This document shows, piece by piece, positions 1-64,000 of a stretch of 64,000 bases of DNA. This DNA is from Bacteriovoracia bacterium (GTDB lineage: Bacteria > Bdellovibrionota > UBA1018 > CAIPTA01), in assembly GCA_050246755.1 (NCBI GenBank), contig JBFWVL010000004.1, positions 32,001-96,000 on the forward strand, given 5' to 3'. Below the pieces are notes generated by a model that saw nothing but the letters and a program-made list of their open reading frames with translations, was not told the DNA's origin and did not search any database. The position numbers and the translations under genes were made by a program. Positions within the stretch are counted from its first letter, which is position 1. Every line of letters starts with the position of its first letter.

Positions 1-465
1 CGCCACGGCATCCGTTTTCGGGCGGGGATGTGTTTCAATACTCTCTCTGGTATCCAGGTGCGTGACGCCATGATCACTTACGCCGATCCGATTCCTTTCC
101 AGAGCTCGCTCGGCGATGCCTATAAGCGCTTGATGGAATCGAAATTTCCCGTGCTGCCGGTGGTAAAAGACGGCCGGATGCTCGGCATGGTTTCACTCTC
201 GGATTTTTACGGCCTCGATGCCTGGAGGAAGCTTGGCGAAGAGAGCCAGGTGCATAACCTAGTGGGCGTGGAAGAAATGCTCAAGCCCGCGCGCGTGAGC
301 CTGCATCCCGAGATGAATTTGGAAACGGCTCTGCAAAATATGAGCGACGAAGAATGCGTGCCGGTGGTGGAGGGAGATTCGGTCTACGTGGGTCTATTAG
401 TAAAGAGCGATCTCGTGAACCTGTATAACAAAGAAGTGGTGAAGAAAGCGTTTCGTCGCAATTAG
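1..465 (+). CDS. C-terminal CBS-pair region of a larger protein, probably a CLC chloride channel (5' partial)
   Basis: Frame is open from base 1 (RHGIRFRAGMCFN...). Two CBS motifs (FPVLPVVKDGRMLGMVS; CVPVVEGDSVYVGLLVKSDL). The RHGI...IQVRDAM linker resembles CLC-CBS junctions. Confidence 0.65.
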   Translation, partial: RHGIRFRAGMCFNTLSGIQVRDAMITYADPIPFQSSLGDAYKRLMESKFPVLPVVKDGRMLGMVSLSDFYGLDAWRKLGEESQVHNLVGVEEMLKPARVSLHPEMNLETALQNMSDEECVPVVEGDSVYVGLLVKSDLVNLYNKEVVKKAFRRN

Positions 466-564
466 TCCACTTCCTCTTGTCCGAAAATCGATCAAAATAT
501 TGCTGCGCATTAGGAGGAAATTCCGTTGTGGCCATGCACCGTTTCGAGTTAACTTTCGTGCCTC

Positions 565-2949
565 ATGGAACCCTACCTCCTCGGATTAAATGAACCCCAG
601 CGCAAAGCGGCCCAGGCCACCGAAGGGCCCGTGATCGTGCTCGCCGGCGCGGGTTCCGGAAAAACAAAAATGCTGATCACGCGCGTGGCGCATTTGATCA
701 AGCAGGGGGTGGACCCTTCCACGATTCTCGCGGTTACTTTCACGAACAAGGCCGCCGCCGAAATGAAAAAAAGGGTGGAAACCATCCTGCGAGAGATTCA
801 TGCCGGCCGCCAGCATCACCAATGGGCCCAGCCCTGGATGGGTTTTTCCCACGTGCTGCCGGAAGTTTCCACCTTCCACTCTTTTTGCGTGAAGCTCCTA
901 CGCAACGAGCTGTCCGCGCTCGGGTTCACGCGTCCTTTCGTGATCTACGACGACGACGACGTCTATTCTCTCATCAAGAAGGTGCTCGAAGAATTCGATA
1001 TCAATACCAAGAATGCGAATCCCAAGCGCTTTAAGGGCTTGATCGACCAGATGAAATGCCAAGCCATCGGTCCCGAGGAAGTGGATCCCGCGGATTTTTT
1101 CGGCCCGATCGGTGAGCAGCTCATCAAGGTATACCGCCGCTACCAGGAAGTTTTGCGCTCCAGCCAGGCCCTGGATTTCGGTGATCTCATCGTGGAGGCG
1201 TATAAACTGCTCCGCGATAATCCCGCGATCCTGGCTAAGTACCAGGAGCATTTCAAATATTTGATGGTCGACGAGTACCAGGATACGAACCGCGCCCAGT
1301 ACCTGCTCGTGAATATTTTGGCTAAGAAATACAAAAATATTTGCGTAGTGGGCGATGAAGACCAAAGTATTTACAAGTGGCGCGGCGCCGACATCAAAAA
1401 TATTTTGGACTTCCAAAAAGACTATCCCGAAGCGTTGATGGTGAAGCTCGAGCAGAATTACCGCTCTACCCAGACGATTATTTCGGCCGCTTCCGCGGTG
1501 ATTAAGAACAATAAGTCCCGCTACGATAAAACTCTCTGGACCGATAACGAGCCGGGAGACAAAATCCGCTGGGCCCAGTTGCCCGACGAACGCTCTGAGG
1601 CCGAGCACGTGGCGCGTGAGCTCACGAGCTGGCTGCGGGAGAATCCCGGAAGGTCTTTCGCCGACATCGCGATTTTCTATCGTTCTCACGCGCAGTCGCG
1701 GGCGCTCGAGGAAATCTTTCGCCGCCAGCGCGTAGCCTATAAAATCGTGGGCGGAGTAGGATTCTACGAGCGCCGCGAGATCAAGGATGCTTTGGCCTAC
1801 CTGCGGGTTCTGGTGAATCCCGATGATTCCGTTAGCCTGCTCCGGATCATTAACGTGCCCGCGCGCGGAATTGGAAAGACCACCCTCGACAAAGTGGAGC
1901 AATTCGCCACCAAGTATAAGCTTTCCTTTTATGCTGGCATGAAGAAGATGCTGGGCGGCTCCGAGGAAGCTGGTTCCTTGCCGCCGAGCGCCCAGAAAAA
2001 ATTAATCGAGTTCATGAAGCTCCTCGACGGCTTCCGTGCGCTCGCGCAGCGATCCTACGTGGGCGAGATGTTCCATCACATTCTCGACGCCACGGGATAC
2101 GTGAACGAGCTCAAGGCCGAAGACACCGATGAAGCGAAAGCCCGCATCCAAAACTTGGAAGAATTCGATACCGTGATCCAATTTTTCGAAGAGGATGCCA
2201 AACGCCGCGGGATGAAACCGGAAGAGGGGATGCTCCAAGGTTTCCTCAATCAAGTTACCCTGGAAGCTTCTTTGTTGGATAAGGGCGCGGAAGAGCCTAG
2301 TACCGGTTCGGTTTCGATGATGACCCTCCATTCTTCGAAGGGCCTCGAATTTCCGCTCGTGTTCCTCGTGGGCTGCGAAGAAGGAATTTTCCCTTCGAAA
2401 ATGGCGATGAGCGAGGAAGATTTCGATTCCGAAGCCATCGAAGAAGAGCGCCGTCTATGCTACGTGGGAATTACCCGCGCCATGGAACGGCTAGTGATGA
2501 CCAGCGCCAATATGCGCCGCATCTATGGCCAGATCCAGGTTTCTCCGCCTAGCCGTTTTCTCCTTGAGATCCCGGAACAATTCATCCAGCGCGATGTGAA
2601 GAAAGGGGACGCTTCCGTGGCTTCCCAGTTCAATGTGCGCACGGTTTGGGAATCGGAACGTTCCCGCGGCTTTCCTTCTTGGAAGGGAAAAGGCAAAACC
2701 GAGGGGGAGGGCGGCCGCAAATATGATTACGGGCATGAAGCCGCCGCGCCTACCTACGAAGTAAAGGCCGCCGCCGATGCCGAAGGTACCGAGATCAAAG
2801 TAGGGCAGAAAGTGAAGCATGCTTCCTATGGGGCCGGCACGGTGAAGCAGCTTGAAGGCTCAGAGTCGGATCGTAAGGTGACGATCGAGTTTAGTGGGCG
2901 CGTAACGAAGAAATTTTCGCTCAAGCACGTGCAGCTCGAACTGCAGTAG
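565..2949 (+). CDS. pcrA: ATP-dependent DNA helicase UvrD/PcrA
   Basis: SF1A motifs AGAGSGKT, TFTNKAA, VDEYQDTN, VGDEDQSIY, LEQNYRS, TLHSSKGLEFP, EERRLCYVGITRA; C-terminal Tudor-like domain (VGQKVKHASYGAGTV). Confidence 0.95.
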   Translation: MEPYLLGLNEPQRKAAQATEGPVIVLAGAGSGKTKMLITRVAHLIKQGVDPSTILAVTFTNKAAAEMKKRVETILREIHAGRQHHQWAQPWMGFSHVLPEVSTFHSFCVKLLRNELSALGFTRPFVIYDDDDVYSLIKKVLEEFDINTKNANPKRFKGLIDQMKCQAIGPEEVDPADFFGPIGEQLIKVYRRYQEVLRSSQALDFGDLIVEAYKLLRDNPAILAKYQEHFKYLMVDEYQDTNRAQYLLVNILAKKYKNICVVGDEDQSIYKWRGADIKNILDFQKDYPEALMVKLEQNYRSTQTIISAASAVIKNNKSRYDKTLWTDNEPGDKIRWAQLPDERSEAEHVARELTSWLRENPGRSFADIAIFYRSHAQSRALEEIFRRQRVAYKIVGGVGFYERREIKDALAYLRVLVNPDDSVSLLRIINVPARGIGKTTLDKVEQFATKYKLSFYAGMKKMLGGSEEAGSLPPSAQKKLIEFMKLLDGFRALAQRSYVGEMFHHILDATGYVNELKAEDTDEAKARIQNLEEFDTVIQFFEEDAKRRGMKPEEGMLQGFLNQVTLEASLLDKGAEEPSTGSVSMMTLHSSKGLEFPLVFLVGCEEGIFPSKMAMSEEDFDSEAIEEERRLCYVGITRAMERLVMTSANMRRIYGQIQVSPPSRFLLEIPEQFIQRDVKKGDASVASQFNVRTVWESERSRGFPSWKGKGKTEGEGGRKYDYGHEAAAPTYEVKAAADAEGTEIKVGQKVKHASYGAGTVKQLEGSESDRKVTIEFSGRVTKKFSLKHVQLELQ

Positions 2950-3070
2950 GTATAACGCGCCGCTTGATCGAGGCTCAAGAAGCATAGCGGCAATCAGGTC
3001 ATTTTCCCAAACGCGGGCTTGCTGCCAAACTCGAGCAAAGTTAATCTTTGCCATTCAAAATCGAGGTTTT

Positions 3071-3376
3071 ATGTCTGAACTCGTTTCGCCAGAAGTAACC
3101 CGGAAAATTGCGCATTTAGCGCGCCTAAAAATTACGGAGCCCGAAGTGGCCCAGTACACCAAAGAACTCGAAAAAATTCTGGGCATGATCGCCCAGCTTT
3201 CCGAGGTGAACGTGGATGGGGTGGAGCCTTTAGTGCACGCGGTGCAAACCGGAACGCATTTCCGGGAAGACGAGGCGATCCAGCTTCCGGAAGAAGAAGT
3301 AAAACGAATTTTGAATTGTTCGGAACAGTCGCTCTACGAACAGTTTCGCGTGCCGCAAGTGATTGGAGGCGAGTGA
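3071..3376 (+). CDS. gatC: Asp/Glu-tRNA amidotransferase subunit C
   Basis: KIAHLARL...LSEVNVDGVEPL...FREDE...FRVPQVI; lies directly upstream of gatA. Confidence 0.93.
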   Translation: MSELVSPEVTRKIAHLARLKITEPEVAQYTKELEKILGMIAQLSEVNVDGVEPLVHAVQTGTHFREDEAIQLPEEEVKRILNCSEQSLYEQFRVPQVIGGE

Positions 3377-4857
3377 TGCAATTCCCCCGTCATACTTTGA
3401 AGAAAGCCTGGGAATGGAAAGAACAGCTCAACGCCAAGAAAATTTCCGCCACCGAATTGGCCAAGGAGTATCTAAGCCGCGCGAAGGCCGATCAGACGAA
3501 TTCTTTTATCGGCCTCATGGAGAATGAGGCTCTGGCTGCCGCGAAGGAAGTAGACGCGGGAAAGCGGACGGGACCTTTGGCGGGAATTCCCATCGGCCTC
3601 AAAGACAATCTGGTTACCCTCGGCGTGCGCACGACTTGCGGTTCGAAGATTTTGGAGCATTATATTCCACCCTATAGCGGCACCGTGGTGAAGAAAATGG
3701 AAGCCGCCGGCACCTTGCCGGTAGGAAAGTGCAACCTCGATGAGTTCGCCATGGGTTCTTCCAATGAGAACTCCGCTTTCGGCGCCGTGAAACTGCCGCA
3801 GGACCATGCTCGCGTTCCCGGAGGTAGTTCCGGCGGCTCGGCCGCCGCGGTGGCGGGGAATCTTTCGGTGGTGGCATTGGGTTCCGATACGGGCGGCTCG
3901 GTTCGCCAGCCCGCCAGTTTTTGCGGGGTAGTGGGACTCAAGCCTACTTATGGACGCGTGAGCCGTTTTGGCCTAGTGGCGTTCGCTTCCTCGCTCGATC
4001 AAATTGGCCCGCTCGGCCTCGATGCCCAGGATACCGCCGATTTGCTCGAGGGCATTTCTGGTTTCGATACCTGGGATTCCACCTCGATCGAAAAGCCCGT
4101 TCCGCAGTATGGGAAAGCCGTGGAAAGAATCCGGAAAGATTCCGCGCACCGCCAGAGTTTCACCAAAAACCTACGCGTAGGCGTTCCTAAAGAATTTTTC
4201 GCCGATGGGCTGGATCCCACCGTGCGCCAGCAAGTGGAAAAAGCGATCGATGCCCTCAAGGGCGCCGGCGCCAAGATCGTGCCCATCACGCTGCCGCATT
4301 CCAAATATTCCCTCGCCGTATACTACGTGGTGGCCGTTTCGGAAGCCTCCGCTAACCTCGAGCGCTACGACGGAGTTCGCTATGGCACCCGCGTTTTACC
4401 TAACGGGCAGCAAACCACCCTGGAAGAAATGTACGAAGCCACCCGCGGAGAATTATTTGGTGCCGAAGTAAAGCGCCGGATCCTGCTCGGTACCTTCACA
4501 CTCTCTTCGGGCTACTACGACGCCTACTACCGCCGCGCCTGCCAAGTAAGAAATTTGATCACCCAGGATTTTGCGAAAGCCTTTCAGGAGGTAGACGTAA
4601 TCGCCGGTCCAACTACGCCCACCGTTTCTTTCGCGCGCGGCTCGAAAACCAGTGATCCGCTTTCGATGTACCTCTCGGATATTTACACCGTGCCCGTGAA
4701 TCTCGCCGGCTTGCCCGCCGTGTCGATGCCCTTCGGCACCGGGGAAAAGGGATTGCCCGTGGGGCTCCAGTTCATCGGCGCTCCGTGGAGCGAAGAAAAA
4801 CTACTCGAAACGGTGGCCGCCACCGAGATCCTCCACGACGAAGGGAAGGGAGCTTAA
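3376..4857 (+). CDS. gatA: Asp/Glu-tRNA amidotransferase subunit A
   Basis: Amidase signature GGSSGGSAAAV, LGSDTGGSVRQPA, EVKRRILLG. ATG at 3376 overlaps the gatC stop (TGATG). Confidence 0.96.
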   Translation: MQFPRHTLKKAWEWKEQLNAKKISATELAKEYLSRAKADQTNSFIGLMENEALAAAKEVDAGKRTGPLAGIPIGLKDNLVTLGVRTTCGSKILEHYIPPYSGTVVKKMEAAGTLPVGKCNLDEFAMGSSNENSAFGAVKLPQDHARVPGGSSGGSAAAVAGNLSVVALGSDTGGSVRQPASFCGVVGLKPTYGRVSRFGLVAFASSLDQIGPLGLDAQDTADLLEGISGFDTWDSTSIEKPVPQYGKAVERIRKDSAHRQSFTKNLRVGVPKEFFADGLDPTVRQQVEKAIDALKGAGAKIVPITLPHSKYSLAVYYVVAVSEASANLERYDGVRYGTRVLPNGQQTTLEEMYEATRGELFGAEVKRRILLGTFTLSSGYYDAYYRRACQVRNLITQDFAKAFQEVDVIAGPTTPTVSFARGSKTSDPLSMYLSDIYTVPVNLAGLPAVSMPFGTGEKGLPVGLQFIGAPWSEEKLLETVAATEILHDEGKGA

Positions 4858-4858
4858 G

Positions 4859-6328
4859 ATGCCGCAACCTACCTATAATGGATTCGAAACCGTAATCGGC
4901 CTCGAGGTGCACGCGCAGCTCGCCACCAATTCGAAGCTGTTTTCGGCTTCCCCCAATAAATATGGGGTGGCTCCGAATCGCAATATCAACGCCGTGTGCA
5001 CGGCGCAGCCGGGTGCCCTGCCGGTGCTTAACCGCAAAGCCGTGGAATTCGCGATCCGTGCTGGTCTCGCCACGAACTGCAAGATTCGCAACGTGAGCGT
5101 ATTCTCGCGGAAAAATTATTTTTACCCCGATCTTCCGAAGGGCTACCAAATTTCCCAGTTCGATAAACCGATCTGCGAAGAGGGACACCTCGAGATCGAG
5201 TTCGAAAACGAACCCGGCGTGCGAGAGTCCAAAAAAATTGGCATTACTCGCATCCACATGGAAGAAGACGCAGGCAAGAGCCAGCATATGGCCGGATTTT
5301 CTTTGGTGGATTTGAATCGGGCGGGAACTCCGCTCATCGAAATCGTATCGGAACCTGATTTTCGCGGACCCGCCGAAGCGGCTGCTTACCTGCGTAAGCT
5401 ACGCGCCATTCTCCAGTACATCGAGGTCTGCGACGGGAATATGCAGGAAGGAAACTTTCGCTGCGACGCCAACGTATCGGTGCGCCGGATCGGCGAGCAA
5501 AAATTGGGCACCCGCGCGGAGCTCAAGAACCTCAACTCTTTCCGGTTCGTGGAAAAAGCGATCGAATACGAGATCCATCGCCAGATCAACGTGATCACCT
5601 CGGGGGGGCGCGTGATCCAGGAAACCCGGCTCTACGATTCGGCCAAGAACGTAACCCAGTCCATGCGCTCTAAAGAGGATGCGCATGATTATCGCTATTT
5701 CCCGGATCCCGATCTGCCACCGCTGAACGTGGATAATGCCTGGATCGAAAAAGTTAGGTCCGCCTTGCCGGAGCTGCCCGACGCCAAGGCCCAGCGCTTC
5801 GTGAAAGAGTTCGGATTGCCCGAATACGACGCGAAAGTAATTACTTCTTCCAAAGCGCTGGCAGCGTTCTACGAAAAGGCCGTGGCGAAATCCTTAGGCG
5901 AACCCAAGCTCGTCTCGAACTGGCTGATGACGGAAGTACTCCGCAAGCTGAAAGAGAACGAAAAAGAAATCGAAGACTGCCCCTTCACTGCCGAAAATCT
6001 CGGGGAACTCGTGGCGCTCATCAAGGGCGGCGAGATTTCTTCCAAGATCGCGAAAACGGTATTTGAGGACATGTGGGCTGAAGGAAAAGCCCCGGCCGCG
6101 ATCGTGAAAGAGAAAGGGCTTGTGCAGGTATCCGATCCCGGCGTGATCGAAGATGCGATGCGCCGGGTGATGGCGGCCAGTCCTAAGAACGTGGAAGAAT
6201 ACCGCGCCGGCAAAGAAAAGCTGTTCGGATTCTTCATCGGGCAGATGATGAAAGAAACCCAGGGGAAAGCTAACCCGGGTCTCGTAAACGATATTGTGAA
6301 AGCCTTTCTTAAGGGAGAGAAGTCATGA
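4859..6328 (+). CDS. gatB: Asp/Glu-tRNA amidotransferase subunit B
   Basis: IGLEVHAQL, RKNYFYPDLPKGYQISQ, HMEEDAGK, DLNRAGTPLIEIV, YRYFPDPDL. Confidence 0.97.
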   Translation: MPQPTYNGFETVIGLEVHAQLATNSKLFSASPNKYGVAPNRNINAVCTAQPGALPVLNRKAVEFAIRAGLATNCKIRNVSVFSRKNYFYPDLPKGYQISQFDKPICEEGHLEIEFENEPGVRESKKIGITRIHMEEDAGKSQHMAGFSLVDLNRAGTPLIEIVSEPDFRGPAEAAAYLRKLRAILQYIEVCDGNMQEGNFRCDANVSVRRIGEQKLGTRAELKNLNSFRFVEKAIEYEIHRQINVITSGGRVIQETRLYDSAKNVTQSMRSKEDAHDYRYFPDPDLPPLNVDNAWIEKVRSALPELPDAKAQRFVKEFGLPEYDAKVITSSKALAAFYEKAVAKSLGEPKLVSNWLMTEVLRKLKENEKEIEDCPFTAENLGELVALIKGGEISSKIAKTVFEDMWAEGKAPAAIVKEKGLVQVSDPGVIEDAMRRVMAASPKNVEEYRAGKEKLFGFFIGQMMKETQGKANPGLVNDIVKAFLKGEKS

Positions 6329-8763
6329 AAAAGCTGTTTCTAGCCATCGGGGCCATTTTCGTTGTTCTCTTGGTGGCCGTGATTAGCGTGCCGCTCTTTG
6401 TGGACGTGGACCAGTACCGGCCCACCATCACCGCCGAAGCTAATAAGCGAATGAATGGCCAGCTTGAGCTCGGCCGTCTCAAGCTTTCGCTCTGGGGCGC
6501 GATTAAGATCCATGCGGAATCCATCGTGGTGAAAGTGAACGGCTTCTCGGAACCCATGCTGGATACCCAGCAATTTCACCTAGAAATCCCTTTTCTCTCC
6601 GTGCTTTCGGGCCGCCCGCAGATCATCGCCGTGCTCGATGCGCCGAAAATTTCTATTCGCAAAGAGGCGAACGGAAAAATGAATATTCTCGAGCTCATGA
6701 AAGCTCCTGGGGCCTCCGCTGATGCCGGCTTTTCGGCTGAGACCGAGCAAGCCGCCGCTTCCGACCACGTGAGCAATATTTCGGGCGCGCCGAAAAAAAG
6801 CGCGCCGGCGGCTAAGGAAAATACCGCTCCTATTTCTGCCGCTGCCGTGCCGGCCGCCACTCCGGTTCCCTCCGCTCCCGTTGCCGCCACCCCTAGCGAG
6901 CCCACGAAGGTTCCCTCCATCGTGGCCGGCGCCCGCATCGGCCTCACCATCAATAAAGGCGAAGTGCACTATGTGGACGTACTCGGAAAAAGCAAATATG
7001 ACGTGAACGGCCTCGATCTCCAGGCCCGTAATCTAGGTCTCGGCTCCACCATGGATATTTCCCTCACGGCGCCGTTAAAGGGCGCCATGCCCGACCTCAC
7101 CTTCGAAGGTCCGGTCTCGCTGGATGCGAATATCACTCCGGTGCTCGTGAACAATATGGTGAAAAGCGTGAAGGGCACTCTTTCAGCCGATGCCACCAAA
7201 CTCGCCGTGGATATGAAAGGCGGTCTTTTTCACAAAACGCCGTCGATGACCTTTACCGCGAAAACTGAAGTAGACGGCAACGAGCACGAAACGTTGATCA
7301 AGAGCCTAGAAGTTCGATTTCATAACTTCCAAATTCACGGGAAAGGCCGTGCTACCGCCGAGCCGGTTACGGCGCAGGTGGAAGTCACCACCGAGCCGTT
7401 CCGTCTCAATGATATCCAGGAATTCGTGCCCATGGTGATGGGCTATCAGCTGAAGGGCTTGGGCGGGCTGAACGTTAAGCTCGACTATAACCCTCATGGT
7501 ATTCGCGCGAATGGCGACGTTAGCGTGAAAGACGGATCTTTTTTTATGAAGGATGTGCTGAAGGCGCCCATGGATTTTCAGCTTCAGGGCGGATTTTCGG
7601 AAAATACCTTCAATCTCGTGCGGGCTTCTATCAGCGCGCCCGATTCGGATGTGCAGCTCGTGGGCGACGTAAAGAATTTTCTGGCGCCCCAGTTTGCCTT
7701 CTCGCTTTCTGGCAAAAGCTTCAACGTAGATAAAACGCTCGTGCTTCCCGCCGCCGGTGTGCCCGCGAAAACGGCGATGGTTTCCTGGATTGCCGAAGCC
7801 TTCGCGGAAGAGAAGAAGCCTTCCGAGGTAAATCCCATGCTCCCCCTAGCGAAGAACCCGGTGATGATGAATGCCTCGGGCACACTCGTGGGCAAGCTAA
7901 ATCGCGTGGTCGCTTACGGGGCCAATTTTGACGACGTGCACGTGAAGTCCCGTCTGCAGAATATGGTGCTCTACGTGCCGGAAGCCAGCCTGAAAACCTT
8001 CGGCGGCTCGGTGAAAGCTAATGCCGAGGCCGATCTGAAGGTGCCGGCGCTTACCTATAAAACCTCGGGTAGCATGGCCGGGATATCCGCTAAAGAGGCG
8101 TTTGCCTCGTATTTCCCCAAATACAAAAATACCCTCGAGGCCACCACCGACGCTACCTGGAATATAACGGGAGCCACCTATCCGCCGGCAATTCGCATGC
8201 GTTCGATCAGAGGCACCGCGAAATTATTGGCCAAGGATGGAGCCATCAAGTCCGTGGACTTCCAGGGCACCATCAATTCCGCCACCGATAAAGTGCCTTT
8301 CCTTAAGGGGAAGAAGGTGCAGATTGATGAAGGTTTCAAGACGCTCACCGCAGACTTGCGGTTCGATGCCGGAAATATCTACGTGGAGCCGATGGAAATG
8401 CAGCCGCGCGGAAAAGGATTCGTGATCAAGGGTAAATCCACGATCGCCGAAAATCTGGAGCAGGACTCTTACCTGGATCTATTTGATCCTCAAGGAATCT
8501 TGCCCAAGGAATTCCAAGCTCCGGGCAAACCCGCGATTGCCCTGCACCTCACCGGGCCGCTCACGGGCCCTCGTACCGACTATGAATATACCGTGAAGAA
8601 GCTCGCGGGCACCGCCGGGAAAAACGTACTGAAGGATCAGGCGTCGAAAGCACTTGGAAAATTCCTGGGCGGCGATGCCAATAAAACCGACGGCCAGAGC
8701 GGCAAGCAGGACGCCCTGAAAGACGCGGCCGATAAGCTCAAAAAGAAATTCTTTAAGTTCTAG
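6325..8763 (+). CDS. AsmA-family periplasmic protein with N-terminal membrane anchor
   Basis: N-terminal TM helix followed by VDVDQYRPTITAEA...LKLSLW (AsmA-like N-terminus); long beta-rich body; overlaps the gatB stop (ATGA). Confidence 0.75.
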   Translation: MKKLFLAIGAIFVVLLVAVISVPLFVDVDQYRPTITAEANKRMNGQLELGRLKLSLWGAIKIHAESIVVKVNGFSEPMLDTQQFHLEIPFLSVLSGRPQIIAVLDAPKISIRKEANGKMNILELMKAPGASADAGFSAETEQAAASDHVSNISGAPKKSAPAAKENTAPISAAAVPAATPVPSAPVAATPSEPTKVPSIVAGARIGLTINKGEVHYVDVLGKSKYDVNGLDLQARNLGLGSTMDISLTAPLKGAMPDLTFEGPVSLDANITPVLVNNMVKSVKGTLSADATKLAVDMKGGLFHKTPSMTFTAKTEVDGNEHETLIKSLEVRFHNFQIHGKGRATAEPVTAQVEVTTEPFRLNDIQEFVPMVMGYQLKGLGGLNVKLDYNPHGIRANGDVSVKDGSFFMKDVLKAPMDFQLQGGFSENTFNLVRASISAPDSDVQLVGDVKNFLAPQFAFSLSGKSFNVDKTLVLPAAGVPAKTAMVSWIAEAFAEEKKPSEVNPMLPLAKNPVMMNASGTLVGKLNRVVAYGANFDDVHVKSRLQNMVLYVPEASLKTFGGSVKANAEADLKVPALTYKTSGSMAGISAKEAFASYFPKYKNTLEATTDATWNITGATYPPAIRMRSIRGTAKLLAKDGAIKSVDFQGTINSATDKVPFLKGKKVQIDEGFKTLTADLRFDAGNIYVEPMEMQPRGKGFVIKGKSTIAENLEQDSYLDLFDPQGILPKEFQAPGKPAIALHLTGPLTGPRTDYEYTVKKLAGTAGKNVLKDQASKALGKFLGGDANKTDGQSGKQDALKDAADKLKKKFFKF

Positions 8764-9681
8764 ATGGCACTCCGGGCGGGCATTGATATCGGCACCAATA
8801 CCATTCTTCTCCTCGTGGCCGAGGTGGAGAATGGTAAGATCACTCGCGTGTACGAAGATAACGTGCGCGTGGTGCGGCTCGGACAGGGCGTAGACCAGAA
8901 CCGCGCCTTTCATCCCGATGCCCTCGAAAGAGCGCGCGCTTGCTTCCAGGACTATAGCGATCGGCTAAAAAAATACCCCGGCATCGAGGTTCGTGCCGTG
9001 GCCACCTCGGGATCCCGTGACGCAAAGAATAGCCCTGAGTTTTTCGAGGAAGTGCGCGCGAAGTACGGTATTCCCGTGCGAGTGATCAGCGGAGAAGAAG
9101 AAGCGCTGCTTTCCTTTAAGGGTGCGCTTCCTGATGGCATAAAAGATCCTCACTCGATCGCCGTACTGGATATCGGCGGGGGATCCACCGAAGCCGTTGG
9201 CCTCAGGCCAAATTCAGATTCTGAGTTATTTCGTTATAGCTTCGATATGGGTTGTGTGCGCCTCAGCGAGCGTTATCTAAAGTCGAATCCGCCTCTAGCT
9301 TCGCAGATCCAAGAGCTAGTTACTTTCGTGAAAGTGGATTTAGCTAAAAAGCCAGAGATTCTCGACGCGCTAAAGGGCAGAACCTTGGTGGCGGTGGCGG
9401 GCACGGCTACCTACCTCGCTTCGGCGAGCCTCGGCCTGACGAGATTCGATCCCGAAAAGGTACATGGGCATATTCTTACGCGCGCGGCGATTCAGGAGCT
9501 GATCGCGAAGTTCGCGAAACTTACTTCGGAGCAAAGGCTCGGGCTGGGCGGAATGGATAAGGGCAGAGCCGACGTGATTCTCGCCGGCGCCCTCATCCTC
9601 GACGAAGTATTGGCACGTGCCGGTTTGTCCAGCGTGCAGGTTTCGGTGCGCGGGCTCCGCTATGGGGCGGTGCTCGTCTAA
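8764..9681 (+). CDS. ppx: Ppx/GppA exopolyphosphatase / pppGpp phosphatase
   Basis: IDIGTNTILL, VATSGSRDA, ISGEEEA, DIGGGSTE, RADVILAGA, GLRYG. Confidence 0.92.
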   Translation: MALRAGIDIGTNTILLLVAEVENGKITRVYEDNVRVVRLGQGVDQNRAFHPDALERARACFQDYSDRLKKYPGIEVRAVATSGSRDAKNSPEFFEEVRAKYGIPVRVISGEEEALLSFKGALPDGIKDPHSIAVLDIGGGSTEAVGLRPNSDSELFRYSFDMGCVRLSERYLKSNPPLASQIQELVTFVKVDLAKKPEILDALKGRTLVAVAGTATYLASASLGLTRFDPEKVHGHILTRAAIQELIAKFAKLTSEQRLGLGGMDKGRADVILAGALILDEVLARAGLSSVQVSVRGLRYGAVLV

Positions 9682-9683
9682 AA

Positions 9684-9941
9684 CTACTGGCCGTAATTAC
9701 GCGTGAACGCCGCTCGCTGGCCGCGCTCTAAAGCCGCGCGGGATTCTTCCTCACGGGAGGGGCGGCGGCTAGGCGTGGCTTGGCGCGCCGGGCGCAGTTC
9801 CGCTTCGAGCCGGTGGGCAAGATGGGGATCGCGCTTACGCACGTTCGCGAGGATTTTCTCGCGAAAGGCCGCATCGGAACGATTGAGCATTTCTAGGACA
9901 CTGCCGAATCCGTCAAACGGAATACCTTCGTTCTTGCTCAT
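9684..9941 (-). CDS. Small protein resembling a FliG middle-domain fragment
   Basis: DGFGSVLEMLNRSDAAFREKILANVRKRDPHLAHRL resembles FliG GG..AAEILN..D...E..IL..L...DPELA..I; overlaps the upstream gene (ATGA). Confidence 0.5.
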   Translation of the reverse strand: MSKNEGIPFDGFGSVLEMLNRSDAAFREKILANVRKRDPHLAHRLEAELRPARQATPSRRPSREEESRAALERGQRAAFTRNYGQ

Positions 9942-10345
9942 GCTTTCCCCTTCTTGGTGATGTTTTCGTTGGAAACTAATTGTTCTTCGCGGATGGAGCT
10001 GAGTTTTTTCTCTCCCTGAATGCGCAGCTGATCCGCCTGTAAGCGGTAGGTGTCCTGGGCCTGCTTCAGGTTTATTTCATTTTGCTGGGAGAGCTGAGCG
10101 AGGCGCTGGGCTTGGCTGGAATTCAGCTCGTCCATCTTTCGGGTGAATTCTTCTTGCTGGGCGCCGAGCTCTACGCGAAAAGCGTTGGCCGTCGTTTTCA
10201 TGTCCCGCTCGTGCTTTTCCACGAGGGCTCTCATCTCTTCGTCTTGTTTCTTCTTGGTTTCGCGGAGCCTATAGTTGCTTTCTTGCTGCAAGCGCTCGGC
10301 GTCGGATACTTGCGCGGGGCGAGGGGTGCTATTTGCGGTTTCCAT
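9938..10345 (-). CDS. Hypothetical coiled-coil protein
   Basis: Q/E/K-rich helical 135 aa ORF preceded by an AGGAGG RBS. Confidence 0.65.
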   Translation of the reverse strand: METANSTPRPAQVSDAERLQQESNYRLRETKKKQDEEMRALVEKHERDMKTTANAFRVELGAQQEEFTRKMDELNSSQAQRLAQLSQQNEINLKQAQDTYRLQADQLRIQGEKKLSSIREEQLVSNENITKKGKA

Positions 10346-10429
10346 GTGGCCTCCTGCCAGAAAAAAGGGGGCCCAATCCTAGGCACCTTTCTTTCATTAT
10401 ACGAGGGGAAGAGATAGTTTGGAAAGAAG

Positions 10430-11347
10430 ATGTGGAATTTTCAGGCACCAAAGGCGGATAGAATAGATCGGTTGCTCCGGGAGGCGAAGCTGCCGGGTTC
10501 GGAATGGCTGAGCCGCAGCGCTTTCGACGCTTTAATCGAAGCGGGCTGGGTTTCCGTGCAAGGCAAGCGTGTAAAAAAGTCGGGAGAAATGGTGGCGCCT
10601 GGCCAAGAGATCGCCGTGCAATTGCCTCAATTGGGTTTGTTGAGATCAGAGCACCCGGCCGAATTGTTGTGGATGGATCCTTCGCGAAAGCTGGCCTTAT
10701 TCAATAAGGTGGCCGGGATTGCTTCTTATCCTCTTCTGCCGTGGGAGAATGATACTTTTGCGAATCGCGTGGCCACAATCCTCGCCGAATCCGGTACGCC
10801 GGCAGAAGATTTTGCCGCCCTCGCGGAAGCGCCGAAACTCGAAGGCGGGCTGCTCCAGCGCCTCGATCGCGATACCAGCGGAATTCTCGCGGTGGCACTC
10901 GCTAAAGAAGTGAAGGCTGCGTTGCGAGAGGCCTTCGGCGCCGGAAAATTTCGTAAAACCTACTTGGCTGTGGTGGCGGGTGCGCCCGCTGAAGGGGAAT
11001 ATTCCTTCGAGTTGAGGGATTCGGGAAAAGTGGCGGCGAAGGAATCGAGCGCCGGCACCACGAAGCTTATGGTAAAGAAAAGGAAGAGTGGCGATGGATT
11101 CTCTCTCGTGGAGATATCTACGGCCCAGGGTTCCCGCCACGTGGTGCGGGCCTGTATGGCGGCACTGGGCAAGCCCCTGGTAGGAGATACCACCTACGGT
11201 GGAAGCGATAGGGCGCCTTTTCATCAGCTGCATGCGTTGAGCCTGGAGCTTCTGGAAGGCAGGCTTTTCCCCGGTTTTCCCAGTGGTTTGGAGGCGCCGA
11301 TTCCCCAAAGCTTTCTGGATTGTCTGACAAAGCTGGGGATAGACTAA
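10430..11347 (+). CDS. RluA/RluD-family RNA pseudouridine synthase with S4 domain
   Basis: N-terminal S4-like RIDRLL; catalytic motif LLQRLDRDTSGIL; KTYLAVV; PLVGDTTYG; LHA. Confidence 0.88.
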   Translation: MWNFQAPKADRIDRLLREAKLPGSEWLSRSAFDALIEAGWVSVQGKRVKKSGEMVAPGQEIAVQLPQLGLLRSEHPAELLWMDPSRKLALFNKVAGIASYPLLPWENDTFANRVATILAESGTPAEDFAALAEAPKLEGGLLQRLDRDTSGILAVALAKEVKAALREAFGAGKFRKTYLAVVAGAPAEGEYSFELRDSGKVAAKESSAGTTKLMVKKRKSGDGFSLVEISTAQGSRHVVRACMAALGKPLVGDTTYGGSDRAPFHQLHALSLELLEGRLFPGFPSGLEAPIPQSFLDCLTKLGID

Positions 11348-11351
11348 GCCA

Positions 11352-11843
11352 ATGAAGGCTGAAGGCTTACTTTCGAGCAAAGAACTCTACCGGGCCCTGG
11401 AAAATGCGGCCGTAGACCTCTATGGGTTCGGCGTGGTCTGCCAAGCGGGAGTTGCCTGGCTGGCGGAGCCGGACTTGCTCGATACTCTTCTGCTCGGTCT
11501 CGAAAATTTTTGGTTTACCGAAAACGAATCGGGCCTCCTTTCTCACCAAGAATTCCGGGAAGAGTTTTTTCGCTCGGTTTGGGAAAAGGGCAAGGGCCGC
11601 AAGACCGAGCCTCAGGGCGGAGCGGAAGTTCCGTTGGGCCACGAAGAGATGGCTTTTTATCAGCTCTCCCAGCTGGCGCGGGCGGCAACCTATTTGCGTA
11701 CCCGGAAAGGAATGCCTTATTCGAGCATCGCTTTGATTTTGGGCTACAGCGAAGACCAGGTAAAAAAAGAGATCGAGAAGGCTCGGGAATATTTGTTGGG
11801 CCGGAGCCTGCGCGATTTTAACTGGTCGGAGGAAGACTTTTGA
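11352..11843 (+). CDS. Degenerate ECF-sigma-like protein (region 4 HTH retained)
   Basis: C-terminal LSQLARAATYLRTRKGMPYSSIALILGYSEDQVKKEIEKAREYL matches the sigma70 region 4.2 pattern; region 2 is poorly recognisable. Confidence 0.6.
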   Translation: MKAEGLLSSKELYRALENAAVDLYGFGVVCQAGVAWLAEPDLLDTLLLGLENFWFTENESGLLSHQEFREEFFRSVWEKGKGRKTEPQGGAEVPLGHEEMAFYQLSQLARAATYLRTRKGMPYSSIALILGYSEDQVKKEIEKAREYLLGRSLRDFNWSEEDF

Positions 11844-12199
11844 AGTTACCCGACCGCCAAGAATTTTTAGATTATGCCGAAGGAGCGGCGGGCCAAGATG
11901 CCGAAGTTCAGCGGCAGATTCTCAAGCTGCTGGCTTCCAGCCCGGTAATTCGCGAGCAGCTGGCCGAGCTCAAGCGGGACCTTTACCTGGCTTCCGTGCA
12001 GGTGCCGGACTATATCCCTTCCGCCGAGTTCGGTGCGGAAATTGCGCGGCTCACCCAATCTTGGGCGCAGCTCGCCTATACCCGAAAATTCTCGCTGAAG
12101 AATTTTCACCGGAGCCGTGAGTTTTTCAATCTGCTTTTATTCCTCGCCGCCGCCGCTCTGCTTGTGCTCGCCGGAATCGGGATCAAGATTTTAACCTGA
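11840..12199 (+). CDS. Anti-sigma-like membrane protein
   Basis: Overlaps the sigma-like gene by 4 bp; N-terminal EFLDYAEG helix pattern of anti-sigma domains; single C-terminal TM helix. Confidence 0.55.
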   Translation: MKLPDRQEFLDYAEGAAGQDAEVQRQILKLLASSPVIREQLAELKRDLYLASVQVPDYIPSAEFGAEIARLTQSWAQLAYTRKFSLKNFHRSREFFNLLLFLAAAALLVLAGIGIKILT

Positions 12200-12239
12200 G
12201 GCGAAGCTTTGCTTTTAGTTTCTATCGCGCCGGAATTTT

Positions 12240-12389
12240 AAGAAAAATTTATTTAGAAGGGGGGCAAAAGGTCGCTTTTCCCGAAGCAAGAATCTTTCGA
12301 TGGAGGGGAATATTCCTTTAGGTGGCAAGGAATTAAAAGACGCCCCAGGAAAAACGACCTTTTGCTTAGCTAAATTCTTTTTAGCTATG
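12240..12389 (-). ncRNA. Candidate sigma54-dependent structured small RNA
   Basis: 18-bp inverted repeat 12264-12281/12348-12365 whose only mismatch becomes a G-U pair on the minus strand; 8-bp hairpin 12367-12387; no ATG seen; lies downstream of a near-consensus sigma54 promoter. Confidence 0.55.
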
Positions 12390-12399
12390 AACCCTATAG

Positions 12400-12415
12400 A
12401 GCAACAGCCATGCCA
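12400..12415 (-). promoter_or_regulatory. sigma54 -24/-12 promoter
   Basis: Minus strand TGGCATGGCTGTTGCT versus consensus TGGCACG-N4-TTGCW. Confidence 0.7.
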
Positions 12416-12461
12416 GGTTTTTGTTTAGCGCTTGTTAAAGTAAAAATTTGGCAAGCGGGGC

Positions 12462-12474
12462 TAAGTGCTTGAAA
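12462..12474 (-). promoter_or_regulatory. Putative IHF site upstream of the sigma54 promoter
   Basis: Minus strand TTTCAAGCACTTA, one mismatch to WATCAA-N4-TTR, in AT-rich DNA. Confidence 0.4.
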
Positions 12475-12595
12475 TAAAAAGAGCGGAAAAAATAAAAAAT
12501 CACGCCGCATCAAGCTATTTTGCGGGCTTCGGTTCCAATCTGGGTGGGGACAAAGAAGGGGCGCTCAGGCATGGTTTCAGATTGGAACCAATCTT

Positions 12596-13396
12596 TTAGC
12601 CGTAGAGGAATTCATTCGTGAGTTTCACGAATAGGGCAGGGTCTTCCACGTTGGTGCTATGGCCGCGTCCCGGGATCTCATAAAAGCGGCCATTCGGCAG
12701 GAGATTAGCCAATTCCTGGGATAGATTTTTGGGCAAAACGGAGTCGAACTCACCGTGTAGGACCAGTACGGGTTGCTTCACTTTGGGGAGCTCGTTGGTT
12801 ACGTCGGTTACGTTCAGGGCTTTCGGAACCCCGTGCCAGACTAAGGGATGCACGCCGAATGCATCCGAAACGAGCTGTTCTTTCAGCTCCTCACTTACCT
12901 GGGCCTGGTAGATCGTACCCATCATCACGAGTTCGCAGAACGCGCGGTCTTGGCTCATTTGGGTGAAGGCCGCGAACATTTCCGGCGGGAACTGGATTCC
13001 TTTGTGGGACACGGGATCCAGCAATACGGCTCTTTCGTAGAGTCCTGGGTTCTGGCTCATCGCCACGAGGCCGATCAGGCCACCGGTGGAATGGCCCACT
13101 AAACGAGCTTTTTGTATTTTTAGCGAATGGAGCAGGGCATTCGCGTCGGTGGAGAGCACTTCAGGGGCGAGGTCCTTTTCTAAACCAGGCCCTGAGCTTT
13201 TCCCGCAACCCCGCCATTCGGCCAGGATAATTCGGCCTTTCAGGTTAGGCTTCGCGTTCGCGCGCCATACTTCTACGGCGGGTTGCCACCAGGCGTTCGA
13301 GGCAAGGTTTCCGTGCAAAAAAAGCGTGTCGGAGGGAACGAGACCCTCAAGAATTTCGTAGTGGAGCTGAATGCCGTCGCGTTCGAGAAAGGGCAT
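12596..13396 (-). CDS. Alpha/beta-hydrolase (esterase/depolymerase-like)
   Basis: HGNLASNAWW oxyanion region, GHSTGG nucleophile, LHGEFD, GHS catalytic His. Confidence 0.85.
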   Translation of the reverse strand: MPFLERDGIQLHYEILEGLVPSDTLFLHGNLASNAWWQPAVEVWRANAKPNLKGRIILAEWRGCGKSSGPGLEKDLAPEVLSTDANALLHSLKIQKARLVGHSTGGLIGLVAMSQNPGLYERAVLLDPVSHKGIQFPPEMFAAFTQMSQDRAFCELVMMGTIYQAQVSEELKEQLVSDAFGVHPLVWHGVPKALNVTDVTNELPKVKQPVLVLHGEFDSVLPKNLSQELANLLPNGRFYEIPGRGHSTNVEDPALFVKLTNEFLYG

Positions 13397-14376
13397 TAGG
13401 GCTTTCGCAGGGTGATTTCCGCGTCTTCCGACTTGGCTAAATTATCCCAGGTAGAGCCAGTGAAGATCCGGCCTGCGGAAATTTTAGGATTGTTGGCGAT
13501 GATCTCGGCCACCCAGGCGGCGGAGTATTCCGGAATGGCTTCCGGGATCTTATGCTCGGTGAAGGAAATATTGATCCGGCTGGCACGCGTAGAATTGGGA
13601 ACCGCGCTCCAGAATGCCTCGAGGGCTTCCTTATCCAGGTACTGGTCTTGATTGGCCACCATTAAATGAACGGAATTAGTGGGCAAAAGATGGGCAACCT
13701 TTGTGGCCGAGAACTTACGGATTCCTTGAACCATGCGGAATACGGCCTCGAGTTTAAAAGGATTTTCCAGAACCACGGGCTCAGCGGAAGGGTAGGTGGA
13801 GTAGATGAGATTACGCAAAAAGAAATCGTAGAGTTCGTCGTCGGTGGCGGGATTCCAGGGATTCATCATGCGCGTGGCTTTCACTTGCGAATGAATCCAG
13901 CGGTCCTGCGAAGCCACCGCTTCCGTATAGGGAGCCATCAAAATTAGCTTTTCTACTTCGTGGGGATAGCGCGCGGCGAACGCCACGGCCACGCCGCTGC
14001 CGTAGGAGAGTCCTACTAAGTTCGCGCGGTTAAGCCCAAAATGCTGAAGCAATAAATGCAGTTCTTCCACTTGATCGTCGAGAGAGATCGTATAGGAAAC
14101 GGGGAGCTTCGCGGTGAAAAGCGTTTGCCCCATGCCTTTCATGTCGTAGCGGAGGATTCCGGTACCGGGAGAGAGCTTCGCGAGCGGCTCGGCAAATTTC
14201 CGCCAAGTTCCGGTGGTATAGGTCAGGCCATTCAGCAGCACTACCGTGGGTTGGCCGGGGTTAGGCTTAAGGTAGTCCACGTACACTTGGTTTCCGTCCG
14301 GCAAAGCCACGAGTGACTCCACGCGGTTTCCGGCGAAGGCAGTTAATGAGCCCACGAGCAGCAGTAATAATCCCAT
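13396..14376 (-). CDS. Secreted alpha/beta-hydrolase
   Basis: Signal peptide, LLNGLTY, RYDMKGMG, GLSYGS nucleophile elbow, EHKIPE. Confidence 0.8.
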   Translation of the reverse strand: MGLLLLLVGSLTAFAGNRVESLVALPDGNQVYVDYLKPNPGQPTVVLLNGLTYTTGTWRKFAEPLAKLSPGTGILRYDMKGMGQTLFTAKLPVSYTISLDDQVEELHLLLQHFGLNRANLVGLSYGSGVAVAFAARYPHEVEKLILMAPYTEAVASQDRWIHSQVKATRMMNPWNPATDDELYDFFLRNLIYSTYPSAEPVVLENPFKLEAVFRMVQGIRKFSATKVAHLLPTNSVHLMVANQDQYLDKEALEAFWSAVPNSTRASRINISFTEHKIPEAIPEYSAAWVAEIIANNPKISAGRIFTGSTWDNLAKSEDAEITLRKP

Positions 14377-14418
14377 GATGAATGTCCCCCTCAGAACAGT
14401 CGAAAGAACAGAAAACGA

Positions 14419-15165
14419 TTAGAGCGTGAGCGCGCCGTCTACGCTGAGCACGGTACCAGAAATATAACCGGCTTCGTCGCTCGCCAAAAAGAGGCAAGCG
14501 CGCGCGATGTCGGCGGTGGTTCCGAGCTTTTGCAATGGCACTTTCGCGGCCATTTGCTGCAATACTTCGGGGGGCATCGACTCCGTCATCTTCGTTTGGA
14601 TGAATCCGGGGGCTACCGCGTTCACGGTGAAGCCGGAGCGGGCGAATTCACGGGCCCACGTTTTCGTCATGCCGATCACGCCGGCTTTTGCGGCCGCGTA
14701 ATTGGTTTGTCCAAAATTTCCGTAAAGAGCCACGACGCTCGAAATATTGATGATGCGCTTCGGAGCAGTACCCGCCGTAAATTTTTCGAACACGCTTTTG
14801 GTCACGTGGAAAAGACCGCTCAAGTTGGTGGCGATCACGGCGTCCCATTCTTCGGCACCCATTTTTTTGAAGCTCTTATCGCGGGTAATGCCCGCGTTGT
14901 TCACTAGGATATCGAGGGTGAAGGGCAGGGCATTGGCGGCTTCCAAGCAAGAAGCGGCTTTACTCACGTCTACCTTCGCCACGGTAAGTTGATCTTTATA
15001 AGCAGAAAGTTCCAGTTGCGCGCTGGCGAGCGCCGCTTCGGAATAATCCCAGATCGCCACTTTAGCGCCCGCCCGGAGAAAGCTTTTTGCGATCTCGAAG
15101 CCGATGCCTTGGGCGCCGCCGGTTACAACTGCCGATTTGCCTTTGAATTGGTATTGAATATTCAC
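14419..15165 (-). CDS. fabG: SDR ketoreductase (FabG/PhaB-like 3-oxoacyl or acetoacetyl-CoA reductase)
   Basis: TGGAQGIG, NNAGITRD, YAAAK, NAVAPGFI; likely GTG start at 15165. Confidence 0.85.
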   Translation of the reverse strand: MNIQYQFKGKSAVVTGGAQGIGFEIAKSFLRAGAKVAIWDYSEAALASAQLELSAYKDQLTVAKVDVSKAASCLEAANALPFTLDILVNNAGITRDKSFKKMGAEEWDAVIATNLSGLFHVTKSVFEKFTAGTAPKRIINISSVVALYGNFGQTNYAAAKAGVIGMTKTWAREFARSGFTVNAVAPGFIQTKMTESMPPEVLQQMAAKVPLQKLGTTADIARACLFLASDEAGYISGTVLSVDGALTL

Positions 15166-15223
15166 GCTTGGGTGATATACCCGTGGCGTTTGCATAGTGT
15201 CAAGACACTGTTAGGGGGATTTC

Positions 15224-16228
15224 ATGAGACGTGCTTTTATTGCTGGTACTGGTCTTTATCACCCGGAGAAATTGGTTCCCAATTCCTTCTTCAACGAGAA
15301 ATACAAGATAGATATCGATAGCTTCCTGCGCGCCAAGCGCAATATTCACCAACGCTATTTTATGGACGAGAAGCAGAGCACGAGCGATCTAATCGTCCCT
15401 GCCGTAGAACGCGCCCTCGAATCCGCCAAGTTAGCCAAAGAAGACGTAGACCTTTTGATCGTGGCTACTGACACGCCGGATTATATTTCTCCCTCCACCG
15501 CCTCCGTGGTGCAGCACAAGATGGGCCTCAAGAATGCTGGCACCTTCGATATAAATTCCGCCTGCGCGGGCTTCGTAACGGCCCTAGACATGGCCGCCAA
15601 GTATATAGCCGCTGATTCGCAGTACCGGAATATCGTAGTGGTTGGGGCTTACGGAATGACGAAGCATCTCAACTGGGACGATCATAAAATCGCCTCGCTC
15701 TTCGCCGATGGCGCGGGCGCCGTGGTGGTGCGCGCCGGTGCCGAGAATGTCGGTCCCGGAATCCTCGCCTCGAAACTTTTCACCGTGGGGGAATTCCACG
15801 ACTATATGGGCATCTACGGCGGCGGTACTTTCATGCCCAGCACGCCGGAAGTGCTGGAGAAAAAGGGGCACCAGCTTAGCTTCGCGAAGAAGATCCCGCT
15901 TGAAACTAATTCTACGCATTGGCCCCGCCTCGTGCGTCTGATGCTCGATCGGACCAATAAAAAAATCGAAGACGTGAAGCTCTTTTTTCTCACGCAAATC
16001 AATATCGGCACCATCGAGGAAACCATGAATATCCTCGAGCAGCCCCAAGAGAAGAGCTACAATATCATGGACCGTTACGGTTATACCGGCTCGGCGTGCA
16101 TTCCCATGGCGATCGCCGATGCGGCCAATCATCACAAATTGAAAAAAGGCGACCTCCTCATGCTCGTGGGTTCCGGCGGCGGAGTGGCCATGGGCGCAGT
16201 GGCGCTAGAGTGGGCCTATGACACCTAA
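15224..16228 (+). CDS. Ketoacyl-synthase III (FabH-like) family protein with atypical active site
   Basis: DINSACAGF (catalytic Cys) and LFADGAGA are present; LTQIN and YGYTGSAC replace the canonical PHQAN and GNT. Confidence 0.85.
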   Translation: MRRAFIAGTGLYHPEKLVPNSFFNEKYKIDIDSFLRAKRNIHQRYFMDEKQSTSDLIVPAVERALESAKLAKEDVDLLIVATDTPDYISPSTASVVQHKMGLKNAGTFDINSACAGFVTALDMAAKYIAADSQYRNIVVVGAYGMTKHLNWDDHKIASLFADGAGAVVVRAGAENVGPGILASKLFTVGEFHDYMGIYGGGTFMPSTPEVLEKKGHQLSFAKKIPLETNSTHWPRLVRLMLDRTNKKIEDVKLFFLTQINIGTIEETMNILEQPQEKSYNIMDRYGYTGSACIPMAIADAANHHKLKKGDLLMLVGSGGGVAMGAVALEWAYDT

Positions 16229-17879
16229 GAGTTTTTTTGAGAAGTTGGTGGCGGGCGCGGAAAATTCCGTGAAGGCTAAAGCTATGGCCGCCGCGGGGGC
16301 CGTGGGCGATGATTTCGGTATCGCCGCGCTTTCGCGCTTTAGAAGCGAAAGTTATAATAAGCCGGTCGCAAGGGACTCCGAATCCGTCGAGCTCGACTGG
16401 CTGAAGCGCTGGGCGATGTATTCTCCGCGCGCGCTGGCCCTCCGCTGCGCCGATTCGAACCGCACTTTCTCCTACCGCGAGCTCTACGAGCGCTCCAATC
16501 ATTTAGCCCAGCAGCTGCGCACATGCTTCCAGCTACAAAAAGGCGAGCGCGTGGCCGTGCTCGCGCAGAACGAACCAGAAACTATTTTCTTATTTTTTGC
16601 TCTTCAGCGGATCGGTGCCATTCTCGTGCCGATCAATTTCCGTTTAGCTCCCCGCGAGATCGATCACGTGCTCTCGGATTCCGGCGCCAAGCTTTTGATC
16701 TGGCAAAATACCTTCGCTTCCACCATGGCCGAGCTCGAGCAGAAGCCCGATGCTTTGCTGGCTTTCGAAGGCAAGGGCGGGCTCACCGACTGGATTTTCG
16801 GTTCCGAGCCGCACGAGTTCATGCCCATGGAATCGGACCTCGATGCACCGGTGATGATTCTCTATACTTCCGGAACCACCGGAAAGCCCAAGGGTGCTTT
16901 GATCTCCAACAAAATGCTCTTCTGGAATTCGGTGAATACCGGCCTGCGTCTGAACATCACCTCGAGCGATACCACGCTCATTTTCCATCCCTTCTTTCAC
17001 ACCTCGGGCTGGAACGTGCTCACTACTCCTTTTCTGCATCATGGCGCTTCGATCGTGCTCCTGAAAAAATTCGATCCGGAGCGCGTGCTCGCCGTAGCGG
17101 AAGAGCATGGCATCACCGTTCTCTTCGGTGTACCCACCATGATGGACATGATGGCTCGCGCGGAAACCTTTGCGAAAGTGGCCCTCAAAAAAGTCCGCTA
17201 CGCCATCGTGGGCGGGGAGCCCATGCCGGTTCCCCTGATCCGTACCTGGGCTGAAAAGGGTATACCCGTGCGCCAGGGCTATGGCCTCACGGAGTTTGGC
17301 CCGAACGTGTTTTCATTGAATGAAGAAGATAGTATCCGCAAGATCGGCTCGATCGGTTTTCCCAATTTTTATGTCGACGTAAAAATTCTGGCTGCAAGCG
17401 GCGAAGAACTCGAAGAGCCCGGTCAGGTGGGCGAGCTTTGCCTGCGCGGTCCGAGTTGCACGCCCGGCTACTGGAGAAATGCCAAGGCCACGCAAGAAAC
17501 GATTTCCGAAGGCTGGCTGCATACCGGCGATCTCGTCCGTAAAGACGAAGAGGGGTACTTCTACGTGGTGGGCCGCAAGAAAGAGATGTTCATCTCCGGG
17601 GCCGAGAATATTTATCCCGCCGAGCTTGAAAGCTTTATTCGCACTCATCCTCAAGTGCGCGAAGTGGCCGTGGTGGGCGTGCGAGACGATCGCTGGGGCG
17701 AAGTGGGGAAATGCTTTTATTCCACCGAAAATGGCGCGCCGATCGATGAATCCGAGCTCCGTGCATTCTGCCAGCAGGGCCTGGCTCGCTATAAAGTACC
17801 GAAGTTTTTCGTGCACATGAATGAGCTGCCCAAGGGCACGAGCGGGAAAATTCACCGTCTTTCGCTCACGGCGCAGTAA
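16218..17879 (+). CDS. Acyl-CoA synthetase / AMP-binding ligase
   Basis: YTSGTTGKPKG, QGYGLTE, WLHTGD, GRKKEMFISGAENIYP, LPKGTSGK; true start uncertain. Confidence 0.9.
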   Translation: MTPKSFFEKLVAGAENSVKAKAMAAAGAVGDDFGIAALSRFRSESYNKPVARDSESVELDWLKRWAMYSPRALALRCADSNRTFSYRELYERSNHLAQQLRTCFQLQKGERVAVLAQNEPETIFLFFALQRIGAILVPINFRLAPREIDHVLSDSGAKLLIWQNTFASTMAELEQKPDALLAFEGKGGLTDWIFGSEPHEFMPMESDLDAPVMILYTSGTTGKPKGALISNKMLFWNSVNTGLRLNITSSDTTLIFHPFFHTSGWNVLTTPFLHHGASIVLLKKFDPERVLAVAEEHGITVLFGVPTMMDMMARAETFAKVALKKVRYAIVGGEPMPVPLIRTWAEKGIPVRQGYGLTEFGPNVFSLNEEDSIRKIGSIGFPNFYVDVKILAASGEELEEPGQVGELCLRGPSCTPGYWRNAKATQETISEGWLHTGDLVRKDEEGYFYVVGRKKEMFISGAENIYPAELESFIRTHPQVREVAVVGVRDDRWGEVGKCFYSTENGAPIDESELRAFCQQGLARYKVPKFFVHMNELPKGTSGKIHRLSLTAQ

Positions 17880-18005
17880 GCTACTGAAATTGCTTACCTA
17901 AATTTGAAATCACTGTGTGCCCCAAAGTGATTCAACTAAGCTCGTTCTAGTTGCCAAGCCCCCAGAATCTTTAAAGAATTTGCCCTAATCCACCGATACG
18001 GCTTA

Positions 18006-19715
18006 GTGGTGATTACTTTTCTATTACTCCTGATTGCTCTGCCCGCTTTGGCGTCGAAGCCGAATCTCGCCGGTCCCGCCGCGCACCTGAAATTCGGCGA
18101 CACCTGCGAACGTCTCTATTTGGAAATCGAGAGCAAAGGGCGAAAGGGCTACGAAAAGGGCAAGCGTATCCGCGAGCGCTACGCGGAATTCCGTGGAATC
18201 AGCGACACAGACAATGAGAAATTTCTTCAGCGCGCGGTGGCCGCCAATCGCGGTGAAAAAACCGATGCACGGATTTTTCTCGATATCGAGAATGCCGTGC
18301 TCAAGGACCTCAACGATAAGGTAATTGAAGATCGAGAGCTCGTGACCGCGCTCACTAACCTGCATAAAGACGTAGTGTGGTCGGAAATTTCTTCTGATCC
18401 GGTTCTGGCCGCCGCGATGCTCGATAAGTATTCCGATTTTAAATCGCTGCGATTTTCTTTTAAGTCGGATGACCGCGAAATCCAGGCGCGCGCGTCGGCG
18501 CTGCTTTCCCGCATAAATAAAAAATATAGTGAATACCTAGATGATCTTTCCGAGGAGAACGGCTGGAAGGAAAAAGTGAAGGGCCTGAGCGCGGATAGCC
18601 GGAACTGGTACCACGCGGGGGTGGGGGCCACGCCCGACCAGGCCGGAGTGGCCACGCGTTTCTCCCGTGATAATCTTAGCCCAAAAAATGTGGCCGTACT
18701 CCGCCACTTCGATGAAGCCGCCGCCACGCTGCAACAGGCCGCCTACAACGCTGGCCGTTTTCAAAAGTGGGTGGCCAAGCGCTATGCTGGGCTGCCGGGA
18801 TTTTTAGTGAAATCCGAAAGCGGCGCGGAGGTTCTTTCCGCCGAAACCATCGAGGCCATCAAGAAGGCCATTCCTCGCTACCACGAAGATATGACCGATG
18901 CTGTGGCGCGGGCCCTAAGCGCGAGATTTAGGCTGAAGTTCAGCGCGGACGATGCCAAGGGGCTGCGGAGCTATCTTGGGCTCGTGGATCAGTTTTCCCC
19001 GGGGCTCTTGCAGGCCAAGCGCGAAGTGATCGATATGGGTGTGGCGGCGCGCGGTGTGATTTCGGCAGATTTTAAGGGGCAGAACGCGAGAAATATCCAG
19101 GAGACGATGAAGGCGCTGGCAGATACGGAAGGTCAGCATATCAAAATCCGTCTTCAGGCCGTCCGTGAGGGCGAGATTCGCGCTACCGCGGCGCTCGAGG
19201 CGAAGAAGGCAAGCTTCCAGCGTGCAATGCGACGCTTCGCCGCGGAGCTGGAAGCGCAAAAAATTCTTTCGCCGGCCGCAGGCAAGAAGCTCAAAGCCCG
19301 CTTCACGGGGGACGACGGCGTGATGTTCGTGCCGTTCGAACTAAATCCGGAAGCTCGGGCGATGGCCCAGAAGATTCTTCTGGAAGAAATGGACGCCGAA
19401 GATATCCGTTTGGCCTTCGTGCAGTTCGATAAGCCGGGGGCGGAAATTGCAGCCGAGGCGCGATCCGGCTGGATCGTGCAGGCCGAGAGTTTAGAGAAGA
19501 AATTACGCGTGGGCCTCATCGAAAAGATGAACCGCAGGAGCTTGAACGACCTGCAGATCGGCGTGTCGATGGTGCCGGATGCCGCCGGTAAAGGCGTGGT
19601 GGAGCTGCAGCTGCTTCGTAAGGGCGAGAGAATCGTATCGGTTGAGGAAGAGAAAATTATTTTAGAGATGGCGAGGGCGTTCGGATATAACGCGAAGATT
19701 ATGGGCATGCCGTGA
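18006..19715 (+). CDS. Secreted hypothetical protein with possible tandem GGDEF/palm-like folds
   Basis: Signal peptide MVITFLLLLIALPALA; motifs FLDIENAVLKDLND, ISADFKG and RFTGDDG. Confidence 0.6.
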   Translation: MVITFLLLLIALPALASKPNLAGPAAHLKFGDTCERLYLEIESKGRKGYEKGKRIRERYAEFRGISDTDNEKFLQRAVAANRGEKTDARIFLDIENAVLKDLNDKVIEDRELVTALTNLHKDVVWSEISSDPVLAAAMLDKYSDFKSLRFSFKSDDREIQARASALLSRINKKYSEYLDDLSEENGWKEKVKGLSADSRNWYHAGVGATPDQAGVATRFSRDNLSPKNVAVLRHFDEAAATLQQAAYNAGRFQKWVAKRYAGLPGFLVKSESGAEVLSAETIEAIKKAIPRYHEDMTDAVARALSARFRLKFSADDAKGLRSYLGLVDQFSPGLLQAKREVIDMGVAARGVISADFKGQNARNIQETMKALADTEGQHIKIRLQAVREGEIRATAALEAKKASFQRAMRRFAAELEAQKILSPAAGKKLKARFTGDDGVMFVPFELNPEARAMAQKILLEEMDAEDIRLAFVQFDKPGAEIAAEARSGWIVQAESLEKKLRVGLIEKMNRRSLNDLQIGVSMVPDAAGKGVVELQLLRKGERIVSVEEEKIILEMARAFGYNAKIMGMP

Positions 19716-20970
19716 TTGCACGGCTCGTTCCGTTAGAGCTTTCCACTTTCGCTTCACCCGTGCGTTGGAGATCGAAACGCGAAAAGCGAAATTGCTGGTG
19801 CTCTTCTTTGAGCAACGTCGCGTGGGCTGAAGGCTGTAAGTAGCGATTGAAGCTCATGCGGACCGAAAATACGGGCAAGGTCGCTTCGGAAAGCGCGGGG
19901 TCCGTGCCCCCCGAGTTTAGGATGCAATGGGGCTGAAGGGTTTCGATGCGATCGAGGGAGCGCTTTTCCAGTATCGTGCGTTCCCAGGAAAAGTCCGAGA
20001 TTTGCCGCAGGTAAGGCGCGAGCAATTTTCCGGTTTCGGCTTGTAGCTCGGCTGACTCTAAAAAGTCGCTGAGCCTGGGGCGTTCGATATCTTCCTGGTG
20101 AAACGGAACGCATGATGGATCGATTCTTCCGTCGGGGGAAAGGCAGCGCAGGCTGGTCCCTAACACCATTTTCCCAAACTCCCTTTCATCTGGCTTGAGG
20201 TAGGGGAGCCAGGCGTTGTTCTGGGCTTCGCTGAGATTCAGCGCGGCCTGAATGAGGCCCACGGCATTTCCGTTTTTATCGAGGAGGGGGGATCCGGAAT
20301 TCCCGGGTGCCGACACGCAGCCGCCGCCCACGAAAATAGAGTCGGATTCATTTCGGTAAAGAGGAAAAGCGTAAGAATTGCCCACGGCTTCACAGGTGTC
20401 CTTCATGATCTCGCCGGATGGTTTGTTGGGCTGGCCGCGCACGGGATTCACTTTGTAGGCGGTATAGCTCTCGCCTGGAATCACGCCCTGCTTATTCATG
20501 GCGAACGGAATTCGCTTCGTGCTCTTACTCAAGCGAATGAGGGCCAGGTCCGGGGAAAAGTCATTGGGCCTCTCGCTTACGGTGAGGAGCGTTTTGCAGG
20601 AAATGCTTTCGGTTTGAAATTCACCCGAAGACGGTAACTCGAGCTTTACGCGTTCGGCGCAGAGATCGGGCATTAATTTTACGGCGGAGGGGATGCAGTG
20701 GGAATTCGTGGCCGCGAGATCTTCGCCTACGAGGAAAGCGGTGCAGGTGAAGATATCTGCGCCTTGTTGGGCCGTGAGCATTCCCACCGAACTCGGGCAG
20801 TTATCGCTGTCGGTGCAACGAACGCGCGCGGTTTTGGCCAAGGTATTCGCTTCGCCCTCATTTAGGACGTGAATAGTGCGCACGAGGCTTTGCGCCGGCG
20901 AATCTTCGCGTTGTTTGCTGCAGCCGAGGAGGGCTAGGAGCAGGAGTGAAATGGCGAAAGAGCGGTACAT
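19699..20970 (-). CDS. Trypsin-like (S1) serine protease lipoprotein
   Basis: Lipobox LLGC; TNSHC (His), DLALIRL (Asp), PGNSGSP (Ser). Confidence 0.85.
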   Translation of the reverse strand: MYRSFAISLLLLALLGCSKQREDSPAQSLVRTIHVLNEGEANTLAKTARVRCTDSDNCPSSVGMLTAQQGADIFTCTAFLVGEDLAATNSHCIPSAVKLMPDLCAERVKLELPSSGEFQTESISCKTLLTVSERPNDFSPDLALIRLSKSTKRIPFAMNKQGVIPGESYTAYKVNPVRGQPNKPSGEIMKDTCEAVGNSYAFPLYRNESDSIFVGGGCVSAPGNSGSPLLDKNGNAVGLIQAALNLSEAQNNAWLPYLKPDEREFGKMVLGTSLRCLSPDGRIDPSCVPFHQEDIERPRLSDFLESAELQAETGKLLAPYLRQISDFSWERTILEKRSLDRIETLQPHCILNSGGTDPALSEATLPVFSVRMSFNRYLQPSAHATLLKEEHQQFRFSRFDLQRTGEAKVESSNGTSRAITACP

Positions 20971-21068
20971 TCAAATTCCCCAATAAGGTCAATTTGGTAT
21001 ACCGCGTTAAAATAAAATAGTCAAGAATGAGGGCTGGGTGAACCTTAACTAATTATGAGTAAAATCAG

Positions 21069-22199
21069 CTATTTAGCTGAAAATTCGCGTTTCAGGCTAT
21101 GTCTTTGCTGCTGGCGGTGAAGGGCCAGGGTGACGAGCCGGGAAAGCAGGTCCTTATAGTTCACGCCGGAGGCGCCCATCATTTTAGGGAACATGGAGAT
21201 GGTGGTGAAGCCCGGAAGCGTATTCACCTCATTAAAATAAAATTTATTTGTTTTTCGGTCGAGGAAGAAATCGGCCCGCGCCATGCCCGCCAGCTCAAGT
21301 ACTTCGAAGGCCTGCGCCGCGTATTTTTGCACGGTGGCCACTTGTTCGGGGGTGATCTTGGCAGGCAGATCAATGGTGGCGCCATTGGCGTCGAGGTACT
21401 TGGCTTCGTAAGAATAAAATTCGTGGCCGCCAGCCGCGGAGATTTCCGAGGGCACGCTCACGAACGGCGCGCCGTTCACTGTTTCCAGCACCGCCACTTC
21501 GATCTCGCGAGCGTCAATACCTTCTTCAATGAGCACCTTGAGGTCGTACTGGAAAGAATCCTTGAGCGCCTGGCCGAGATCTTCCCATTTTTTAACTTTA
21601 TGCACGCCCACGCTCGAGCCCATATTGGCGGGCTTTACGAAAACGGGGAGCTTTAGCTTGGCTTTGGCTTGCTTCTCGGCGGCGCCCGCGTCGCGGAGAA
21701 AATTGGTTTTCGTTACGCTCACGTAAGGAACGATCGGAATGCCGGCAGCCTCGGCGAGACGCTTGGCCACTTCTTTGTCCATGCCGATGGCGGAGCCCAG
21801 GATGCCGGAGCCCACGTAGGCCACGTCGGCCAATTCGAGGAGGCCTTGAACCGCTCCGTCTTCACAAAGCGGGCCGTGCATCACCGGGAAAAACACATCG
21901 ATATCACCGAAGGAGGGGGAGCCCGAGTTTATCGGTTCCAGTGTAGCGCGTCCATCCGGTTGGGGGCGCAGGCGCATTTCGGGAGAGTTCTGGTAGATCG
22001 GCAATATTTTTGCGCGGCTTTCTTCAATCAATTTGAGGTCGTTCCATTGCCAGCGGCCTTCTTTGTTGATGCTTACCGGGATGACCTCGAATTTATCACG
22101 GTCTAAATTCGCTATCACCGAAGCGCCAGACTGCAGGGAAACTTCGTGCTCTCCAGAACGCCCACCATAGAGTACCGCTACACGGATTTTTTTCGTCAT
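21069..22199 (-). CDS. ddl: D-alanine--D-alanine ligase
   Basis: GGRSGEHEVS, HGPLCEDG, KPANMGSSVG, FYSYEAKY, NEVNTLPG. Confidence 0.96.
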   Translation of the reverse strand: MTKKIRVAVLYGGRSGEHEVSLQSGASVIANLDRDKFEVIPVSINKEGRWQWNDLKLIEESRAKILPIYQNSPEMRLRPQPDGRATLEPINSGSPSFGDIDVFFPVMHGPLCEDGAVQGLLELADVAYVGSGILGSAIGMDKEVAKRLAEAAGIPIVPYVSVTKTNFLRDAGAAEKQAKAKLKLPVFVKPANMGSSVGVHKVKKWEDLGQALKDSFQYDLKVLIEEGIDAREIEVAVLETVNGAPFVSVPSEISAAGGHEFYSYEAKYLDANGATIDLPAKITPEQVATVQKYAAQAFEVLELAGMARADFFLDRKTNKFYFNEVNTLPGFTTISMFPKMMGASGVNYKDLLSRLVTLALHRQQQRHSLKREFSAK

Positions 22200-22253
22200 T
22201 TAGAAAGAATATCATTCTCCGTAGCCAGGCTCACGCCTTAAAATAGAAGGAGG

Positions 22254-22979
22254 ATGAACTTGCGCAAGAAAGTTTTTACGAGCCAGAAGATTTCGCTTTT
22301 TTTCGGCGGAAAAGAATACCGCATGCAGGCGCTCGTTTCCGTTTACGGCGTGAAGTACGCGTTCGACGAAATTGAGCTTCCGCCGGAGGCCCGCAACTAC
22401 CTCGGCTACGAAGTGCAGATGACCTATAAGGGAGTGCCCGCGCGCTGTCGTTTGATCAGTGAGGCCAATTCCATCGGCACGATCTATAATTTGCGCTTCG
22501 TGAACCCGAGCCCTATCCTCGTGCGGCAGATCGAGCGCGATATCCGTGACTCCGGTTTGCCTTCGCCTTGGATGCGCTATTTGCCCCGCCTCACCACCGA
22601 CGTGAAGGACCTTCCTTCGCCCGCGTTGGCGGTAGTGTACCGCGCTGGCGAGACGCATTTCCTCAACGTGAAAAATTTCACCCTGGGCGGGCTGTTGATC
22701 GAGCACGTGGGGGCCGGCATGCCGAACGTAACCACGGGCACGCGCTTCGATTTCGATCTTGTCACGAATCAGGGTGACAAATTCGAAGAAATCGCCGGCG
22801 TGGTCACGCGCATTTCGGTGGAAGTGAACGAAAAAGACTCTAATCTCAGCCGCACCTTCTTCGGGATAAAATTTCTGCCCATGGGGGTGATCAACGAAAC
22901 AAAGTACCGGGATTTAATCCGCGAGCATTGCAAGCTCCTGCGCGCGGCCGATTTGCGCACGCGCGAGCAAGAGATTTAG
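22254..22979 (+). CDS. PilZ-domain-like protein
   Basis: MRYLPR...VKNFTLGGL resembles the RxxxR and D/NxSxxG motifs; GVVTRI...FGIKF beta-barrel end. Confidence 0.6.
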   Translation: MNLRKKVFTSQKISLFFGGKEYRMQALVSVYGVKYAFDEIELPPEARNYLGYEVQMTYKGVPARCRLISEANSIGTIYNLRFVNPSPILVRQIERDIRDSGLPSPWMRYLPRLTTDVKDLPSPALAVVYRAGETHFLNVKNFTLGGLLIEHVGAGMPNVTTGTRFDFDLVTNQGDKFEEIAGVVTRISVEVNEKDSNLSRTFFGIKFLPMGVINETKYRDLIREHCKLLRAADLRTREQEI

Positions 22980-23830
22980 GGTTTCTCTAGGCGCTTGGCC
23001 TCATTCCAGTAAATATCCATCTCGTCCAGCGGCATATCCGCTAATTTTTTTCCGTCCACCCTGGCGCGGGTTTCCACGTGACGGAATCTTTTCTCGAAGC
23101 GGCGAAGCATGGAACGTAGCGCGTCCTCGGGATTCAAGTGTAGGAAGTGCGCGATATTGGATAGGGAGAAAATCAAATCGCCGAGCTCGCTTTCGAGGCG
23201 GAGCTTAGTTTTCTTATCGAGCGCGGCGCCCTCTTCGCGGCCGAATTTCGCGGGCTTCCCGAGCTTCTCGACTTCGGATAAAAATTCTTCAAGCTCCTCA
23301 CGGCATTTCTCTAGCGGGCCTTCGAGGCTCGGCCACTGAAAGCCTACTTTGGAAACCCGCTCGATAATTTTTAGGCTCTGTTGCAAGGCCGGCATTCCGG
23401 GAGGCAGGCCGTCGAGTGTGGATTCTCTGGGCTTCTCTTCTTGTTTCGTTTTTTCCCAGGCGCCTACTACTTCTTCCGCGGATTCTAGTTTTTCTCCGCC
23501 GAACACGTGGGGATGGCGGCGCACGAGCTTAGCGGCCAAATCGTTCGCGAGGCCGTCGATATCAAAACGGCCCGTTTCCCCGGCAATTTCGGCTTGGAGT
23601 AAAACTTGGAGCAAGAGATCTCCTAGTTCTTCCTTTAGCTTTTCGGAACCGGTCGTGGGATTCGTGGCCAGCTCGTCGAGCGCCTCCAGGACTTCGTAGG
23701 TTTCTTCCAGCAGGTAGCGGCGCAGGCTTTCGTGGGTTTGGGCGCGATCCCAGGGGCAGCCATCTGGGCCACGCAATTTTGCTACTACCGCTCGAGCGCG
23801 CTCAAGGCCGGATGGTTGGGTCGGAGGCAT
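22976..23830 (-). CDS. mazG: Nucleoside triphosphate pyrophosphohydrolase MazG
   Basis: LRGPDGCPWDRAQT, EETYEVLE, EELGDLL, RRHPHVFG, and a second ELGD domain. Confidence 0.93.
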   Translation of the reverse strand: MPPTQPSGLERARAVVAKLRGPDGCPWDRAQTHESLRRYLLEETYEVLEALDELATNPTTGSEKLKEELGDLLLQVLLQAEIAGETGRFDIDGLANDLAAKLVRRHPHVFGGEKLESAEEVVGAWEKTKQEEKPRESTLDGLPPGMPALQQSLKIIERVSKVGFQWPSLEGPLEKCREELEEFLSEVEKLGKPAKFGREEGAALDKKTKLRLESELGDLIFSLSNIAHFLHLNPEDALRSMLRRFEKRFRHVETRARVDGKKLADMPLDEMDIYWNEAKRLEKP

Positions 23831-24884
23831 TTTTTAACTCCTCGGAAACAGGTGCCGGAGTGGCGTAGGAAAAGAAAATTCCGCTCTTACGGAAGGTTTC
23901 CGCGATCCGCACGGAGATCCCGTGGTGCGCGTTTATATAGGAAAGGTAGTCGCGCTTGTTCACCCAGTAGACGGTTTCGAATTCTAAATTCATGTTCCCG
24001 AATTTCGCCAGATGGCAGCGCTCGAAGCGGCAGTCGGGCTGGGAGGCCACTACTTTTTCTACCAGGGCGCGGGCCTGGTCGAGCTTATCGGGGGCGGTCG
24101 TGTACTGAAGGCCGAACGCGAATTCCACCCGGCGCTCCCCCATCCGTTTGAAATTACGGATACGGCTTTTGAGCAGGTCGGAATTAGAAAAAATCAGCTG
24201 TTCACCCGAGAGGCTTTTCACGCGGGTGGTTTTAATCCCGATTTTTTCCACCGTGCCCATCTCTTCGCCGACGGCGATAAAATCGCCGATCACGAAGGGC
24301 TTGTCGAGCACGATCGAGAGGGAGCCGAAGAGATCGCCAAGAATATTTTGCACGGCGAGCGCGATCGCGATGCCGCCCACTCCGAGGCCAGCGAGTAAAG
24401 CTGAAACATTATAGCCAAGGTTGCCGATGAGCAGCAGCGAAACCACGACCCAGATCGCCGCCTGACCAAGGAAAATAAGGGTAGCCAGCGTGGTAGCGCG
24501 CCCCGGGTCGGTAGTGAAGGTATCTCTCGTGTACTTTTTTCCCAGAAAATCGGCAGCGGTGGAGAGCCATATTCCGATTTGCGCAAAAGCGATGAAAAGA
24601 AATAGCACCTCCGAGGCGCGGGCTACCTTGGGATGAAGGTTCATCGACTGCATGCCGAGATGGAGGCCCACCATCAGCAGAAACCAATAATGTGTTTTCT
24701 CGAGGAGTAAGAGCGCGAGATCATCCCAGTTGGCCATGGTACTCGCGGTCACTTTTCTCAGCCTTACGATCAAGAGCGCGCGGAGTAGCCAAGTTAACGC
24801 CAGCGTGAATAAGAGGATGCCGCCTAGGATCGCCCAGCGTTCCCAGCTATTGCCCCAAAAGCCTTCGTCCCAGAATCGTTGCAT
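23802..24884 (-). CDS. mscS: Small-conductance mechanosensitive channel
   Basis: LAGLGVGGIAIALAVQNILGDLFGS, KPFVIGDFI, GTVEKIGIKTT. Confidence 0.92.
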   Translation of the reverse strand: MQRFWDEGFWGNSWERWAILGGILLFTLALTWLLRALLIVRLRKVTASTMANWDDLALLLLEKTHYWFLLMVGLHLGMQSMNLHPKVARASEVLFLFIAFAQIGIWLSTAADFLGKKYTRDTFTTDPGRATTLATLIFLGQAAIWVVVSLLLIGNLGYNVSALLAGLGVGGIAIALAVQNILGDLFGSLSIVLDKPFVIGDFIAVGEEMGTVEKIGIKTTRVKSLSGEQLIFSNSDLLKSRIRNFKRMGERRVEFAFGLQYTTAPDKLDQARALVEKVVASQPDCRFERCHLAKFGNMNLEFETVYWVNKRDYLSYINAHHGISVRIAETFRKSGIFFSYATPAPVSEELKNASDPTIRP

Positions 24885-25787
24885 TTACCTGGAAAGCCTT
24901 TCGATGCGCGCCTCGAGCGGAGGGTGGGTGGCGAAGAGGGCCATCAGGCCTCCGCGACGCCCATTGATTTTGAGCGCGGCCACCGCTGGGCTGGCACTAT
25001 GGTCGTAGGCTTCTTGATTTGCGAGCAAGCGGCGCAGGGCAGCCTGCATGGATTCGCGCCCGGCGAGGGTAGCGCCGCCACGGTCCGCGCGGAATTCGCG
25101 CCAGCGTGAGAAGGAAGCCACGATGATGGCGCCGATCAGGCCGAAGACGAGCTCGAACAGCATCGTGATCATATAGTAGACCATGGGGCTGCCGCGGCCG
25201 CTGTCACGGTCGTTGCGGCTCGCCATCGCTTGGCTTACGGCAAAGGCCGCGATGCGGGCGAGGAACATCACGAACGCGTTCACCACGCCCTGGATGAGGG
25301 TCATGGTAACCATGTCTCCGTTGGCTACGTGGCTGATTTCGTGGGCAAGGACGCCTTCGATTTCATTGGGGCGCATATTGCGCAGGAGCCCAGAAGAAAC
25401 GGCCACCAGGGAACGAGCTTTTGTGGGGCCGGTGGCGAACGCGTTGATCTCTCCGCTTTCGTAGACGCCCACTTCCGGCATCGCGGGCAGGCGTGCCGCT
25501 TTCGCCAGCCGATGCACGGTGCGCGCGAGCTCGCCGTATTCGCCGCTGGAATTGGGATCGATGATTTGCACGCCCATCGTCCATTTGGCGATCACGCGGG
25601 AAAGAGCGAGCGAAAAAAAAGCTCCGCCCATACCCCAAACCAGACAGAAAACCGCGAGGCTGGAATAATCCAGGCCGTAGGCATGCAGGTAAGGGCGTAC
25701 GTTGAAGAGAGAGAGCACGAGGCTGATCGTGAGTACCATCGCGATATTCACGAGGGAGAAGAAAAAGATTCGTTTTAAGAACGGCAT
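24885..25787 (-). CDS. htpX: Membrane zinc protease HtpX (M48)
   Basis: NAFATG, AHEISH, NGDMVT, SRWREFRAD, THPPLEARI. Confidence 0.95.
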   Translation of the reverse strand: MPFLKRIFFFSLVNIAMVLTISLVLSLFNVRPYLHAYGLDYSSLAVFCLVWGMGGAFFSLALSRVIAKWTMGVQIIDPNSSGEYGELARTVHRLAKAARLPAMPEVGVYESGEINAFATGPTKARSLVAVSSGLLRNMRPNEIEGVLAHEISHVANGDMVTMTLIQGVVNAFVMFLARIAAFAVSQAMASRNDRDSGRGSPMVYYMITMLFELVFGLIGAIIVASFSRWREFRADRGGATLAGRESMQAALRRLLANQEAYDHSASPAVAALKINGRRGGLMALFATHPPLEARIERLSR

Positions 25788-25858
25788 ACGAAATTCCTCC
25801 TAAGAATGGCTGACTAATATAATGGTAGCCATTGGCTATTTAGCAAGGAAAACGCATC

Positions 25859-26566
25859 TTATGACAGATTGCGTTGGTCGTGTTTTTGGGTAAAACCGTA
25901 GCCGAAGCTCAGCACCATGCTGCACCAAAAGGCCCAGAAGGCTGGATTTTTAGGATCGTGAAAATCGATACCAGGCATGTGAAAGCCGTCCACCACAAGT
26001 TTGAGCCCCACGATGAAAACCAGCATATAGGCAGTGGGCTCGAAGCGCGGGAAGCGTTCGAGTAGCTTAATGAACATCGTAGCCGCAAAACGCATCATGA
26101 GGAGTCCGAGCAGGCCCCCGGTAATCACCACCCAGAGTTTCTTGGTGAGCGCTACGGCCGTAAGGATGGAGTCGGCCGCGAAGGCCATATCGGTAAGTTC
26201 CACGATGATCACCGTGCGCCAAAAATTATGCTTCACCGTATTTTTGGCGTCGCTCTCTTCTTTTTTATCTCCGGTCCACCAGTAATGAATCCCTAAGTAC
26301 AGCAGATAGGCGCCGCCCACGAACTTCACCCAGGTCCAGTGCATGAGATACGAGGCGATGGAGATCGCAAACACGCGGAATACCACCGCGCCCACGAGGC
26401 CGTAAGTGAGGGCGCGCTGATGGAGATGCTTAGGCAAGGGATTTACGATCAGCGCTAAAACCAGCGCATTATCGATCGAGAGCACGCCTTCGAGGAAAAT
26501 GAGAAAACCAACCGCGACCAAATCGTCCGCGGATACGTGGGAGAGAACAGAATGAAGAAATTCCAA
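25859..26566 (-). CDS. TerC-family membrane protein
   Basis: LEGVLSIDNALV, ELTDMAFAADSI. Confidence 0.9.
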   Translation of the reverse strand: MEFLHSVLSHVSADDLVAVGFLIFLEGVLSIDNALVLALIVNPLPKHLHQRALTYGLVGAVVFRVFAISIASYLMHWTWVKFVGGAYLLYLGIHYWWTGDKKEESDAKNTVKHNFWRTVIIVELTDMAFAADSILTAVALTKKLWVVITGGLLGLLMMRFAATMFIKLLERFPRFEPTAYMLVFIVGLKLVVDGFHMPGIDFHDPKNPAFWAFWCSMVLSFGYGFTQKHDQRNLS

Positions 26567-26578
26567 TGGTCACCGGCC

Positions 26579-28210
26579 CTAAGGTAGACGGAAAACCTTT
26601 CCCCACGAGGGAGGCTGCGCGCCGTTTTGGGCGCCGCATACGCTCGTGCCGAAAGGAAGTTGCACCATTTCTACATAATCCTGCGGCAAATTCCAAAGCT
26701 CAGTGCGTTGGAAAAGCCCGGGGCCCCGGGGGGTGGTCACGAGAATATCATTCACTAGGCGGCGCTGGATGCGCGGCGTGAGCAGAATTGGATCGAACGC
26801 GAAAATAATCTTCCGGCCGGCATTGGTTTCCACCGCGGTACCGCCCTGAGAAAGCATGGAAGTGAGGTAGGCGGGCAGGTTCAGCCGGCTCGTATCTATG
26901 GGAAGGAAGCAGCCGTTCGGCCCGGTGGGAGCAAACCCCAGCATTTGAAGCGGAAGGCCTTGGCCCATAGAAGGGTGCGGGGCCTGTGAACTGCCCGTCC
27001 TCTCGATAATATCTGCGCGCGAAAGGCGGCCTTCGCGCGACATTAAGATGGCGGCACCCGCCGCTACCATGGCGGCCGAGTTCGAAGTTCCCTTGAAGTT
27101 TTCTTCTTTCGATAGCGAAACCAGGGAATTGGTCCAGAGCTCGGGTTTTTGCTGCCGATTCGAAATGCTGGTGCGCTCCGAATCGAGGGCGCCAACCGTT
27201 ATAGCTCGTACATTGTCGGCCGGAGGAAGCACGCTTTCATTTTTATCGGCGCTTGCCATGGAAAGCGAATCGCCGTTCACGATGATGCGGAGGCGGTCGC
27301 TACCGGCGAAATTTTTGGAACGATCCTTTACGCGCAGGAAATAAAGGCCGGGCTTTACCTTGGCGGTGATGATCTCGCGGGGATATTTAGAGGTGCCGGG
27401 ACGCTCGACCTTCTCTTTCGTCTGCTGGAGGCTCGAGCTCTGGATCACGTTGAGCGTATCGTCGGTGAGCACGAAGTCGAGGTCTTTGTCGGAGCCTTGT
27501 TCCACGTCATCGGAGAAATCATTCCAGCTGAGCACGGCCCGCAGCATGCATTCTTTAGCGGGATTTTTCTCGCAGCGTACTTCCAGGCCTTGGTTGCGGT
27601 TGGGGAGGGTAACCCAGTCGTCCTCGCCGGTTTGGATTCCGCCGTTGAAAGTGGTGGCGCCCACATTTCCGGAGTTATTGATCCAGAGAATTCCCGAATC
27701 GATGGCTTTATCGATGAGCTTATTGATGAAGCCGCGCCCATCGAAATTTCCTCCATATTCCCAGGTTTGGGAATAAAGCACGATGTCGATCTTATTGCGG
27801 ACCGCATCGTCGATCGCGGCTTTTAGATTGGAGTAGCCGAAGGTATTGTAGAGGTGGAATTCCGCGGGAGCGTAGCGGCCGTCGGTACCGCCCAGGGAAA
27901 GCATGCTCCAGAGAATGCGCGCCATATAGAAACCGTGAGTCTCTTCTTCGCCCTGGGGCGGAACGGGGCCACGGTGAATTTTCGTATTTTTGGGAAGAGA
28001 GCGGCCGATTTCTTTTCCGGCGCCCTGGAAGCCATTGTCGAATATGGCGATTTTTAAGCGGCGTTGGGAACGCTGGCCTTCGGAAAAGTAGGGACGCAGA
28101 TTCAGTCCCTCGATCATCTGATCAAGGTTCTGAAACTGCGCTCCTCGGTCCGCCGCGACGGCAGATACAGAAAAAGCGATCGCGAAAATTCCGAGGAGAA
28201 CAGTTTTCAT
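26579..28210 (-). CDS. Secreted subtilisin-like (S8) serine protease
   Basis: Signal peptide; catalytic triad IAIFDNGF / THG / FKGTSNSAAMVAAGAA; oxyanion NSGN; beta-sandwich insertion (LSWND...DLDF). Confidence 0.85.
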   Translation of the reverse strand: MKTVLLGIFAIAFSVSAVAADRGAQFQNLDQMIEGLNLRPYFSEGQRSQRRLKIAIFDNGFQGAGKEIGRSLPKNTKIHRGPVPPQGEEETHGFYMARILWSMLSLGGTDGRYAPAEFHLYNTFGYSNLKAAIDDAVRNKIDIVLYSQTWEYGGNFDGRGFINKLIDKAIDSGILWINNSGNVGATTFNGGIQTGEDDWVTLPNRNQGLEVRCEKNPAKECMLRAVLSWNDFSDDVEQGSDKDLDFVLTDDTLNVIQSSSLQQTKEKVERPGTSKYPREIITAKVKPGLYFLRVKDRSKNFAGSDRLRIIVNGDSLSMASADKNESVLPPADNVRAITVGALDSERTSISNRQQKPELWTNSLVSLSKEENFKGTSNSAAMVAAGAAILMSREGRLSRADIIERTGSSQAPHPSMGQGLPLQMLGFAPTGPNGCFLPIDTSRLNLPAYLTSMLSQGGTAVETNAGRKIIFAFDPILLTPRIQRRLVNDILVTTPRGPGLFQRTELWNLPQDYVEMVQLPFGTSVCGAQNGAQPPSWGKVFRLP

Positions 28211-28225
28211 AGAGCCCCTAAGCTA

Positions 28226-28648
28226 CTAGTACCAGCGGTAGTAGTAGTAGTTACAGTTGTTATACGGATTGTAGTAGTTGTAGTAGGCGTTATACGAATA
28301 CTGGTAACCGTAATAGTAGTACGTGGGGTACGAGTAGCTATAGTTATTCCAGTAGAAATACCAGCCGCTCGAAGAGCTGTCGTTATCGAGTTCACCGCGT
28401 TGCTTGTCCGTATTTTTCATGGCAATGAATTTTTTGCCATCAAAGTTTTGGGGTTTAGCGGCGAGTTTGCTGCTGGAGTGAAGAACCGACACTGCACCCG
28501 TGGCTTTGTCCACTTTCATTACCAGCGTTTGCGGTAGGTCGGCGGCGTGGCGACGAGCGTTTTTTACTTGGTCTTCATTGTCGAGTTCATTTGCGTAAAC
28601 AGAAGCCATTGGCGCGAGAGCCAGGGCCAACAATAGTACTAGTTTCAT
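28226..28648 (-). CDS. Secreted precursor-like protein with Tyr/Asn-rich C-terminal peptide
   Basis: GGAGG RBS; signal peptide MKLVLLLALALAPMASVYA; ELDN motif twice; last 46 aa contain 22 Tyr. Confidence 0.8.
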   Translation of the reverse strand: MKLVLLLALALAPMASVYANELDNEDQVKNARRHAADLPQTLVMKVDKATGAVSVLHSSSKLAAKPQNFDGKKFIAMKNTDKQRGELDNDSSSSGWYFYWNNYSYSYPTYYYYGYQYSYNAYYNYYNPYNNCNYYYYRWY

Positions 28649-28857
28649 GATCAACCTCCCCGTTGATTTGGTTATGTCTGAGGCGGCTAAATACCGCAAA
28701 ATGACGGATTGCGCAATTTGCAAATCGACCGACGCGCTCCATTACCCTGGTTTATTCTTTTTTCTTTAGTGATTTCAATAATTTGAATAATGCAGTAATA
28801 CGCCGCACTTACGTTGAGATCTCTTAAGTAAGTGCGCAAAAACACCGTTGGTAAGGA

Positions 28858-29283
28858 GTGAGATTCTTCACTTTCCTAATGGTGCTGATTTTGTCCGGAT
28901 GCGGAACTGCGATTCGTCCTTCCGTGACCAAAAATTCAGCCACCAAACCTACCGACGATTCCTTCTTCGTGATTCAGTTCGATCCGCCTTCTAGTTCGGT
29001 GGCCGCCATTCCCACCACAATTAATATTACTTTTAGCCAGACCGATTTAAACGTTCCCTCACTGAACGCCCTCACGCACTTCAATATGATTTGCAATGGG
29101 TTCGCTTTCGCCGCCGCGAGCGTAGTGTATTCTTCGGGAAGTATCATTACGGCCGTCACGATGCCGGCCATCACGGGATTTCCTTCGGGCACCGTTTGCC
29201 AATTCATCGTTTCGGCTAACCTGCAGAATTCCGAGGGAGTGCACCTAAGCGGTTTACGTATGGCCGAGTACCGGCTGTTGTAG
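28858..29283 (+). CDS. Lipoprotein with Ig-like (Big_5-type) domain
   Basis: Lipobox LSGC; DPP...PTTINITFSQ...VSANLQNSEG pattern. Confidence 0.6.
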   Translation: MRFFTFLMVLILSGCGTAIRPSVTKNSATKPTDDSFFVIQFDPPSSSVAAIPTTINITFSQTDLNVPSLNALTHFNMICNGFAFAAASVVYSSGSIITAVTMPAITGFPSGTVCQFIVSANLQNSEGVHLSGLRMAEYRLL

Positions 29284-29440
29284 GCCTAATCTGGCGCTCT
29301 TTTTCCGAGAGATCCATGCGCAGAACGTTTTATTTATTTCAAGTTCTAGTAAGCCTAATTTTATTTTCATTTGCGCCATGACGCACCATTTTTGGGCGCT
29401 TTTCCTTGTAAGCCACAGCGTGGTGCCTTACCGTTAAGCC

Positions 29441-30052
29441 ATGAAATTCGGCCCCAAAATCCTCTGCCTCTTCGCGATGGTAGCCTTATTTCTTCCTGCC
29501 TTTTCTTCCGCCGAGCCGCCACGCCGGAATTTCTATGGTTCGCTCGCCGGAAAGCTTGGGTACGGCAAAGCCTCTTCACTGGACGGCACTTCCGTTCCTT
29601 CGCGCGTGATGCTAGTTCCGGCGCTGGAAGGCGTGCTCGCCCTGCGCTGGAATTATTTCCTTTTGGGAGTGGGGGCCGAGTATGCACTCTGGCAGCAATA
29701 TACCAATCCAAGCGGGCTCGCGGATTCCAACGTGCAGGGAGCTATGATCATCGCTGGGCCGGTGCTGGGAATCTCCGCGGGTAGCGTGCGCCTGCTCGCG
29801 CGGCTTTTTCCTCTTTATTCCTCCTACGATCTTTCCCGGCCGAGTGTTTTGGGTGTGAAGCAGGCATATACCTCGGCCGCTCAGCTTGGGATTCAGGTGC
29901 ACTTCCAGTCGGCGGGATCTTCCTTTTGGGGAATTGAGTACGCGAAAACCGAATTCTCGAAACGAGAGGCTCTCGGAACAGAGTTCACGCTGGCGGCGGG
30001 AAACGAAATGCAATTCAAGACGATAGGGGTGGTCTATGGCTTCTCTTTCTAG
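29441..30052 (+). CDS. Outer-membrane beta-barrel protein
   Basis: Signal peptide, alternating beta strands, C-terminal VVYGFSF BAM signal. Confidence 0.7.
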   Translation: MKFGPKILCLFAMVALFLPAFSSAEPPRRNFYGSLAGKLGYGKASSLDGTSVPSRVMLVPALEGVLALRWNYFLLGVGAEYALWQQYTNPSGLADSNVQGAMIIAGPVLGISAGSVRLLARLFPLYSSYDLSRPSVLGVKQAYTSAAQLGIQVHFQSAGSSFWGIEYAKTEFSKREALGTEFTLAAGNEMQFKTIGVVYGFSF

Positions 30053-30617
30053 ACGCGTGCCTCTTCCTATTTTTTTGCTAGTTATTCTTATTCTTTTTTC
30101 TGCCTGCGGGCAGAGCAAAGGTTATAGCCCCAACTATTCTGGCGGCGGCGCCGCATCGAAAATTAAATATAAAATTTTTGTGACCACGAGGAACGACCTT
30201 TCGGGCGCTTTGCTGGGCACGGCCGGCGCCGACCTTTATTGTAATGCCGATGCCCAAGCCGGCAACGATACTTACAAAGCGCTCATCAGCGTTACGAGCC
30301 GGCAAGCTCCTTCCGCGGACTGGCCGCTAAAAGCGAATACGACTTATTACCGCATCGACGGCACTACCGAAATCGGGACCACCACTGCGGGCGCGATCTT
30401 CTCTGGCACGCTCACCAATTCGGTGAACGCTAGTAACAGTACGGTGTGGACCGGGCTCAGTTCTGGTTTCATTGGGAATAACGAGTGCAGTGGTTTTACC
30501 TCCACGGTAGGGACGGCGCACACGGGACAAAGCGACCAAACTTCGGTGGCCAGTATGATTTCCAACGGCACGAGCAACTGCACCTCCACGCTAAGCCTTT
30601 ACTGCGTTCAGCAGTAA
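30036..30617 (+). CDS. DUF1554 (endostatin-like) lipoprotein
   Basis: Lipobox FSAC; KIFVT...GADLYC...YKALI...DWPLKANTTYYR...VWTG...LYCVQQ. Confidence 0.8.
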   Translation: MASLSRRVPLPIFLLVILILFSACGQSKGYSPNYSGGGAASKIKYKIFVTTRNDLSGALLGTAGADLYCNADAQAGNDTYKALISVTSRQAPSADWPLKANTTYYRIDGTTEIGTTTAGAIFSGTLTNSVNASNSTVWTGLSSGFIGNNECSGFTSTVGTAHTGQSDQTSVASMISNGTSNCTSTLSLYCVQQ

Positions 30618-30620
30618 AAT

Positions 30621-30652
30621 AAAAAAGCCGCTGAAACGAATTTCAGCGGCTT
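30621..30652 (-). terminator. Rho-independent terminator between convergent genes
   Basis: 12-bp stem AAGCCGCTGAAA/TTTCAGCGGCTT, 4-nt loop; the A-run on the left gives a U-tail on the minus strand. Confidence 0.8.
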
Positions 30653-30691
30653 CCCTCTGCGACATTGTTAAAGCAATGCCCGGCAAATTAT

Positions 30692-31033
30692 CTAAGCAGT
30701 TTTGCGGTTCGGCTTGCGAACGTCTTCTTGGATGCCGGAATCTTCAAGGGTCGTTTTTTGGTCGTCGATTTCATCGGCGTCCACATCTTTTTGTTCGCTG
30801 CTCACGTCGAGCTCTTCGTCTTCGATATCAGAGTCTTTCATGGAGTCGCGGGGCGAAGATACCTTTTGGGAATCTTTCTGTCCAAATTTGTCCTGGGCTT
30901 GTGCGCCGGCAAACTGATGCTTGTCTTGGCCTTTTACCACGTCTTGACGAGAGTCTTGGCGGTTGCCTTGGCTCTGCCCGGACTGTTTGCCATTAAGGCC
31001 TTTTTGATTTTGTTGATTTTGGTTCTGTTGCAT
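30692..31033 (-). CDS. Small hydrophilic Gln/Asp-rich disordered protein
   Basis: AGGAG RBS, upstream sigma54 motif, downstream terminator; low-complexity Q/N/D/K sequence. Confidence 0.65.
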   Translation of the reverse strand: MQQNQNQQNQKGLNGKQSGQSQGNRQDSRQDVVKGQDKHQFAGAQAQDKFGQKDSQKVSSPRDSMKDSDIEDEELDVSSEQKDVDADEIDDQKTTLEDSGIQEDVRKPNRKTA

Positions 31034-31100
31034 AAATTCTCCTGATTATTAGTGGTTTCCGTTCACATATTCCCGATTCACGTGAACTCAGGGGAGGAAG

Positions 31101-31116
31101 TGCAAGCCCGGGGCCA
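31101..31116 (-). promoter_or_regulatory. sigma54 -24/-12 promoter
   Basis: Minus strand TGGCCCCGGGCTTGCA upstream of 31033. Confidence 0.6.
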
Positions 31117-31200
31117 AAAATAACTAGACGACATTTTTGACCTATTCACCGCGGATTCGAGGCAAAATTTCCCGGCACAATATCTGCTTTTGCGGTGCCC

Positions 31201-31392
31201 ATGATGTTGCAACTCAATCCATCGATTCCGGTAGATACCCCAAAAGGAAAAGGGCAGGCCGCTTTTTTGATCGATTACAGCTCGGAGCATGACTTGTATT
31301 GGGTGGTATTCGTCGACGACAGCCGTGAGTGCTGGACGTTTAACAATCGTGAGATTCGCATTCAGGGAAATTATACGCTCGGGCGGCCGTGA
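31201..31392 (+). CDS. Small hypothetical beta-rich protein
   Basis: MMLQLNPSIPVDTPKGKG...LIDYSSEHDLYWVVF...ECWTFNN; globular composition. Confidence 0.6.
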   Translation: MMLQLNPSIPVDTPKGKGQAAFLIDYSSEHDLYWVVFVDDSRECWTFNNREIRIQGNYTLGRP

Positions 31393-31441
31393 TTCCCGCT
31401 GGCGGGAATCACGGCAATCAAACCGGAAAACTAACGGCCGT

Positions 31442-33340
31442 CTAGAAGCCGAAGCCCTTCAGCAGATTTTTCCCTGCACCGGTGGGACCAGGCTGCGCGC
31501 TTTTCTCCGCGCTGCTCATGGCTTTGCCGAGCTCTTCTTTGCTCTGTCCCAGAGATTTTCCGGGACCAGAAGTGAGGCCACCGAGGAGCTCGCGTACTTT
31601 TTTCTTATTGCCGCCGATTTTTTCGTTCACGAAGGAATCCAGTTTTGCCTTCGCCTCGCCTAGTTTAGCTTGCAGTTGTTTTTGGAAGCCGCCGCTAAGC
31701 TCGCGGCCCAGATTAGAATCGAGGCTGATATTGAATTTATCCCAGGAGCCCGTAACGTCGGCATTCATCGTCACGGCCGGAATGCCTCGGAGAACTGCGC
31801 CGAGAATTTCTTTTACGGGAACGGATTTTGCCTCGAAATCGAATTCCGGTTTCTCGAAACGGCTGCCGATTTTGATATTCAGGGATTGGTCGGCCAGCGT
31901 GGCGCTGAGGCTGCTGGAACCCATGGCGTTCTTCAGCCTGAACTTCACGCTCGGGGAATCGGAAAATACTTGGTCTACCACCGGGAAGGATCCGACCTTG
32001 GCCACGATGCTTTCCTTTGCCCGCTCCGTGGTGTGGTCTACGATGGCGAGGAAATCGAGGCCGGCAATTTTTTGTTTGGGAAAATCCCCCGCGAGGTGCA
32101 GGCGAGTGGGGCGGCCGAGTTCGGAAGGGCTCGAGGTGAGGTCGGTAAGCTGTCCCGACACTTTTCCGGCCCATTCGGACTGCGTGAGTTCCGAGCTGAT
32201 CGCGGCCTTCTTCAGCCAAAAAAGTGGATAGCCCTTGCTGATCGGAAAAGCATACGTGGTCCCTTTGCCGCGCTCGTGCGGGAGCAATTCTTCCCCTTGG
32301 GCTTTTTTCTTAGCGGCGATTTCGGCCGAGGTTTTCTTTGGCGGCATGTATTTGCGCGCGATCGCGATATATTTTCGCACACTGGTAAGGCGTTTTTCGA
32401 TTTGCCCCAGGAACAGCTGCGTGGAAAACTCTTTTGGGTCGATGCTCGGGATCTTGAGGCGCTTCTGCAAGTCGGCCACGTCTTGGGCGGCCATCTTTTC
32501 AAGGTTCGCCACTTCGGCCGTATACTTTTGCACGTCGCCGCTGAGCTGGCTCTGGGCTTGGTCTACTTGCTTGATTTTGGCTTGGGCTTCTCCCAGGATT
32601 TCTTTCGCCTGCTTGAGATTCTTCGCGATCTCCGCGGGATTTTTCGAATTCATGTTTAGGGCTTTGATCTTTTGCTCGAGCGCCTGAATCTCGGCGGGCT
32701 TGGGTAAGTCTTTGATCCGCTTTTCCCATTCGGCTTTTTTGTTCGTGAGCTCTTTTTCTAGCTCCAGCGCCCGCGCCTGAGCCTTCAGCTCTCCCTGAAT
32801 GTTTTTGAGCTGCTCTTTAGGATCGGTACCGGCCACCACCTCGGCGATATCGCCGAGGAAATTTCCGTTGAACTGCGCGCGGGTCTGCTGCATCACCTGG
32901 TCTTGCACCTTAGCCAATATGCCAGCGTTAGGCGGAGGGGGAGGCAAAACGTAGCCCGGCTTTTTCCGCATCGTATAAGGCTGGATATCGAGGATCGAAG
33001 CGTCTTCGATCGCCACTTTTCCGCGCAACAGGGCGTCCCAGATCATGGCGAAGCGGATATTCCCGATCTTCACGATATTTTGCGCCGGCTTATCCTTATC
33101 CGTTACTTCGAGGCCGTAGAGCGCGAAGCTCGCGCCCCAAAAAGAAGTCTTCACGCCGGCGATATTCACTTCGGCACCGTGCACTTGCGTGAGGCCGTAT
33201 TCCATTCCTTTGCGCAGGTGGAAATCGAAGAGAAAGTAGAAATAAGCCCATACCAGCGTGATGAGAAAGATCGATGGCACCAGCGTGCCCGTGCGAAACG
33301 GCCCTTTGGATTTTATTTTAGGTTCCGAAGTGTTTGTCAT
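31442..33340 (-). CDS. TIGR03545-family membrane-anchored protein
   Basis: N-terminal anchor, GAEVNIAGV, central coiled coil, YPLFWLKK; paired with the TIGR03546-like gene. Confidence 0.8.
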   Translation of the reverse strand: MTNTSEPKIKSKGPFRTGTLVPSIFLITLVWAYFYFLFDFHLRKGMEYGLTQVHGAEVNIAGVKTSFWGASFALYGLEVTDKDKPAQNIVKIGNIRFAMIWDALLRGKVAIEDASILDIQPYTMRKKPGYVLPPPPPNAGILAKVQDQVMQQTRAQFNGNFLGDIAEVVAGTDPKEQLKNIQGELKAQARALELEKELTNKKAEWEKRIKDLPKPAEIQALEQKIKALNMNSKNPAEIAKNLKQAKEILGEAQAKIKQVDQAQSQLSGDVQKYTAEVANLEKMAAQDVADLQKRLKIPSIDPKEFSTQLFLGQIEKRLTSVRKYIAIARKYMPPKKTSAEIAAKKKAQGEELLPHERGKGTTYAFPISKGYPLFWLKKAAISSELTQSEWAGKVSGQLTDLTSSPSELGRPTRLHLAGDFPKQKIAGLDFLAIVDHTTERAKESIVAKVGSFPVVDQVFSDSPSVKFRLKNAMGSSSLSATLADQSLNIKIGSRFEKPEFDFEAKSVPVKEILGAVLRGIPAVTMNADVTGSWDKFNISLDSNLGRELSGGFQKQLQAKLGEAKAKLDSFVNEKIGGNKKKVRELLGGLTSGPGKSLGQSKEELGKAMSSAEKSAQPGPTGAGKNLLKGFGF

Positions 33341-33845
33341 AGGTGCAATACCAGTTGTAAACGGAAGTGGCTTTGAGCAGCTTCCAGACTTTGGTTTCTT
33401 TGAAGCGGGCCACCACGGTCACGCGGTACTTGATGATCAGCGAGCGGGCGAGCACGAACACGAAGGGCGCGAGCACTAACGTGACCACTCCCGAGCCCAT
33501 CACGATGGAATTATTGAAGCGGGTGAGGGGAACGATGGGCATATTATAGAGCGTAGTGAAGAGGCCGTGGAGGGCATCCATCTCCAGCACCGCCGAGCCC
33601 ACTAGATCGAAGGCGGGATCTAGGAGCCACGCGACGAACTTGAAGAAAAAACAGGCGAGGAAAGCCATCCCGATTTGGATGCGGAAGACGAAGAGGCAGA
33701 GGAATACGAGCGCGCTCTGGAGCGAGAAAGCGGGCGTCATTCCGAGGATGAATCCGGCCGCAATTCCGGCGGCGATCTGGTTCTGGCCGGTTTCGGAATT
33801 CAGCATTTTCAGCAGGCCGAAGATCTGTTTTAAGAGCAGGGTCAT
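33318..33845 (-). CDS. TIGR03546-family (DUF2062-like) membrane protein
   Basis: LNSETGQNQIAAG, LYNMPIVPLTRFNNSIVMGS. Confidence 0.85.
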   Translation of the reverse strand: MTLLLKQIFGLLKMLNSETGQNQIAAGIAAGFILGMTPAFSLQSALVFLCLFVFRIQIGMAFLACFFFKFVAWLLDPAFDLVGSAVLEMDALHGLFTTLYNMPIVPLTRFNNSIVMGSGVVTLVLAPFVFVLARSLIIKYRVTVVARFKETKVWKLLKATSVYNWYCTYDKHFGT

Positions 33846-33970
33846 GGAATCCTCCGACTTCTATTGTCGGGGAGATTTTCCATACGTCAATGGGGAATAA
33901 GGATGACGCGGCGTTTAGACGGCGAAAGAGTTACGTGCGGAGGAGGAGGCAACTCCAGAATTTTGTGAGC

Positions 33971-35344
33971 TTAAATCGGCGCGCCCACGCCTCGGTGCAA
34001 AAGCTTGGGCTCCAGTTTTTCGGCGATGGACTTGGCGAATTCCGCGAGGCTCTCGTCGCGCGCGCCGAATACGATATAATTTTCTCCGGCTTTCACGTTC
34101 TGCATGATTTCTTCCCGGCCGGCGGTGGCCGCATTTTTCCCGAGAGCGGTAACGCCGTCGGCTAAATCGCTACTCGAAATATCTTTGGCCACGGTTCCGC
34201 CCACATAGAAAATCGGCAGGAGCAGCAAGCGATCCGAAGGGCGAAGATTCTTGGCGAATGCCTCGATGTATTCATTTTTCATCATGCGCGTGGGCGCAAA
34301 GCCGTGGGGCTGGTAGATATAGGTGATCGAATCCTTGATTTTTTGCGCCATCTGCATCATCGATTCGATCTTGTGAGGATTGTGGGCGTAGTCGTCCATC
34401 ACGAAGCTTTTGCCGTCGTTCAGGTACACGTCGAAGCGCCGGTCCACTCCGCGAAAAGTCTCGAGAGGCTTCACGAGGTCTTTGAGGGGAATTCCGAATT
34501 CTGCCAGCGTGGCCACGCAAGCAAGAGCATTGTACACATTATATAGGCCTGGCATATTTAGGATGAATTTCACCCCATTTACGATGAATTCGCTCGAGAT
34601 CGGCTTGAGCTGGAGGTTTTCGGCCCGGTAGCGGGCGGGCTGGGTGATTCCGTAAGTAACGGCATTGCCGAGCTTCAGTTTGGCGAGATGGGCATCATCG
34701 GCGTTCACCAAGGTTTTTTTCGCGGTATTGCCGGCCAGGATCGTGAACATCACGGCCGTCTTATCCACCGAGTGGTGGTCGAGCTCGAGATTGTGCAGGA
34801 TCGTGAATTCTGGTTTGTAGGAAACGATGCTGCCGTCGGACTCACAGGCTTCCACCACGAGGAGCTGGGAACTGCCGGCGATCGCGTTGCCGAGATTATT
34901 CGCTTCCTTGAACTGACTTACGCGCCCGCCGCCGATGAAATTCGGGGAAAGCGCGAGCTCCCGCATCATATAGGCCAGCAAGCCCGAGGTGGTGGATTTA
35001 CCGCTCGTGCCGGCCACGGCGAAGGTGCGGTGGCTGGAAACCAATTCGGCCAAAAATTCCGGGCGCATTTTGATCGGGATGCCGAGTTCCGCGGCTTTTT
35101 TGGGTTCCGGCAAATCTTTTTCCACGGCCGTGCTGAATACCACCTGATCGAAAGAAGAGTTAATTCCCGCGCCATCTTGAGGAAGAATTTTGATGCCCTT
35201 GGAAACCAGGGGGGCATAAGCGGGATGGTTTTTGTCGGTGTCAAAGCTGCGGTCGGAGCCCGAGATATCGTGGCCTTTATCGGCCATGAAAGAAGCTATC
35301 GCTGAAACACCGCTGCCGCCGATTCCGGAGAAAAAGATCTTCAT
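33971..35344 (-). CDS. MurC-like Mur ligase
   Basis: GIGGSGVS, AGTSGKSTT, EACESDGS, DH, DDYAHNP, YQPHG. Confidence 0.85.
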   Translation of the reverse strand: MKIFFSGIGGSGVSAIASFMADKGHDISGSDRSFDTDKNHPAYAPLVSKGIKILPQDGAGINSSFDQVVFSTAVEKDLPEPKKAAELGIPIKMRPEFLAELVSSHRTFAVAGTSGKSTTSGLLAYMMRELALSPNFIGGGRVSQFKEANNLGNAIAGSSQLLVVEACESDGSIVSYKPEFTILHNLELDHHSVDKTAVMFTILAGNTAKKTLVNADDAHLAKLKLGNAVTYGITQPARYRAENLQLKPISSEFIVNGVKFILNMPGLYNVYNALACVATLAEFGIPLKDLVKPLETFRGVDRRFDVYLNDGKSFVMDDYAHNPHKIESMMQMAQKIKDSITYIYQPHGFAPTRMMKNEYIEAFAKNLRPSDRLLLLPIFYVGGTVAKDISSSDLADGVTALGKNAATAGREEIMQNVKAGENYIVFGARDESLAEFAKSIAEKLEPKLLHRGVGAPI

Positions 35345-35521
35345 GAGGTCCTCGTTTGTTTATTGTATCGGGATTTTTCGGGTGCCTCCAAAGCTTGTTT
35401 TTAAGGAAGAAAAGAAACAAAAACCCGAAACCAGGTATCAAGATTGCCGCGTTTTCTCGGGTAGTCGATAAGCTGGCTTAGTAAGTGCTTCCGCTGATAG
35501 ATAGCCAAAATAGGAGGCAAA

Positions 35522-35986
35522 ATGGACTTACAGAATTTTAAAGCCAGTCTTCCCACCACCGAGGGGCGCGTTCCCGCGAATACGTCGGCGGCCGTCAATG
35601 CCCGGATTGAGTCCGATACTCTAAAGCGCCTCGATGCGATCGGTACCGATCCTGAAAAAATTGAAGTGCGTCTGCAAGAGATCGAGCAGGAATGGGATAT
35701 CGAGCGCATTCTCGAAGCAAACGCCGCGGCGGCCACGCTCGTGGGCGTGTCTCTGGGGGCCACGGTGAGCAAGAGGTGGCTGCTATTACCCGCGCTCGTG
35801 GCCGGATTTTTATTCCAGCACGCGGTGCAAGGCTGGTGTCCTCCGCTCCCGATCCTGCGCCGTTTAGGATTCCGCACGGCCCGCGAGATTGAGAATGAGC
35901 GCACGATCCTAAAATCGCGCCGGGGCGATTTGAAGAACTTGGAAATTTCTTTTTCCGGAGCCTCCATGAGAGCGGTGGAAGTTTAA
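35522..35986 (+). CDS. DUF2892/YgaP-like membrane protein
   Basis: EWDIERILEANAA...FLFQHAVQGWCPPLP...GFRT..EI; AGGAGG RBS. Confidence 0.8.
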   Translation: MDLQNFKASLPTTEGRVPANTSAAVNARIESDTLKRLDAIGTDPEKIEVRLQEIEQEWDIERILEANAAAATLVGVSLGATVSKRWLLLPALVAGFLFQHAVQGWCPPLPILRRLGFRTAREIENERTILKSRRGDLKNLEISFSGASMRAVEV

Positions 35987-36327
35987 TGAAGCAGCGGCTT
36001 ACCATAATTTTTTTGCTGCCCTTCCTGGCGGCCTGCACCACGGTAGAATTCGTGCGCAAAGACCTTACGCCGCAGAAAAAGGCCGTCGTCCGCTTTTCCC
36101 CGCCTTCGAGCCCAGAGCGGGAAAAGGACTATAAGGAAGAGCTCACGAGGAAAGCCTCCGAGTTTTGCGGCGGCCCTTTCGAGATCACCAAAGAATACCA
36201 GGCGCGGGAAGAAAGCGGTGGAACCGGAGTGGGCACGGGGGTAGGCTTCGGGGCGGGCGCCATTTTCATCGGCGGCGCAAGCCCCAGCTCTACGATGTAT
36301 AATTTCGTGGAGCTTAGCTGTAAATAG
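35986..36327 (+). CDS. Hypothetical lipoprotein
   Basis: Lipobox LAAC, Gly-rich GVGTGVGFG segment, Cys pair. Confidence 0.7.
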   Translation: MKQRLTIIFLLPFLAACTTVEFVRKDLTPQKKAVVRFSPPSSPEREKDYKEELTRKASEFCGGPFEITKEYQAREESGGTGVGTGVGFGAGAIFIGGASPSSTMYNFVELSCK

Positions 36328-36383
36328 CGAAGGTCGGGCGCCGCGCCATAACGGGAACTCACGCTTTGTGGTAGGGTGCCTCC

Positions 36384-37124
36384 ATGAAATCGCTCTTTAC
36401 CCGTAAAACCTTCCAATACTTCGATCTCGCCCAAAAGAATAATAAGAAGAAGGAATGGTTTCAGAAAAATCAGGACTTTTATCTTGAGAACGTGCGGGAG
36501 CCGTATGTTTTCCTTCTTCGGGAAATGAGCCATCGATTTCACGAGAAGTTACCGGGCATCGTGATGACCCCGAGAAAAATTTCCCGGCCTTTGCGGCCTC
36601 GGCCTAAGGCCGAGGCCCAGGGTTACGTGCGTGCGAGCTCCATGTTCTTTCTTGCCGAGAAGCAATACTCCATCTTCGAGTGGAATCCCGGGATTTATAT
36701 GAGCCTGGGCGACGAGAAAGACGACAACGTGATCGGCATGGGCATCTACGGCCCCTCTAGCCGGCAGATAAAGCGCCTGCGCGCGGCCTTCGCAGCAGAC
36801 TATAAAACCGTAGATAAAATTCTCGCCAATAAGACCCTGAAGAAGTATTGGGGTGCTCCTGCCGACGAAATGTACAAAAGATTTCCTAAGGACTATTCGG
36901 TAGACGATCCCGCCGCCAAGTACCTTTGGTACAAGCAGTTCTTTCTGCGTCGGCAATTTACCCGCAGGGAAGTGGTGAGCAAAGATTTTCCCAATACCGT
37001 GCTCCGCGCCTACGAAGCTGGGTTGCCGTTATTCGCATGGATTCGGGAAGCCGTGGGAATCTATAATAAGCGCGAAATGGAGCGTGAACGGGAGATGAAA
37101 CGGGATATAGTTTCAGAGTGGTAG
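36384..37124 (+). CDS. DUF2461 (TIGR02453)-family protein
   Basis: TFQYFDLAQKNNKKKEWFQKN...Y...VREP N-terminal signature; KRFPKDY. Confidence 0.75.
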   Translation: MKSLFTRKTFQYFDLAQKNNKKKEWFQKNQDFYLENVREPYVFLLREMSHRFHEKLPGIVMTPRKISRPLRPRPKAEAQGYVRASSMFFLAEKQYSIFEWNPGIYMSLGDEKDDNVIGMGIYGPSSRQIKRLRAAFAADYKTVDKILANKTLKKYWGAPADEMYKRFPKDYSVDDPAAKYLWYKQFFLRRQFTRREVVSKDFPNTVLRAYEAGLPLFAWIREAVGIYNKREMEREREMKRDIVSEW

Positions 37125-37143
37125 TTTGCAGAACGAAAATCAT

Positions 37144-37353
37144 CTCGGCGGCCCAAGGCTCTACCAGGAAAAATACGGATCGATCAGCATCCCTATGGCC
37201 CACGCTCCCTTTTCCATCGGCGCCGCCGAAAAGTACGCTTGGCTCCTGCGTATGAAAAATGCGGTAGACGCCCAGCCATTTGCCGAGGATTTTAAGGTAT
37301 ACCTCATGAAGCAGCTCGCCGTTCCCGCCGAGCGAGTACGAAACCGCGATTGA
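37144..37353 (+). pseudogene. C-terminal remnant of a group II truncated hemoglobin
   Basis: LGGPRLYQEKYG...AHAPFSIG..EKYAWLLRM matches trHbO F-H helices; N-terminal half absent (in-frame stop at 37108). Confidence 0.7.
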
Positions 37354-37365
37354 GAAGCTTGGCGC

Positions 37366-37671
37366 ATGAAGAAAGCATTTATCGGAAAAAATCAAAAAAT
37401 TGCCCTCGAAATGCTCGACGAAATCGAGCGTACCCGCTCGGGTAATCGCACGATTGAGGAGCTAGAGGAAAAACTCTGGCGTTTGCTCGATGCTACCTGT
37501 GCGGGTTTTCCCGTTACCCTGGCGGGTCAGGTAGACGAATTAGTGCATAACTTACGCCGGCTGCGCAGCGAGAACCGGGCCTTTGCGCATCCCTCTGATG
37601 TGGACGAGGACTATGGAGCAGACGCAATTTACAATGAAGTGGTAAACGCGCTCAGCAGGTTTTTGAGCTAG
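37366..37671 (+). CDS. Hypothetical protein
   Basis: 101 aa helical ORF that fills the gap between neighbours. Confidence 0.55.
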   Translation: MKKAFIGKNQKIALEMLDEIERTRSGNRTIEELEEKLWRLLDATCAGFPVTLAGQVDELVHNLRRLRSENRAFAHPSDVDEDYGADAIYNEVVNALSRFLS

Positions 37672-37707
37672 CTGTCTTTTTTCCTTTCCGGTGATAGCCT
37701 CTTATTC

Positions 37708-38022
37708 ATGCAGTACCTTTTGTCATTCCTGCTGTTAGTCGGCTGTACCTCCAACGAAAAGACCTTGCTCTTCGAGTGCAATGAGCAAAACCAAGGAGAT
37801 GCTTGCTTCAAGCTCGGCAACGCTCACACCGGTGAAGGCGCGCTGGCCTTCTATCGCCGCGGCTGTGAAATAGAGAACGTGAATTCTTGTGGGGCCCTGC
37901 TGACACAAGCCCCGGATAGAGAAAAGGCGCAGGCCGCGCTAAAATCGTTCTGTGATCGCGGCAATGCCAATGCCTGCGGAAAATTAAAAGATGCCGTGGT
38001 GGAGAGTTTCCCGAAAAAATAG
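37708..38022 (+). CDS. Cys-rich Sel1/Hcp-repeat-like lipoprotein
   Basis: Lipobox LVGC; three C-x7-C units (CNEQNQGDAC, CEIENVNSC, CDRGNANAC; the first has one extra residue). Confidence 0.7.
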   Translation: MQYLLSFLLLVGCTSNEKTLLFECNEQNQGDACFKLGNAHTGEGALAFYRRGCEIENVNSCGALLTQAPDREKAQAALKSFCDRGNANACGKLKDAVVESFPKK

Positions 38023-38031
38023 CTGGCTCGT

Positions 38032-38077
38032 AAAATAAAAACTCCGTGATGGGAGCCGCTAAACACCCACCACGGAG
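38032..38077 (-). terminator. Terminator hairpin downstream of the CLC gene
   Basis: Minus strand CTCCGTGGTGGG...CCCATCACGGAG followed by TTTTTATTTT. Confidence 0.65.
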
Positions 38078-38132
38078 AAATGGAAGGAGGAGTACCCTTC
38101 CGGTTGGCTACTGATTTAAAGCCGGTGTCGCA

Positions 38133-39395
38133 TTAAGCTTCGTCTTTCCGCTTGGCTAAAAAATGGTAGAGGGGGGCCGGCATAATTTTCCGGCCGAGGG
38201 TTTGCCCGATAAAGCCGGCCACCATGAAGGGTAAAATCAGGATATGTTCGTCCGTCATTTCCGTAACAATGATAACCGCGGTGAACGGAGCCTGAATGAC
38301 GCCGGAAAAAAACGCCACCATGCCGATCAGTGCACAGGTGCGAAAATTGGAAAGATGAAAAATTTCGGCAATTGCGATGCCGAGGCCGGAGCCAATGCTA
38401 AGGCTAGGGGAGAATATGCCGCCGGCCATGCCGGATAGGTACGATAAAACCGTAGTAATCATTTTAAGAAACGGGAAGGCGATCGCGTATGGTCCGGGAG
38501 CGCTGGCATTCAGGGCTTCACTGGTGACTTCATAGCCCGATCCAGAGGTTGCTCCGGCAGTAAGATAGCAGCAAAGAGCGCAAAGAGTGCCGCAAATAAA
38601 TGCGCGCATTGCCCAGTGTTTGGGCAGCATAGTCATGGCCGGGTAGGCTAATACTTTGGCGAAAAGGCCGCCCAGGAGGCCGCCCGCGATGCCGATTAGC
38701 AGCGCCTCGTAGACCACCTTCAAATCAGGCTTCGCGACCATTGGATGGCCAAAGTAAAGATAGTTGCCGATTATCGCTTGGGCCGTAATTCCCGATACGA
38801 TGACGGCGATCATCAGCATTTGACGAAAGGATCCGAAGGCGCCATCTATTACTTCTTCGATGACAAACGTGATTCCCGCCAGCGGAGTATTGAACGCGGC
38901 CGCCACGCCCGCGGCGGCTCCCGCCGTGAGAAAAGGGGCGGCGCCAATGGCGGATCCGAATTTTGCGGATTTTTTGCCAACAAAGGCAAAGATAGAGGCC
39001 GCGATCTGGATCGTGGGGCCTTCTCTTCCGACGGAGGCCCCGCCTAGTAGTCCCAGGCAGGAGGAAGCCACCTTCACGACGGCGGTCCGAATCGAAACTA
39101 AAGGGGAGGTCCACCCGCGTTGGTCTTGGTTGGCGCGACTTGTTTCAATCGCTTCGAGAACTTGGGGAATGCCGCTGCCTTTAGCGTGCGGGCCGAAACG
39201 CCGCACCGTGGCCGTGGCGGCCAGAAAGAAAAATGGAGCAAGTGCGGAAGTAAGCAATGGATTGGTTTTGAAATGGAGAAAATAGAAGCCTTGTATCAGG
39301 CCAATCAACTTTGCGTAAAATACGGCGATGATTCCCGTAAGGATCGCGGCCACCCAGATCGAGCTATGGTGGTAGGTTTTAATGGCGAAGTTCAT
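38133..39395 (-). CDS. CLC-family Cl-/H+ antiporter
   Basis: GSGIP, GREGP, AAFNTPLAG, GGIFSP motifs; likely ATG at 39395 with a GAGG RBS. Confidence 0.9.
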   Translation of the reverse strand: MNFAIKTYHHSSIWVAAILTGIIAVFYAKLIGLIQGFYFLHFKTNPLLTSALAPFFFLAATATVRRFGPHAKGSGIPQVLEAIETSRANQDQRGWTSPLVSIRTAVVKVASSCLGLLGGASVGREGPTIQIAASIFAFVGKKSAKFGSAIGAAPFLTAGAAAGVAAAFNTPLAGITFVIEEVIDGAFGSFRQMLMIAVIVSGITAQAIIGNYLYFGHPMVAKPDLKVVYEALLIGIAGGLLGGLFAKVLAYPAMTMLPKHWAMRAFICGTLCALCCYLTAGATSGSGYEVTSEALNASAPGPYAIAFPFLKMITTVLSYLSGMAGGIFSPSLSIGSGLGIAIAEIFHLSNFRTCALIGMVAFFSGVIQAPFTAVIIVTEMTDEHILILPFMVAGFIGQTLGRKIMPAPLYHFLAKRKDEA

Positions 39396-39486
39396 GGCCT
39401 CTTCTCGCCGAACGTATCCAAAAGTTCTTGGCATTTTCACACAGTATCTCGTTGCTTTGATAAAGCCAATGTGAAAAAGTATTAAT

Positions 39487-40452
39487 GTGAAAAAAGCGAA
39501 TCGAAAAATTTCGTTTCCGGAGCGCGGTGCCCAGGGAAACCAGATCAATTGGAATCAGGTATTTTATTTTTCCCGCATCGCCTCCGCGGGATCCATTAAA
39601 GATGCGGCAACGGAGCTTAACTTATCACCTTCCACGCTTAGCTTGCATTTGTCGCAGCTCGAAGAGGATTTGAGGGTTCAGCTTTTTCAGCGCGGGCATA
39701 GAAAGCTAATCCTCACTTCTGAAGGTTCCAGACTTTTTATTCACGCAAAAGCAATGTTCGAGTCGGGGCAGCGCTTACTCGATGTGGTTTCTCCACTTCC
39801 TCTCGGTTGCTACCCTGTTTCGGTGGGCTTGGTGCCCAGCCCTTCGCTGCCTGCAGTCAATCGTATTTTTTCTCGTTACTTGAATTTGCAGCAAGGTCTA
39901 AACCTGAAAATCTTTCGTTCCGGTTATTCAGAGCTGGAGGAGGGCTTGACCGGGTCTCGCTTTGATTTTGGTTTTTCGGATCGCCCTCCCGGGAGAAAGG
40001 ATTTGACGTTTCAGATCGTGTCCAACGCGGAAATCCGTTTTTATGTTGCGCCAAAATGGGAAGGCACGCCTTTTTACAGGCTGCTCCAGCGGCTTCCGCT
40101 CTTGATCTGCAATGCCGAGCCGGACCAAAAATCCTTCGCGGAGCAGGCGCTGCTAGAGTCGGAATTGCACCCTTCCGCCGTGGTTACTTCTGACTATCCC
40201 AGCACTCTGCTGGAGCTGTGCCGCAAGGGAGCGGGAATCGGCGTGTTCAGTGAGATCACTTTTTACGGGAGAGAAGAACAGGGCTTGACCTCGCTGAAGG
40301 CACCCAAAGATGCCCCGAAATTGAAAGACAATCTTTACGCGGTTTGGTCGCAAGAGGCTGGAAATACGTTCGCGATCCGTCATCTAAAGCAGGTATTGGC
40401 CGCAGCGGAGGGGAAAATTCAACCCTTAAGGGCGGGCTATGTCGGCCGATAG
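39487..40452 (+). CDS. LysR-family transcriptional regulator
   Basis: INWNQVFYF...GSIKDAATELNLSPSTLS..LEEDL..LFQR..LT.EG; divergent from the CLC gene. Confidence 0.9.
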   Translation: MKKANRKISFPERGAQGNQINWNQVFYFSRIASAGSIKDAATELNLSPSTLSLHLSQLEEDLRVQLFQRGHRKLILTSEGSRLFIHAKAMFESGQRLLDVVSPLPLGCYPVSVGLVPSPSLPAVNRIFSRYLNLQQGLNLKIFRSGYSELEEGLTGSRFDFGFSDRPPGRKDLTFQIVSNAEIRFYVAPKWEGTPFYRLLQRLPLLICNAEPDQKSFAEQALLESELHPSAVVTSDYPSTLLELCRKGAGIGVFSEITFYGREEQGLTSLKAPKDAPKLKDNLYAVWSQEAGNTFAIRHLKQVLAAAEGKIQPLRAGYVGR

Positions 40453-40831
40453 CTTACCCGAAGACGTAAAGAAGTTTATCACGCTATACATCGAAAGCGT
40501 GGAACAGATTCTCGTGCTGCAGATACTTTTTGAAAATCCAGAGAGGGCCTGGACGATCCCTGAATTGACTTTGGAGCTGCGCAGCGCAAACTCTTCGATC
40601 GAGCGCAGGCTAAACAATTTCTATAGTAGTGGCGTGCTTTGGCCACCAGCCAAAGAGGGGGATAAGATCATTTTTTCTCCTAAGGGAAACGAAATGGAAA
40701 AATCTATCCGGCTGCTGATTAAGGCCTTTAGGGAAAGACCTAGTACCACGGTAGAAATGATTTATTCCCGACCAGCTCAGGCCATTCAAGCATTTGCCGA
40801 TGCATTCAAGATTCGGAAGGATGAAAAATGA
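40439..40831 (+). CDS. Hypothetical winged-helix-like protein
   Basis: LPEDVKKFI..IESVEQILVL...ERAWT...AFADAFKI; coupled to both neighbours. Confidence 0.7.
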   Translation: MSADSLPEDVKKFITLYIESVEQILVLQILFENPERAWTIPELTLELRSANSSIERRLNNFYSSGVLWPPAKEGDKIIFSPKGNEMEKSIRLLIKAFRERPSTTVEMIYSRPAQAIQAFADAFKIRKDEK

Positions 40832-41088
40832 TTGCCTCGATCGTTTATCTACTTTGTGCCCTAACGAGTGTGGGTTGTGCGTGGCTTCTTTACTCCAATT
40901 TTAACGAAAAAAAATCGAAACTGCTTTTCTGGAGCGCCACTTGCTTCCTCGGCCTTGCGGTCAGCAATGTCGGATTGTTTGTGGATCTGGTGATGGCTAA
41001 GGGCCACGACCTTTTTCTTCTAAGAACCATTCCCGCACTCGTTGGTGCATACCTTCTGATTTGGGGCCTGATCCGGGAGTCGACATGA
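40828..41088 (+). CDS. DUF5985-like small 3-TM protein
   Basis: VYLLCALTS..CAWLL...LLFWSATCF.GL..SN..LFVDL. Confidence 0.75.
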   Translation: MIASIVYLLCALTSVGCAWLLYSNFNEKKSKLLFWSATCFLGLAVSNVGLFVDLVMAKGHDLFLLRTIPALVGAYLLIWGLIREST

Positions 41089-41357
41089 CGGAGCTTTATC
41101 CCTACCTTAATGGCGCTATGATCGGGGGGTACTTGGTTATTTCTGCCTTCTTTTTCCGCTTCAGAGAAAGAACGAAGGACCAGTTATTCACGTTCTTCAG
41201 CGTGGCGTTTTTTCTTTTTGCGATCGAAAAAATTATTTTCGCGCTTACCAATGATCCAAGCGTGGCGGATGGCGCTTTATTTTACTTGATCCGCCTCGCA
41301 GGTTTTGCGCTGATCATCATTGGCATAGTGAATAAAAACTGGGAGAAGTCCGTTTAG
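41085..41357 (+). CDS. DUF5985-like small 3-TM protein
   Basis: GA...FFFRFRERTKDQLF..F..AF...YLIRLAGFALIIIGIVNKN; ATG at 41085 overlaps the upstream stop. Confidence 0.75.
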   Translation: MTELYPYLNGAMIGGYLVISAFFFRFRERTKDQLFTFFSVAFFLFAIEKIIFALTNDPSVADGALFYLIRLAGFALIIIGIVNKNWEKSV

Positions 41358-41467
41358 GAAGGGCCGCCTAAGGTAATTTTTAGCGAACCGTGCTCAAAAT
41401 GTCTCACGCTGGGCCACAATGACTCGGCGATCGCTGGGGAACCGATGTTTTTCCCTGAGCAAAGGTT

Positions 41468-41483
41468 CGGCGCGAACGTTGCA
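41468..41483 (+). promoter_or_regulatory. sigma54 -24/-12 promoter of the Zn-ADH gene
   Basis: CGGCGCGAACGTTGCA (GG-N10-GC); GTCTCA half-site at 41401-41406. Confidence 0.55.
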
Positions 41484-41521
41484 ACGCTGTTTCAAAATCA
41501 TTCATTGAAGGAAACAGGCAA

Positions 41522-42583
41522 ATGCAAGATAGAAGAATGAAGGCTCTCGTCTTCGTGGCACCGGGAAAAATTGAACTCGTAAGCAAATCAGTGCCCATGC
41601 CGGGGCCAACCGATGCTCTTATCAGGATCACTACTACCACCATCTGCGGCACCGACGTGCACATCCTCAAGGGTGAGTATCCCGTGAAACCGGGACTCAC
41701 GATCGGGCATGAGCCTGTGGGCGTGATCGAAGCCCTGGGTTCGGCGGTAGCCGGTTATAAAATTGGCCAGCGCGTGATCGCCGGCGCCATTACGCCATGC
41801 GGGCAGTGCGGGCCTTGTTTGGATGGAACGCATTCCCAGTGTGGCGGAAAACCCATGGGCGGCTGGCGGTTTGGCAATACGCTGGACGGCGCCCAGGCCG
41901 AATTTCTCCTCGTTCCGAATGCCGCTGCGAACCTGGCATTGGTGCCGGATCATCTCAGCGATGAGGAAGTGCTAATGTGCCCGGATATCATGAGCACCGG
42001 TTTCAGCGGAGCCGAGAGCGGAAAAGTAAAGATAGGTGATTCGGTGGCCGTTTTTGCGCAAGGCCCGATCGGGCTCTGCGCCACCGCGGGTGCGCGGCTT
42101 TCCGGCGCCGGCATGATTTTTACGGTGGATAGCGTGGAGCGCAGGCTAACGATGTCGCGCCAGGTTGGCGCGGACGTAACGATCAATTACCAAGAGAAAG
42201 ATCCCGTGAAGACCATTATGGATTTAACGCATGGGCGCGGGGTAGACGTCGCGATCGAGGCGCTCGGCACGGAGCAAACATTCCAGAGCGGCCTGCGCGT
42301 TCTTAAGCCCGGAGGAACACTTTCTTCGCTGGGCGTTTATTCTAAAGACCTCAAGCTTCCTCTGGATGCTTTCTGCGCAGGCCTCGGCGATCATAAAGTG
42401 GTTACTACTCTCTGCCCCGGCGGAAAAGAAAGGATGCGCCGGCTAATGGAGGTGATCAGTTCTAAGCGAGTAGACCTAAAATCCATGGTCACTCATCGAT
42501 TCAAGCTTAGTCAGATCGTTGAGGCCTACGATCTATTCGCTAGTCAGCGCGAAGGGGTGCTCAAAGTGGCGATAACGCCATAG
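41522..42583 (+). CDS. Zn-dependent alcohol dehydrogenase (MDR family)
   Basis: TICGTD, GHE, CGQCGPC...C, DIMSTG, QGPIGL, LCPGGKERMRRL. Confidence 0.93.
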   Translation: MQDRRMKALVFVAPGKIELVSKSVPMPGPTDALIRITTTTICGTDVHILKGEYPVKPGLTIGHEPVGVIEALGSAVAGYKIGQRVIAGAITPCGQCGPCLDGTHSQCGGKPMGGWRFGNTLDGAQAEFLLVPNAAANLALVPDHLSDEEVLMCPDIMSTGFSGAESGKVKIGDSVAVFAQGPIGLCATAGARLSGAGMIFTVDSVERRLTMSRQVGADVTINYQEKDPVKTIMDLTHGRGVDVAIEALGTEQTFQSGLRVLKPGGTLSSLGVYSKDLKLPLDAFCAGLGDHKVVTTLCPGGKERMRRLMEVISSKRVDLKSMVTHRFKLSQIVEAYDLFASQREGVLKVAITP

Positions 42584-42594
42584 TCATTGAGCGT

Positions 42595-43341
42595 CTAGGG
42601 CGTTGGCAAAAGGTGCGGAGTGATTTTTGCTTTTTTCCCGTGCCAAGATGCGTACACCGAAATCAGCCCGGGCAAAATAAATCCCCTGTAGCCGAGCTTT
42701 AGGAAGATCCAAGCCCCAATGGCTGAACCGATAATAAACGCGATGATCGAGCCAATTCGGAGGTAGTTGGCCCGCAACTCCGCACGGAGCCGGGGCTCTT
42801 TTGCATCAAAGGCAAAAATACGCGCCAGTCCAAGCCCTAGGTCGGTGGTTAGCCCGGTCAAATGAGTGGTCCTAACCGAGCGGCCCGAGGAGGAGGTGAT
42901 CGCCGCATTCTGAAGCCCGCTTGCGAGGCAAAGCAGGCCGAGTAAAACATAATTCTCCTTGAGGCCGAGCGCATATCCAAAGGTTCCCAGCTGCAGGATC
43001 TCTCCTCCGGCGGACGCGAAGAATAAACAAAAAGCTGATAGGCCCATGACCCAATCAAAATGAGGCTGGCGGCCTTGATAAATGGGCTTATCGATGAGCA
43101 GCCCGGCGAGGAACGCTCCTAAAAGGAAAAAGAGCGGCACGGAAAGAATTCCAAATGCCGCCTGAATTTGGTGGTTCGTGATATCCACGCCGAAGAGGGT
43201 AGCGAAACCGGTAACATGACTGACGAAGCGCCCGGTGGCCAAGAATCCGCCGGCATTGATGGCCCCGCCACTAAAGCTCAGGAGGAACCAATGCATGGCT
43301 ACCGTATTGTTCGCATTTTGGTCAAAGCGATGGTTGAACAT
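42595..43341 (-). CDS. YoaK/DUF1275 membrane protein
   Basis: GAINAGGF...FVSHVTG, GLQNA, RTTHLTG..TDLG. Confidence 0.85.
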   Translation of the reverse strand: MFNHRFDQNANNTVAMHWFLLSFSGGAINAGGFLATGRFVSHVTGFATLFGVDITNHQIQAAFGILSVPLFFLLGAFLAGLLIDKPIYQGRQPHFDWVMGLSAFCLFFASAGGEILQLGTFGYALGLKENYVLLGLLCLASGLQNAAITSSSGRSVRTTHLTGLTTDLGLGLARIFAFDAKEPRLRAELRANYLRIGSIIAFIIGSAIGAWIFLKLGYRGFILPGLISVYASWHGKKAKITPHLLPTP

Positions 43342-43405
43342 AGATTCTTTTTACCACCAGATAAGGGGCGCCGTAAAATTAAACGGAATCCAGGCCCTCG
43401 ACTCC

Positions 43406-43954
43406 TTATTTTCTCATTTTCTTAAGCTGAATTAAAAAGTTTTCCAGAAATTCATCTACCTGCTTCCAGTCGGTATACTCGTAGTCTTTGCTCGTGTCGG
43501 TATCGCCGCCGGCTTTTTTGCTAATTCTCTTCATTAAGAGTCTTACCGGCCACCAATAACTACGATACTTCAGTGCTCCGGCAAAGCTTGCGCTGAGGAT
43601 GGGCCGGCAAGCGGTTTCCAGCCCAAATCGCTCGCGAAGGAGGCGATCCGCCTCTCGCGCTTGCGGCCGCTTATCCGCGGCGTTCAGGGTGACCGTGAAG
43701 AATGCGGAAGGCATTTTGTTGATATGCTGTTTATGGTTTTTTGCCCAGTTCACCACGGAGGCCGGGAATTTTCCGCGATAGACGGGAGATCCGCAAATAA
43801 CGGCATCGAATTCTTCGTCGAATCGGCCTGGGCCTCCCGAAGCATCGATTAAGCGAAAACTAAGGCCGCGCCGCCCCAATCCCTCGGCGAGATATCTAGC
43901 TATTTTTTCCGTCTGGCCATGACGGGAGGCGTACGCGACCGCAACTTGCTGCAT
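43406..43954 (-). CDS. hemG: Menaquinone-dependent protoporphyrinogen oxidase (flavodoxin fold)
   Basis: YASRHGQTEKIA, SAFFTV, FAGALKY, DTSKDYEYTDW. Confidence 0.8.
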   Translation of the reverse strand: MQQVAVAYASRHGQTEKIARYLAEGLGRRGLSFRLIDASGGPGRFDEEFDAVICGSPVYRGKFPASVVNWAKNHKQHINKMPSAFFTVTLNAADKRPQAREADRLLRERFGLETACRPILSASFAGALKYRSYWWPVRLLMKRISKKAGGDTDTSKDYEYTDWKQVDEFLENFLIQLKKMRK

Positions 43955-43962
43955 TCTATTCC

Positions 43963-44151
43963 TTAAAGCCTTTTTCGGGTTTTAAAGCCGAAGGCACGGT
44001 AAAGAGGACAGAATCCGGATAGCGCCGAGACGATCGCGATCAGCCCAACGTAGCCCCAAGGGGTCTGCGGGCCGAAGAAAACCAGGCTAAGTATCGCGAA
44101 GCCGAAAATAATTCGGAAAAAACGATCATAGCTTCCTACGTTTTTTGTCAT
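43963..44151 (-). CDS. DUF2892 small membrane protein
   Basis: KNVGSYDRFFR...GFCPLY..FG. Confidence 0.85.
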   Translation of the reverse strand: MTKNVGSYDRFFRIIFGFAILSLVFFGPQTPWGYVGLIAIVSALSGFCPLYRAFGFKTRKRL

Positions 44152-45086
44152 TTAGCCGCCCGGATTTCCATTACCGGCGTTTCCGCAGAGGCGAGCACCG
44201 AACGGATCGTGCCGCCCAAGAGCGCAGGAGTTTTCGTGGTCCGATAGCTTGCGAGCGCGATAAGGTCGTAATGCTTGCTCTTGGCGAATTTCGTGATCGC
44301 TCGGGCCGTGCTTTCAAATGTCTTTACCATTCTATAGTCGCAGCTCACGCCCATCGTTTTGGCTTCGCGGCACCACTTTTCGGCAACTTTCCTATTCTCT
44401 TCTCTTTGAAGGGCTTCGGACTCCATTACCCACGTGGCCGCCGCACCAAAATCCATCCCGGCGTAGGGAATGGCTGGATTACGGGCCACGAAGAGCAAAT
44501 GAACGGAAGCGCCGAAGTCTTTTGCGGTACCTAGAACTTTGACAAAAGCTTTATGGGAGCGTTCCGTCAAGTCGGTGGGAAACAAAATTTCTTTGATGCC
44601 GCCAGATACCTCGGCGTTCGGGCCTACTGCCAATATGGGTAGTTCCGATTGCTCGATGATCGCTTCGGCAAAGCCGCCGAGTTTAAAAGGCGACTTCGAG
44701 GCCGTAGTTTTCGTATTTACCGCGATGAATCCCGCTTTCCGCTTTTTCGCAAATTTTAGGACGTCGTTCACCAGCTCCCGACGCGAGGAATTGTCCCGTA
44801 CTTCTACTTCCGGGGTGGCGGTTTGGGTCATTTTAAGCTGACCCAAATTCTTTTTTACCGACTTAATGCCATACGCCTTTAGGTCGCGGCCAAAATCGTA
44901 ACTTACCGGCACCGGCCAGCGGAGCCCGCCGGGAGAAATTACGGAGAAGGGAAGGATGGAGGGAGATTTTCCTTTCGTCCAGTTAGTTAAAAATTTTGCC
45001 AAGGGAGCGCGTTCCGCATTCTTCCCCTCGAAGGGATCAATGGCCCAGACTACCGGCTTTTTAGAAGTTTGCGTGCGAGTGTTCAT
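44148..45086 (-). CDS. Tandem-domain universal stress protein
   Basis: ILFPTDLT, LGGFAEAIIEQSELPILAV, LLGGTIRSVL...PVM; ATG at 45086 with a GGAG RBS. Confidence 0.85.
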   Translation of the reverse strand: MNTRTQTSKKPVVWAIDPFEGKNAERAPLAKFLTNWTKGKSPSILPFSVISPGGLRWPVPVSYDFGRDLKAYGIKSVKKNLGQLKMTQTATPEVEVRDNSSRRELVNDVLKFAKKRKAGFIAVNTKTTASKSPFKLGGFAEAIIEQSELPILAVGPNAEVSGGIKEILFPTDLTERSHKAFVKVLGTAKDFGASVHLLFVARNPAIPYAGMDFGAAATWVMESEALQREENRKVAEKWCREAKTMGVSCDYRMVKTFESTARAITKFAKSKHYDLIALASYRTTKTPALLGGTIRSVLASAETPVMEIRAAK

Positions 45087-45120
45087 TTTTTCTCCCATTT
45101 CAATAATTTAACTCTTTAAG

Positions 45121-45136
45121 TGCAACCGGTATGCCA
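45121..45136 (-). promoter_or_regulatory. sigma54 promoter of the usp-DUF2892-hemG operon
   Basis: Minus strand TGGCATACCGGTTGCA; degenerate palindromes at 45184-45200 and 45205-45221. Confidence 0.7.
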
Positions 45137-45294
45137 GCCATAGCGCCGGTTATCGGTGCGTACGCAGAGAGAGAGAGAATCTTTGAGAATAAATGTCGGG
45201 CGTTTGAGTCGAATCGGCCCAAATGAAATGTATCGATATATCTTTAGCGCTCCTGGCGAAATTAAGCCGTGGCGAAGATCGCCACGAAATTTAG

Positions 45295-45993
45295 CTATGG
45301 CGTTTTTGGGAGATCGTCTGGAAACAAAGGATCACGTGATCCGTGGCAATAGGGGTATGTGGTTGTTTTTTTATGACCGTATTCCGAGGGTACCATCGTC
45401 GCGCTTAGCCTAATTCCTATAGGTAGAAAGGCCAGCAATAGAAAAGAAATGGGCAAGGCTTTGGGGAAACGTTTTCTTAGTTGTTCAAATGGCTTTCGTA
45501 GGACGCTTGTGCCGGCTTCAAGAACTGGAACTGTACCCAGCCAAAGACAAAAGAGAAGTAGGGAGCCATCCCATGGGCTACGCGTGGCTACCGCCGCCGC
45601 GATCCAGCCGTAGAGCAATCCGCAGGGAAGTATTCCGGTTCCCAGGCCGAGAAGAAAAGGGTTCCGTGCCAGCCGCGAAACTATTTTGCCTCGCAGGGTG
45701 TGCATGGCAAACGGTAAGGCAATTTTTAAAATGAAAGCAATGAACGTTAGGGCAATCAAACAGATTAGAAATAGAGGGGAGAGGAAAGTTCCGAAGAGGC
45801 CGGCGAAAAGGCCTAATGATAAGTAGGCAAAAAGGCGCCCGGCCTGATACTCGGCAGATGCGCGAAACGAGTGCCCCGCAATGAATCTGAGTGGGCCACA
45901 CATTCCTAAGCAGTGGAGGCTGCCGGTAGTGGACGCAATCAGAGCAACTCCAAAAACGCCGAGGCTAGCCAAACTAAATACCGGGGCCCACAA
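45295..45993 (-). CDS. DsbD_2/TauE-like cbb3 accessory membrane protein
   Basis: GSLHCLGMCGP, YQAGR, LPCGLLY, LGTVP. Confidence 0.85.
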   Translation of the reverse strand: MWAPVFSLASLGVFGVALIASTTGSLHCLGMCGPLRFIAGHSFRASAEYQAGRLFAYLSLGLFAGLFGTFLSPLFLICLIALTFIAFILKIALPFAMHTLRGKIVSRLARNPFLLGLGTGILPCGLLYGWIAAAVATRSPWDGSLLLFCLWLGTVPVLEAGTSVLRKPFEQLRKRFPKALPISFLLLAFLPIGIRLSATMVPSEYGHKKTTTYPYCHGSRDPLFPDDLPKTP

Positions 45994-47359
45994 TGGTGAC
46001 CTCCATTTTTCTGGCTCTATTACCGGTGAGAAGATGGATTTCTAATTTTTTAGAACCGAATTGGAGCTCGTTCGCCGGAACGCGCACAAAGAAATCTGCC
46101 CGGATCGTTCCGCCATCGGGAAGGATAATTGGGTTCAGGGGCGCGATTAGTTCGGCGCCACCCGCGTCTTTCCCCAGAAAAATGGTGATCTTTTCCGGAC
46201 CGCCGGTTTGGTTCGAGGCTTCTAAGCGAAAGTGATTGGTCGCCAGGATTCGTGAATCCACGGTTAGAATCTGATAGGGCTCCCCGCCGGCGCGGAAGAT
46301 ATTCAGATCGAGAAATTCTTTCTGGGTTATCGCCGCGGTAAGGCCGGCCAGCACGAGGAAAAGGAGCAGCGCAAAGGCCGCCACTCTTGGGCTGAAAATT
46401 TTTTTCGGCAATCCCGCCAACTCGGCCTGACTAGTATACCGGATTAGGCCGGCTGGCTTTTTTATTTTTTCCATCACCGCATCGCAGGCGTCGATGCAGG
46501 CCGTGCAGGCAATACATTCCATCTGGAGACCGCGGCGGATGTCGATGCCGGTAGGGCATACCTGCACGCAGCGGTTGCAGCTTACGCAATCGCCTTGGCC
46601 CAGCTCGCTAGTGCCGCGCCGGGGCTCTCCCCGTTTGGCATCATAGGCGACTACCATGGATTGCGGATCCAACATCACGCTCTGAAATCTTCCGTAGGGG
46701 CAGGCGATCACGCAAAATTGCTCGCGGAACCAGCCGAAATCGAAGAGCACGATCGCCGTGGTACCGAGGATCAGGAGAAAACTCGCCCAGTTTTGGAAGG
46801 GGGAAGCGGAAAGCATCTGGATAAGCTCCCGGCTCCCCACGAAATAGGCTAGGAAGCTGTGAGTAAATGCTAAGGACACAAATAAAAACGCTAGCCATTT
46901 GGCAGTTTTTTTTAGGACTTTCTCCGCCGTTAAGGGGGAATCATCCAGCTCCTTGCGGGCGCGGGGAGGGCCTTCAATCCATCGTTCGATTTTTCGGAAA
47001 AGCAGGTCGGTAAACACGGTTTGCGGGCAGGCCCATCCGCACCATAGCCGGCCCCATATTGCCGTGATCAGCCCAATAAGGAAAACAAAAGCGAGAATGA
47101 AAAAAAGCAGGAGCGGAGCGTCGTGTGCTCGGAAGTGAAGCCCAAAGAAATAAAACTCTCTCGCGGCCACGTTAAGAAAAATGAGTTGCCGCCCTCCCAC
47201 GTAAACCCACGGAAGAGCGAGGAATAGAAAAATTAAGCTAAGGTGAACCCAAGCCCGGCGACTACGGTATTTGCCATGATAGTCGGCGGGATAGAGATAA
47301 ACTCTCTTGCCGTTCTCATCCGTGGTACTTAAGCGGTCTTTGGGTAAAGTATCGTTCAC
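45974..47359 (-). CDS. ccoG: cbb3 oxidase accessory protein CcoG/FixG
   Basis: GRLWCGWACPQTVF, REQFCVIACPYGR, CVSCNRCVQVCPTGIDIR, CIACTACIDAC. Confidence 0.95.
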   Translation of the reverse strand: MNDTLPKDRLSTTDENGKRVYLYPADYHGKYRSRRAWVHLSLIFLFLALPWVYVGGRQLIFLNVAAREFYFFGLHFRAHDAPLLLFFILAFVFLIGLITAIWGRLWCGWACPQTVFTDLLFRKIERWIEGPPRARKELDDSPLTAEKVLKKTAKWLAFLFVSLAFTHSFLAYFVGSRELIQMLSASPFQNWASFLLILGTTAIVLFDFGWFREQFCVIACPYGRFQSVMLDPQSMVVAYDAKRGEPRRGTSELGQGDCVSCNRCVQVCPTGIDIRRGLQMECIACTACIDACDAVMEKIKKPAGLIRYTSQAELAGLPKKIFSPRVAAFALLLFLVLAGLTAAITQKEFLDLNIFRAGGEPYQILTVDSRILATNHFRLEASNQTGGPEKITIFLGKDAGGAELIAPLNPIILPDGGTIRADFFVRVPANELQFGSKKLEIHLLTGNRARKMEVTIVGPGI

Positions 47360-47928
47360 GGTGAACTGAACTCCTGGCCCTGGGGCGCCTTAGGATTTGC
47401 GGGATTAGTTCCTTTCAGGCCTTTCACGTAGGCGACCACCGTGAGAATTTCTTCCCGTTTCAGCATGGTTTTCCAGGGAGGCATGCCTTTTTCCGGTACT
47501 CCTTCGGAAACAACTTTCAGAATGCCGGAAAGTGAGCCGTCTCCGTGAATCCAGTAGCTATCGGTAAGATTGGGGCCGATTTGGCCTTCCCCCAAGGCCC
47601 CGTGGCAGACGAGGCATTTATCTTTGAATACTATTCCTCCCCCGGCGCGTTTTCCGGCGTCGTTAAAGACGGCTAGCAGTTCAGCCTCCGATGGGGATGC
47701 TTCCTTTTGGCTGTTTTTTTGCTGAAATGCGATCTCGGACATTTCCGCCTTGAGGAGCTGTTCCGAGGTGAGGCCGGGGCCGAACTCATAGTAACCTACG
47801 TAAAAGATGGAAAATAGAATCGCCCCATAAAAAGTAGCGAGCCACCAGTTAGGAAGCAAGTTATCGAACTCCTGGATTCCGTCGTAGTTGTGATCGAGAA
47901 GCTTAGCGTCTTTTTGATTATCGCTCAT
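47356..47928 (-). CDS. ccoP: cbb3 oxidase subunit III, mono-heme type
   Basis: DHNYDGIQEFDNLLPNWW; single CLVCH; GPNLTD; ATG at 47928. Confidence 0.9.
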   Translation of the reverse strand: MSDNQKDAKLLDHNYDGIQEFDNLLPNWWLATFYGAILFSIFYVGYYEFGPGLTSEQLLKAEMSEIAFQQKNSQKEASPSEAELLAVFNDAGKRAGGGIVFKDKCLVCHGALGEGQIGPNLTDSYWIHGDGSLSGILKVVSEGVPEKGMPPWKTMLKREEILTVVAYVKGLKGTNPANPKAPQGQEFSSP

Positions 47929-48103
47929 AGGTGTCTCCATTTTTTTCGAGGGGAATGCGGGCCAGCTGCTCGTAGAATGCGGCGCTGTTCCTGCGGAATA
48001 CCCAGAAGATGGCCGCAATGAACACCGCGAAGAAGATGAGCTCCCCGCAAACTACGAGATTCATGTAGGGATAATTGCGCAGAAACTCGCGAACTAGGTT
48101 CAT
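47918..48103 (-). CDS. ccoQ: cbb3 oxidase subunit CcoQ
   Basis: LIFFAVFIAAIFWVF...YEQLARIPLE between ccoNO and ccoP. Confidence 0.8.
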   Translation of the reverse strand: MNLVREFLRNYPYMNLVVCGELIFFAVFIAAIFWVFRRNSAAFYEQLARIPLEKNGDTYER

Positions 48104-50244
48104 TTGTCCTCCATCAGCATGCGGTATTGAGTGCGGCCCGTTTGGCCCAGGGATTGTAGGTAAGCGATTATGGCTACGATTTCTTTTTTCTCCAGGCCCT
48201 TGGCGGCACCCTGAGATTCCAGCTCGTCGGCAATCACCTTCGCTTGATTACCGGCATCGATGGCGGCGTTCTCAATTTCATATTCCGAATAGGGCACGCC
48301 GATCTGCTGCATCACCCTAAGCTTGCGCGGGAGTGAATCGATATCGAGGCGGTCCCTGCCGAGCCATGGATACGAGGGCATGATGGATTTCGGAGTAACG
48401 GCGCGGGGATCGATCATGTGGCGGTAGTGCCAGAGGTTGGGATATTTTTTCCCCACCCTGGCGATGTCAGGTCCGGTTCGCTTGGAGCCCCACTGAAAAG
48501 GATGATCGTAGGCAGACTCTTCCATCTTGGAAGCCGCTCCGTATCGCAGCACATCGCTCGCCATCGTGCGGATTTGCTGGGAATGGCAGAGGTAGCAGCC
48601 TTCCCGGATATAGATATCGCGCCCGGCGAGCTCGAGCGGCGTATAGGGCCGGATCATCGAGGGTACGTTCACGTTCGCGGGAGTGAGAAGAGCCGGGATA
48701 ATCGAAAAGGCACTAGCCACGAGAACCGCCAGTACTACGAGCACGGTGAATACGGCGGGGAGGCCCTCGAGTCCCCGGTGGAGGGATTCTTCGATCATCT
48801 TTACATCGGGCACTCGGTTGCCGGAGGGCACCGCTTCGCCGGGGCTACGCTGGGGGGCCGCCGCGATGGTGCGCCATATATTATAGATTTGGATAGTAAA
48901 GCCGGCGAGGAAAAGGAGCCCACCGATGAGCCGTATATAGTAGAGGGGCGCAAGTCGGATCACGGTCTCCACGAAGTCGGGATAAAGAAGGTTTCCTGAT
49001 CCGCCTACGGCACGCCACATGAGGCCTTGAGTGATGCCGGCCGTCCACATCGATAGGATATAGAGCAGGATTCCCAGGGTACCCACCCAGAAATGGGCGT
49101 TGGCGAGCTTTACGGAATACAGTTTCGTGTTCCAGAGGCGGGGTACGAGGTAGTAGAGCATTCCGAACGTGAGAAAACCGTTCCATCCCAGGGCGCCAGC
49201 GTGAACGTGGGCGATGATCCAGTCGGTATAGTGCGCCAGTGAGTTCACGCTCTTGATGGAAAGGAGTGGGCCCTCGAACGTGGCCATTCCGTAAAAAGTG
49301 ATGGCGGCGAGGAAGAATTTCACCACGGGATCGGTGCGCACCTTATCCCAGGCGCCCCGGATGGTAAGCAGGCCATTGATCATGCCGCCCCAACTGGGTG
49401 CCCAGAGCATAAGCGAAAATACCATGCCGAGTGTTTGCGCCCAATCGGGCAAGGCCGTGTTGAGCAAATGGTGGGGACCCGCCCAAATATAAATAAAAAC
49501 AAGAGACCAGAAGTGAATGATGGAAAGGCGGTAAGAGTAGACGGGACGTTCCACTGATTTAGGCACGTAGTAGTACATCAGCCCGAGGAAGGGCGTGGTG
49601 AGAAAGAAGGCGACGGCATTATGGCCATACCACCACTGCACCAGCGCGTCCTGCACTCCCGCGTATACCGGATAGCTCTTCAGAAATGAGACCGGTACCT
49701 CGATTGAATTCACGATGTGAAGGACGGCGACGGTAATGATGGTGGCGATATAAAACCAGATCGCCACGTAGATGTGCTGCTCACGTCGGTTCTTCACGGT
49801 GAGGAAAAAATTTACGGCGAATACTACCCATACCAAAGTGATGGCAATATCGATGGGCCATTCCAGCTCGGCGTATTCTTTCCCGGCGGTGAACCCGAAA
49901 GGGAGCGTAAGGGCGGCCGAAACGATGATTAGCTGCCATCCCCAAAAATGAATGGCACTGAGCAGGTCCGAGGCGAGTCTCGCTTTCAGGAGGCGTTGAG
50001 TGGAATGGTAGATGCCGGCGAAGATGGCATTTCCCGCGAAGGCAAAGATGGCGGCGTTGGTATGAAGAGGGCGTAGCCGGCCAAAGCTTAGCCATGGTAA
50101 ATTGAAGTTAAAGCGCCAATCGGCGATCTGGGTTGCGATCAGCGCACCCACGAGAAATGCGATGAACCCCCAGGCAATGGTTGCAATCACAAATTTTTTG
50201 ACGATCTCGTCGTCGTACCTCATTACCTGCATTTCACTGTTCAT
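48100..50244 (-). CDS. ccoN: Fused cbb3 cytochrome c oxidase subunits I/II (CcoN-CcoO)
   Basis: RLRPLHTN, WWYGHNAV, WAGPHHL, HVH, then YIREGCYLCHSQ and WGSKRTGPD in one ORF. Confidence 0.97.
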   Translation of the reverse strand: MNSEMQVMRYDDEIVKKFVIATIAWGFIAFLVGALIATQIADWRFNFNLPWLSFGRLRPLHTNAAIFAFAGNAIFAGIYHSTQRLLKARLASDLLSAIHFWGWQLIIVSAALTLPFGFTAGKEYAELEWPIDIAITLVWVVFAVNFFLTVKNRREQHIYVAIWFYIATIITVAVLHIVNSIEVPVSFLKSYPVYAGVQDALVQWWYGHNAVAFFLTTPFLGLMYYYVPKSVERPVYSYRLSIIHFWSLVFIYIWAGPHHLLNTALPDWAQTLGMVFSLMLWAPSWGGMINGLLTIRGAWDKVRTDPVVKFFLAAITFYGMATFEGPLLSIKSVNSLAHYTDWIIAHVHAGALGWNGFLTFGMLYYLVPRLWNTKLYSVKLANAHFWVGTLGILLYILSMWTAGITQGLMWRAVGGSGNLLYPDFVETVIRLAPLYYIRLIGGLLFLAGFTIQIYNIWRTIAAAPQRSPGEAVPSGNRVPDVKMIEESLHRGLEGLPAVFTVLVVLAVLVASAFSIIPALLTPANVNVPSMIRPYTPLELAGRDIYIREGCYLCHSQQIRTMASDVLRYGAASKMEESAYDHPFQWGSKRTGPDIARVGKKYPNLWHYRHMIDPRAVTPKSIMPSYPWLGRDRLDIDSLPRKLRVMQQIGVPYSEYEIENAAIDAGNQAKVIADELESQGAAKGLEKKEIVAIIAYLQSLGQTGRTQYRMLMEDK

Positions 50245-50396
50245 CGTTGTTCCTTTTCTGTTTCATCTAGTAGTGCCCGGAGGGCAGGAGTTTCGAGATC
50301 GTCAAATTGGCCGGAACGCGCCGCAAGCAAGAAGCCCGCGAGGGCTCCGAGGCCGAGGAGCAAAGCCAGCGGCATGAGCACGAATAGGATGGTCAC
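50241..50396 (-). CDS. ccoS: cbb3 maturation protein CcoS
   Basis: ILFVLMPLALLLG...AARSGQFDDLETPALRAL; GTG start overlaps the ccoI stop. Confidence 0.9.
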   Translation of the reverse strand: MTILFVLMPLALLLGLGALAGFLLAARSGQFDDLETPALRALLDETEKEQR

Positions 50397-52693
50397 GGGG
50401 AGCCCTCCTTCATGCGCCACTGGGTTAGGAAAAACACCGAGAAGGCGCTGAGCGGCATCAGAACCGCCGCCCATAGTGGCTGCATCAGGCCCATCACGGC
50501 CAATATGCCCGCCAGTAAGTTATAGGAGAATGTTACCGCGAAGTTGAGGCGGATTACTCGCATCGCCTTCTCGGATAAATTGCGCGCGTCGAGGAGGCTT
50601 TCTAAACCGGGGCGAGTTAAAACGACGTCGCAATTGCGAATACCGAGATCAATGGATCCTTGCACGGCGATTCCAACGCCCGCCGTCTGGAAGGCGATCG
50701 CATCGTTAGCTCCGTCTCCGACCATTGCGGAATCTTTCGCCGCGCCCACGAGCCTCGCTTTATCTTCTGGCTTTAAATCTCCGTGCCAGTCGGAAACCCC
50801 GACGCTCGCCGCCACTTTAGAAACGTTTTCGGCATGATCGCCGGAGAGAATCGCGGCGGTAATTCCTTTTTTTGCCAACGAGGAAATTACCATCTGCGAT
50901 CCGGCCCGCACGGAATCACCTAGGATAACTTCCGCCTCCAGGCGGCCGTTCGCCAGAATTTCCACTATGTTTTGCCCGGGGGCGGTGCGTGCGGATTTTC
51001 CTATCCGCCAGCTATTTCCTTCAAACTCCCCCGATACTCCGTACCCAGGAAGTTCCTGCGCCTCTGCCGGCGATCTTCCGATACCTTCCGCTGCACAAAA
51101 ACGCGTGATGGCTTTGCCAACGGGATGGAGTGACGCCCCCTCTAACGCTAGGGCGGCACGTTTGGTAGCGTGGCCGAATCGGCCCACCTGACGCCATTCG
51201 CGCACCTCGAAATTTCCGGTGGTGATGGTTCCGGTTTTATCAAAAAAAATGTTCTTCACCTTCGCGAGCTCTTCGAGCTTGCCGGGGGTTACGAATAAAA
51301 TGCCGTTACGGGCGGCAATCTGCATGGCGCGCGTAAAGGCCAGCGGGACGGCGAAGGCCAGCACGCAGGGGCAGGTCACTATTACGAGCGCCAAAGCGCG
51401 GCGCACGCCCTCTTCTCCAGGAAATACTAGGAGGAGCAATGCACTACCCAGCAAGGAGGCCGCGACGAAATATTTTCCCAGGCGGTCAGCAAAATCCAGC
51501 GAGGGAGATCTTTCCATTTGGTAAGACCTGATTTTTTCCAGAATCAGGGCCAAACGGCTTTCAGATGCTTTGCGGTCGGCGCGAAGGCGGGAGCTGGATT
51601 CACGCAGTACGGCGCCCGCCTCTATCCGGTCGCCCGCCCGGAAGGTAAGCGGAAGGCTTTCTCCGGTTAGCAGAGATAAGTCGAAATGAGATTTTGGGTC
51701 GAGAAGGACGGCGTCTACGGGCAATGCTTGGTCCGTCATCAGGATAAATTCGTCGCCGATATCGATGTCGGGAGCTTTTATTGGGCCTGGTCTAGGCGAA
51801 ACGCGTAAGTATTTTTCACCCGCGAGGAAGGTTAGGAAGTTGCTGTCCTTTGCCAGGCTCTCCCGAAATTTCATTAGAAGGTAGCGGCTGCTTAAAAGCA
51901 GAAATACCAGCATCGAGAGGGAGTCGAAGTATACTTGCCCGGGAATTTCCCTGACTATTCCCCACACGCTCATGACGGAACCTGCCGCCAAGGCGGAAGC
52001 GATGGCCAAATCTACGGAAATTCGTCCTTTAGCTAGCGGGAGAAAAGATGCTTTATAAATTGGCCAGGCCGAATAGGTAAGGACGGGAAGGGCTAGCACG
52101 AAACTAAGCCATCCGAAGCGTCGGCTCCAAAACGGATCGGTTCCGGCGTACACGGCCACGCTCAGCAGCATTATATTGCCTGAGCAAAAGGCCGCCACGC
52201 CGATCCGCGCCAGCTGGCGCTGTGCATCTCTGCGCCGAATCGGAGCGAGTCCGTCCGCGCGGATAGGTTTAGCGGAATATCCAAGCTGCCGGATCAATCG
52301 AGAAACGTCTGGCCAGGAAATTTGATCGCCAATTTCCACCTCCAGGAGCTGGTGGGCAAAGTCGAGGCTGGAGGAAAGAATGCGTGGGTCGATTTCCGGG
52401 AGCTTTTCTAGGAGCCATAAGCACCCGAGACAATGAATTCCTTCGAGATAAAATTTTTCTTTTTTTTCTGAGCTCTCTTCAAGGAGATGCTCTTGAGGCG
52501 AGAGCGAACCCGCAGAAATCGGAGCTGGTTTCTTGAAGGAATACCGATCTCGTAGCGTGTAAAAGTGTTCTAGGCCTCTTTCCACCAAAAGGGAGTGAAC
52601 GCTTTCGCAGCCCGCGCAGCAAAAAAGCACGTCGCCGGCCACGGCAAGGCCGCAGTGCTGGCAGCAGCGTTCTGTCTTCAGGTTTACATGCAT
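50393..52693 (-). CDS. ccoI: Cu-transporting P1B ATPase CcoI/FixI
   Basis: CQHCG...FCCAGC, IHCLGC, TGES, CPC, DKTGT, HP, GDGAND. Confidence 0.93.
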   Translation of the reverse strand: MHVNLKTERCCQHCGLAVAGDVLFCCAGCESVHSLLVERGLEHFYTLRDRYSFKKPAPISAGSLSPQEHLLEESSEKKEKFYLEGIHCLGCLWLLEKLPEIDPRILSSSLDFAHQLLEVEIGDQISWPDVSRLIRQLGYSAKPIRADGLAPIRRRDAQRQLARIGVAAFCSGNIMLLSVAVYAGTDPFWSRRFGWLSFVLALPVLTYSAWPIYKASFLPLAKGRISVDLAIASALAAGSVMSVWGIVREIPGQVYFDSLSMLVFLLLSSRYLLMKFRESLAKDSNFLTFLAGEKYLRVSPRPGPIKAPDIDIGDEFILMTDQALPVDAVLLDPKSHFDLSLLTGESLPLTFRAGDRIEAGAVLRESSSRLRADRKASESRLALILEKIRSYQMERSPSLDFADRLGKYFVAASLLGSALLLLVFPGEEGVRRALALVIVTCPCVLAFAVPLAFTRAMQIAARNGILFVTPGKLEELAKVKNIFFDKTGTITTGNFEVREWRQVGRFGHATKRAALALEGASLHPVGKAITRFCAAEGIGRSPAEAQELPGYGVSGEFEGNSWRIGKSARTAPGQNIVEILANGRLEAEVILGDSVRAGSQMVISSLAKKGITAAILSGDHAENVSKVAASVGVSDWHGDLKPEDKARLVGAAKDSAMVGDGANDAIAFQTAGVGIAVQGSIDLGIRNCDVVLTRPGLESLLDARNLSEKAMRVIRLNFAVTFSYNLLAGILAVMGLMQPLWAAVLMPLSAFSVFFLTQWRMKEGSP

Positions 52694-52705
52694 TTATCTG
52701 GGCAT

Positions 52706-52721
52706 TGCAGAACCCGTGCCC
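52706..52721 (-). promoter_or_regulatory. sigma54 promoter of the cco operon
   Basis: Minus strand GGGCACGGGTTCTGCA (GG-N10-GC). Confidence 0.6.
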
Positions 52722-52785
52722 AAAACTTCGCCCGTAATTCTGATATTTTTTGAGGGCAGGAGACAGACTGGCTCAAAGTAGGAAA

Positions 52786-52810
52786 TGCATGAGACAAACC
52801 GTCTCATGCA
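52786..52810. promoter_or_regulatory. Palindromic activator site TGAGAC-N5-GTCTCA
   Basis: Perfect 10-bp inverted repeat TGCATGAGAC-aaacc-GTCTCATGCA between divergent sigma54 promoters; weaker copy at 52759-52775. Confidence 0.7.
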
Positions 52811-52844
52811 TCTGGGCGTCTCGTTCTCGAGGCGGTCTAGGCCC

Positions 52845-52860
52845 TGGTCCCGTTTTTGCG
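52845..52860 (+). promoter_or_regulatory. sigma54 promoter of the CBS gene
   Basis: TGGTCCCGTTTTTGCG upstream of an AGGAG RBS and ATG 52884. Confidence 0.6.
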
Positions 52861-52883
52861 TTGCTTATCGCCAAGGAGACACC

Positions 52884-53372
52884 ATGAATAACCCAACCCT
52901 AAAAGATACTATGTCGAAGTCCGTGATATCGGTGCGTTGGAACCATTCCATGCAGCTGGCGGCGGAATTGATGGCGCGTAAAAGAATCCGGCATCTGCCC
53001 GTAATCGGCGACGACGGCGCGGTAGTGGGAATTCTTTCGGATCGAGACGTAAAGCGAGCCTTAGACCCGATTTACTCTGCGTATAGCCCGCGTAGCCAGG
53101 TGAGTGACTATATGAATTGGCCCGTGCTCACCAAATCCGATGGTGCACCGCTATTAGAGGTAGTGGACTTGATGATAAAAGAAAAAATTTCTTCCGTTAT
53201 CATCACGAAATCTGGAGCCATGCTGGGAATTATTACCAGCGAAGATTTGCTGGTATTACTCCGGGATTTACTTACCCAGGAAAATAGAAATCCCGCGCTG
53301 CTTCTTACCGACCTTACGACTTCCCCGTTTTTTGTCGAAGCCGTTCGCGAAGCGAATGCCGCCGGAATTTAA
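52884..53372 (+). CDS. CBS-pair protein
   Basis: IRHLPVIGDDGAVVGILSDRD; second CBS VSDYM...GIITSED. Confidence 0.9.
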   Translation: MNNPTLKDTMSKSVISVRWNHSMQLAAELMARKRIRHLPVIGDDGAVVGILSDRDVKRALDPIYSAYSPRSQVSDYMNWPVLTKSDGAPLLEVVDLMIKEKISSVIITKSGAMLGIITSEDLLVLLRDLLTQENRNPALLLTDLTTSPFFVEAVREANAAGI

Positions 53373-53430
53373 TTTGGCATGGGAATTGAAGAGTGATGAG
53401 TAAGCACTTTTACAAAAAATGGAGGAAATG

Positions 53431-53667
53431 ATGCCAAGCAAGACAGCCATCGTACCAAACCGAGCGAACGCAGTGCCTTTGAAATTTAATCAAAAGAAAA
53501 TGGTGAGGGCGGAGACCGGCCCGTCTTTCTACGAGGTGGAGTTCCTGCGTCAGATGAAAGAAGAGCTGGAAATTTTTTTGCGTTCTAAAAATTTTAGCAC
53601 CATCAAAGAATTTGAAATCGCGTTTAGCGGCGATGCGTACGAAGGCTTGATGCAGGTGCATGTGTAA
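53431..53667 (+). CDS. Small hypothetical protein
   Basis: GGAGG RBS; sigma54-like TGGCATGGGAATTGAA at 53375-53390. Confidence 0.5.
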   Translation: MPSKTAIVPNRANAVPLKFNQKKMVRAETGPSFYEVEFLRQMKEELEIFLRSKNFSTIKEFEIAFSGDAYEGLMQVHV

Positions 53668-53675
53668 GGAAGACA

Positions 53676-55049
53676 ATGCCAGTTTCCCTCCAATTTTTGG
53701 GCGCGGCGGGTACCGTAACCGGATCCCGGCATCTTATCGAATTCGATGGCCGGCGCATTCTGGTGGATTGCGGGCTATTCCAAGGCCTGAAAGAGCTCCG
53801 GCTTCAGAACCACGCCCCTTTTCCCGTAGATCCTTCTTCCATCGAAGCGGTCATTCTAACCCACGCGCATTTAGATCATAGTGGTTATTTGCCCGTACTG
53901 GTGAAGAACGGATTTCGCGGAAAAATCTATTGCACGGCGCCTACCCACGAGCTCGCCCGAATTTTATTGCTGGACGCCGCTAGCATTGAGGAAGAAGACG
54001 CAGAATATGCGAATGAAAAAGGTTATTCTAAGCATAGCCCGGCCTTACCTTTATTTAATGTGGCTGATGTGCACCGGGCATTAAAGGCGCTGGAAGCGTT
54101 GCCCCTTGAACAGTGGCACCAGCAAATCCCCGGGCTTGAATTCCGATTTAAGAACAGCGGGCATATCGTTGGTTCGGCCTTTGTGGAAATTGAAGTAAGC
54201 GGGAAGAGAATAGTGTTCTCCGGGGATCTCGGCAGGCGGGAGCCGATACTTTTATTGCCCAGGGAGCTTATCGGGAAAGCCGATTTTTTGATTTTAGAAT
54301 CTACTTACGGCGACCGGCTTCATTCCAGGGAACCGGTGCTGGATGCTCTGGCGAAAATTGTTTTGGCTACGATAGCCAAGAAAGGCCAGTTGCTGATCCC
54401 AAGTTTCGCCGTGGGCCGCGCGCAGGACCTGCTTCAGCTGCTTGCCATCTTGAAGAACGAAAGCCGGATCCCTAATATTCCGGTCTATTTGGACAGCCCG
54501 ATGGCTGATTCTGCCACGGACGTGTATCAGCGCCATCATGACTGGCGGATGAGAAAGCTGGGGGAGGATGGCAAGCTCGATTTTACGAACGTCGCCACCA
54601 CGGTGCAAAGCCGGCAGCAATCGAAGGATCTGCTTAGCACAAGACAAAGCTCCATCGTGATAGCCGGCAGCGGGATGGTTACGGGCGGCAGAATTCTGCA
54701 CCATCTTGCCGGCCGCGTCTGGGATCCTAAAAATACCGTGCTGCTCGTGGGGTTTCAGGCGGAGGGGACTAGGGGCCGCCAGCTGAGGGAAGGGGCGCCC
54801 GAGATCAAAATGCACGGCCAGTATTTTCGCGTGGGCGCGGAGATTCGTGAGCTCACCGGCCTTTCGGCGCACGCGGACCAGGGAGAAATTCTCGATTGGC
54901 TAAAGGGATTTACCAGGAAGCCGGCGACCACGTTTATCGTGCACGGTGAACCCCAGCCCGCCGATTTTCTCCGGATAAAAGTCCGGGATGAATTTGGGGG
55001 AAAGGTGATTGTGCCCAAGCAGCTGGAAAAATTCATTCTCGTAGAATAA
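53676..55049 (+). CDS. MBL-fold beta-CASP ribonuclease (YSH1/TTHA0252-like)
   Basis: GAAGTVTGS, THAHLDHSG, GHIVGS, SGDLG, ESTYG, PSFAVGRAQ, SAHAD, VHGE. Confidence 0.92.
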   Translation: MPVSLQFLGAAGTVTGSRHLIEFDGRRILVDCGLFQGLKELRLQNHAPFPVDPSSIEAVILTHAHLDHSGYLPVLVKNGFRGKIYCTAPTHELARILLLDAASIEEEDAEYANEKGYSKHSPALPLFNVADVHRALKALEALPLEQWHQQIPGLEFRFKNSGHIVGSAFVEIEVSGKRIVFSGDLGRREPILLLPRELIGKADFLILESTYGDRLHSREPVLDALAKIVLATIAKKGQLLIPSFAVGRAQDLLQLLAILKNESRIPNIPVYLDSPMADSATDVYQRHHDWRMRKLGEDGKLDFTNVATTVQSRQQSKDLLSTRQSSIVIAGSGMVTGGRILHHLAGRVWDPKNTVLLVGFQAEGTRGRQLREGAPEIKMHGQYFRVGAEIRELTGLSAHADQGEILDWLKGFTRKPATTFIVHGEPQPADFLRIKVRDEFGGKVIVPKQLEKFILVE

Positions 55050-55060
55050 CTGGAGGTTTC

Positions 55061-55450
55061 ATGAAGATTGCGGCATTTTTATTTCTATTGGTCCTGGCTG
55101 AGCTCACTTCTTTTGCGGGCGAAGAGAGTGCTAAGCCTTGGAGTGACCTGATCGAAAGCGATTTAGGAAAATTTTCCGTATCCGTGCGGCCGGCGCAAAA
55201 GAAAATTGAGGTGAAAAAAGTAGCCGGCACCGAAAAATCTCCGCCTCACCTACGGGTGAAAATTCTACGGGGTCAGGATCGGCCCCTGGAGCTGAGGCTG
55301 AAGACGATCGAGAGAGCGGATGCTCCCCTCTACTATACGGGAAAAACAAAGATGTGGAATGAGTCTTATATGGGGGTAGAAGTTGAATTTAGCTTTGACA
55401 AGAAAACCTGGCGTAAGCTTGGCAGCGTATTCCGGAAAGTGATTCCCTAA
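55061..55450 (+). CDS. Secreted hypothetical protein
   Basis: GGAGG RBS, signal peptide ending SFA. Confidence 0.65.
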   Translation: MKIAAFLFLLVLAELTSFAGEESAKPWSDLIESDLGKFSVSVRPAQKKIEVKKVAGTEKSPPHLRVKILRGQDRPLELRLKTIERADAPLYYTGKTKMWNESYMGVEVEFSFDKKTWRKLGSVFRKVIP

Positions 55451-55454
55451 ACTT

Positions 55455-56324
55455 TCACGCGAAGCCAACCCACGCTCCCGCAAGTGCCAGGCACGCCAAG
55501 GTAGCGGAAAATAAAGTGACGGCCGCGCCGAATTTTCCGCCGCCCCTGACTAAAGCCAAGATTGTTTTAGCGCCAAGGCTGGCGCACATTGCGGTTACCA
55601 GCATCCATAAAGCTTGGCGCGTTTCTATCTGACCCTCCGTGAAAAGAGTAGCGGTGGCCAGAGATAGTGCGTGCAGCTCGAAGAGACCGGAAATACCGGC
55701 GGACGCGAGGCGCCCAAAATTGCCGGCATGCTTTTGGCCCAGGGCGATCAGCCCAAGAATTAGGGCCAAAAATAAGGACAGGCGCATGACTGCCTGGAGG
55801 CTTGGCGGCGCCGGTGGAAACGGAAAAGGCGGGCATTTCTCCGGTCTGGAGAGGAAGATGATGGTGCCTGCGCCTACGGCAATAGGAGCGAATACTAGGG
55901 CCGCTAGAGGCATGAACAAAGTGGGTGCAGCTATCACCACGATTACAAACATTTCCGAAATGGAAGCAAGTTGCCCGCTCATCGCCCTTATGGTGAGCGG
56001 CCGCCAGGCATCTGGGTTGATCCGCGCTAGCTTAGCGGCGCTCAGTATCAAAACTGTGCTGGATATGAGTCCGGAGAGAAATCCAATGACTAGGTTGCTC
56101 TCCTGGCCTTTGATTTTAGTGGTAACGTAAAAGCTAAAATATTCAATGGCGGTAATGAGCAGCACGATTGATATAAATTTCTTCGGGTTAAAAATTCCCC
56201 AATGGTCGATCACTTGATCCTCCAGGAGGAAATAAAGCAAGAGGCCGGTGCAAAACAAAAGAGGCGGAAGTAAAAGCCTGGCCACTTTTGTTTTGCGCCC
56301 AGCCATGATCGAGAGATCTTTCAC
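55455..56324 (-). CDS. DUF4010-like membrane protein without the N-terminal MgtC domain
   Basis: WGIFNP...GFLSGLISST..., ISGLFELHA. Confidence 0.7.
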   Translation of the reverse strand: MKDLSIMAGRKTKVARLLLPPLLFCTGLLLYFLLEDQVIDHWGIFNPKKFISIVLLITAIEYFSFYVTTKIKGQESNLVIGFLSGLISSTVLILSAAKLARINPDAWRPLTIRAMSGQLASISEMFVIVVIAAPTLFMPLAALVFAPIAVGAGTIIFLSRPEKCPPFPFPPAPPSLQAVMRLSLFLALILGLIALGQKHAGNFGRLASAGISGLFELHALSLATATLFTEGQIETRQALWMLVTAMCASLGAKTILALVRGGGKFGAAVTLFSATLACLALAGAWVGFA

Positions 56325-56334
56325 TTACGAGGGC

Positions 56335-57783
56335 CTAGTCATTGCCATTGAGATCGCCGGCTTTGGCGAGGTCTTCTTCTTCTGGAGAGTCGGCAGGAAC
56401 CAGCCCTAACTCACGCTCTTTCCGATACAAAGTACGGCGGTTGATACCGAGAATTTGGGCGGCCTTATCTTTTCGGCCGGCTGTTTTTTCCAAAATTACT
56501 CGGATATAGCGCTCTTCAAGCTGAGCCACGGTAGGGAAGTCTTCGATCGCTCCCGAAAAAAATGTCTCCGGATTCTGGGTCTCTTGGCTGGGAAGATCTT
56601 CTTCGTCGATCAATGAATGCGTGCAGAGGACCACGGCCCGCTCTACCACGTTTTCAAGCTCTCTCACGTTTCCTTCCCATTTTAGGCCCATGAGCTTAGC
56701 CATGGCGCGTTTGCTGAAGCCTTTCACTTTTGCATTATTCACGGCAGAATATTTTTTCAAAAAATGTTCGGCCAGCAGAGGGATGTCGTCGCGGCGGCTG
56801 CGCAAGGAGGGGATCACGATGGGAATCACGCTAAGCCGGTAGTAGAGATCCTCGCGAAACCGGCCTTCGCGGATTGCGGCCTTGAGATCCTTGTGAGTGG
56901 CGGCCACGATTCTTACATCTACGGGGCGATCCACGTTCTCTCCTACTGCCCGTACTTTTCTTTCTTGAATTACCCGCAGCAATTTCGACTGGAGCAGCGG
57001 ATTCATATCTCCGATTTCATCCAAAAAAAGCGTTCCGCCTTCGGCTTCTTCGAAGAGGCCGCGTTTTCGCTGGATCGCGCCGGTAAAGGAGCCTTTGGCG
57101 TGGCCGAAAAGCTCGCTTTCCAGGAGGCTTTCCGGGATTGCCGTGCAATTGATCGCGATAAAAGGCTTATTGGCGCGCGGCCCGCTCTCATGAATCGCCC
57201 GGGCGACCATTTCTTTACCCGAGCCGCTCTCACCGGTGATCAGCACATTGGCGGTAGCATGGGAAACCCTGGCTACCAAATCGAAGATCGCCTTCATGGA
57301 GGCGCTTTTGCCGATCACCTTTCCCATCGAAAAGAATTTTTTTACTTCCTGTCGCAAGGCCGTATTGTCGCGTTGGAGCTTTCGGTGCTCGGCAGCCCGC
57401 TCTACATTCACGGCCATTTCGGCCAGTTTGAAGGGTTTTACTACGTAATGAAAGGCTCCCCGGCGCATGGCCTCAATCGCCGTTTCGATGCTGCCAAAGG
57501 CGGTAATTAAGATCACCGGAATTTCGGGGCGAAGGTTTTGCAAGCGGGCCGTAAACTCTAGGCCGTCCATTTGTGGCATTTTAATATCAGAAATAATCAG
57601 GTCGATGTCCCCGGCAGGCTGGTCGGCGCCTAATTTTCCACCGGGGCTCAAAGCCTCTAAGGCATCGGTGGCCACCGGGAAGCAGTGGGCCTCGTAGCCT
57701 TCGCTTTCCAAGAAGTCGCTAAGGAGGGAGCGCATCTCTTGCTCGTCGTCCACAATAACAACTCTTCCTTTTTGGCTGGCCAT
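56335..57783 (-). CDS. NtrC-family sigma54 response regulator (REC-AAA+-Fis HTH)
   Basis: VDDE, DIKMP, GESGSGKE, ESELFGHAKGSFTGA, LFLDEIG, FREDLYYRL, GNVRELEN, AAQILGINRRTLYRK. Confidence 0.95.
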   Translation of the reverse strand: MASQKGRVVIVDDEQEMRSLLSDFLESEGYEAHCFPVATDALEALSPGGKLGADQPAGDIDLIISDIKMPQMDGLEFTARLQNLRPEIPVILITAFGSIETAIEAMRRGAFHYVVKPFKLAEMAVNVERAAEHRKLQRDNTALRQEVKKFFSMGKVIGKSASMKAIFDLVARVSHATANVLITGESGSGKEMVARAIHESGPRANKPFIAINCTAIPESLLESELFGHAKGSFTGAIQRKRGLFEEAEGGTLFLDEIGDMNPLLQSKLLRVIQERKVRAVGENVDRPVDVRIVAATHKDLKAAIREGRFREDLYYRLSVIPIVIPSLRSRRDDIPLLAEHFLKKYSAVNNAKVKGFSKRAMAKLMGLKWEGNVRELENVVERAVVLCTHSLIDEEDLPSQETQNPETFFSGAIEDFPTVAQLEERYIRVILEKTAGRKDKAAQILGINRRTLYRKERELGLVPADSPEEEDLAKAGDLNGND

Positions 57784-57820
57784 AGATCGTTCCTTCAAAT
57801 CGGATATAATGTCACCCGAA

Positions 57821-57837
57821 TGAGACAGGATGTCTCA
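57821..57837. promoter_or_regulatory. Palindromic site TGAGAC-AGGAT-GTCTCA between regulator and kinase genes
   Basis: Half-sites identical to the motif at 52790-52806. Confidence 0.7.
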
Positions 57838-57873
57838 ATTTTCCGGGCTTTCATTACCTTTTTGCTAGTATAG

Positions 57874-57889
57874 AGCAGGGCCTATGCCA
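57874..57889 (-). promoter_or_regulatory. sigma54 promoter of the NtrC-family regulator
   Basis: Minus strand TGGCATAGGCCCTGCT; a divergent variant TGGCTCGATTTTTGTA at 57908-57923 faces the kinase. Confidence 0.6.
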
Positions 57890-57936
57890 AGAGCCAGGTA
57901 GACGTTTTGGCTCGATTTTTGTAGCTTCGAGGGCAG

Positions 57937-59145
57937 ATGCCAAACAGATTCAATGTAGATGATGCCTTCAAGGCCGCCCACCCCGATGCGATGCGGGAAC
58001 TCGCGCTGGTGCGCCATGCGTTAGACCTGAGCGCGATCGTGGCGATTACCGATCGTACCGGCAAGATCATCCACGTAAACGATAAGTTTTGTGAAATTTC
58101 CAAATATGGTCGTGAAGAGCTGATCGGAAAGAATCATCGGATCATTAACTCAGGATATCACGGACGCGATTTTTTTGAGCAAATGTGGAAGAGCATCGCC
58201 ACTGGCCACGTGTGGGAAGGGGAGATCAGAAACCGCGCTAAAGATGGATCTTTTTACTGGGTGAATACCACGATCGTGCCGTTTCTCGGGGAAGACGGAA
58301 AGCCGTACGAGTACGTGTCTATCCGCTACGATATCACGCAGAAGAAACAGGCCGAAGAACAGCTACGGATTTACGCTGATGAGCTAGAGCGTAAAAATAC
58401 CGAGCTCGCTAAATCGGTACAAACCGTGGTCGACCGGGAGTCACAAATATTGATGCAGGATCGCTTGGCTTCGGTAGGTTTGCTGGCCTCGAGCTTGGCT
58501 CACGAAATCGGCACTCCGCTCGGAGTAATCCGCGGCAGAGCCGAGTATTTGGAAATAAAAATGAAAGATAATCCGGAGGCCCTCAAGACCGCCGGAGTAA
58601 TTATTTCCCAGATTGATCGCGTATCAAAGCTCATTCGCTCACTGCTCAATTTGGCCCGCGGCGATAATACGAAGAACGTTCATGCCGTTAAGCCAAAAGA
58701 AATACTGCTCGAGCTCAATGAGCTGATGGCGCATGAGTTTCGAAAGGCCGGAGTCGAATTGGAGTTAGCGCTCACCGAGGAGCAAAAGGTGCTGGCGGAA
58801 ATCGGCCCGCTCCACCAGGTTTTCATGAATCTCCTGGTGAATTCGCAGCATGCCATCGAGACCGCCAAGAGCCTTGGCAGAGATCAGGGACATTTTATTA
58901 GAATTAGCGCCGCGGAAGCAGGAAAATTCTGGGCCATTACATTATCCGATTCTGGTTGCGGGATTTCGGCGGAAAATCAGAAAAAATTATTTCAGCCTTT
59001 TTTCACTACTAAGGATATCGGCAAAGGGACTGGCCTAGGCTTGGCCACGACGTACCGGATTATTGAATCCTGGGGCGGAAAGGTGGAAGTGCAAAGCAGG
59101 GAGGGATCGGGGACGGATTTTATCTTGCTGCTCCCGAAAGCCTAG
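57937..59145 (+). CDS. Soluble PAS-domain histidine kinase
   Basis: PAS (IGKNHRIINSGYH...MW...WEGEIRNRAKDGSFYWV), H-box LAHEIGTPL, N, G1, F and G2 boxes; no TM helix. Confidence 0.93.
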   Translation: MPNRFNVDDAFKAAHPDAMRELALVRHALDLSAIVAITDRTGKIIHVNDKFCEISKYGREELIGKNHRIINSGYHGRDFFEQMWKSIATGHVWEGEIRNRAKDGSFYWVNTTIVPFLGEDGKPYEYVSIRYDITQKKQAEEQLRIYADELERKNTELAKSVQTVVDRESQILMQDRLASVGLLASSLAHEIGTPLGVIRGRAEYLEIKMKDNPEALKTAGVIISQIDRVSKLIRSLLNLARGDNTKNVHAVKPKEILLELNELMAHEFRKAGVELELALTEEQKVLAEIGPLHQVFMNLLVNSQHAIETAKSLGRDQGHFIRISAAEAGKFWAITLSDSGCGISAENQKKLFQPFFTTKDIGKGTGLGLATTYRIIESWGGKVEVQSREGSGTDFILLLPKA

Positions 59146-59501
59146 CTCGCGCGGTCAAAGTATGTTTTTGCCATTGCCGCTATTTGCCCGTCACTAGGAT
59201 GGTCAACCGTTTCCAAGCCCACAATTTTTTTCGCTATGGCCGGATAGTGCTCTACCAGGAATGTCTGGAAATGATGCTTGGCCATGCTCGGGCCCACGAT
59301 AAGCACGCGATCGGAAGCAGAGAGCTCATCTTTGGCTTCGGCGAAAAGCGACTTTTCTTCCCGCTCGTGGTCTAGGTTATCGCGGCGGTGACTATGATGT
59401 TCCTTATGGCCGCCGCGAATTCGTTTACGCTCCATATTTTCCTCCGAAAAGTGGAAGATGCGTGCGTGCTCTCTGTCGATCCAGATAACGGAGACTTTCA
59501 T
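59142..59501 (-). CDS. eRF1 domain-2-like ('translational machinery') protein
   Basis: VIWIDREHARIF, VLIVGPSMAK, IVGLETVDHPSDGQI. Confidence 0.75.
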   Translation of the reverse strand: MKVSVIWIDREHARIFHFSEENMERKRIRGGHKEHHSHRRDNLDHEREEKSLFAEAKDELSASDRVLIVGPSMAKHHFQTFLVEHYPAIAKKIVGLETVDHPSDGQIAAMAKTYFDRAS

Positions 59502-59935
59502 TAGCGTGACTCCTGGCGTTCTGGCGGGTGGGCTTTGCGTTTCGTGTCGTTCAGGATATCGCCGAGCGCGCGCAGGCCATCCGTGGCGGTGAAAATACCG
59601 ATTACCTTCTGATTAGCGTCCTGCACTACGGCGCAGCCGAGTTTCCTGATCGCCATTGTTTCCACCACGTCGCCGATGGGGGCGTCCGGAGAAACAGTGT
59701 AGGGGTCGGGGGTCATGGCGTCGTCGACCATTAGCTGGTTCGTAGGATCGAATGATTCCGCTAGACTCAGGTCCCGATCGGTAATTACTCCCACGAGGTG
59801 GCCCGAAAACTGGACGGGCAAATGCCTAACGCCGTACGTTTTCATCATCGCCTTCGCTTTTTTAATCGGCAACCCGGAATTGACCGTATGGGCCGTCGCC
59901 GTCATATATTGTTTCACGCAGATTTTTTTTCGCAT
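59501..59935 (-). CDS. CBS-pair protein (AcuB-like)
   Basis: VRHLPV..HLVGVITDRD, MTPDPYTV, GIFTATD; ATG 59935 with a GAGG RBS. Confidence 0.9.
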   Translation of the reverse strand: MRKKICVKQYMTATAHTVNSGLPIKKAKAMMKTYGVRHLPVQFSGHLVGVITDRDLSLAESFDPTNQLMVDDAMTPDPYTVSPDAPIGDVVETMAIRKLGCAVVQDANQKVIGIFTATDGLRALGDILNDTKRKAHPPERQESR

Positions 59936-59973
59936 TTTATCCTCATTTTTAAAGCGCTTGCTAAAGCAGACAA

Positions 59974-59989
59974 CGCAGAAAACGGGCCA
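59974..59989 (-). promoter_or_regulatory. sigma54 promoter
   Basis: Minus strand TGGCCCGTTTTCTGCG. Confidence 0.6.
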
Positions 59990-60126
59990 AGTTGCGGCGC
60001 CGCCAGCTGGCTGATAATGCATCTCCGCCGGGATGGCGCCGAGCGCGTGGGATACTTCGTCTCAATTTTGGAAATTTTCGTCCCGTGGTCCAGCTAGGAT
60101 TTTTGGATTTAGGGGAAGGACGAGAA

Positions 60127-60142
60127 TGGCACGCCCATTGCT
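60127..60142 (+). promoter_or_regulatory. sigma54 promoter
   Basis: TGGCACGCCCATTGCT (full consensus); shared site TGGGAT-N5-GTCTCA at 60048-60064. Confidence 0.75.
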
Positions 60143-60193
60143 CCTGCTTACCATATAAACCAGAAGCCGAATCTCCGTGTCCCGGGAGTTATT

Positions 60194-61018
60194 ATGAAAA
60201 TGAGTAAGCTGCTACCAAGCTCTCCAGTCTGCTCGGTGCGGGCGGATTTGCCGATCGGCCAGTGCATTGCTTTGCTCAGAGATAAAGCCCTGGGCGCCCT
60301 TATAGTAGTTAGCGACAATTCCCGGGAAGAGATCGTGGGAATTTTCACGGAACGAGACCTGGTTAAAAATATTGAATTGATTCGCCGAGGCGCGTTTTGG
60401 GACACTCCGGTAAGAACCGTGATGACCGCAGCCGTTCATACTATTTCCCTGGATGACCTCCATCGGGCTCCGGAAATCATGGCTAAGCATCATATTCGTC
60501 ATCTTCCCGTGACTACGGTGGAGAAGGGGAAAACGAGGATCGTAGGCATCCTCTCCATGCGGGACCTTTTCCGGATTGTGATGGAGGAGCTGAAATACGA
60601 TCTACGGAAACTTTTTCTTCCAGGAGCACCGGCCCAGAAGAAAAAAAGTATTGTGGGTGTATTTTCCTCTGATCCGGCCGTCATTAAAGTAGTAGATGCG
60701 GCTTCAAAAACAACCTCTCGCTGCCTCGCAAGGGCGGCGCAATTCAAGGGCGGAGCGGCCGGATTGCAGAGTTACTTTGATTCTTTTCGCGCCCTACTAA
60801 TCGACCTCGATGGAATGAGCTCAGCGGATCTGACGGAATTGCTTTCGGACTGCAGGAGCTATACTGCCAGCCAGATTTTTTTAGTTTTCAACCCCGCCAC
60901 CTCGAGCAAATTACTTCGGGAGCGCTTGCACAAGCTTAGCGTGGGCGGGCATGTGAGTCTCATTGCTAAGCCGATTGCCCTTGGCCTTTTATACGAAAAA
61001 TTTTTGAAAAAGCTTTGA
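60194..61018 (+). CDS. CBS-pair protein with C-terminal receiver-like domain
   Basis: GIFTERDL, IRHLPV, GILSMRDL; C-terminal ALLIDLD...LIAKPI. Confidence 0.8.
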   Translation: MKMSKLLPSSPVCSVRADLPIGQCIALLRDKALGALIVVSDNSREEIVGIFTERDLVKNIELIRRGAFWDTPVRTVMTAAVHTISLDDLHRAPEIMAKHHIRHLPVTTVEKGKTRIVGILSMRDLFRIVMEELKYDLRKLFLPGAPAQKKKSIVGVFSSDPAVIKVVDAASKTTSRCLARAAQFKGGAAGLQSYFDSFRALLIDLDGMSSADLTELLSDCRSYTASQIFLVFNPATSSKLLRERLHKLSVGGHVSLIAKPIALGLLYEKFLKKL

Positions 61019-61078
61019 GTGAGCTTCGAGACGAAATGGCTCAGCTGGCCTGGAAACTGAATAGTCGAGGATAAATAT

Positions 61079-61525
61079 ATGCAGCCGCATCACGGAATCA
61101 AAATAGGGATGAGCGAGTTCGGCCATTGGCTTAAGCGTCTTTTTTCCCAGCCTCTTTTTCTTTTCGTAACCATTTGGGGGCATCTCGCAATCTTCATCGG
61201 CGCAGCAATGTTTCGCCATTTCGAAAATGGACTCCATCCCAATAGCATCTCCTTATTCGATGCGTACTACTGGGCTATTTCTACGGCCACTACCGTCGGA
61301 ACGGCGAATATGGCGCCGGTTTCATTGGGCGGAAAGATAGTGGCGATTGGGGTGATGATCACGGGCTCACTATTTCTTTGGTCTTATACGGCGCTATTCG
61401 CCGCTAGCGTCGTCTTGCCTTCTTTTAGGGAGATAGAGCGCGACATTCGTCTCGACACGGCCACCATACAAAAACTTCTGAAAGAGCTCGAAAAGATGAA
61501 TGCTTCCAGCGGACCACGGAAGTGA
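61079..61525 (+). CDS. Two-TM potassium-channel-like protein (Ion_trans_2)
   Basis: DAYYWAISTATTVGTANMAPVSLGGK pore region; start could be 61109. Confidence 0.75.
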   Translation: MQPHHGIKIGMSEFGHWLKRLFSQPLFLFVTIWGHLAIFIGAAMFRHFENGLHPNSISLFDAYYWAISTATTVGTANMAPVSLGGKIVAIGVMITGSLFLWSYTALFAASVVLPSFREIERDIRLDTATIQKLLKELEKMNASSGPRK

Positions 61526-62145
61526 ACGCTTTTAATCCTATGAAGCAGAAAATTGGCCACAAAGTTGTGCTTACGGGCGGACCATGCGCGGGTAAAACCA
61601 CGATGGTGCGCTTGATCGAGCAGGCCTACCCCGCCAGTGTGGTCGGGATACCTGAAGCGGCCTCCCTACTTTTTGGTGGAGGGTTCCCCCGTTTTCCGGC
61701 AGTTGAGGCCAAGCGAGCCATGCAGCGGGCGATTTTTTTTGTGCAGCACGAACTCGAGGCCGCCTACGCTGCGGAGCATCCGGAACGGACGCTGCTTCTG
61801 GATCGCGGTACGATTGATGGAGCTGCTTATTGGCCGGAGGGGCCGGAAGATTTCTTCCATGTGCTAGGAACCTCTTTTGAAGAGGAGCTAGCGCGTTATG
61901 ATAAAGTAATTTATCTATCGAGCGCCGCGGAGTCTGACTATCTCTTGCATAAGGAGAGAAATCCTAATCGCCGAGAAAGCTGGGAAGAGGCCCAAAGCCT
62001 GGATTCGCGGACATTGGAGCTCTGGCGCCGGCACCCAAACTTCACCTTAATTGCGAATAACCGCTCTTTTCAGCGGAAGGTGATGGAAGTGCTCGGCGTT
62101 TTTGCAGGAAGTCTTTCTTTTGAGGATAGCGACGGGAAGAAATAG
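61522..62145 (+). CDS. AAA_28 (NadR/TTD14-like) P-loop NTPase
   Basis: VLTGGPCAGKTT, PEAA, LLDRGTIDG. Confidence 0.8.
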   Translation: MNAFNPMKQKIGHKVVLTGGPCAGKTTMVRLIEQAYPASVVGIPEAASLLFGGGFPRFPAVEAKRAMQRAIFFVQHELEAAYAAEHPERTLLLDRGTIDGAAYWPEGPEDFFHVLGTSFEEELARYDKVIYLSSAAESDYLLHKERNPNRRESWEEAQSLDSRTLELWRRHPNFTLIANNRSFQRKVMEVLGVFAGSLSFEDSDGKK

Positions 62146-62229
62146 CTCATCCTTGCCTCAGCTTGTCTCACGGGAAATTCCAGGCCTTCCTAAAATACTC
62201 GAGAATGCAGTGCTCACGATAAAAGGTAG

Positions 62230-62245
62230 TGGCATGCCCGTTGCT
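62230..62245 (+). promoter_or_regulatory. sigma54 promoter
   Basis: TGGCATGCCCGTTGCT; site TGCCTC-N5-GTCTCA at 62154-62170. Confidence 0.75.
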
Positions 62246-62294
62246 CTAGGGAGTTCAAGGCCGCAAGGCCAATAACGAATACAAGGGAGTGGAT

Positions 62295-62687
62295 ATGAAT
62301 TTTTTTACTTTGATCCTAGCAGCTTTAAGCCTGACTTTTATGCCCGGTGCCTTCGCCAAAGAAGGAGATACCCACGAGAAAACAATCGCAATCGGCGACG
62401 TTTATATCCCTAGCGGTTTCGACTCTTCTTCCGACGCATTCGTGGTGGTCAACGGCTGGTTCCCCCACAGCTGCTATAAGCTGAAGAACGTAAAGGTAGA
62501 AAATGTTTCCGATTCTCTTCAGGAAATTACTACCAATGCCACGGTGACGGAGGGTCTTTGCTTGACGGTGATTATCCCCTTCCACAAGGAAGTGCAGCTC
62601 GGGAAACTAAGAGCCGGCACCCATACCCTTCGCTTCATGAACGGGGATGGCACTTACATGGAAAAGCAGCTCACGATCGAACGCTAG
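62295..62687 (+). CDS. Secreted hypothetical beta-sandwich protein
   Basis: GGGAG RBS, signal peptide ending AFA, two Cys, VYIPSGFDS motif. Confidence 0.75.
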   Translation: MNFFTLILAALSLTFMPGAFAKEGDTHEKTIAIGDVYIPSGFDSSSDAFVVVNGWFPHSCYKLKNVKVENVSDSLQEITTNATVTEGLCLTVIIPFHKEVQLGKLRAGTHTLRFMNGDGTYMEKQLTIER

Positions 62688-62708
62688 GTCTTGCGGTAAG
62701 TCTTTTCC

Positions 62709-62740
62709 CCTCCCCGGAGCAATTCCGGGGAGGTATTTTC
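62709..62740 (+). terminator. Rho-independent terminator
   Basis: Stem CCTCCCCGGA/TCCGGGGAGG followed by TATTTT. Confidence 0.7.
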
Positions 62741-62755
62741 GTTTAGGAGTTTACG

Positions 62756-64000
62756 ATGAAACGTATTGTGGCCGCGGTATTTTTTGTATTGTTGCCGGTT
62801 CAAGGCTTTGCTAAGGAAACTTTGCGCAAGTTTCGCTGGGCGGGGGGAAGCGTGCAAAAAAGCCCAAATTTTTTCCTGCCGGTTTCCGCGAAGGTCGACG
62901 TACCGATCGCGCACCGACAACTGTTGCGGGGAGTGGGAGAATTCGTCGCGAGGGGAGGGCAGATGATAGGTCTGGCGCACGTGGCGGGCTCCTGGAAGCA
63001 GACCATTCTTGGGCCAAATGGCGAGATCACTTATTCGGCCGGAATGGTAGCGGATAACGTCCCGTTAAAAATAAGCCTCAAGGGCGGCGAAGCGGCGCTG
63101 ACCGACGCGCTCGAAAAATCGCTGGCTTCCATTCCCGAAATCAAGGAAGCGTCTCGCGTTTTTCCACCCACGCTTGAGGTCAAGGAAGAAAAAGGAATTT
63201 GGACCCCTTACTGGAAGGTAGAATACCTCACGGCCTCCCAAGATCAGCTTCGCTTTTTGCATATTTCTGAAGAAGGAAAAATTCTGGCGCGGGGAGCTTT
63301 AGCATGGGATGGGGCCGATGGGCGAGCCATGGTATTACCCAAAGGCTCAGGACAGGGAGGAGCGGAAGAAAAGGTTCTCCGTGATCTGTCCGGCGACGGA
63401 ACGGTGACCGGGCGCTTGCTTCACGTAATTTCCGCTCTTGATCTTAAGGTATGGTCACCGCAACTGACATTCTTTTTTCCCGAAACGGATCGCCGCTTTG
63501 ATCTTGGGCAAGCGTACTTCACGATTGACCAAGGGTACCGGTGGCTCAAGGATCACCTTGGGGTAGAGCTCAATCACCCCATCGAGGTGCGATTGCACGT
63601 GGGAAACGGCGGGGTAAGTAACGCCGCCTTTTATCACGCCAATACGATCTATCTCGGCACCGGCGATGGCGAGACCTACAAAGAAATGATCAGGGATCCC
63701 TCGGTGCTCATTCACGAAAGCATTCACGCGGTAATCGATGCGTATGCTGGCCTTCCGTCGGAAGGAGAAGGCGGCGGCTTTAACGAAGGCTTTGCGGATC
63801 TCTTTACGGCACTAATTCTTGATAATCCGCGGATGGGGGAGGCGTCGTATTTAAAGGGGCCGTACCGCAGAACGCTTGAGAATCGCCTGATCGCGTACCG
63901 TGATTTTGCGCCCGGTGTTTATCAAAACGGCCAGATCGTGGCCGGAACTTTTTGGGATATGAAGAGCGCGCTTGGCACTGAGCTCACGGCAAAGCTCGCG
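62756..64000 (+). CDS. Secreted M4/M36 thermolysin-like zinc metalloprotease (3' partial; absent from the ORF track)
   Basis: Translated by hand from ATG 62756 (AGGAG RBS): MKRIVAAVFFVLLPVQGFA signal, NAAFY, IYLGTGDG, HESIH, GGFNEGFAD; runs off the window end. Confidence 0.88.
   Translation, partial: MKRIVAAVFFVLLPVQGFAKETLRKFRWAGGSVQKSPNFFLPVSAKVDVPIAHRQLLRGVGEFVARGGQMIGLAHVAGSWKQTILGPNGEITYSAGMVADNVPLKISLKGGEAALTDALEKSLASIPEIKEASRVFPPTLEVKEEKGIWTPYWKVEYLTASQDQLRFLHISEEGKILARGALAWDGADGRAMVLPKGSGQGGAEEKVLRDLSGDGTVTGRLLHVISALDLKVWSPQLTFFFPETDRRFDLGQAYFTIDQGYRWLKDHLGVELNHPIEVRLHVGNGGVSNAAFYHANTIYLGTGDGETYKEMIRDPSVLIHESIHAVIDAYAGLPSEGEGGGFNEGFADLFTALILDNPRMGEASYLKGPYRRTLENRLIAYRDFAPGVYQNGQIVAGTFWDMKSALGTELTAKLA

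Follow-up and report, generated by a model that had tools for sequence, protein, structure and literature searches.

A secreted tyrosine-rich protein and a subtilase without prodomain form a conserved two-gene cassette in Bdellovibrionota

We examined a stretch of 64,000 nucleotides from a Bacteriovoracia bacterium (hereafter, the window), in which a gene for a small secreted protein with a tyrosine-rich tail precedes a gene for a secreted subtilase, and asked what the small protein is to the protease: its substrate, its helper, its anchor or merely its neighbour. The small gene occupies positions 28226 to 28648 of the window on the minus strand and its product (P0001) has 140 amino acids plus stop, while the protease gene (P0002) occupies positions 26579 to 28210 on the minus strand, encodes 543 amino acids and starts 15 nt past the stop of the small gene, a gap that we read from the sequence and that agrees with the first-pass annotation. 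The same annotation had described both open reading frames correctly in their details, except for the strand, since both of them actually lie on the minus strand. The parts of the pair are the following, listed from its 5' end.

28655 to 28661, minus strand: ribosome-binding site GGGGAGG, 6 nt 5' of the ATG of the small gene, read from the sequence.
28592 to 28648, minus strand: small protein residues 1-19, Sec-type signal peptide ending in VYA; in relatives, an AxA-type site stands just before x-ELDNE.
28571 to 28591, minus strand: small protein residues 20-26, NELDNED, the first of the two ELD motifs, lying where the mature protein is predicted to begin.
28397 to 28570, minus strand: small protein residues 27-84, middle part, with helix-like QVKNARRHAADL followed by LPQTLVMKVDKATGAVSVLHS.
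28358 to 28396, minus strand: small protein residues 85-97, GELDNDSSSSGWY, junction motif, proposed recognition site and putative cleavage site.
28229 to 28357, minus strand: small protein residues 98-140, Tyr/Trp/Asn-rich tail ending in YYYYRWY; the 46-residue tail of the first-pass annotation begins at G95.
28211 to 28225, minus strand: intergenic spacer of 15 nt, operon-like, without a terminator-like site.
27656 to 28210, minus strand: protease residues 1-185, signal peptide followed directly by the S8 core with Asp58, His92 and Asn182, from alignment and profile.
27251 to 27655, minus strand: protease residues 186-320, inserted domain lying between residues 159 and 163 of subtilisin BPN', next to the substrate cleft.
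26999 to 27250, minus strand: protease residues 321-404, remainder of the S8 core, carrying Ser376 (GTSNSAA) and matching PF00082 and BPN' residues 163-254.
26579 to 26998, minus strand: protease residues 405-543 and the stop codon, an additional domain at the C-terminus, ending in FRLP and of no known family.

No sigma-70-like promoter or terminator was found above expectation in or around the pair, and Rfam and tRNA scans of the window gave no matches. A search for sequencing runs that contain this stretch listed no RNA data set, only two landfill-metagenome runs of one study, one of them possibly its source, and protein data did not turn up either. The neighbours of the pair in the window were MscS, HtpX, TerC and DUF1554 genes.

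The small protein consists, in this order, of a signal peptide, NELDNED, a weakly conserved middle part of 58 residues, GELDNDSSSSGW and a 46-residue tail with 22 Tyr; in letters, MKLVLLLALALAPMASVYA is followed by NELDNED and, after the middle part, RGELDNDSSSSG is followed by a tail running from WYFYW to YYYYRWY. The signal peptide would be cleaved after VYA. The tail composition counted from G95 (22 Y, 8 N, 3 W, 1 C, no D or E) was the one reported by the first-pass annotation, and the same stretch also contains 3 S and 1 R. These features go beyond chance. This was the only protein in the whole 3.55-Mb genome that combined a signal peptide with ELDx[DE]. No other real ORF stood out in a scan for 40-aa stretches in which Y and W make up 30% or more; the other matches of the latter scan were two off-frame W/R-rich artefacts and one match exactly at 0.30. 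As it was the sole case in the genome, ELD was rejected as a genome-wide sorting motif.

The family of the small protein comprised 327 clusters at 50% identity, without any Pfam or NCBIfam model, and every name that we saw for its members was 'hypothetical protein'. Pfam assigned 0 families to the window protein itself, no likeness of its middle part to Pfam, PDB or PepSY entries was found, and the best match in a PDB profile search with the family had an E-value of 0.47. The ESM Atlas search with the small protein returned feature matches of at most 0.84 and structure matches of TM at most 0.41, none of them at TM ≥0.5. Two candidate relationships were dismissed: DUF302 matched 9 out of 129 members with a best E-value of 0.0062 and was judged to be chance, and PepSY, suggested by a VDxxTGxV motif, reached an hhalign probability of 1.2% over 9 columns against the PepSY alignment. 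A search of 26 genomes with PF03413 did not match the small gene.

Conservation was unevenly distributed along the small protein, with the two motifs above the tail and the tail above the middle part. Across 71 sequences (70 script-flagged loci plus the window, with locus L034 left out), the mean pairwise identity was 0.66 for the first motif, 0.63 for the junction, 0.45 for the tail, 0.32 for the signal peptide and 0.31 for the middle part. The junction follows the consensus [KR][SNG]-E-L-D-x-[DE]-[SGA]-[GS]-x-S-S-W-[YF]: among the 70 script-flagged loci (again without L034), E-L-D was present in 70/70, S-S in 63-65/70 and W in 68/70, and both ELD motifs were present in 61 of the 70 members. 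The first-pass annotation had made its proposal depend on a conserved ELDN, and the ELD motifs proved to be the best-kept part of the protein. The family tails were composed of 37% Y, 13% S, 11% G, 9% N and 7% W, with only 1.2% D+E, and their C-terminal residue was aromatic in 58 out of 71 members (W in 35, Y in 20, F in 3). In a 32-sequence alignment, P108, G114 and several Tyr of the tail were at least 90% conserved. Longer relatives kept the junction and the C-terminal Tyr block with 100-190 residues inserted between them, and these inserts were of low complexity, being GY-, RGG-, P- or Q-rich. Second copies of the small gene without an adjoining protease were found in two genomes (G248 and G286).

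The 543-aa protein is a peptidase S8 with an intact catalytic set (Asp58/His92/Asn182/Ser376) in the motifs FD58NGF, H92GFYM, NSGN182 and GTS376NS. D58, H92 and S376 were invariant and N182 was at least 90% conserved among 26 sequences, with the oxyanion N182 (NSGN) aligned to AAGN of BPN' (N155). Pfam recognised only Peptidase_S8 (PF00082, E 9.7e-9 on residues 316-401, above cut-off), and the family profile matched subtilisin BPN' with an E-value of 5.6e-14 in two stretches: profile positions 39-181 aligned with mature BPN' residues 17-159, and positions 321-405 with BPN' residues 163-254. The first-pass annotation had seen almost no prodomain, and there is in fact none at all, as profile position 39 already aligns with mature residue 17 and PF00082 is the only family found; the I9 prodomain is absent between signal peptide and catalytic domain, and all the 26 aligned relatives start alike. 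The signal peptide ends near A19/A20, which places Asp58 some 38 residues downstream of it, close to the earlier estimate of about 35.

The two halves of the core are separated by the insert of approximately 135 residues, which contains beta-strand-like motifs (LSWNDF, DKDLDFVL, PGLYFLRVK) and which, from its position beside the S1 region, is plausibly a substrate-docking module. Pfam searches with the insert and with the C-terminal domain, each alone, gave nothing at E≤5, and the Atlas search with the insert gave no informative match. A quick tree of the proteases, from which 6 out of 89 protease ORFs had been excluded for falling short of 400 aa, placed six related S8 lipoproteins in a sister clade, also without prodomain and without an aromatic-tail partner. 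Matches in this partner-less clade run over query residues 24-430, with the insert retained, and they stop near residue 403-430, with the C-terminal domain lacking.

The pairing itself was conserved across the phylum. Among relatives, an aromatic-tail ORF stood directly upstream on the same strand in 9 out of 10 loci, even at 35% protease identity. In public genomes, 80 loci were fetched, and 3 of them with less than 200 nt upstream were set aside. Of the 77 judgeable loci, 71 had the aromatic-tail gene immediately upstream of the protease (70 flagged by script and L034 by inspection) and 6 lacked it. The loci with the pair include named Bdellovibrio bacteriovorus strains (L012, L013, L019). 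Out of 301 genomes of the phylum, 39 contained the small gene and 39/39 of these also contained the protease; reading the placement by hand, we found the small gene adjacent and upstream in 32, divergent at less than 1 kb in 3, at 2-2.5 kb in 2 and split over contig ends in 2. In the opposite direction, 43 of the 82 protease-positive genomes had no detected small gene, a figure readable neither as presence nor as absence because the profile used (A1) misses partners visible by eye (e.g. in G024, G028 and G035). The expectation of the first-pass annotation that a gene with ELDN and an aromatic tail stays linked to this S8 clade thus holds phylum-wide.

ORF clustering of 90 loci recovered the protease in 89, the small protein in 71 (BLAST cluster) and the next family in 25, and no third conserved gene was found at the pair. 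The absence of a conserved third gene fits a protease with its own substrate or partner and not a RiPP cluster with modifying enzymes: a RiPP cluster calls for a conserved modifying enzyme and usually an exporter, and only two genes were common to the loci. Likewise, a curli/Fap-type system calls for subunit genes, a nucleator and outer-membrane secretion genes, and no further conserved genes were present. At the syntenic locus of two genomes (G169 and G228), the small gene was absent and the protease degenerate (362-376 aa, without oxyanion Asn or insert, and in one genome also without the His); the cassette is thereby missing from some genomes of the genus that holds G157. We conclude that the pair is a self-contained, secreted two-gene cassette conserved across Bdellovibrionota.

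All this evidence for a tie is of the adjacency type, which is what could be said for two genes that merely neighbour each other in one transcription unit without any functional tie. However, their adjacency holds down to about 35% protease identity while all the other neighbours change, they co-occur in 39/39 genomes and they decay together at the syntenic locus, and we consider mere neighbourhood very improbable. What adjacency and co-loss do not distinguish is the kind of tie, as both are equally expected for an inhibitor, a chaperone or an adaptor.

Our best reading, to which we give a probability of roughly 40%, is that the protease cuts the junction and frees an aromatic, self-associating tail. 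The small gene would encode a Sec-exported pro-protein, and the prodomain-less S8 protease would recognise the junction (...[KR][SNG]-ELDx[DE]-SSxSSW...) and cut at or near it. The cut would separate two parts: the poorly conserved N-terminal one, which would serve as a pro-region that keeps the precursor soluble, and the C-terminal segment, uncharged and rich in Tyr, Trp, Asn, Ser and Gly. Once freed, this segment could self-associate or attach to an extracytoplasmic surface, forming an adhesive, a coat or a matrix. Binding of the protease to the ELD junction, cutting at that point, the tail as the product and the role of the tail are each inferred, and the overall interpretation of the first-pass annotation, which had proposed the same kind of release, is partly supported. 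The low-complexity tail inserts of 100-190 residues are typical of matrix or adhesive proteins and not of inhibitors, and orphan second copies of the small gene are as expected for substrates. Structure in the spacers would also agree with a higher output of small protein than of protease: among the intergenic spacers of 40 nt or longer, 25 out of 45 folded at z≤-3 (in a set of 70 loci, one of which was dropped for having no protease ORF by the rule of the script), and the spacer of the pair in B. bacteriovorus strains carries a hairpin with 34-bp arms.

A more tentative extension of the best reading is a minimal system for extracellular material, in which the cut at the acidic ELDx[DE] triggers Tyr/Trp-rich self-assembly or adhesion (functional amyloid, glue or coat). 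Such a system might be a bacterial counterpart of eukaryotic protease-triggered Tyr-rich wall and amyloid systems, and might act in prey attachment, in the cell envelope or in resting stages of the predatory Bdellovibrio-group bacteria; we hold this extension, with these parts, as possible and somewhat doubtful. Its dityrosine variant has no support from the genome. The multicopper oxidase Cu-oxidase_3 was not found in the window's own genome (95.7% complete) with a working control, and searches for An_peroxidase and Tyrosinase gave no matches in the genome, although their controls were silent too.

Several observations count against the release of the tail as a material. The period-2 aromatic pattern was not found in the family tails, which argues against simple amphipathic beta-strands and counts against the best reading. 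The position-specific conservation in the tail (P108, G114, Tyr) would suit a folded module better than bulk material, and in the ESM Atlas model of the 140-aa protein (pTM 0.64, pLDDT 0.67) the tail may pack against the middle part so that both form a single compact domain, which would argue against release. Moreover, the first ELD lies one residue past the signal-peptidase site, an odd position for cleavage, and ELD may serve for docking or for binding a metal instead of being the scissile site.

Part of these observations would be explained if the small protein were an uncut adaptor or anchor, which would be bound through its ELD motifs to the protease (at the insert or at the C-terminal domain) and would tether the enzyme by its aromatic tail to a surface such as the cell envelope, a polysaccharide or the wall of the prey. 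Binding to glycans or membranes is common among aromatic-rich sequences, and the tail conservation and the confidence of the Atlas model suit a binding module; the two motif copies could give two docking sites, and the protease has two extra domains outside known families to receive them. On the other hand, the orphan small-gene copies and the spacers hinting at unequal expression fit a 1:1 adaptor less well, and the partner-less clade retains the insert. On balance we regard an adaptor as unlikely.

The lack of any prodomain in the protease would suit a different role, that of a dedicated folding helper and/or inhibitor, which would stand in for the prodomain in trans or shield the periplasm of the producer, with the ELD motifs in the active-site cleft. 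The small gene comes first, mimicking the order of prodomain and catalytic domain, and the tight linkage and joint decay of the pair agree with such a partner. Serralysin inhibitors put their N-terminus into the protease, and here a conserved motif lies exactly at the predicted mature N-terminus. There is also a precedent for a subtilisin-like protease with a complexed partner in the account of Myxococcus PopC and PopD given in part of PMC6434023. Nevertheless, when 129 members were compared with Pfam, 53 families gave at least one match at E≤1, and Inhibitor_I9 was not one of the 25 most frequent; it did not match the window's own small protein either. No PDB relative of the small-protein family was found, and its PepSY probability stayed at the value given above. 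We found no fused form of small protein and protease among the best 150 of 327 matches nor among 1048 longer candidates. The middle part, presumably the functional one in a helper or inhibitor, is the least conserved (0.31), like a signal peptide, and this role leaves the Tyr-rich tail, its expansions of 100-190 residues and the orphan second copies unexplained; besides, the six S8 lipoproteins of the sister clade manage without prodomain and without such a partner. The trans-acting prodomain offered as an alternative by the first-pass annotation has no positive support, and we consider a helper or inhibitor rather unlikely.

The architecture on which the best reading is built would equally serve a tail released as a diffusible bioactive peptide, antibacterial or signalling, instead of a material, for example as a mimic of the aromatic C-terminal signal of outer-membrane proteins. 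The aromatic C-terminal residue in 58/71 members and the predatory habit of many members of the phylum agree with it. Against it, the neighbourhood has no conserved gene for a modifying enzyme, an exporter or immunity, the signal peptide is an ordinary Sec one and the product would have 46-190 residues; an uncharged Tyr-rich tail that tolerates long GY/RGG inserts is also unlike known defined bioactive peptides, and the cassette is missing from two genomes (G169 and G228) of the same genus as G157. We judge a diffusible peptide improbable.

Within the literature searched, we found no description of a pair of Tyr-rich protein and subtilase in Bdellovibrio, and the pair appears to be undescribed. 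In the part of PMC12546842 that was covered, prey exit is connected with the subtilase Bd2269 and with Bd2692 but not with any Tyr-rich partner, and a locus tag for the orthologue was not found in the covered part of PMC2797640. The presence of the pair in B. bacteriovorus strains, which are genetically tractable members of a mostly predatory phylum, makes these hypotheses directly testable by knock-outs and co-expression. Should the tail be released and self-assemble, bacteria would have in these two genes a very compact system for building extracellular material, which would also supply natural Tyr-rich peptides that are adhesive or can be cross-linked. If its role is instead to fold or inhibit the enzyme, the small protein would represent a new kind of subtilase partner with a gene of its own, and part of the explanation of how prodomain-less subtilases mature.

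Among known systems, subtilisin I9 propeptides and free-standing I9-type inhibitors consist of a small alpha/beta module that first folds the enzyme and afterwards acts as its inhibitor, placing the C-terminal residues of the module in the active site. The I9 propeptide lies N-terminal to the catalytic domain, an arrangement that the gene order in the window mimics, but I9 modules have no aromatic tail, whereas the small protein and its relatives have one of 46-190 residues. RiPP precursors with an S8 leader peptidase (LanP, PatA/PatG type) are likewise small and encoded beside a subtilase, and PatA/PatG-type enzymes have no prodomain; in contrast, the precursor in the window has a Sec signal peptide, its presumed product is long and of low complexity, and no conserved modifying enzyme or transporter lies near the pair. 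An S8 cut that frees a surface-assembling fragment is known from Pmel17, which forms amyloid after furin-type cleavage, and from the repellents of Ustilago Rep1, which are released by Kex2. Those enzymes are of the kexin type and cut at dibasic sites, while the conserved motif of the window pair is the acidic ELDx[DE] and its protease belongs to a distinct bacterial clade with an insert and without a P-domain match.

PopC of Myxococcus xanthus, as far as the covered part of PMC6434023 describes it, resembles the window protease in being subtilisin-like, without a classical prodomain and with a dedicated partner: PopD complexes it, and p25 is its specific surface substrate. According to the same part of that source, PopC has no signal peptide and PopD blocks its secretion. 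Unlike in the window pair, no Tyr-rich protein is involved. In Eimeria, GAM56 and GAM82, compared here together with the gametocyte subtilisins, are Tyr-rich secreted precursors believed to be cut by serine proteases (S8/S1) into Tyr-rich peptides that build the oocyst wall, as described in part of PMC3770453. That system is eukaryotic, with much larger proteins and genes that are not in one operon, and its wall is dityrosine-linked by a peroxidase, whereas in the genome studied here no multicopper oxidase was found. The logic of the oocyst wall is nevertheless the logic of our best reading, with a likeness that lies in composition only and not in homology.

We detected in the window a gene for a secreted Tyr-rich protein (the small protein) and, on the same strand, a gene for an S8 subtilase. 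ORF, motif and domain checks confirmed the gene pair described in the first-pass annotation, except for its strand, both genes lying on the minus strand.

28226-28648, minus strand: small gene, encoding 140 residues
preceding the small gene, minus strand: ribosome-binding site GGGGAGG, read from the sequence
26579-28210, minus strand: protease gene, 543 residues, starting 15 bases downstream of the small gene

The small protein comprises a signal peptide ending in VYA, the first motif NELDNED, a 58-residue middle part, RGELDNDSSSSG, and a 46-residue tail (22 Tyr, 8 Asn, 3 Trp, 1 Cys, 1 Arg and no acidic residue). Its gene is single-copy in the window's own genome and is the only ORF there that pairs a signal peptide with ELDx[DE]; we therefore rejected ELD as a general sorting tag of the host. 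Long Thr/Ile/Val-rich ORFs run in other frames over the Tyr-rich tail (28064-28537, plus strand; 28207-28395, minus strand). Such a stretch forms the N-terminus of a publicly recorded protease (P0065, 595 aa), whose start looks mis-called, with the reading crossing the small gene in a different frame.

The protease belongs to family S8: Asp58, His92 and Ser376 were invariant and the oxyanion Asn182 was at least 90% conserved in an alignment of 26 relatives. Its only Pfam match, Peptidase_S8, was confined to residues 316-401, and the NCBIfam search returned sub-threshold matches only. The profile of the alignment matched mature subtilisin BPN' in two pieces (positions 39-181 with BPN' 17-159; positions 321-405 with BPN' 163-254), which places an insert of ~135-140 residues at the loop adjoining the S1 region and ~135 further residues C-terminal to the core; neither domain corresponded to a Pfam family. 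Because the catalytic domain starts directly behind the signal peptide, a prodomain is absent. This bears out the earlier remark that the protease has almost none, and we rejected a classical pre-pro-subtilisin identity on that feature.

The protease was present in 10 of 41 related genomes, and an aromatic-tail ORF lay directly upstream on the same strand in nine of these ten loci, down to 35% protease identity. G017, the tenth of these genomes, has its small gene 2 kb upstream, separated from the protease by a second S8 gene and a minus-strand gene (locus L091):

2065-2451: small gene, with the junction ELD motif and without the N-terminal one
2908-3819: S8 gene of 304 aa, classical (VLDSGIN, HGTFVAG), without obvious signal peptide, followed by the minus-strand gene
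4457-5893: orthologous protease

Among 80 loci from public species genomes, the small gene was flagged by script in 70 and added on inspection in one more (L034), three had less than 200 nt of upstream sequence, and six contained no aromatic-tail ORF anywhere in the locus. The six partner-less proteases, S8 lipoproteins of ~480 residues, grouped in a single clade of a quick tree (SH-aLRT 92; one change). In 301 sampled genomes from the phylum, the small gene occurred in 39 and the protease family in 82 (E<=1e-30), and all 39 fell among the 82. According to counts read by hand from two match tables, the genes were adjacent in 32 of the 39 (small gene upstream, same strand), divergent within 1 kb in 3, 2-2.5 kb apart in 2 and on different contigs in 2, where the protease sits at a contig end. 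For genomes with the protease alone, the count of 43 is an upper bound, since the small-protein profile misses divergent partners seen by eye (G024, G028, G035). Unlinked homologues, named in the first-pass annotation as a refutation, were thus not what we found. It is highly improbable that the two genes are mere neighbours.

One family within the phylum (f17; L094, G052, G108) carries the genes divergently, about 0.9 kb apart; its proteases have about 600-650 aa and a different C-terminal region, and the first motif reads DQLDNE or DQIENE. Two genomes (G248, G286) carry second Tyr-rich copies (177 and 172 aa) with no protease gene beside them.

L094 1826-2368, minus strand: f17 small gene
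L094 3162-4970, plus strand: f17 protease
L092 2850-3380: orphan second copy
L093 3060-3575: orphan second copy

We scored 119 candidates and found 49 relatives of the small protein (77-245 residues), all unnamed or 'hypothetical' and two from 'Bdellovibrionota bacterium'. We also searched 1.84 billion cluster representatives with a profile: 327 clusters matched at E<=0.001, of which 188 reached E<=1e-10, and the best 150 of the 327 matches were 110-336 residues long. Searches of Pfam, NCBIfam and PDB found no relative; the pair is built from a protein family without a Pfam or NCBIfam model and a distinct S8 clade.

Across 71 linked small proteins, mean pairwise identity was 0.32 in the signal peptide, 0.66 in the first motif, 0.31 in the middle part, 0.63 in the junction (the second ELD motif) and 0.45 in the tail. 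The junction follows [VLI]-[KR]-[SNG]-E-L-D-x-[DE]-[SGA]-[GS]-x-S-S-W-[YF]-[FWY], with E-L-D in 70/70 and W in 68/70 sequences, and two ELD motifs occurred in 61/70; non-conservation of ELDN, another refutation proposed earlier, did not apply. The first motif begins one residue past an AxA-type site and is therefore the predicted mature N-terminus. Tails after ELDx[DE] contained 37% Tyr, 13% Ser, 11% Gly, 9% Asn, 7% Trp and 1.2% Asp+Glu, ended in an aromatic residue in 58/71, and had a median length of 46 residues after S-S-W (60 or fewer in 58/71). In some lineages, and in several relatives from metagenomes, the junction and the C-terminal Tyr block are retained on either side of a low-complexity insert that is GY-, RGG-, Pro- or Gln-rich and reaches about 190 residues. 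In a 32-sequence alignment, P108, G114 and several Tyr were at least 90% conserved, and the aromatic positions of the 71 tails gave no period-2 signal. That the tail acts as a diffusible bioactive peptide is quite improbable.

The spacer between the genes is often structured: 25 of the 45 spacers with a length of 40 nt or more fold with z<=-3. In three named B. bacteriovorus strains, a ~200-nt spacer contains an inverted repeat whose 34-nt arms are 94% complementary; the hairpin (168-nt stretch, -102 kcal/mol, z -9.1) is unique in its genome, is absent from the spacers of loci L016 and L021, and may be an attenuator or mRNA-stabilising hairpin.

L013 3842-3972: spacer inverted repeat
L012 3829-3957: spacer inverted repeat
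L019 3803-3933: spacer inverted repeat

Four facts bind any model: the secreted proteins travel together, a motif is better conserved than either of its flanks, the aromatic tail is constrained (in composition, partly in position), and the protease carries extra domains beside its cleft. We infer that the pair unites a protease with a substrate or partner dedicated to it. We take the ELD junction to be the site that the protease would read. In the model we favour, with a probability of about 0.4 and judging from sequence, the protease would cleave there, discarding the middle part as a pro-region, and the freed uncharged Tyr/Trp-rich segment would be the product, self-associating or adhering. 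Four observations favour a product over a helper: junction and tail exceed the middle part in conservation, low-complexity expansions are tolerated in the tail, orphan copies exist and the spacer is often structured. Less favourable to the model, the first ELD would be of no use for cleavage, and the tail may pack against the middle part, since the Atlas's own model of the small protein is fairly confident (pTM 0.64). A small protein acting as dedicated inhibitor or chaperone of the protease seems unlikely, and one acting as tethering adaptor rather improbable.

ORF clustering over 90 loci recovered only the small-protein and protease families as widely common, the next best occurring in 25 loci. 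Neighbours in the window are MscS, HtpX, TerC, a DUF1554 lipoprotein and unknowns. Divergent from the pair (28858-30617, plus strand) lie three genes for small secreted proteins or lipoproteins (141 aa with lipobox-like LSGC, 203 aa of no family, and 193 aa with DUF1554, E 2.4e-19), which are not conserved beside it in other genomes. No fusion of small protein and protease occurred among the best 150 of the 327 family matches or, as weak evidence, among 1048 longer candidates at E<=0.001. Two genomes sharing a genus code with pair-carrying ones (G169, G228) have a syntenic locus without the small gene; their protease orthologue (362-376 residues) lacks the oxyanion GN and the whole insert, has His replaced by Arg in one of the two, and by sequence looks like a pseudo-protease or decay product. 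Both orthologues keep the C-terminal domain and gain an acidic Pro-rich end.

L097 4829-5956, minus strand: shortened protease orthologue
L098 4177-5262, plus strand: shortened protease orthologue

Sequence-level searches gave no ground for assigning the small protein to I9 or PepSY; RiPP cluster and curli/Fap-type identities were rejected because the 90 loci hold no further conserved genes. The literature searched contained no description of the pair or of the small-protein family. The pair is both conserved and unusual, and a model predator offers a direct way to test it. The closest functional parallels include Furin/Pmel17, Kex2/Rep1, free-standing I9 inhibitors and serralysin inhibitors. 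Also among them, by analogy, would be Myxococcus PopC and PopD for the protease-partner idea (PMC6434023) and the Eimeria oocyst wall, where serine-protease processing of GAM56/GAM82 is believed, according to PMC3770453, to yield Tyr-rich peptides that are then cross-linked.

What the first reader, a model, noticed from the sequence alone, without database searches (positions are those of the whole stretch)
41390..62245. sigma54 low-oxygen regulon with its own enhancer motif TGAGAC-N5-GTCTCA and a soluble PAS kinase/NtrC pair
Seen: most transcription units in this island start with a GG-N10-GC sigma54 motif (41468+, 45121-, 52706-, 52845+, 57874-, 59974-, 60127+, 62230+; variants at 53375+, 57908+, 61046+). 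A palindrome TGAGAC-N5-GTCTCA is perfect at 52790 and 57821 and degenerate at 41390, 45184, 45205, 52759, 60048, 61027 and 62154. Distances counted from the site edge to the -24 GG are 63, 70, 70, 71, 72, 60, 64 and 61 bp: two classes about one helical turn apart. One perfect site lies between the divergent NtrC-family activator and kinase genes. Known: enhancer-binding proteins bind palindromes upstream of sigma54 promoters; cbb3 oxidase, HemG, USP and CBS proteins are typical hypoxia genes, usually under FNR/FixK or DosR; Myxococcus NmpR is a sigma54 analogue. Inference: this two-component pair senses redox and drives a DosR-like hypoxia regulon without FNR, and autoregulates.
Basis: partly seen in the sequence, partly recalled or inferred. 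Interest (0 to 1): 0.85.

Follow-up and report, generated by a model that had tools for sequence, protein, structure and literature searches.

The report
Sigma-54 low-oxygen regulon in Bdellovibrionota
A cluster of respiration and stress genes in a Bdellovibrio-like bacterium appears to be switched on together by one local activator protein that recognises a 17-base palindrome, a layout much like the oxygen-limitation system recently described in Myxococcus but built from different parts.

Summary
TGAGAC-N5-GTCTCA is perfect only twice in the 3.55 Mb genome, and both copies lie in this island. With a matrix trained only on other genomes, 6 of the 8 best intergenic hits fall in the island. GTCTCA is the most enriched 6-mer upstream of the eight canonical sigma-54 motifs. 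Site plus promoter recur before orthologous genes (CBS, USP, ccoI-cbb3, ADH, a secreted protein) in rearranged neighbourhoods of 11 relatives, and never before 53 internal or control genes. The local NtrC-family activator has orthologues in 27 of 40 relatives. It carries the palindrome in its own 5' leader, downstream of its promoter, in 8 of 12 genomes. The kinase's PAS domain closely matches the FAD-binding redox sensor MmoS. No CRP/FNR regulator was found. The closest known system is Myxococcus NmpRSTU (PMC11841059), which has a similar regulon. It differs in motif (GCGCA-N5-TGCGC) and sensor (haem), and the activator is apparently not orthologous. Verdict: a real, conserved system and a new variant of a known kind. 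Binding, transcription starts and the signal remain untested.

The parts
41390..41426 (.). Two weak palindrome-like sites (41390-41406 with 5 mismatches; 41410-41426 with PWM 12.4), upstream of the ADH promoter.
   Evidence: The ADH orthologue in G030 has a better site (PWM 15.4) 63 bp from a sigma-54 motif.
41468..41483 (+). Sigma-54-like promoter CGGCGCGAACGTTGCA for the Zn alcohol dehydrogenase gene (41522-42583).
   Evidence: Pfam.
42595..45098 (-). USP gene (44148-45098; the likely start is the second ATG, 45086), HemG-like flavodoxin (43406-43954) and DUF1275 (42595-43341). Possibly one transcription unit.
   Evidence: Pfam. HemG model reached 117.5 bits, below its 142-bit cut-off. HemG-like and DUF1275 have no site or promoter of their own.
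45121..45136 (-). Sigma-54 promoter TGGCATACCGGTTGCA for USP.
45205..45221 (.). Enhancer site TGAGTCGAATCGGCCCA (PWM 16.1), centred at about -103 of the USP promoter.
   Evidence: USP orthologues have a site plus promoter in 5 of 7 genomes.
45295..52693 (-). ccoI (P-type ATPase), fused ccoNO, ccoP, ccoG and a DsbD_2 gene: cbb3 oxidase and its assembly genes, read as one operon.
   Evidence: Pfam. Internal genes have no site or promoter of their own.
52706..52721 (-). Sigma-54 promoter GGGCACGGGTTCTGCA for ccoI. The predicted transcription start leaves a leader of only about 2 nt.
52759..52806 (.). Tandem enhancer sites 52759-52775 (2 mismatches) and 52790-52806 (perfect), separated by a 14 bp gap. 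They are shared symmetrically by the divergent ccoI promoter (centres -72 and -103) and CBS1 promoter (centres -104 and -73).
   Evidence: The same 31 bp pair occurs before ccoI in G031.
52845..52860 (+). Weaker sigma-54-like promoter TGGTCCCGTTTTTGCG for CBS-pair protein 1 (52884-53372).
   Evidence: CBS1 orthologues are flagged in 3 of 6 genomes.
53375..55450 (+). GG-N10-GA variant (53375-53390), an 82-aa ORF, a beta-CASP metallo-hydrolase (53676-55049) and a 129-aa unknown. Membership of the regulon is uncertain.
   Evidence: The variant is conserved in G002 (TGGCATGGGTTTTGAA), but no site lies nearby. Pfam.
55455..57783 (-). NtrC-family activator (56335-57783: REC, sigma-54 AAA+ domain with a GSFTGA loop, HTH_8), followed by a DUF4010 membrane protein (55455-56324).
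   Evidence: Pfam. Orthologues in 27 of 40 relatives. Forms its own clade. Recognition helix is conserved.
57821..57837 (.). Perfect palindrome TGAGACAGGATGTCTCA. It is centred at about +34 of the activator's own promoter (in its 5' leader) and at about -105 of the kinase promoter.
   Evidence: The position is conserved downstream of the activator promoter in 8 of 12 genomes.
57874..57889 (-). Sigma-54 promoter TGGCATAGGCCCTGCT reading into the activator gene.
57908..57923 (+). Conserved non-canonical sigma-54-like motif TGGCTCGATTTTTGTA (-12 GT), 14 nt before the kinase ATG. The mRNA would be nearly leaderless.
   Evidence: By my reading, a GG-N10-GT motif lies 14-15 nt before the kinase ATG in 7 of the 8 loci that have a divergent PAS kinase, G000's own L001 among them..
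57937..59145 (+). Soluble histidine kinase. An FAD-type PAS domain is fused to the kinase core that in relatives belongs to a separate REC-hybrid kinase.
59142..59935 (-). CBS-pair protein 2 (59501-59935) and a 119-aa protein with weak pelota/eRF1-like similarity (59142-59501). This is the most conserved operon of the regulon.
   Evidence: A site plus promoter precede CBS2 in 8 of 10 genomes.
59974..59989 (-). Sigma-54 promoter TGGCCCGTTTTCTGCG for CBS2.
60048..60064 (.). Enhancer site TGGGATACTTCGTCTCA, shared by the divergent CBS2 promoter (-93) and CBS3 promoter (-97).
60127..60142 (+). Sigma-54 promoter TGGCACGCCCATTGCT for CBS protein 3 (60194-61018).
   Evidence: CBS3 is flagged in 3 of 3 genomes.
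61027..61043 (.). Strong orphan site CGAGACGAAATGGCTCA between CBS3 and the K+ channel gene. It has no promoter at enhancer distance, and its role is unknown.
   Evidence: Not conserved before the channel gene in relatives.
62154..62245 (+). Weak site 62154-62170 (3 mismatches) and sigma-54 promoter TGGCATGCCCGTTGCT (62230-62245).
   Evidence: Orthologous promoters have better sites in 4 of 5 relatives.
62289..64000 (+). A secreted 132-aa unknown protein and an M4 (thermolysin-like) peptidase that runs off the end of the window. The two genes are adjacent in all four relatives with an M4 hit (G002, G004, G006, G007).

Best explanation
This is a sigma-54 regulon for oxygen or redox limitation, conserved in part of the phylum Bdellovibrionota.

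Proposed mechanism:
- The local NtrC-family response regulator (56335-57783) binds as dimers to the 17-bp palindrome TGAGAC-N5-GTCTCA (consensus across genomes TGAGACAAATTGTCTCA). Sites are centred about 73 to 105 bp upstream of the predicted starts.
- From there it assembles into the ATPase ring and opens sigma-54 promoters by DNA looping.
- Its targets are the ccoI-cbb3 oxidase operon, a USP gene (possibly with the HemG-like gene), three CBS-pair genes, a Zn alcohol dehydrogenase and a secreted-protein/M4-peptidase pair.
- Two intergenic regions each use shared sites for two divergent promoters.
- The regulator is phosphorylated by the adjacent soluble kinase. That kinase's flavin-type PAS domain reads the cell's redox state rather than binding O2 through haem.
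- In this genome the kinase is a chimera. It joins the PAS sensor of one kinase directly to the core of a REC-hybrid kinase; in close relatives these are two separate proteins forming a relay.
- The pair regulates itself. One perfect site lies at about -105 of the kinase promoter and inside the 5' leader of the activator transcript.

What is shown: the motif statistics, the conservation, the domain content and the gene content. What is inferred: binding by this protein, the transcription starts, the signal and the sign of autoregulation.
For: Specificity of the motif:
- Only 2 perfect palindromes exist in 3.55 Mb, both in the island, where 0.20 are expected.
- A PWM trained only on sites from other genomes puts 6 of the 8 best intergenic hits in the island, which holds 0.58% of intergenic DNA (p 1e-12).
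- GTCTCA/TGAGAC is the top 6-mer in the -35 to -135 windows of the 8 canonical promoters (5 observed, 0.12 expected, p 1.6e-7).

Link to sigma-54:
- 5 of 7 island candidates against 5 of 224 elsewhere carry a site with 3 mismatches or fewer.
- Spacing shows helical phasing (R 0.47 at 10.5 bp, nominal p 0.0014, 30 pairs that are not independent).
- The genome has one rpoN and 23 activators.

Conservation in the 11 neighbourhoods fetched, out of 27 genomes with an orthologue:
- The genes are rearranged, yet site plus promoter precede CBS2 in 8 of 10 genomes, CBS3 in 3 of 3, the secreted unknown in 4 of 6, USP in 5 of 7, ccoI in 3 of 7, CBS1 in 3 of 6 and ADH in 2 of 3.
- None of 53 rows for internal or other genes is flagged.

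Which regulator:
- The site beside the activator gene is conserved in 8 of 12 genomes.
- The recognition helix G-I-N-R-R-T-L-Y-R-K-E-R-E is nearly invariant in the clade.

Sensor:
- The PAS domain matches 3EWK (E 4e-55), Aer and NifL. Passages of PMC9668731 identify 3EWK as the FAD-binding MmoS PAS.

Pathway:
- The chimera links the PAS sensor to the hybrid-kinase core.

Low-oxygen role:
- The gene content parallels the tested NmpR regulon (sections of PMC11841059).
- CBS2 homologues in a sister family carry TTGAT-N4-ATCAA boxes next to CRP/FNR genes.
- No CRP/FNR HTH was found in this genome.
Against: - There is no experimental datum for this lineage. The search for sequencing runs listed none of the RNA kind.
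- The closest paralogue (C3:80185-81732, 50% identical) has a similar recognition helix and a half-matching site before its own promoter. Cross-binding is therefore possible.
- The site at the activator's own promoter is downstream, about +34, a position poorly suited to activation.
- The 61027 site has no partner promoter.
- The ADH and 62154 sites in this genome are weak.
- ccoI is flagged in only 3 of 7 genomes.
- Five genomes of family f5 keep an activator orthologue (70-73% identical), yet no site or sigma-54 motif was seen beside it or before the CBS2 homologues. The 3 of 7 near-perfect palindromes checked in one of them lie inside ORFs.
- USP and CBS genes are general stress genes, so the signal could be energy stress rather than oxygen.
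- Gene calls in my scripts were crude (longest ORFs).
- The sigma-54 score uses a consensus I recalled, not a trained model.
Confidence: 0.7

Rival explanations
1. The palindrome is a real enhancer for these sigma-54 promoters, but a different protein binds it. The most plausible candidate is the paralogous activator at C3:80185-81732. Another of the 23 activators is also possible, with the local regulator controlling something else.
For: The paralogue's recognition helix (S-R-R-T-L-Y-R-K) is close to that of the island clade. A half-matching site (TGAGACATTTTGCCCAA) lies 70 bp before a sigma-54-like motif upstream of the paralogue. The tree places it as sister to the island clade.
Against: The sites travel with the island activator gene through rearranged neighbourhoods. 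A site is conserved in that gene's own leader in 8 of 12 genomes. The only perfect sites in the genome lie within 5 kb of it.
Confidence: 0.1
2. The regulon and its regulator are as described, but the signal is not oxygen or redox limitation. It could be general energy or nutrient stress, a stage of the predatory cycle, or copper supply.
For: USP and CBS-pair proteins are generic nucleotide-sensing stress proteins. MmoS, the best PAS match, belongs to a copper-dependent switch (reference titles quoted in PMC9668731). The regulon also includes a secreted M4-like peptidase pair and an alcohol dehydrogenase.
Against: The largest target is the high-affinity cbb3 oxidase with its assembly genes. 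The same gene set is induced by hypoxia through NmpR in Myxococcus (PMC11841059). Homologous CBS genes carry FNR-type boxes in a sister family. FAD-type PAS domains of Aer and NifL report redox state (PMC9668731).
Confidence: 0.15
3. The activator is a true, diverged orthologue of Myxococcus NmpR, so the system is simply the NmpR family with a changed recognition sequence.
For: The regulon content is similar: a CBS-led operon, USP, and a P-type ATPase with cbb3. Both systems have tandem sites with a 14 bp gap. Relatives have a REC-HisKA-HATPase hybrid kinase with the domain order reported for NmpS (PMC11841059 abstract). In distant Bdellovibrionota the activator follows the CBS and 119-aa genes in one operon.
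Against: In the tree, three Myxococcota activators that sit beside protoglobin kinases and carry GCGCA-N5-TGCGC arrays do not group with the island clade. The island clade's nearest kin are Bdellovibrionota paralogues, although the deep nodes are weak. Identity is 42-44%, no higher than to unrelated paralogues. No protoglobin was found in this genome. The M. xanthus NmpR sequence itself was not available to me.
Confidence: 0.15
4. The palindromes are chance matches or remnants of a repeated or mobile element, with no regulatory role.
For: Within the window, the count at 3 mismatches or fewer equals the shuffle expectation. Totals at 1 mismatch or fewer in 41 genomes are similar to a reversed-pattern control.
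Against: See: placement, quality, co-occurrence with sigma-54 motifs, and conservation before orthologous genes in other genomes. The 15 of 15 background hits checked in other genomes lie inside long ORFs with no sigma-54 motif nearby. The island sites do not look like that.
Confidence: 0.02

Closest known systems
Myxococcus xanthus NmpRSTU oxygen-utilisation regulon (PMC11841059: abstract and sections 6, 13, 16, 22 read; PMC6211767: passages read)
   Same: - An NtrC-like response regulator with sigma-54 promoters.
- An inverted repeat with a 5-nt spacer, and tandem sites 14-15 bp apart. Here the gap is 14 bp at 52759/52790.
- Overlapping targets: CBS-domain genes, a USP, and a P-type ATPase leading the cbb3 genes.
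- An oxygen-independent haem-synthesis enzyme (HemN there). Here a HemG-like gene lies downstream of USP, and its membership is uncertain.
- The regulator and its kinases are themselves targets.
- In relatives of this genome, a sensor kinase plus a REC-hybrid kinase lie upstream of the regulator.
   Different: - The recognition sequence is TGAGAC-N5-GTCTCA, not GCGCA-N5-TGCGC, and the recognition helix differs.
- The sensor is an FAD-type PAS domain, not a haem protoglobin. No protoglobin was found in this genome.
- No NmpT-like double-receiver protein was seen.
- In this genome the relay is collapsed into one chimeric kinase.
- The activator does not group with NmpR-like proteins in the tree.
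- The autoregulatory site lies downstream of the activator's promoter.
FNR/FixK (and FixLJ) control of cbb3 oxidase and low-oxygen genes
   Same: The same physiological targets: the ccoNOP, ccoG and ccoI genes, and USP-type genes. In a sister family of this class, the CBS2 homologue carries a TTGAT-N4-ATCAA box next to CRP/FNR-family genes.
   Different: No CRP/FNR-family HTH was found in this genome or in G002. There is no FNR box in the island's intergenic regions. The promoters are of the sigma-54 type and would need an ATPase activator.
Mycobacterial DosRST dormancy regulon (recalled, not searched)
   Same: A hypoxia or redox two-component system that induces USP-rich stress genes.
   Different: DosR is a NarL-type regulator acting at sigma-70-type promoters, and its kinases sense through haem-GAF domains. 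No homology is implied.
MmoS, NifL and Aer FAD-binding PAS redox sensors (PDB 3EWK, 2GJ3, 8DIK)
   Same: The kinase PAS domain (residues 34-143) aligns with 3EWK PAS-A at E 4e-55. It shares the HR(I)(I/V)NSGYHG, NR.KDG and SIR.DIT stretches. Weaker matches were found to Aer and NifL.
   Different: The output is a HisKA/HATPase core feeding a sigma-54 activator for respiration genes. That differs from methane monooxygenase, nitrogenase or aerotaxis control. Flavin binding has not been tested here.

Membership tests
NtrC-family bacterial enhancer-binding protein | Receiver domain, sigma-54 interaction AAA+ domain and Fis-type HTH in one protein. | tested here: met
   Pfam Response_reg 5.5e-27, Sigma54_activat 4.4e-72, AAA_lid_14, HTH_8 5e-11. 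No NCBIfam equivalog cut-off is reached; the best is AtoC at 489 bits against a 714-bit cut-off.
NtrC-family bacterial enhancer-binding protein | GAFTGA loop that contacts sigma-54, and a sigma-54 gene in the genome. | tested here: met
   The loop reads GSFTGA in the translated sequence (the motif name is recalled). One rpoN match at 6.7e-64.
Sigma-54 promoter | GG-N10-GC with a TGGCAC-N5-TTGC-like context, at a short distance before a gene. | tested here: met
   Eight motifs. The enrichment is 5 observed against 0.69 expected. The consensus used for scoring is recalled.
Sigma-54 promoter | Transcription start about 12 nt past the -12 C, with dependence on rpoN. | not testable with these tools
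   No RNA run was listed.
NmpR regulon (Myxococcus) | The regulator binds GCGCA-N5-TGCGC. | tested here: not met
   Island sites are TGAGAC-N5-GTCTCA. GCGCA-N5-TGCGC arrays occur beside the Myxococcota protoglobin-linked activators instead.
NmpR regulon (Myxococcus) | The activator is orthologous to NmpR. | tested here: inconclusive
   The quick ML tree does not join the island clade with three NmpR-like Myxococcota proteins, but the deep nodes have weak support. The M. xanthus NmpR sequence was not at hand.
NmpR regulon (Myxococcus) | Haem protoglobin sensor kinase NmpU. | tested here: not met
   PF11563 gave 0 matches in this genome, which is 95.7% complete.
NmpR regulon (Myxococcus) | A REC-HisKA-HATPase hybrid kinase (NmpS type) between the sensor and the regulator. 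| tested here: inconclusive
   Present in G002, G004, G024 and G030. In this genome only its kinase core survives, fused to the PAS sensor. Homology to NmpS itself was not tested.
NmpR regulon (Myxococcus) | Targets include a CBS gene, a USP, and a P-type ATPase with cbb3. | tested here: met
   compared with section 22 of PMC11841059.
FNR/FixK regulon | A CRP/FNR-family regulator, with TTGAT-N4-ATCAA boxes before the target genes. | tested here: not met
   PF13545 and PF00325 gave 0 matches. Two window matches with 1 mismatch, neither of them in an island intergenic region.
FAD-binding PAS redox sensor (MmoS/NifL/Aer type) | Sequence membership and a conserved flavin pocket. | tested here: inconclusive
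   Strong sequence match. The His, Asn and Arg named in PMC9668731 appear to lie in identical stretches of the alignment, but I did not map the residue numbers. Cofactor binding was not tested.

The most novel reading that the evidence does not exclude
In part of the Bdellovibrionota, control of high-affinity respiration and hypoxia stress genes has been handed from FNR/FixK to a lineage-specific sigma-54 activator that arose by duplication within the phylum. It converged on the Myxococcus NmpR design (the same kinds of target genes, tandem N5 palindromes and a sign-inverting kinase relay), but with a flavin sensor.

In this genome the relay has been short-circuited by an in-register fusion of the sensor PAS domain to the hybrid kinase core. 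The circuit also uses unusual promoter arrangements: an enhancer inside the activator's own leader, a conserved -12 GT sigma-54 promoter, and nearly leaderless sigma-54 transcripts for the kinase and ccoI.
Probability: 0.35. Interest if true: 0.7.

Novelty: new variant of a known kind. Interest (0 to 1): 0.55.

Why it matters
Bdellovibrio-like bacteria are aerobic, and many are predators that must cope with low oxygen in biofilms, sediments and prey. My library searches found no paper on how they regulate respiration at low oxygen.

This locus gives a complete, testable circuit: sensor, regulator, binding site, promoters and targets. The binding site is sharply defined, so the regulon could be predicted across the phylum.

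It also offers three points of wider interest:
- An apparently independent counterpart of the NmpR system described in 2025.
- A natural example of a multi-kinase relay collapsed into one chimeric kinase.
- Within one class, the same gene under an FNR-type box in one family and under a sigma-54 enhancer in another.

Tried and rejected
- **RNA evidence:** The look-up of sequencing runs listed no RNA holder for 52300-60300, so no transcription starts could be mapped.
- **Earlier notes of this scan:** none fitted this place.
- **Regulon members elsewhere in the genome:** no convincing ones were found.
  - The high-scoring hit C1:161528 lies inside cysS.
  - C5:21506 lies before an OsmC gene with only weak sigma-54 motifs.
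  - C3:20324/20476 are divergent sigma-54 motifs beside an AcrB-type pump, sharing only a 3-mismatch site.
- **Whole-genome palindrome counts in 41 genomes:** totals at 1 mismatch or fewer did not exceed a reversed-pattern control overall. The apparent excess in G012 and G021 (9 against 1) was followed up. All 15 of the 15 loci checked across G012, G016, G021, G029 and G032 lie in long ORFs with no sigma-54 motif nearby.
- **Phylogenetic profile with the 119-aa protein:** it was found in 16 of 41 genomes. The test was not clean, because the low-identity hits look like paralogues.
- **Best Myxococcota hits of the search for related loci:** these are an unrelated activator type, orthologous to the own-genome paralogue C1:1034534. 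They were not used as NmpR stand-ins.
- **My first sigma-54 threshold** was far too low and the output was useless. It was redone.
- **No structure or complex prediction** was run. None would have changed the verdict.

Full report
**What is in the sequence**

The window is G000:C4:32001-96000 of a 3.55 Mb, 54.6% G+C genome in 10 contigs. Named relatives of the local activator carry the labels Bdellovibrio sp. and Oligoflexia bacterium.

- a Zn alcohol dehydrogenase;
- DUF1275;
- a HemG-like flavodoxin (the NCBIfam HemG model reaches 117.5 bits, below its 142-bit cut-off);
- a USP;
- ccoI, fused ccoNO, ccoP, ccoG and a DsbD_2 gene;
- three CBS-pair proteins;
- a beta-CASP hydrolase;
- an NtrC-family activator (REC, Sigma54_activat 4.4e-72, HTH_8);
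- a soluble PAS-HisKA-HATPase kinase;
- a K+ channel;
- an AAA_28 protein;
- a secreted unknown protein followed by an M4-like peptidase.

The genome has one rpoN and 23 sigma-54 activators.

**Checking the observation**

All eleven GG-N10-G(C/T/A) motifs and all nine palindrome-like sites are at the stated coordinates.

The raw number of loose matches is not the signal. In the window, 15 matches with 3 mismatches or fewer are found where 14.9 are expected. Totals at 1 mismatch or fewer across 41 genomes resemble a reversed-pattern control.

The signal lies in quality and placement:
- The only two perfect palindromes in the genome (0.20 expected) lie 5 kb apart in the island.
- Of 33 hits with 2 mismatches or fewer, 8 are intergenic, and 5 of those 8 are in the island.
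- I trained a weight matrix only on sites from other genomes and then scanned this genome. The two best hits are the island's perfect sites. Six of the eight intergenic hits scoring 13.8 or more lie in the island, which holds 0.58% of the intergenic DNA.
- An unbiased k-mer count in the -35 to -135 windows of the eight canonical promoters ranks GTCTCA/TGAGAC first (5 observed, 0.12 expected, p 1.6e-7).
- Sigma-54-like motifs in an upstream context are themselves about seven-fold enriched in the island (5 against 0.69).
- Co-occurrence is specific: 5 of 7 island candidates carry a site with 3 mismatches or fewer at -40 to -130, against 5 of 224 elsewhere (Fisher p 1e-6).

Individually, 41390 (5 mismatches) and 45184 (4 mismatches) are no better than chance, and 62154 is weak.

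**Anatomy (transcription starts are predicted, not measured)**

- *ccoI and CBS1.* These divergent promoters share two sites separated by a 14 bp gap. The sites are centred at -72 and -103 for ccoI, and at -104 and -73 for CBS1, which is a mirror-symmetric layout.
- *CBS2 and CBS3.* These divergent promoters share one site, at -93 and -97.
- *USP.* One site at -103.
- *ADH.* Two weak sites at -76 and -96.
- *The secreted unknown.* One weak site at -94.
- *Phasing.* Across 30 promoter-site pairs from all genomes, the spacing is phased with the helix (R 0.47 at 10.5 bp, nominal p 0.0014). The pairs are not independent.
- *The activator and kinase region.* The perfect site at 57821 is upstream (-105) only of the kinase motif TGGCTCGATTTTTGTA, whose -12 reads GT. 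Relative to the canonical promoter 57889-57874, which reads into the activator gene, the site lies downstream at about +34.
- *The orphan site.* 61027 is strong (PWM 19.3) but abuts the 61046 variant, and no promoter lies at enhancer distance from it.
- *Short leaders.* The predicted leaders are very short for ccoI (about 2 nt) and for the kinase (about 3 nt).

**Conservation**

The activator has clear orthologues (64-85% identical; the next-best hits are 55% or less) in 27 of 40 relatives sampled from the class. In a quick ML tree, the island protein and 16 orthologues form one clade (SH-aLRT 99). Their nearest kin are two paralogue lineages of the same phylum.

I fetched up to 40 kb around the orthologue in 11 of those 27 genomes; four of the stretches were shorter because the contig ended. 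The same genes recur there, but in rearranged order.

A sigma-54 motif with a site 30-130 bp upstream precedes:
- CBS2 in 8 of 10 genomes;
- CBS3 in 3 of 3;
- the secreted unknown in 4 of 6;
- USP in 5 of 7;
- ccoI in 3 of 7;
- CBS1 in 3 of 6;
- ADH in 2 of 3.

None of 53 rows for internal-operon or other genes (ccoNO, the DsbD_2 gene, beta-CASP, the 119-aa gene, AAA_28, M4 and others) is flagged. G005 adds a further CBS2-type promoter with two sites 21 bp apart.

At the activator gene, the order is always promoter, then site, then start codon. This holds in 8 of 12 genomes, including two (G006, G017) that have no divergent kinase. By my reading, the kinase's GG-N10-GT motif lies 14-15 nt before the ATG in 7 of the 8 loci that have a divergent PAS kinase, G000's own among them.

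**The regulator and the sensor**

The HTH recognition helix (GINRRTLYRKERE) is nearly invariant across the clade.

The kinase PAS domain (residues 34-143) matches PDB 3EWK at E 4e-55, with weaker matches to Aer and NifL. Passages of PMC9668731 identify 3EWK as the FAD-binding PAS domain of Methylococcus MmoS, and describe Aer, MmoS and NifL as flavin redox sensors.

G002, G004, G024 and G030 have two kinases: the PAS kinase next to the activator, and a REC-HisKA-HATPase hybrid. In this genome, and in G007, a single protein carries both parts:
- the PAS part is 73-78% identical to the first kinase;
- the core is 59-69% identical to the hybrid, and only 25-29% identical to the first kinase's own core.

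No other close copy of either kinase exists in this genome. This fusion is Rosetta-stone evidence that the sensor, the hybrid kinase and the activator form one pathway. It also means the relay is short-circuited here.

**Low-oxygen role**

No CRP/FNR-family HTH was found in this genome with two Pfam models (completeness 95.7%) or in G002. No FNR box lies in the island's intergenic DNA.

In five genomes of a sister family, the CBS2 homologues are preceded by TTGAT-N4-ATCAA boxes and lie next to CRP/FNR-family genes. One type of these genes has an N-terminal cysteine cluster. The same gene therefore appears under an FNR-type box in one family and under the sigma-54 enhancer in another.

**Comparison with what is known**

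The closest system is Myxococcus xanthus NmpRSTU (PMC11841059, abstract and four sections read; PMC6211767, passages). NmpR is an NtrC-like regulator that binds GCGCA-N5-TGCGC, usually as two sites 14-15 bp apart. It activates sigma-54 promoters of:
- a CBS-led operon that contains nmpR;
- a USP;
- a P-type ATPase with the cbb3 genes;
- hemN with a hemerythrin;
- its own kinases.

Its sensing runs through a haem protoglobin kinase (NmpU) and a REC-hybrid kinase (NmpS).

The design and the targets match. The parts differ:
- The motif and the recognition helix are different.
- No protoglobin was found here.
- Three Myxococcota activators sit beside protoglobin kinases and a fused ccoNO cluster, and carry GCGCA-N5-TGCGC arrays. 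They do not group with the island clade, although the deep nodes of the tree are weak.

I could not obtain the M. xanthus NmpR sequence, so orthology is unresolved. It is not supported by what I could test.

My searches of the held library for Bdellovibrio with sigma-54, cbb3/hypoxia, or RpoN/NtrC, and for the motif itself, returned nothing relevant in the listings.

**Open points**

- The sign of autoregulation is unknown. A site at +34 is better placed for a roadblock, or for the kinase promoter, than for activating the promoter above it.
- The role of the 61027 site is unknown.
- It is not known whether the -12 GT and GA variants fire.
- The paralogue C3:80185-81732 has a similar helix and a half-matching site.
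- It is not known what the activator orthologue does in the family that uses FNR-type boxes. No sites were seen there.

**Limits of method**

- Gene calls in the scripts were longest-ORF calls.
- The sigma-54 score rests on a recalled consensus.
- The matrix is circular for the relatives it was trained on, though not for this genome. The mismatch counts do not depend on it.

**Verdict**

This is a real, conserved regulatory system. It is best described as a flavin-sensed, sigma-54-dependent low-oxygen regulon of Bdellovibrionota that works like the NmpR regulon without being shown to belong to it. It is a new variant of a known kind and of moderate interest.

Noticed in passing
57937-59145; relatives in L031-L039 (G002, G004, G024, G030) and L048 (G007): The single kinase of this genome and of G007 is a chimera of two kinases that are separate in G002, G004, G024 and G030. 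The junction is at the same place in the linker helix in both, just after the ...NTEL / ...NREL stretch. G000 shares its genus with G002 and G004, which keep two kinases, so the fusion is either polymorphic or recurrent.
   Followed up: partly
L177-L183 (G013, G016, G020, G023, G025): In a sister family, some CBS2 homologues are preceded by TTGAT-N4-ATCAA boxes and lie beside CRP/FNR-family genes. One type of these genes has an N-terminal C-x2-C-x8-C cluster. These genomes also keep an orthologue of the sigma-54 activator, with no palindrome seen near it.
   Followed up: partly
L139-L141 (three Myxococcota genomes, G041, G042, G044): A protoglobin histidine kinase, an NtrC-like activator with arrays of GCGCA-N5-TGCGC before it, and a fused ccoNO-ccoP-ccoG-ccoI cluster (ccoNO 60-62% identical to the window's) lie side by side. 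In L139 two further sites lie 30 bp apart before ccoNO.
   Followed up: partly
52693-52721 and 57908-57937: The predicted sigma-54 transcripts for ccoI and the kinase would have leaders of only 2-3 nt, with no Shine-Dalgarno sequence. The 14-15 nt distance from the -12 position to the ATG is conserved for the kinase in relatives.
   Followed up: partly
53375-53390; G002 in L033/L034: TGGCATGGGAATTGAA (-12 GA), directly after the CBS1 stop codon, is conserved in G002 as TGGCATGGGTTTTGAA. It precedes an 82-aa ORF and the beta-CASP gene. No enhancer site lies nearby.
   Followed up: no
L012:1544-1560 (G016): A perfect TGAGAC-N5-GTCTCA lies inside the coding region of the activator orthologue, about 43 nt into the match, where it encodes M-R-Q-L-V-S of the receiver domain. 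It could be chance, or a downstream site that has moved into the gene.
   Followed up: no
G000:C3:80052-80153 (L132): The closest paralogous activator (50% identical), preceded by a stand-alone receiver gene, has TGAGACATTTTGCCCAA 70 bp before a sigma-54-like motif. This suggests a related half-site specificity.
   Followed up: partly
G000:C3:20309-20491 (L134): Divergent strong sigma-54-like motifs (TGGCACGTCCATTGCT and TGGCATAGTGACCGCA) lie between an unknown 304-aa gene and an AcrB-type transporter. They share only a 3-mismatch palindrome match.
   Followed up: no
12400-12415 (- strand) and 31101-31116 (- strand): High-scoring sigma-54-like motifs outside the island: TGGCATGGCTGTTGCT, which is intergenic, and TGGCCCCGGGCTTGCA. 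Neither was examined.
   Followed up: no
59142-59501: The conserved 119-aa partner of CBS2 has weak similarity to the central domain of pelota/eRF1 (NCBIfam TIGR00111, E 8.6e-6, far below its cut-off). No Pfam family matched.
   Followed up: no
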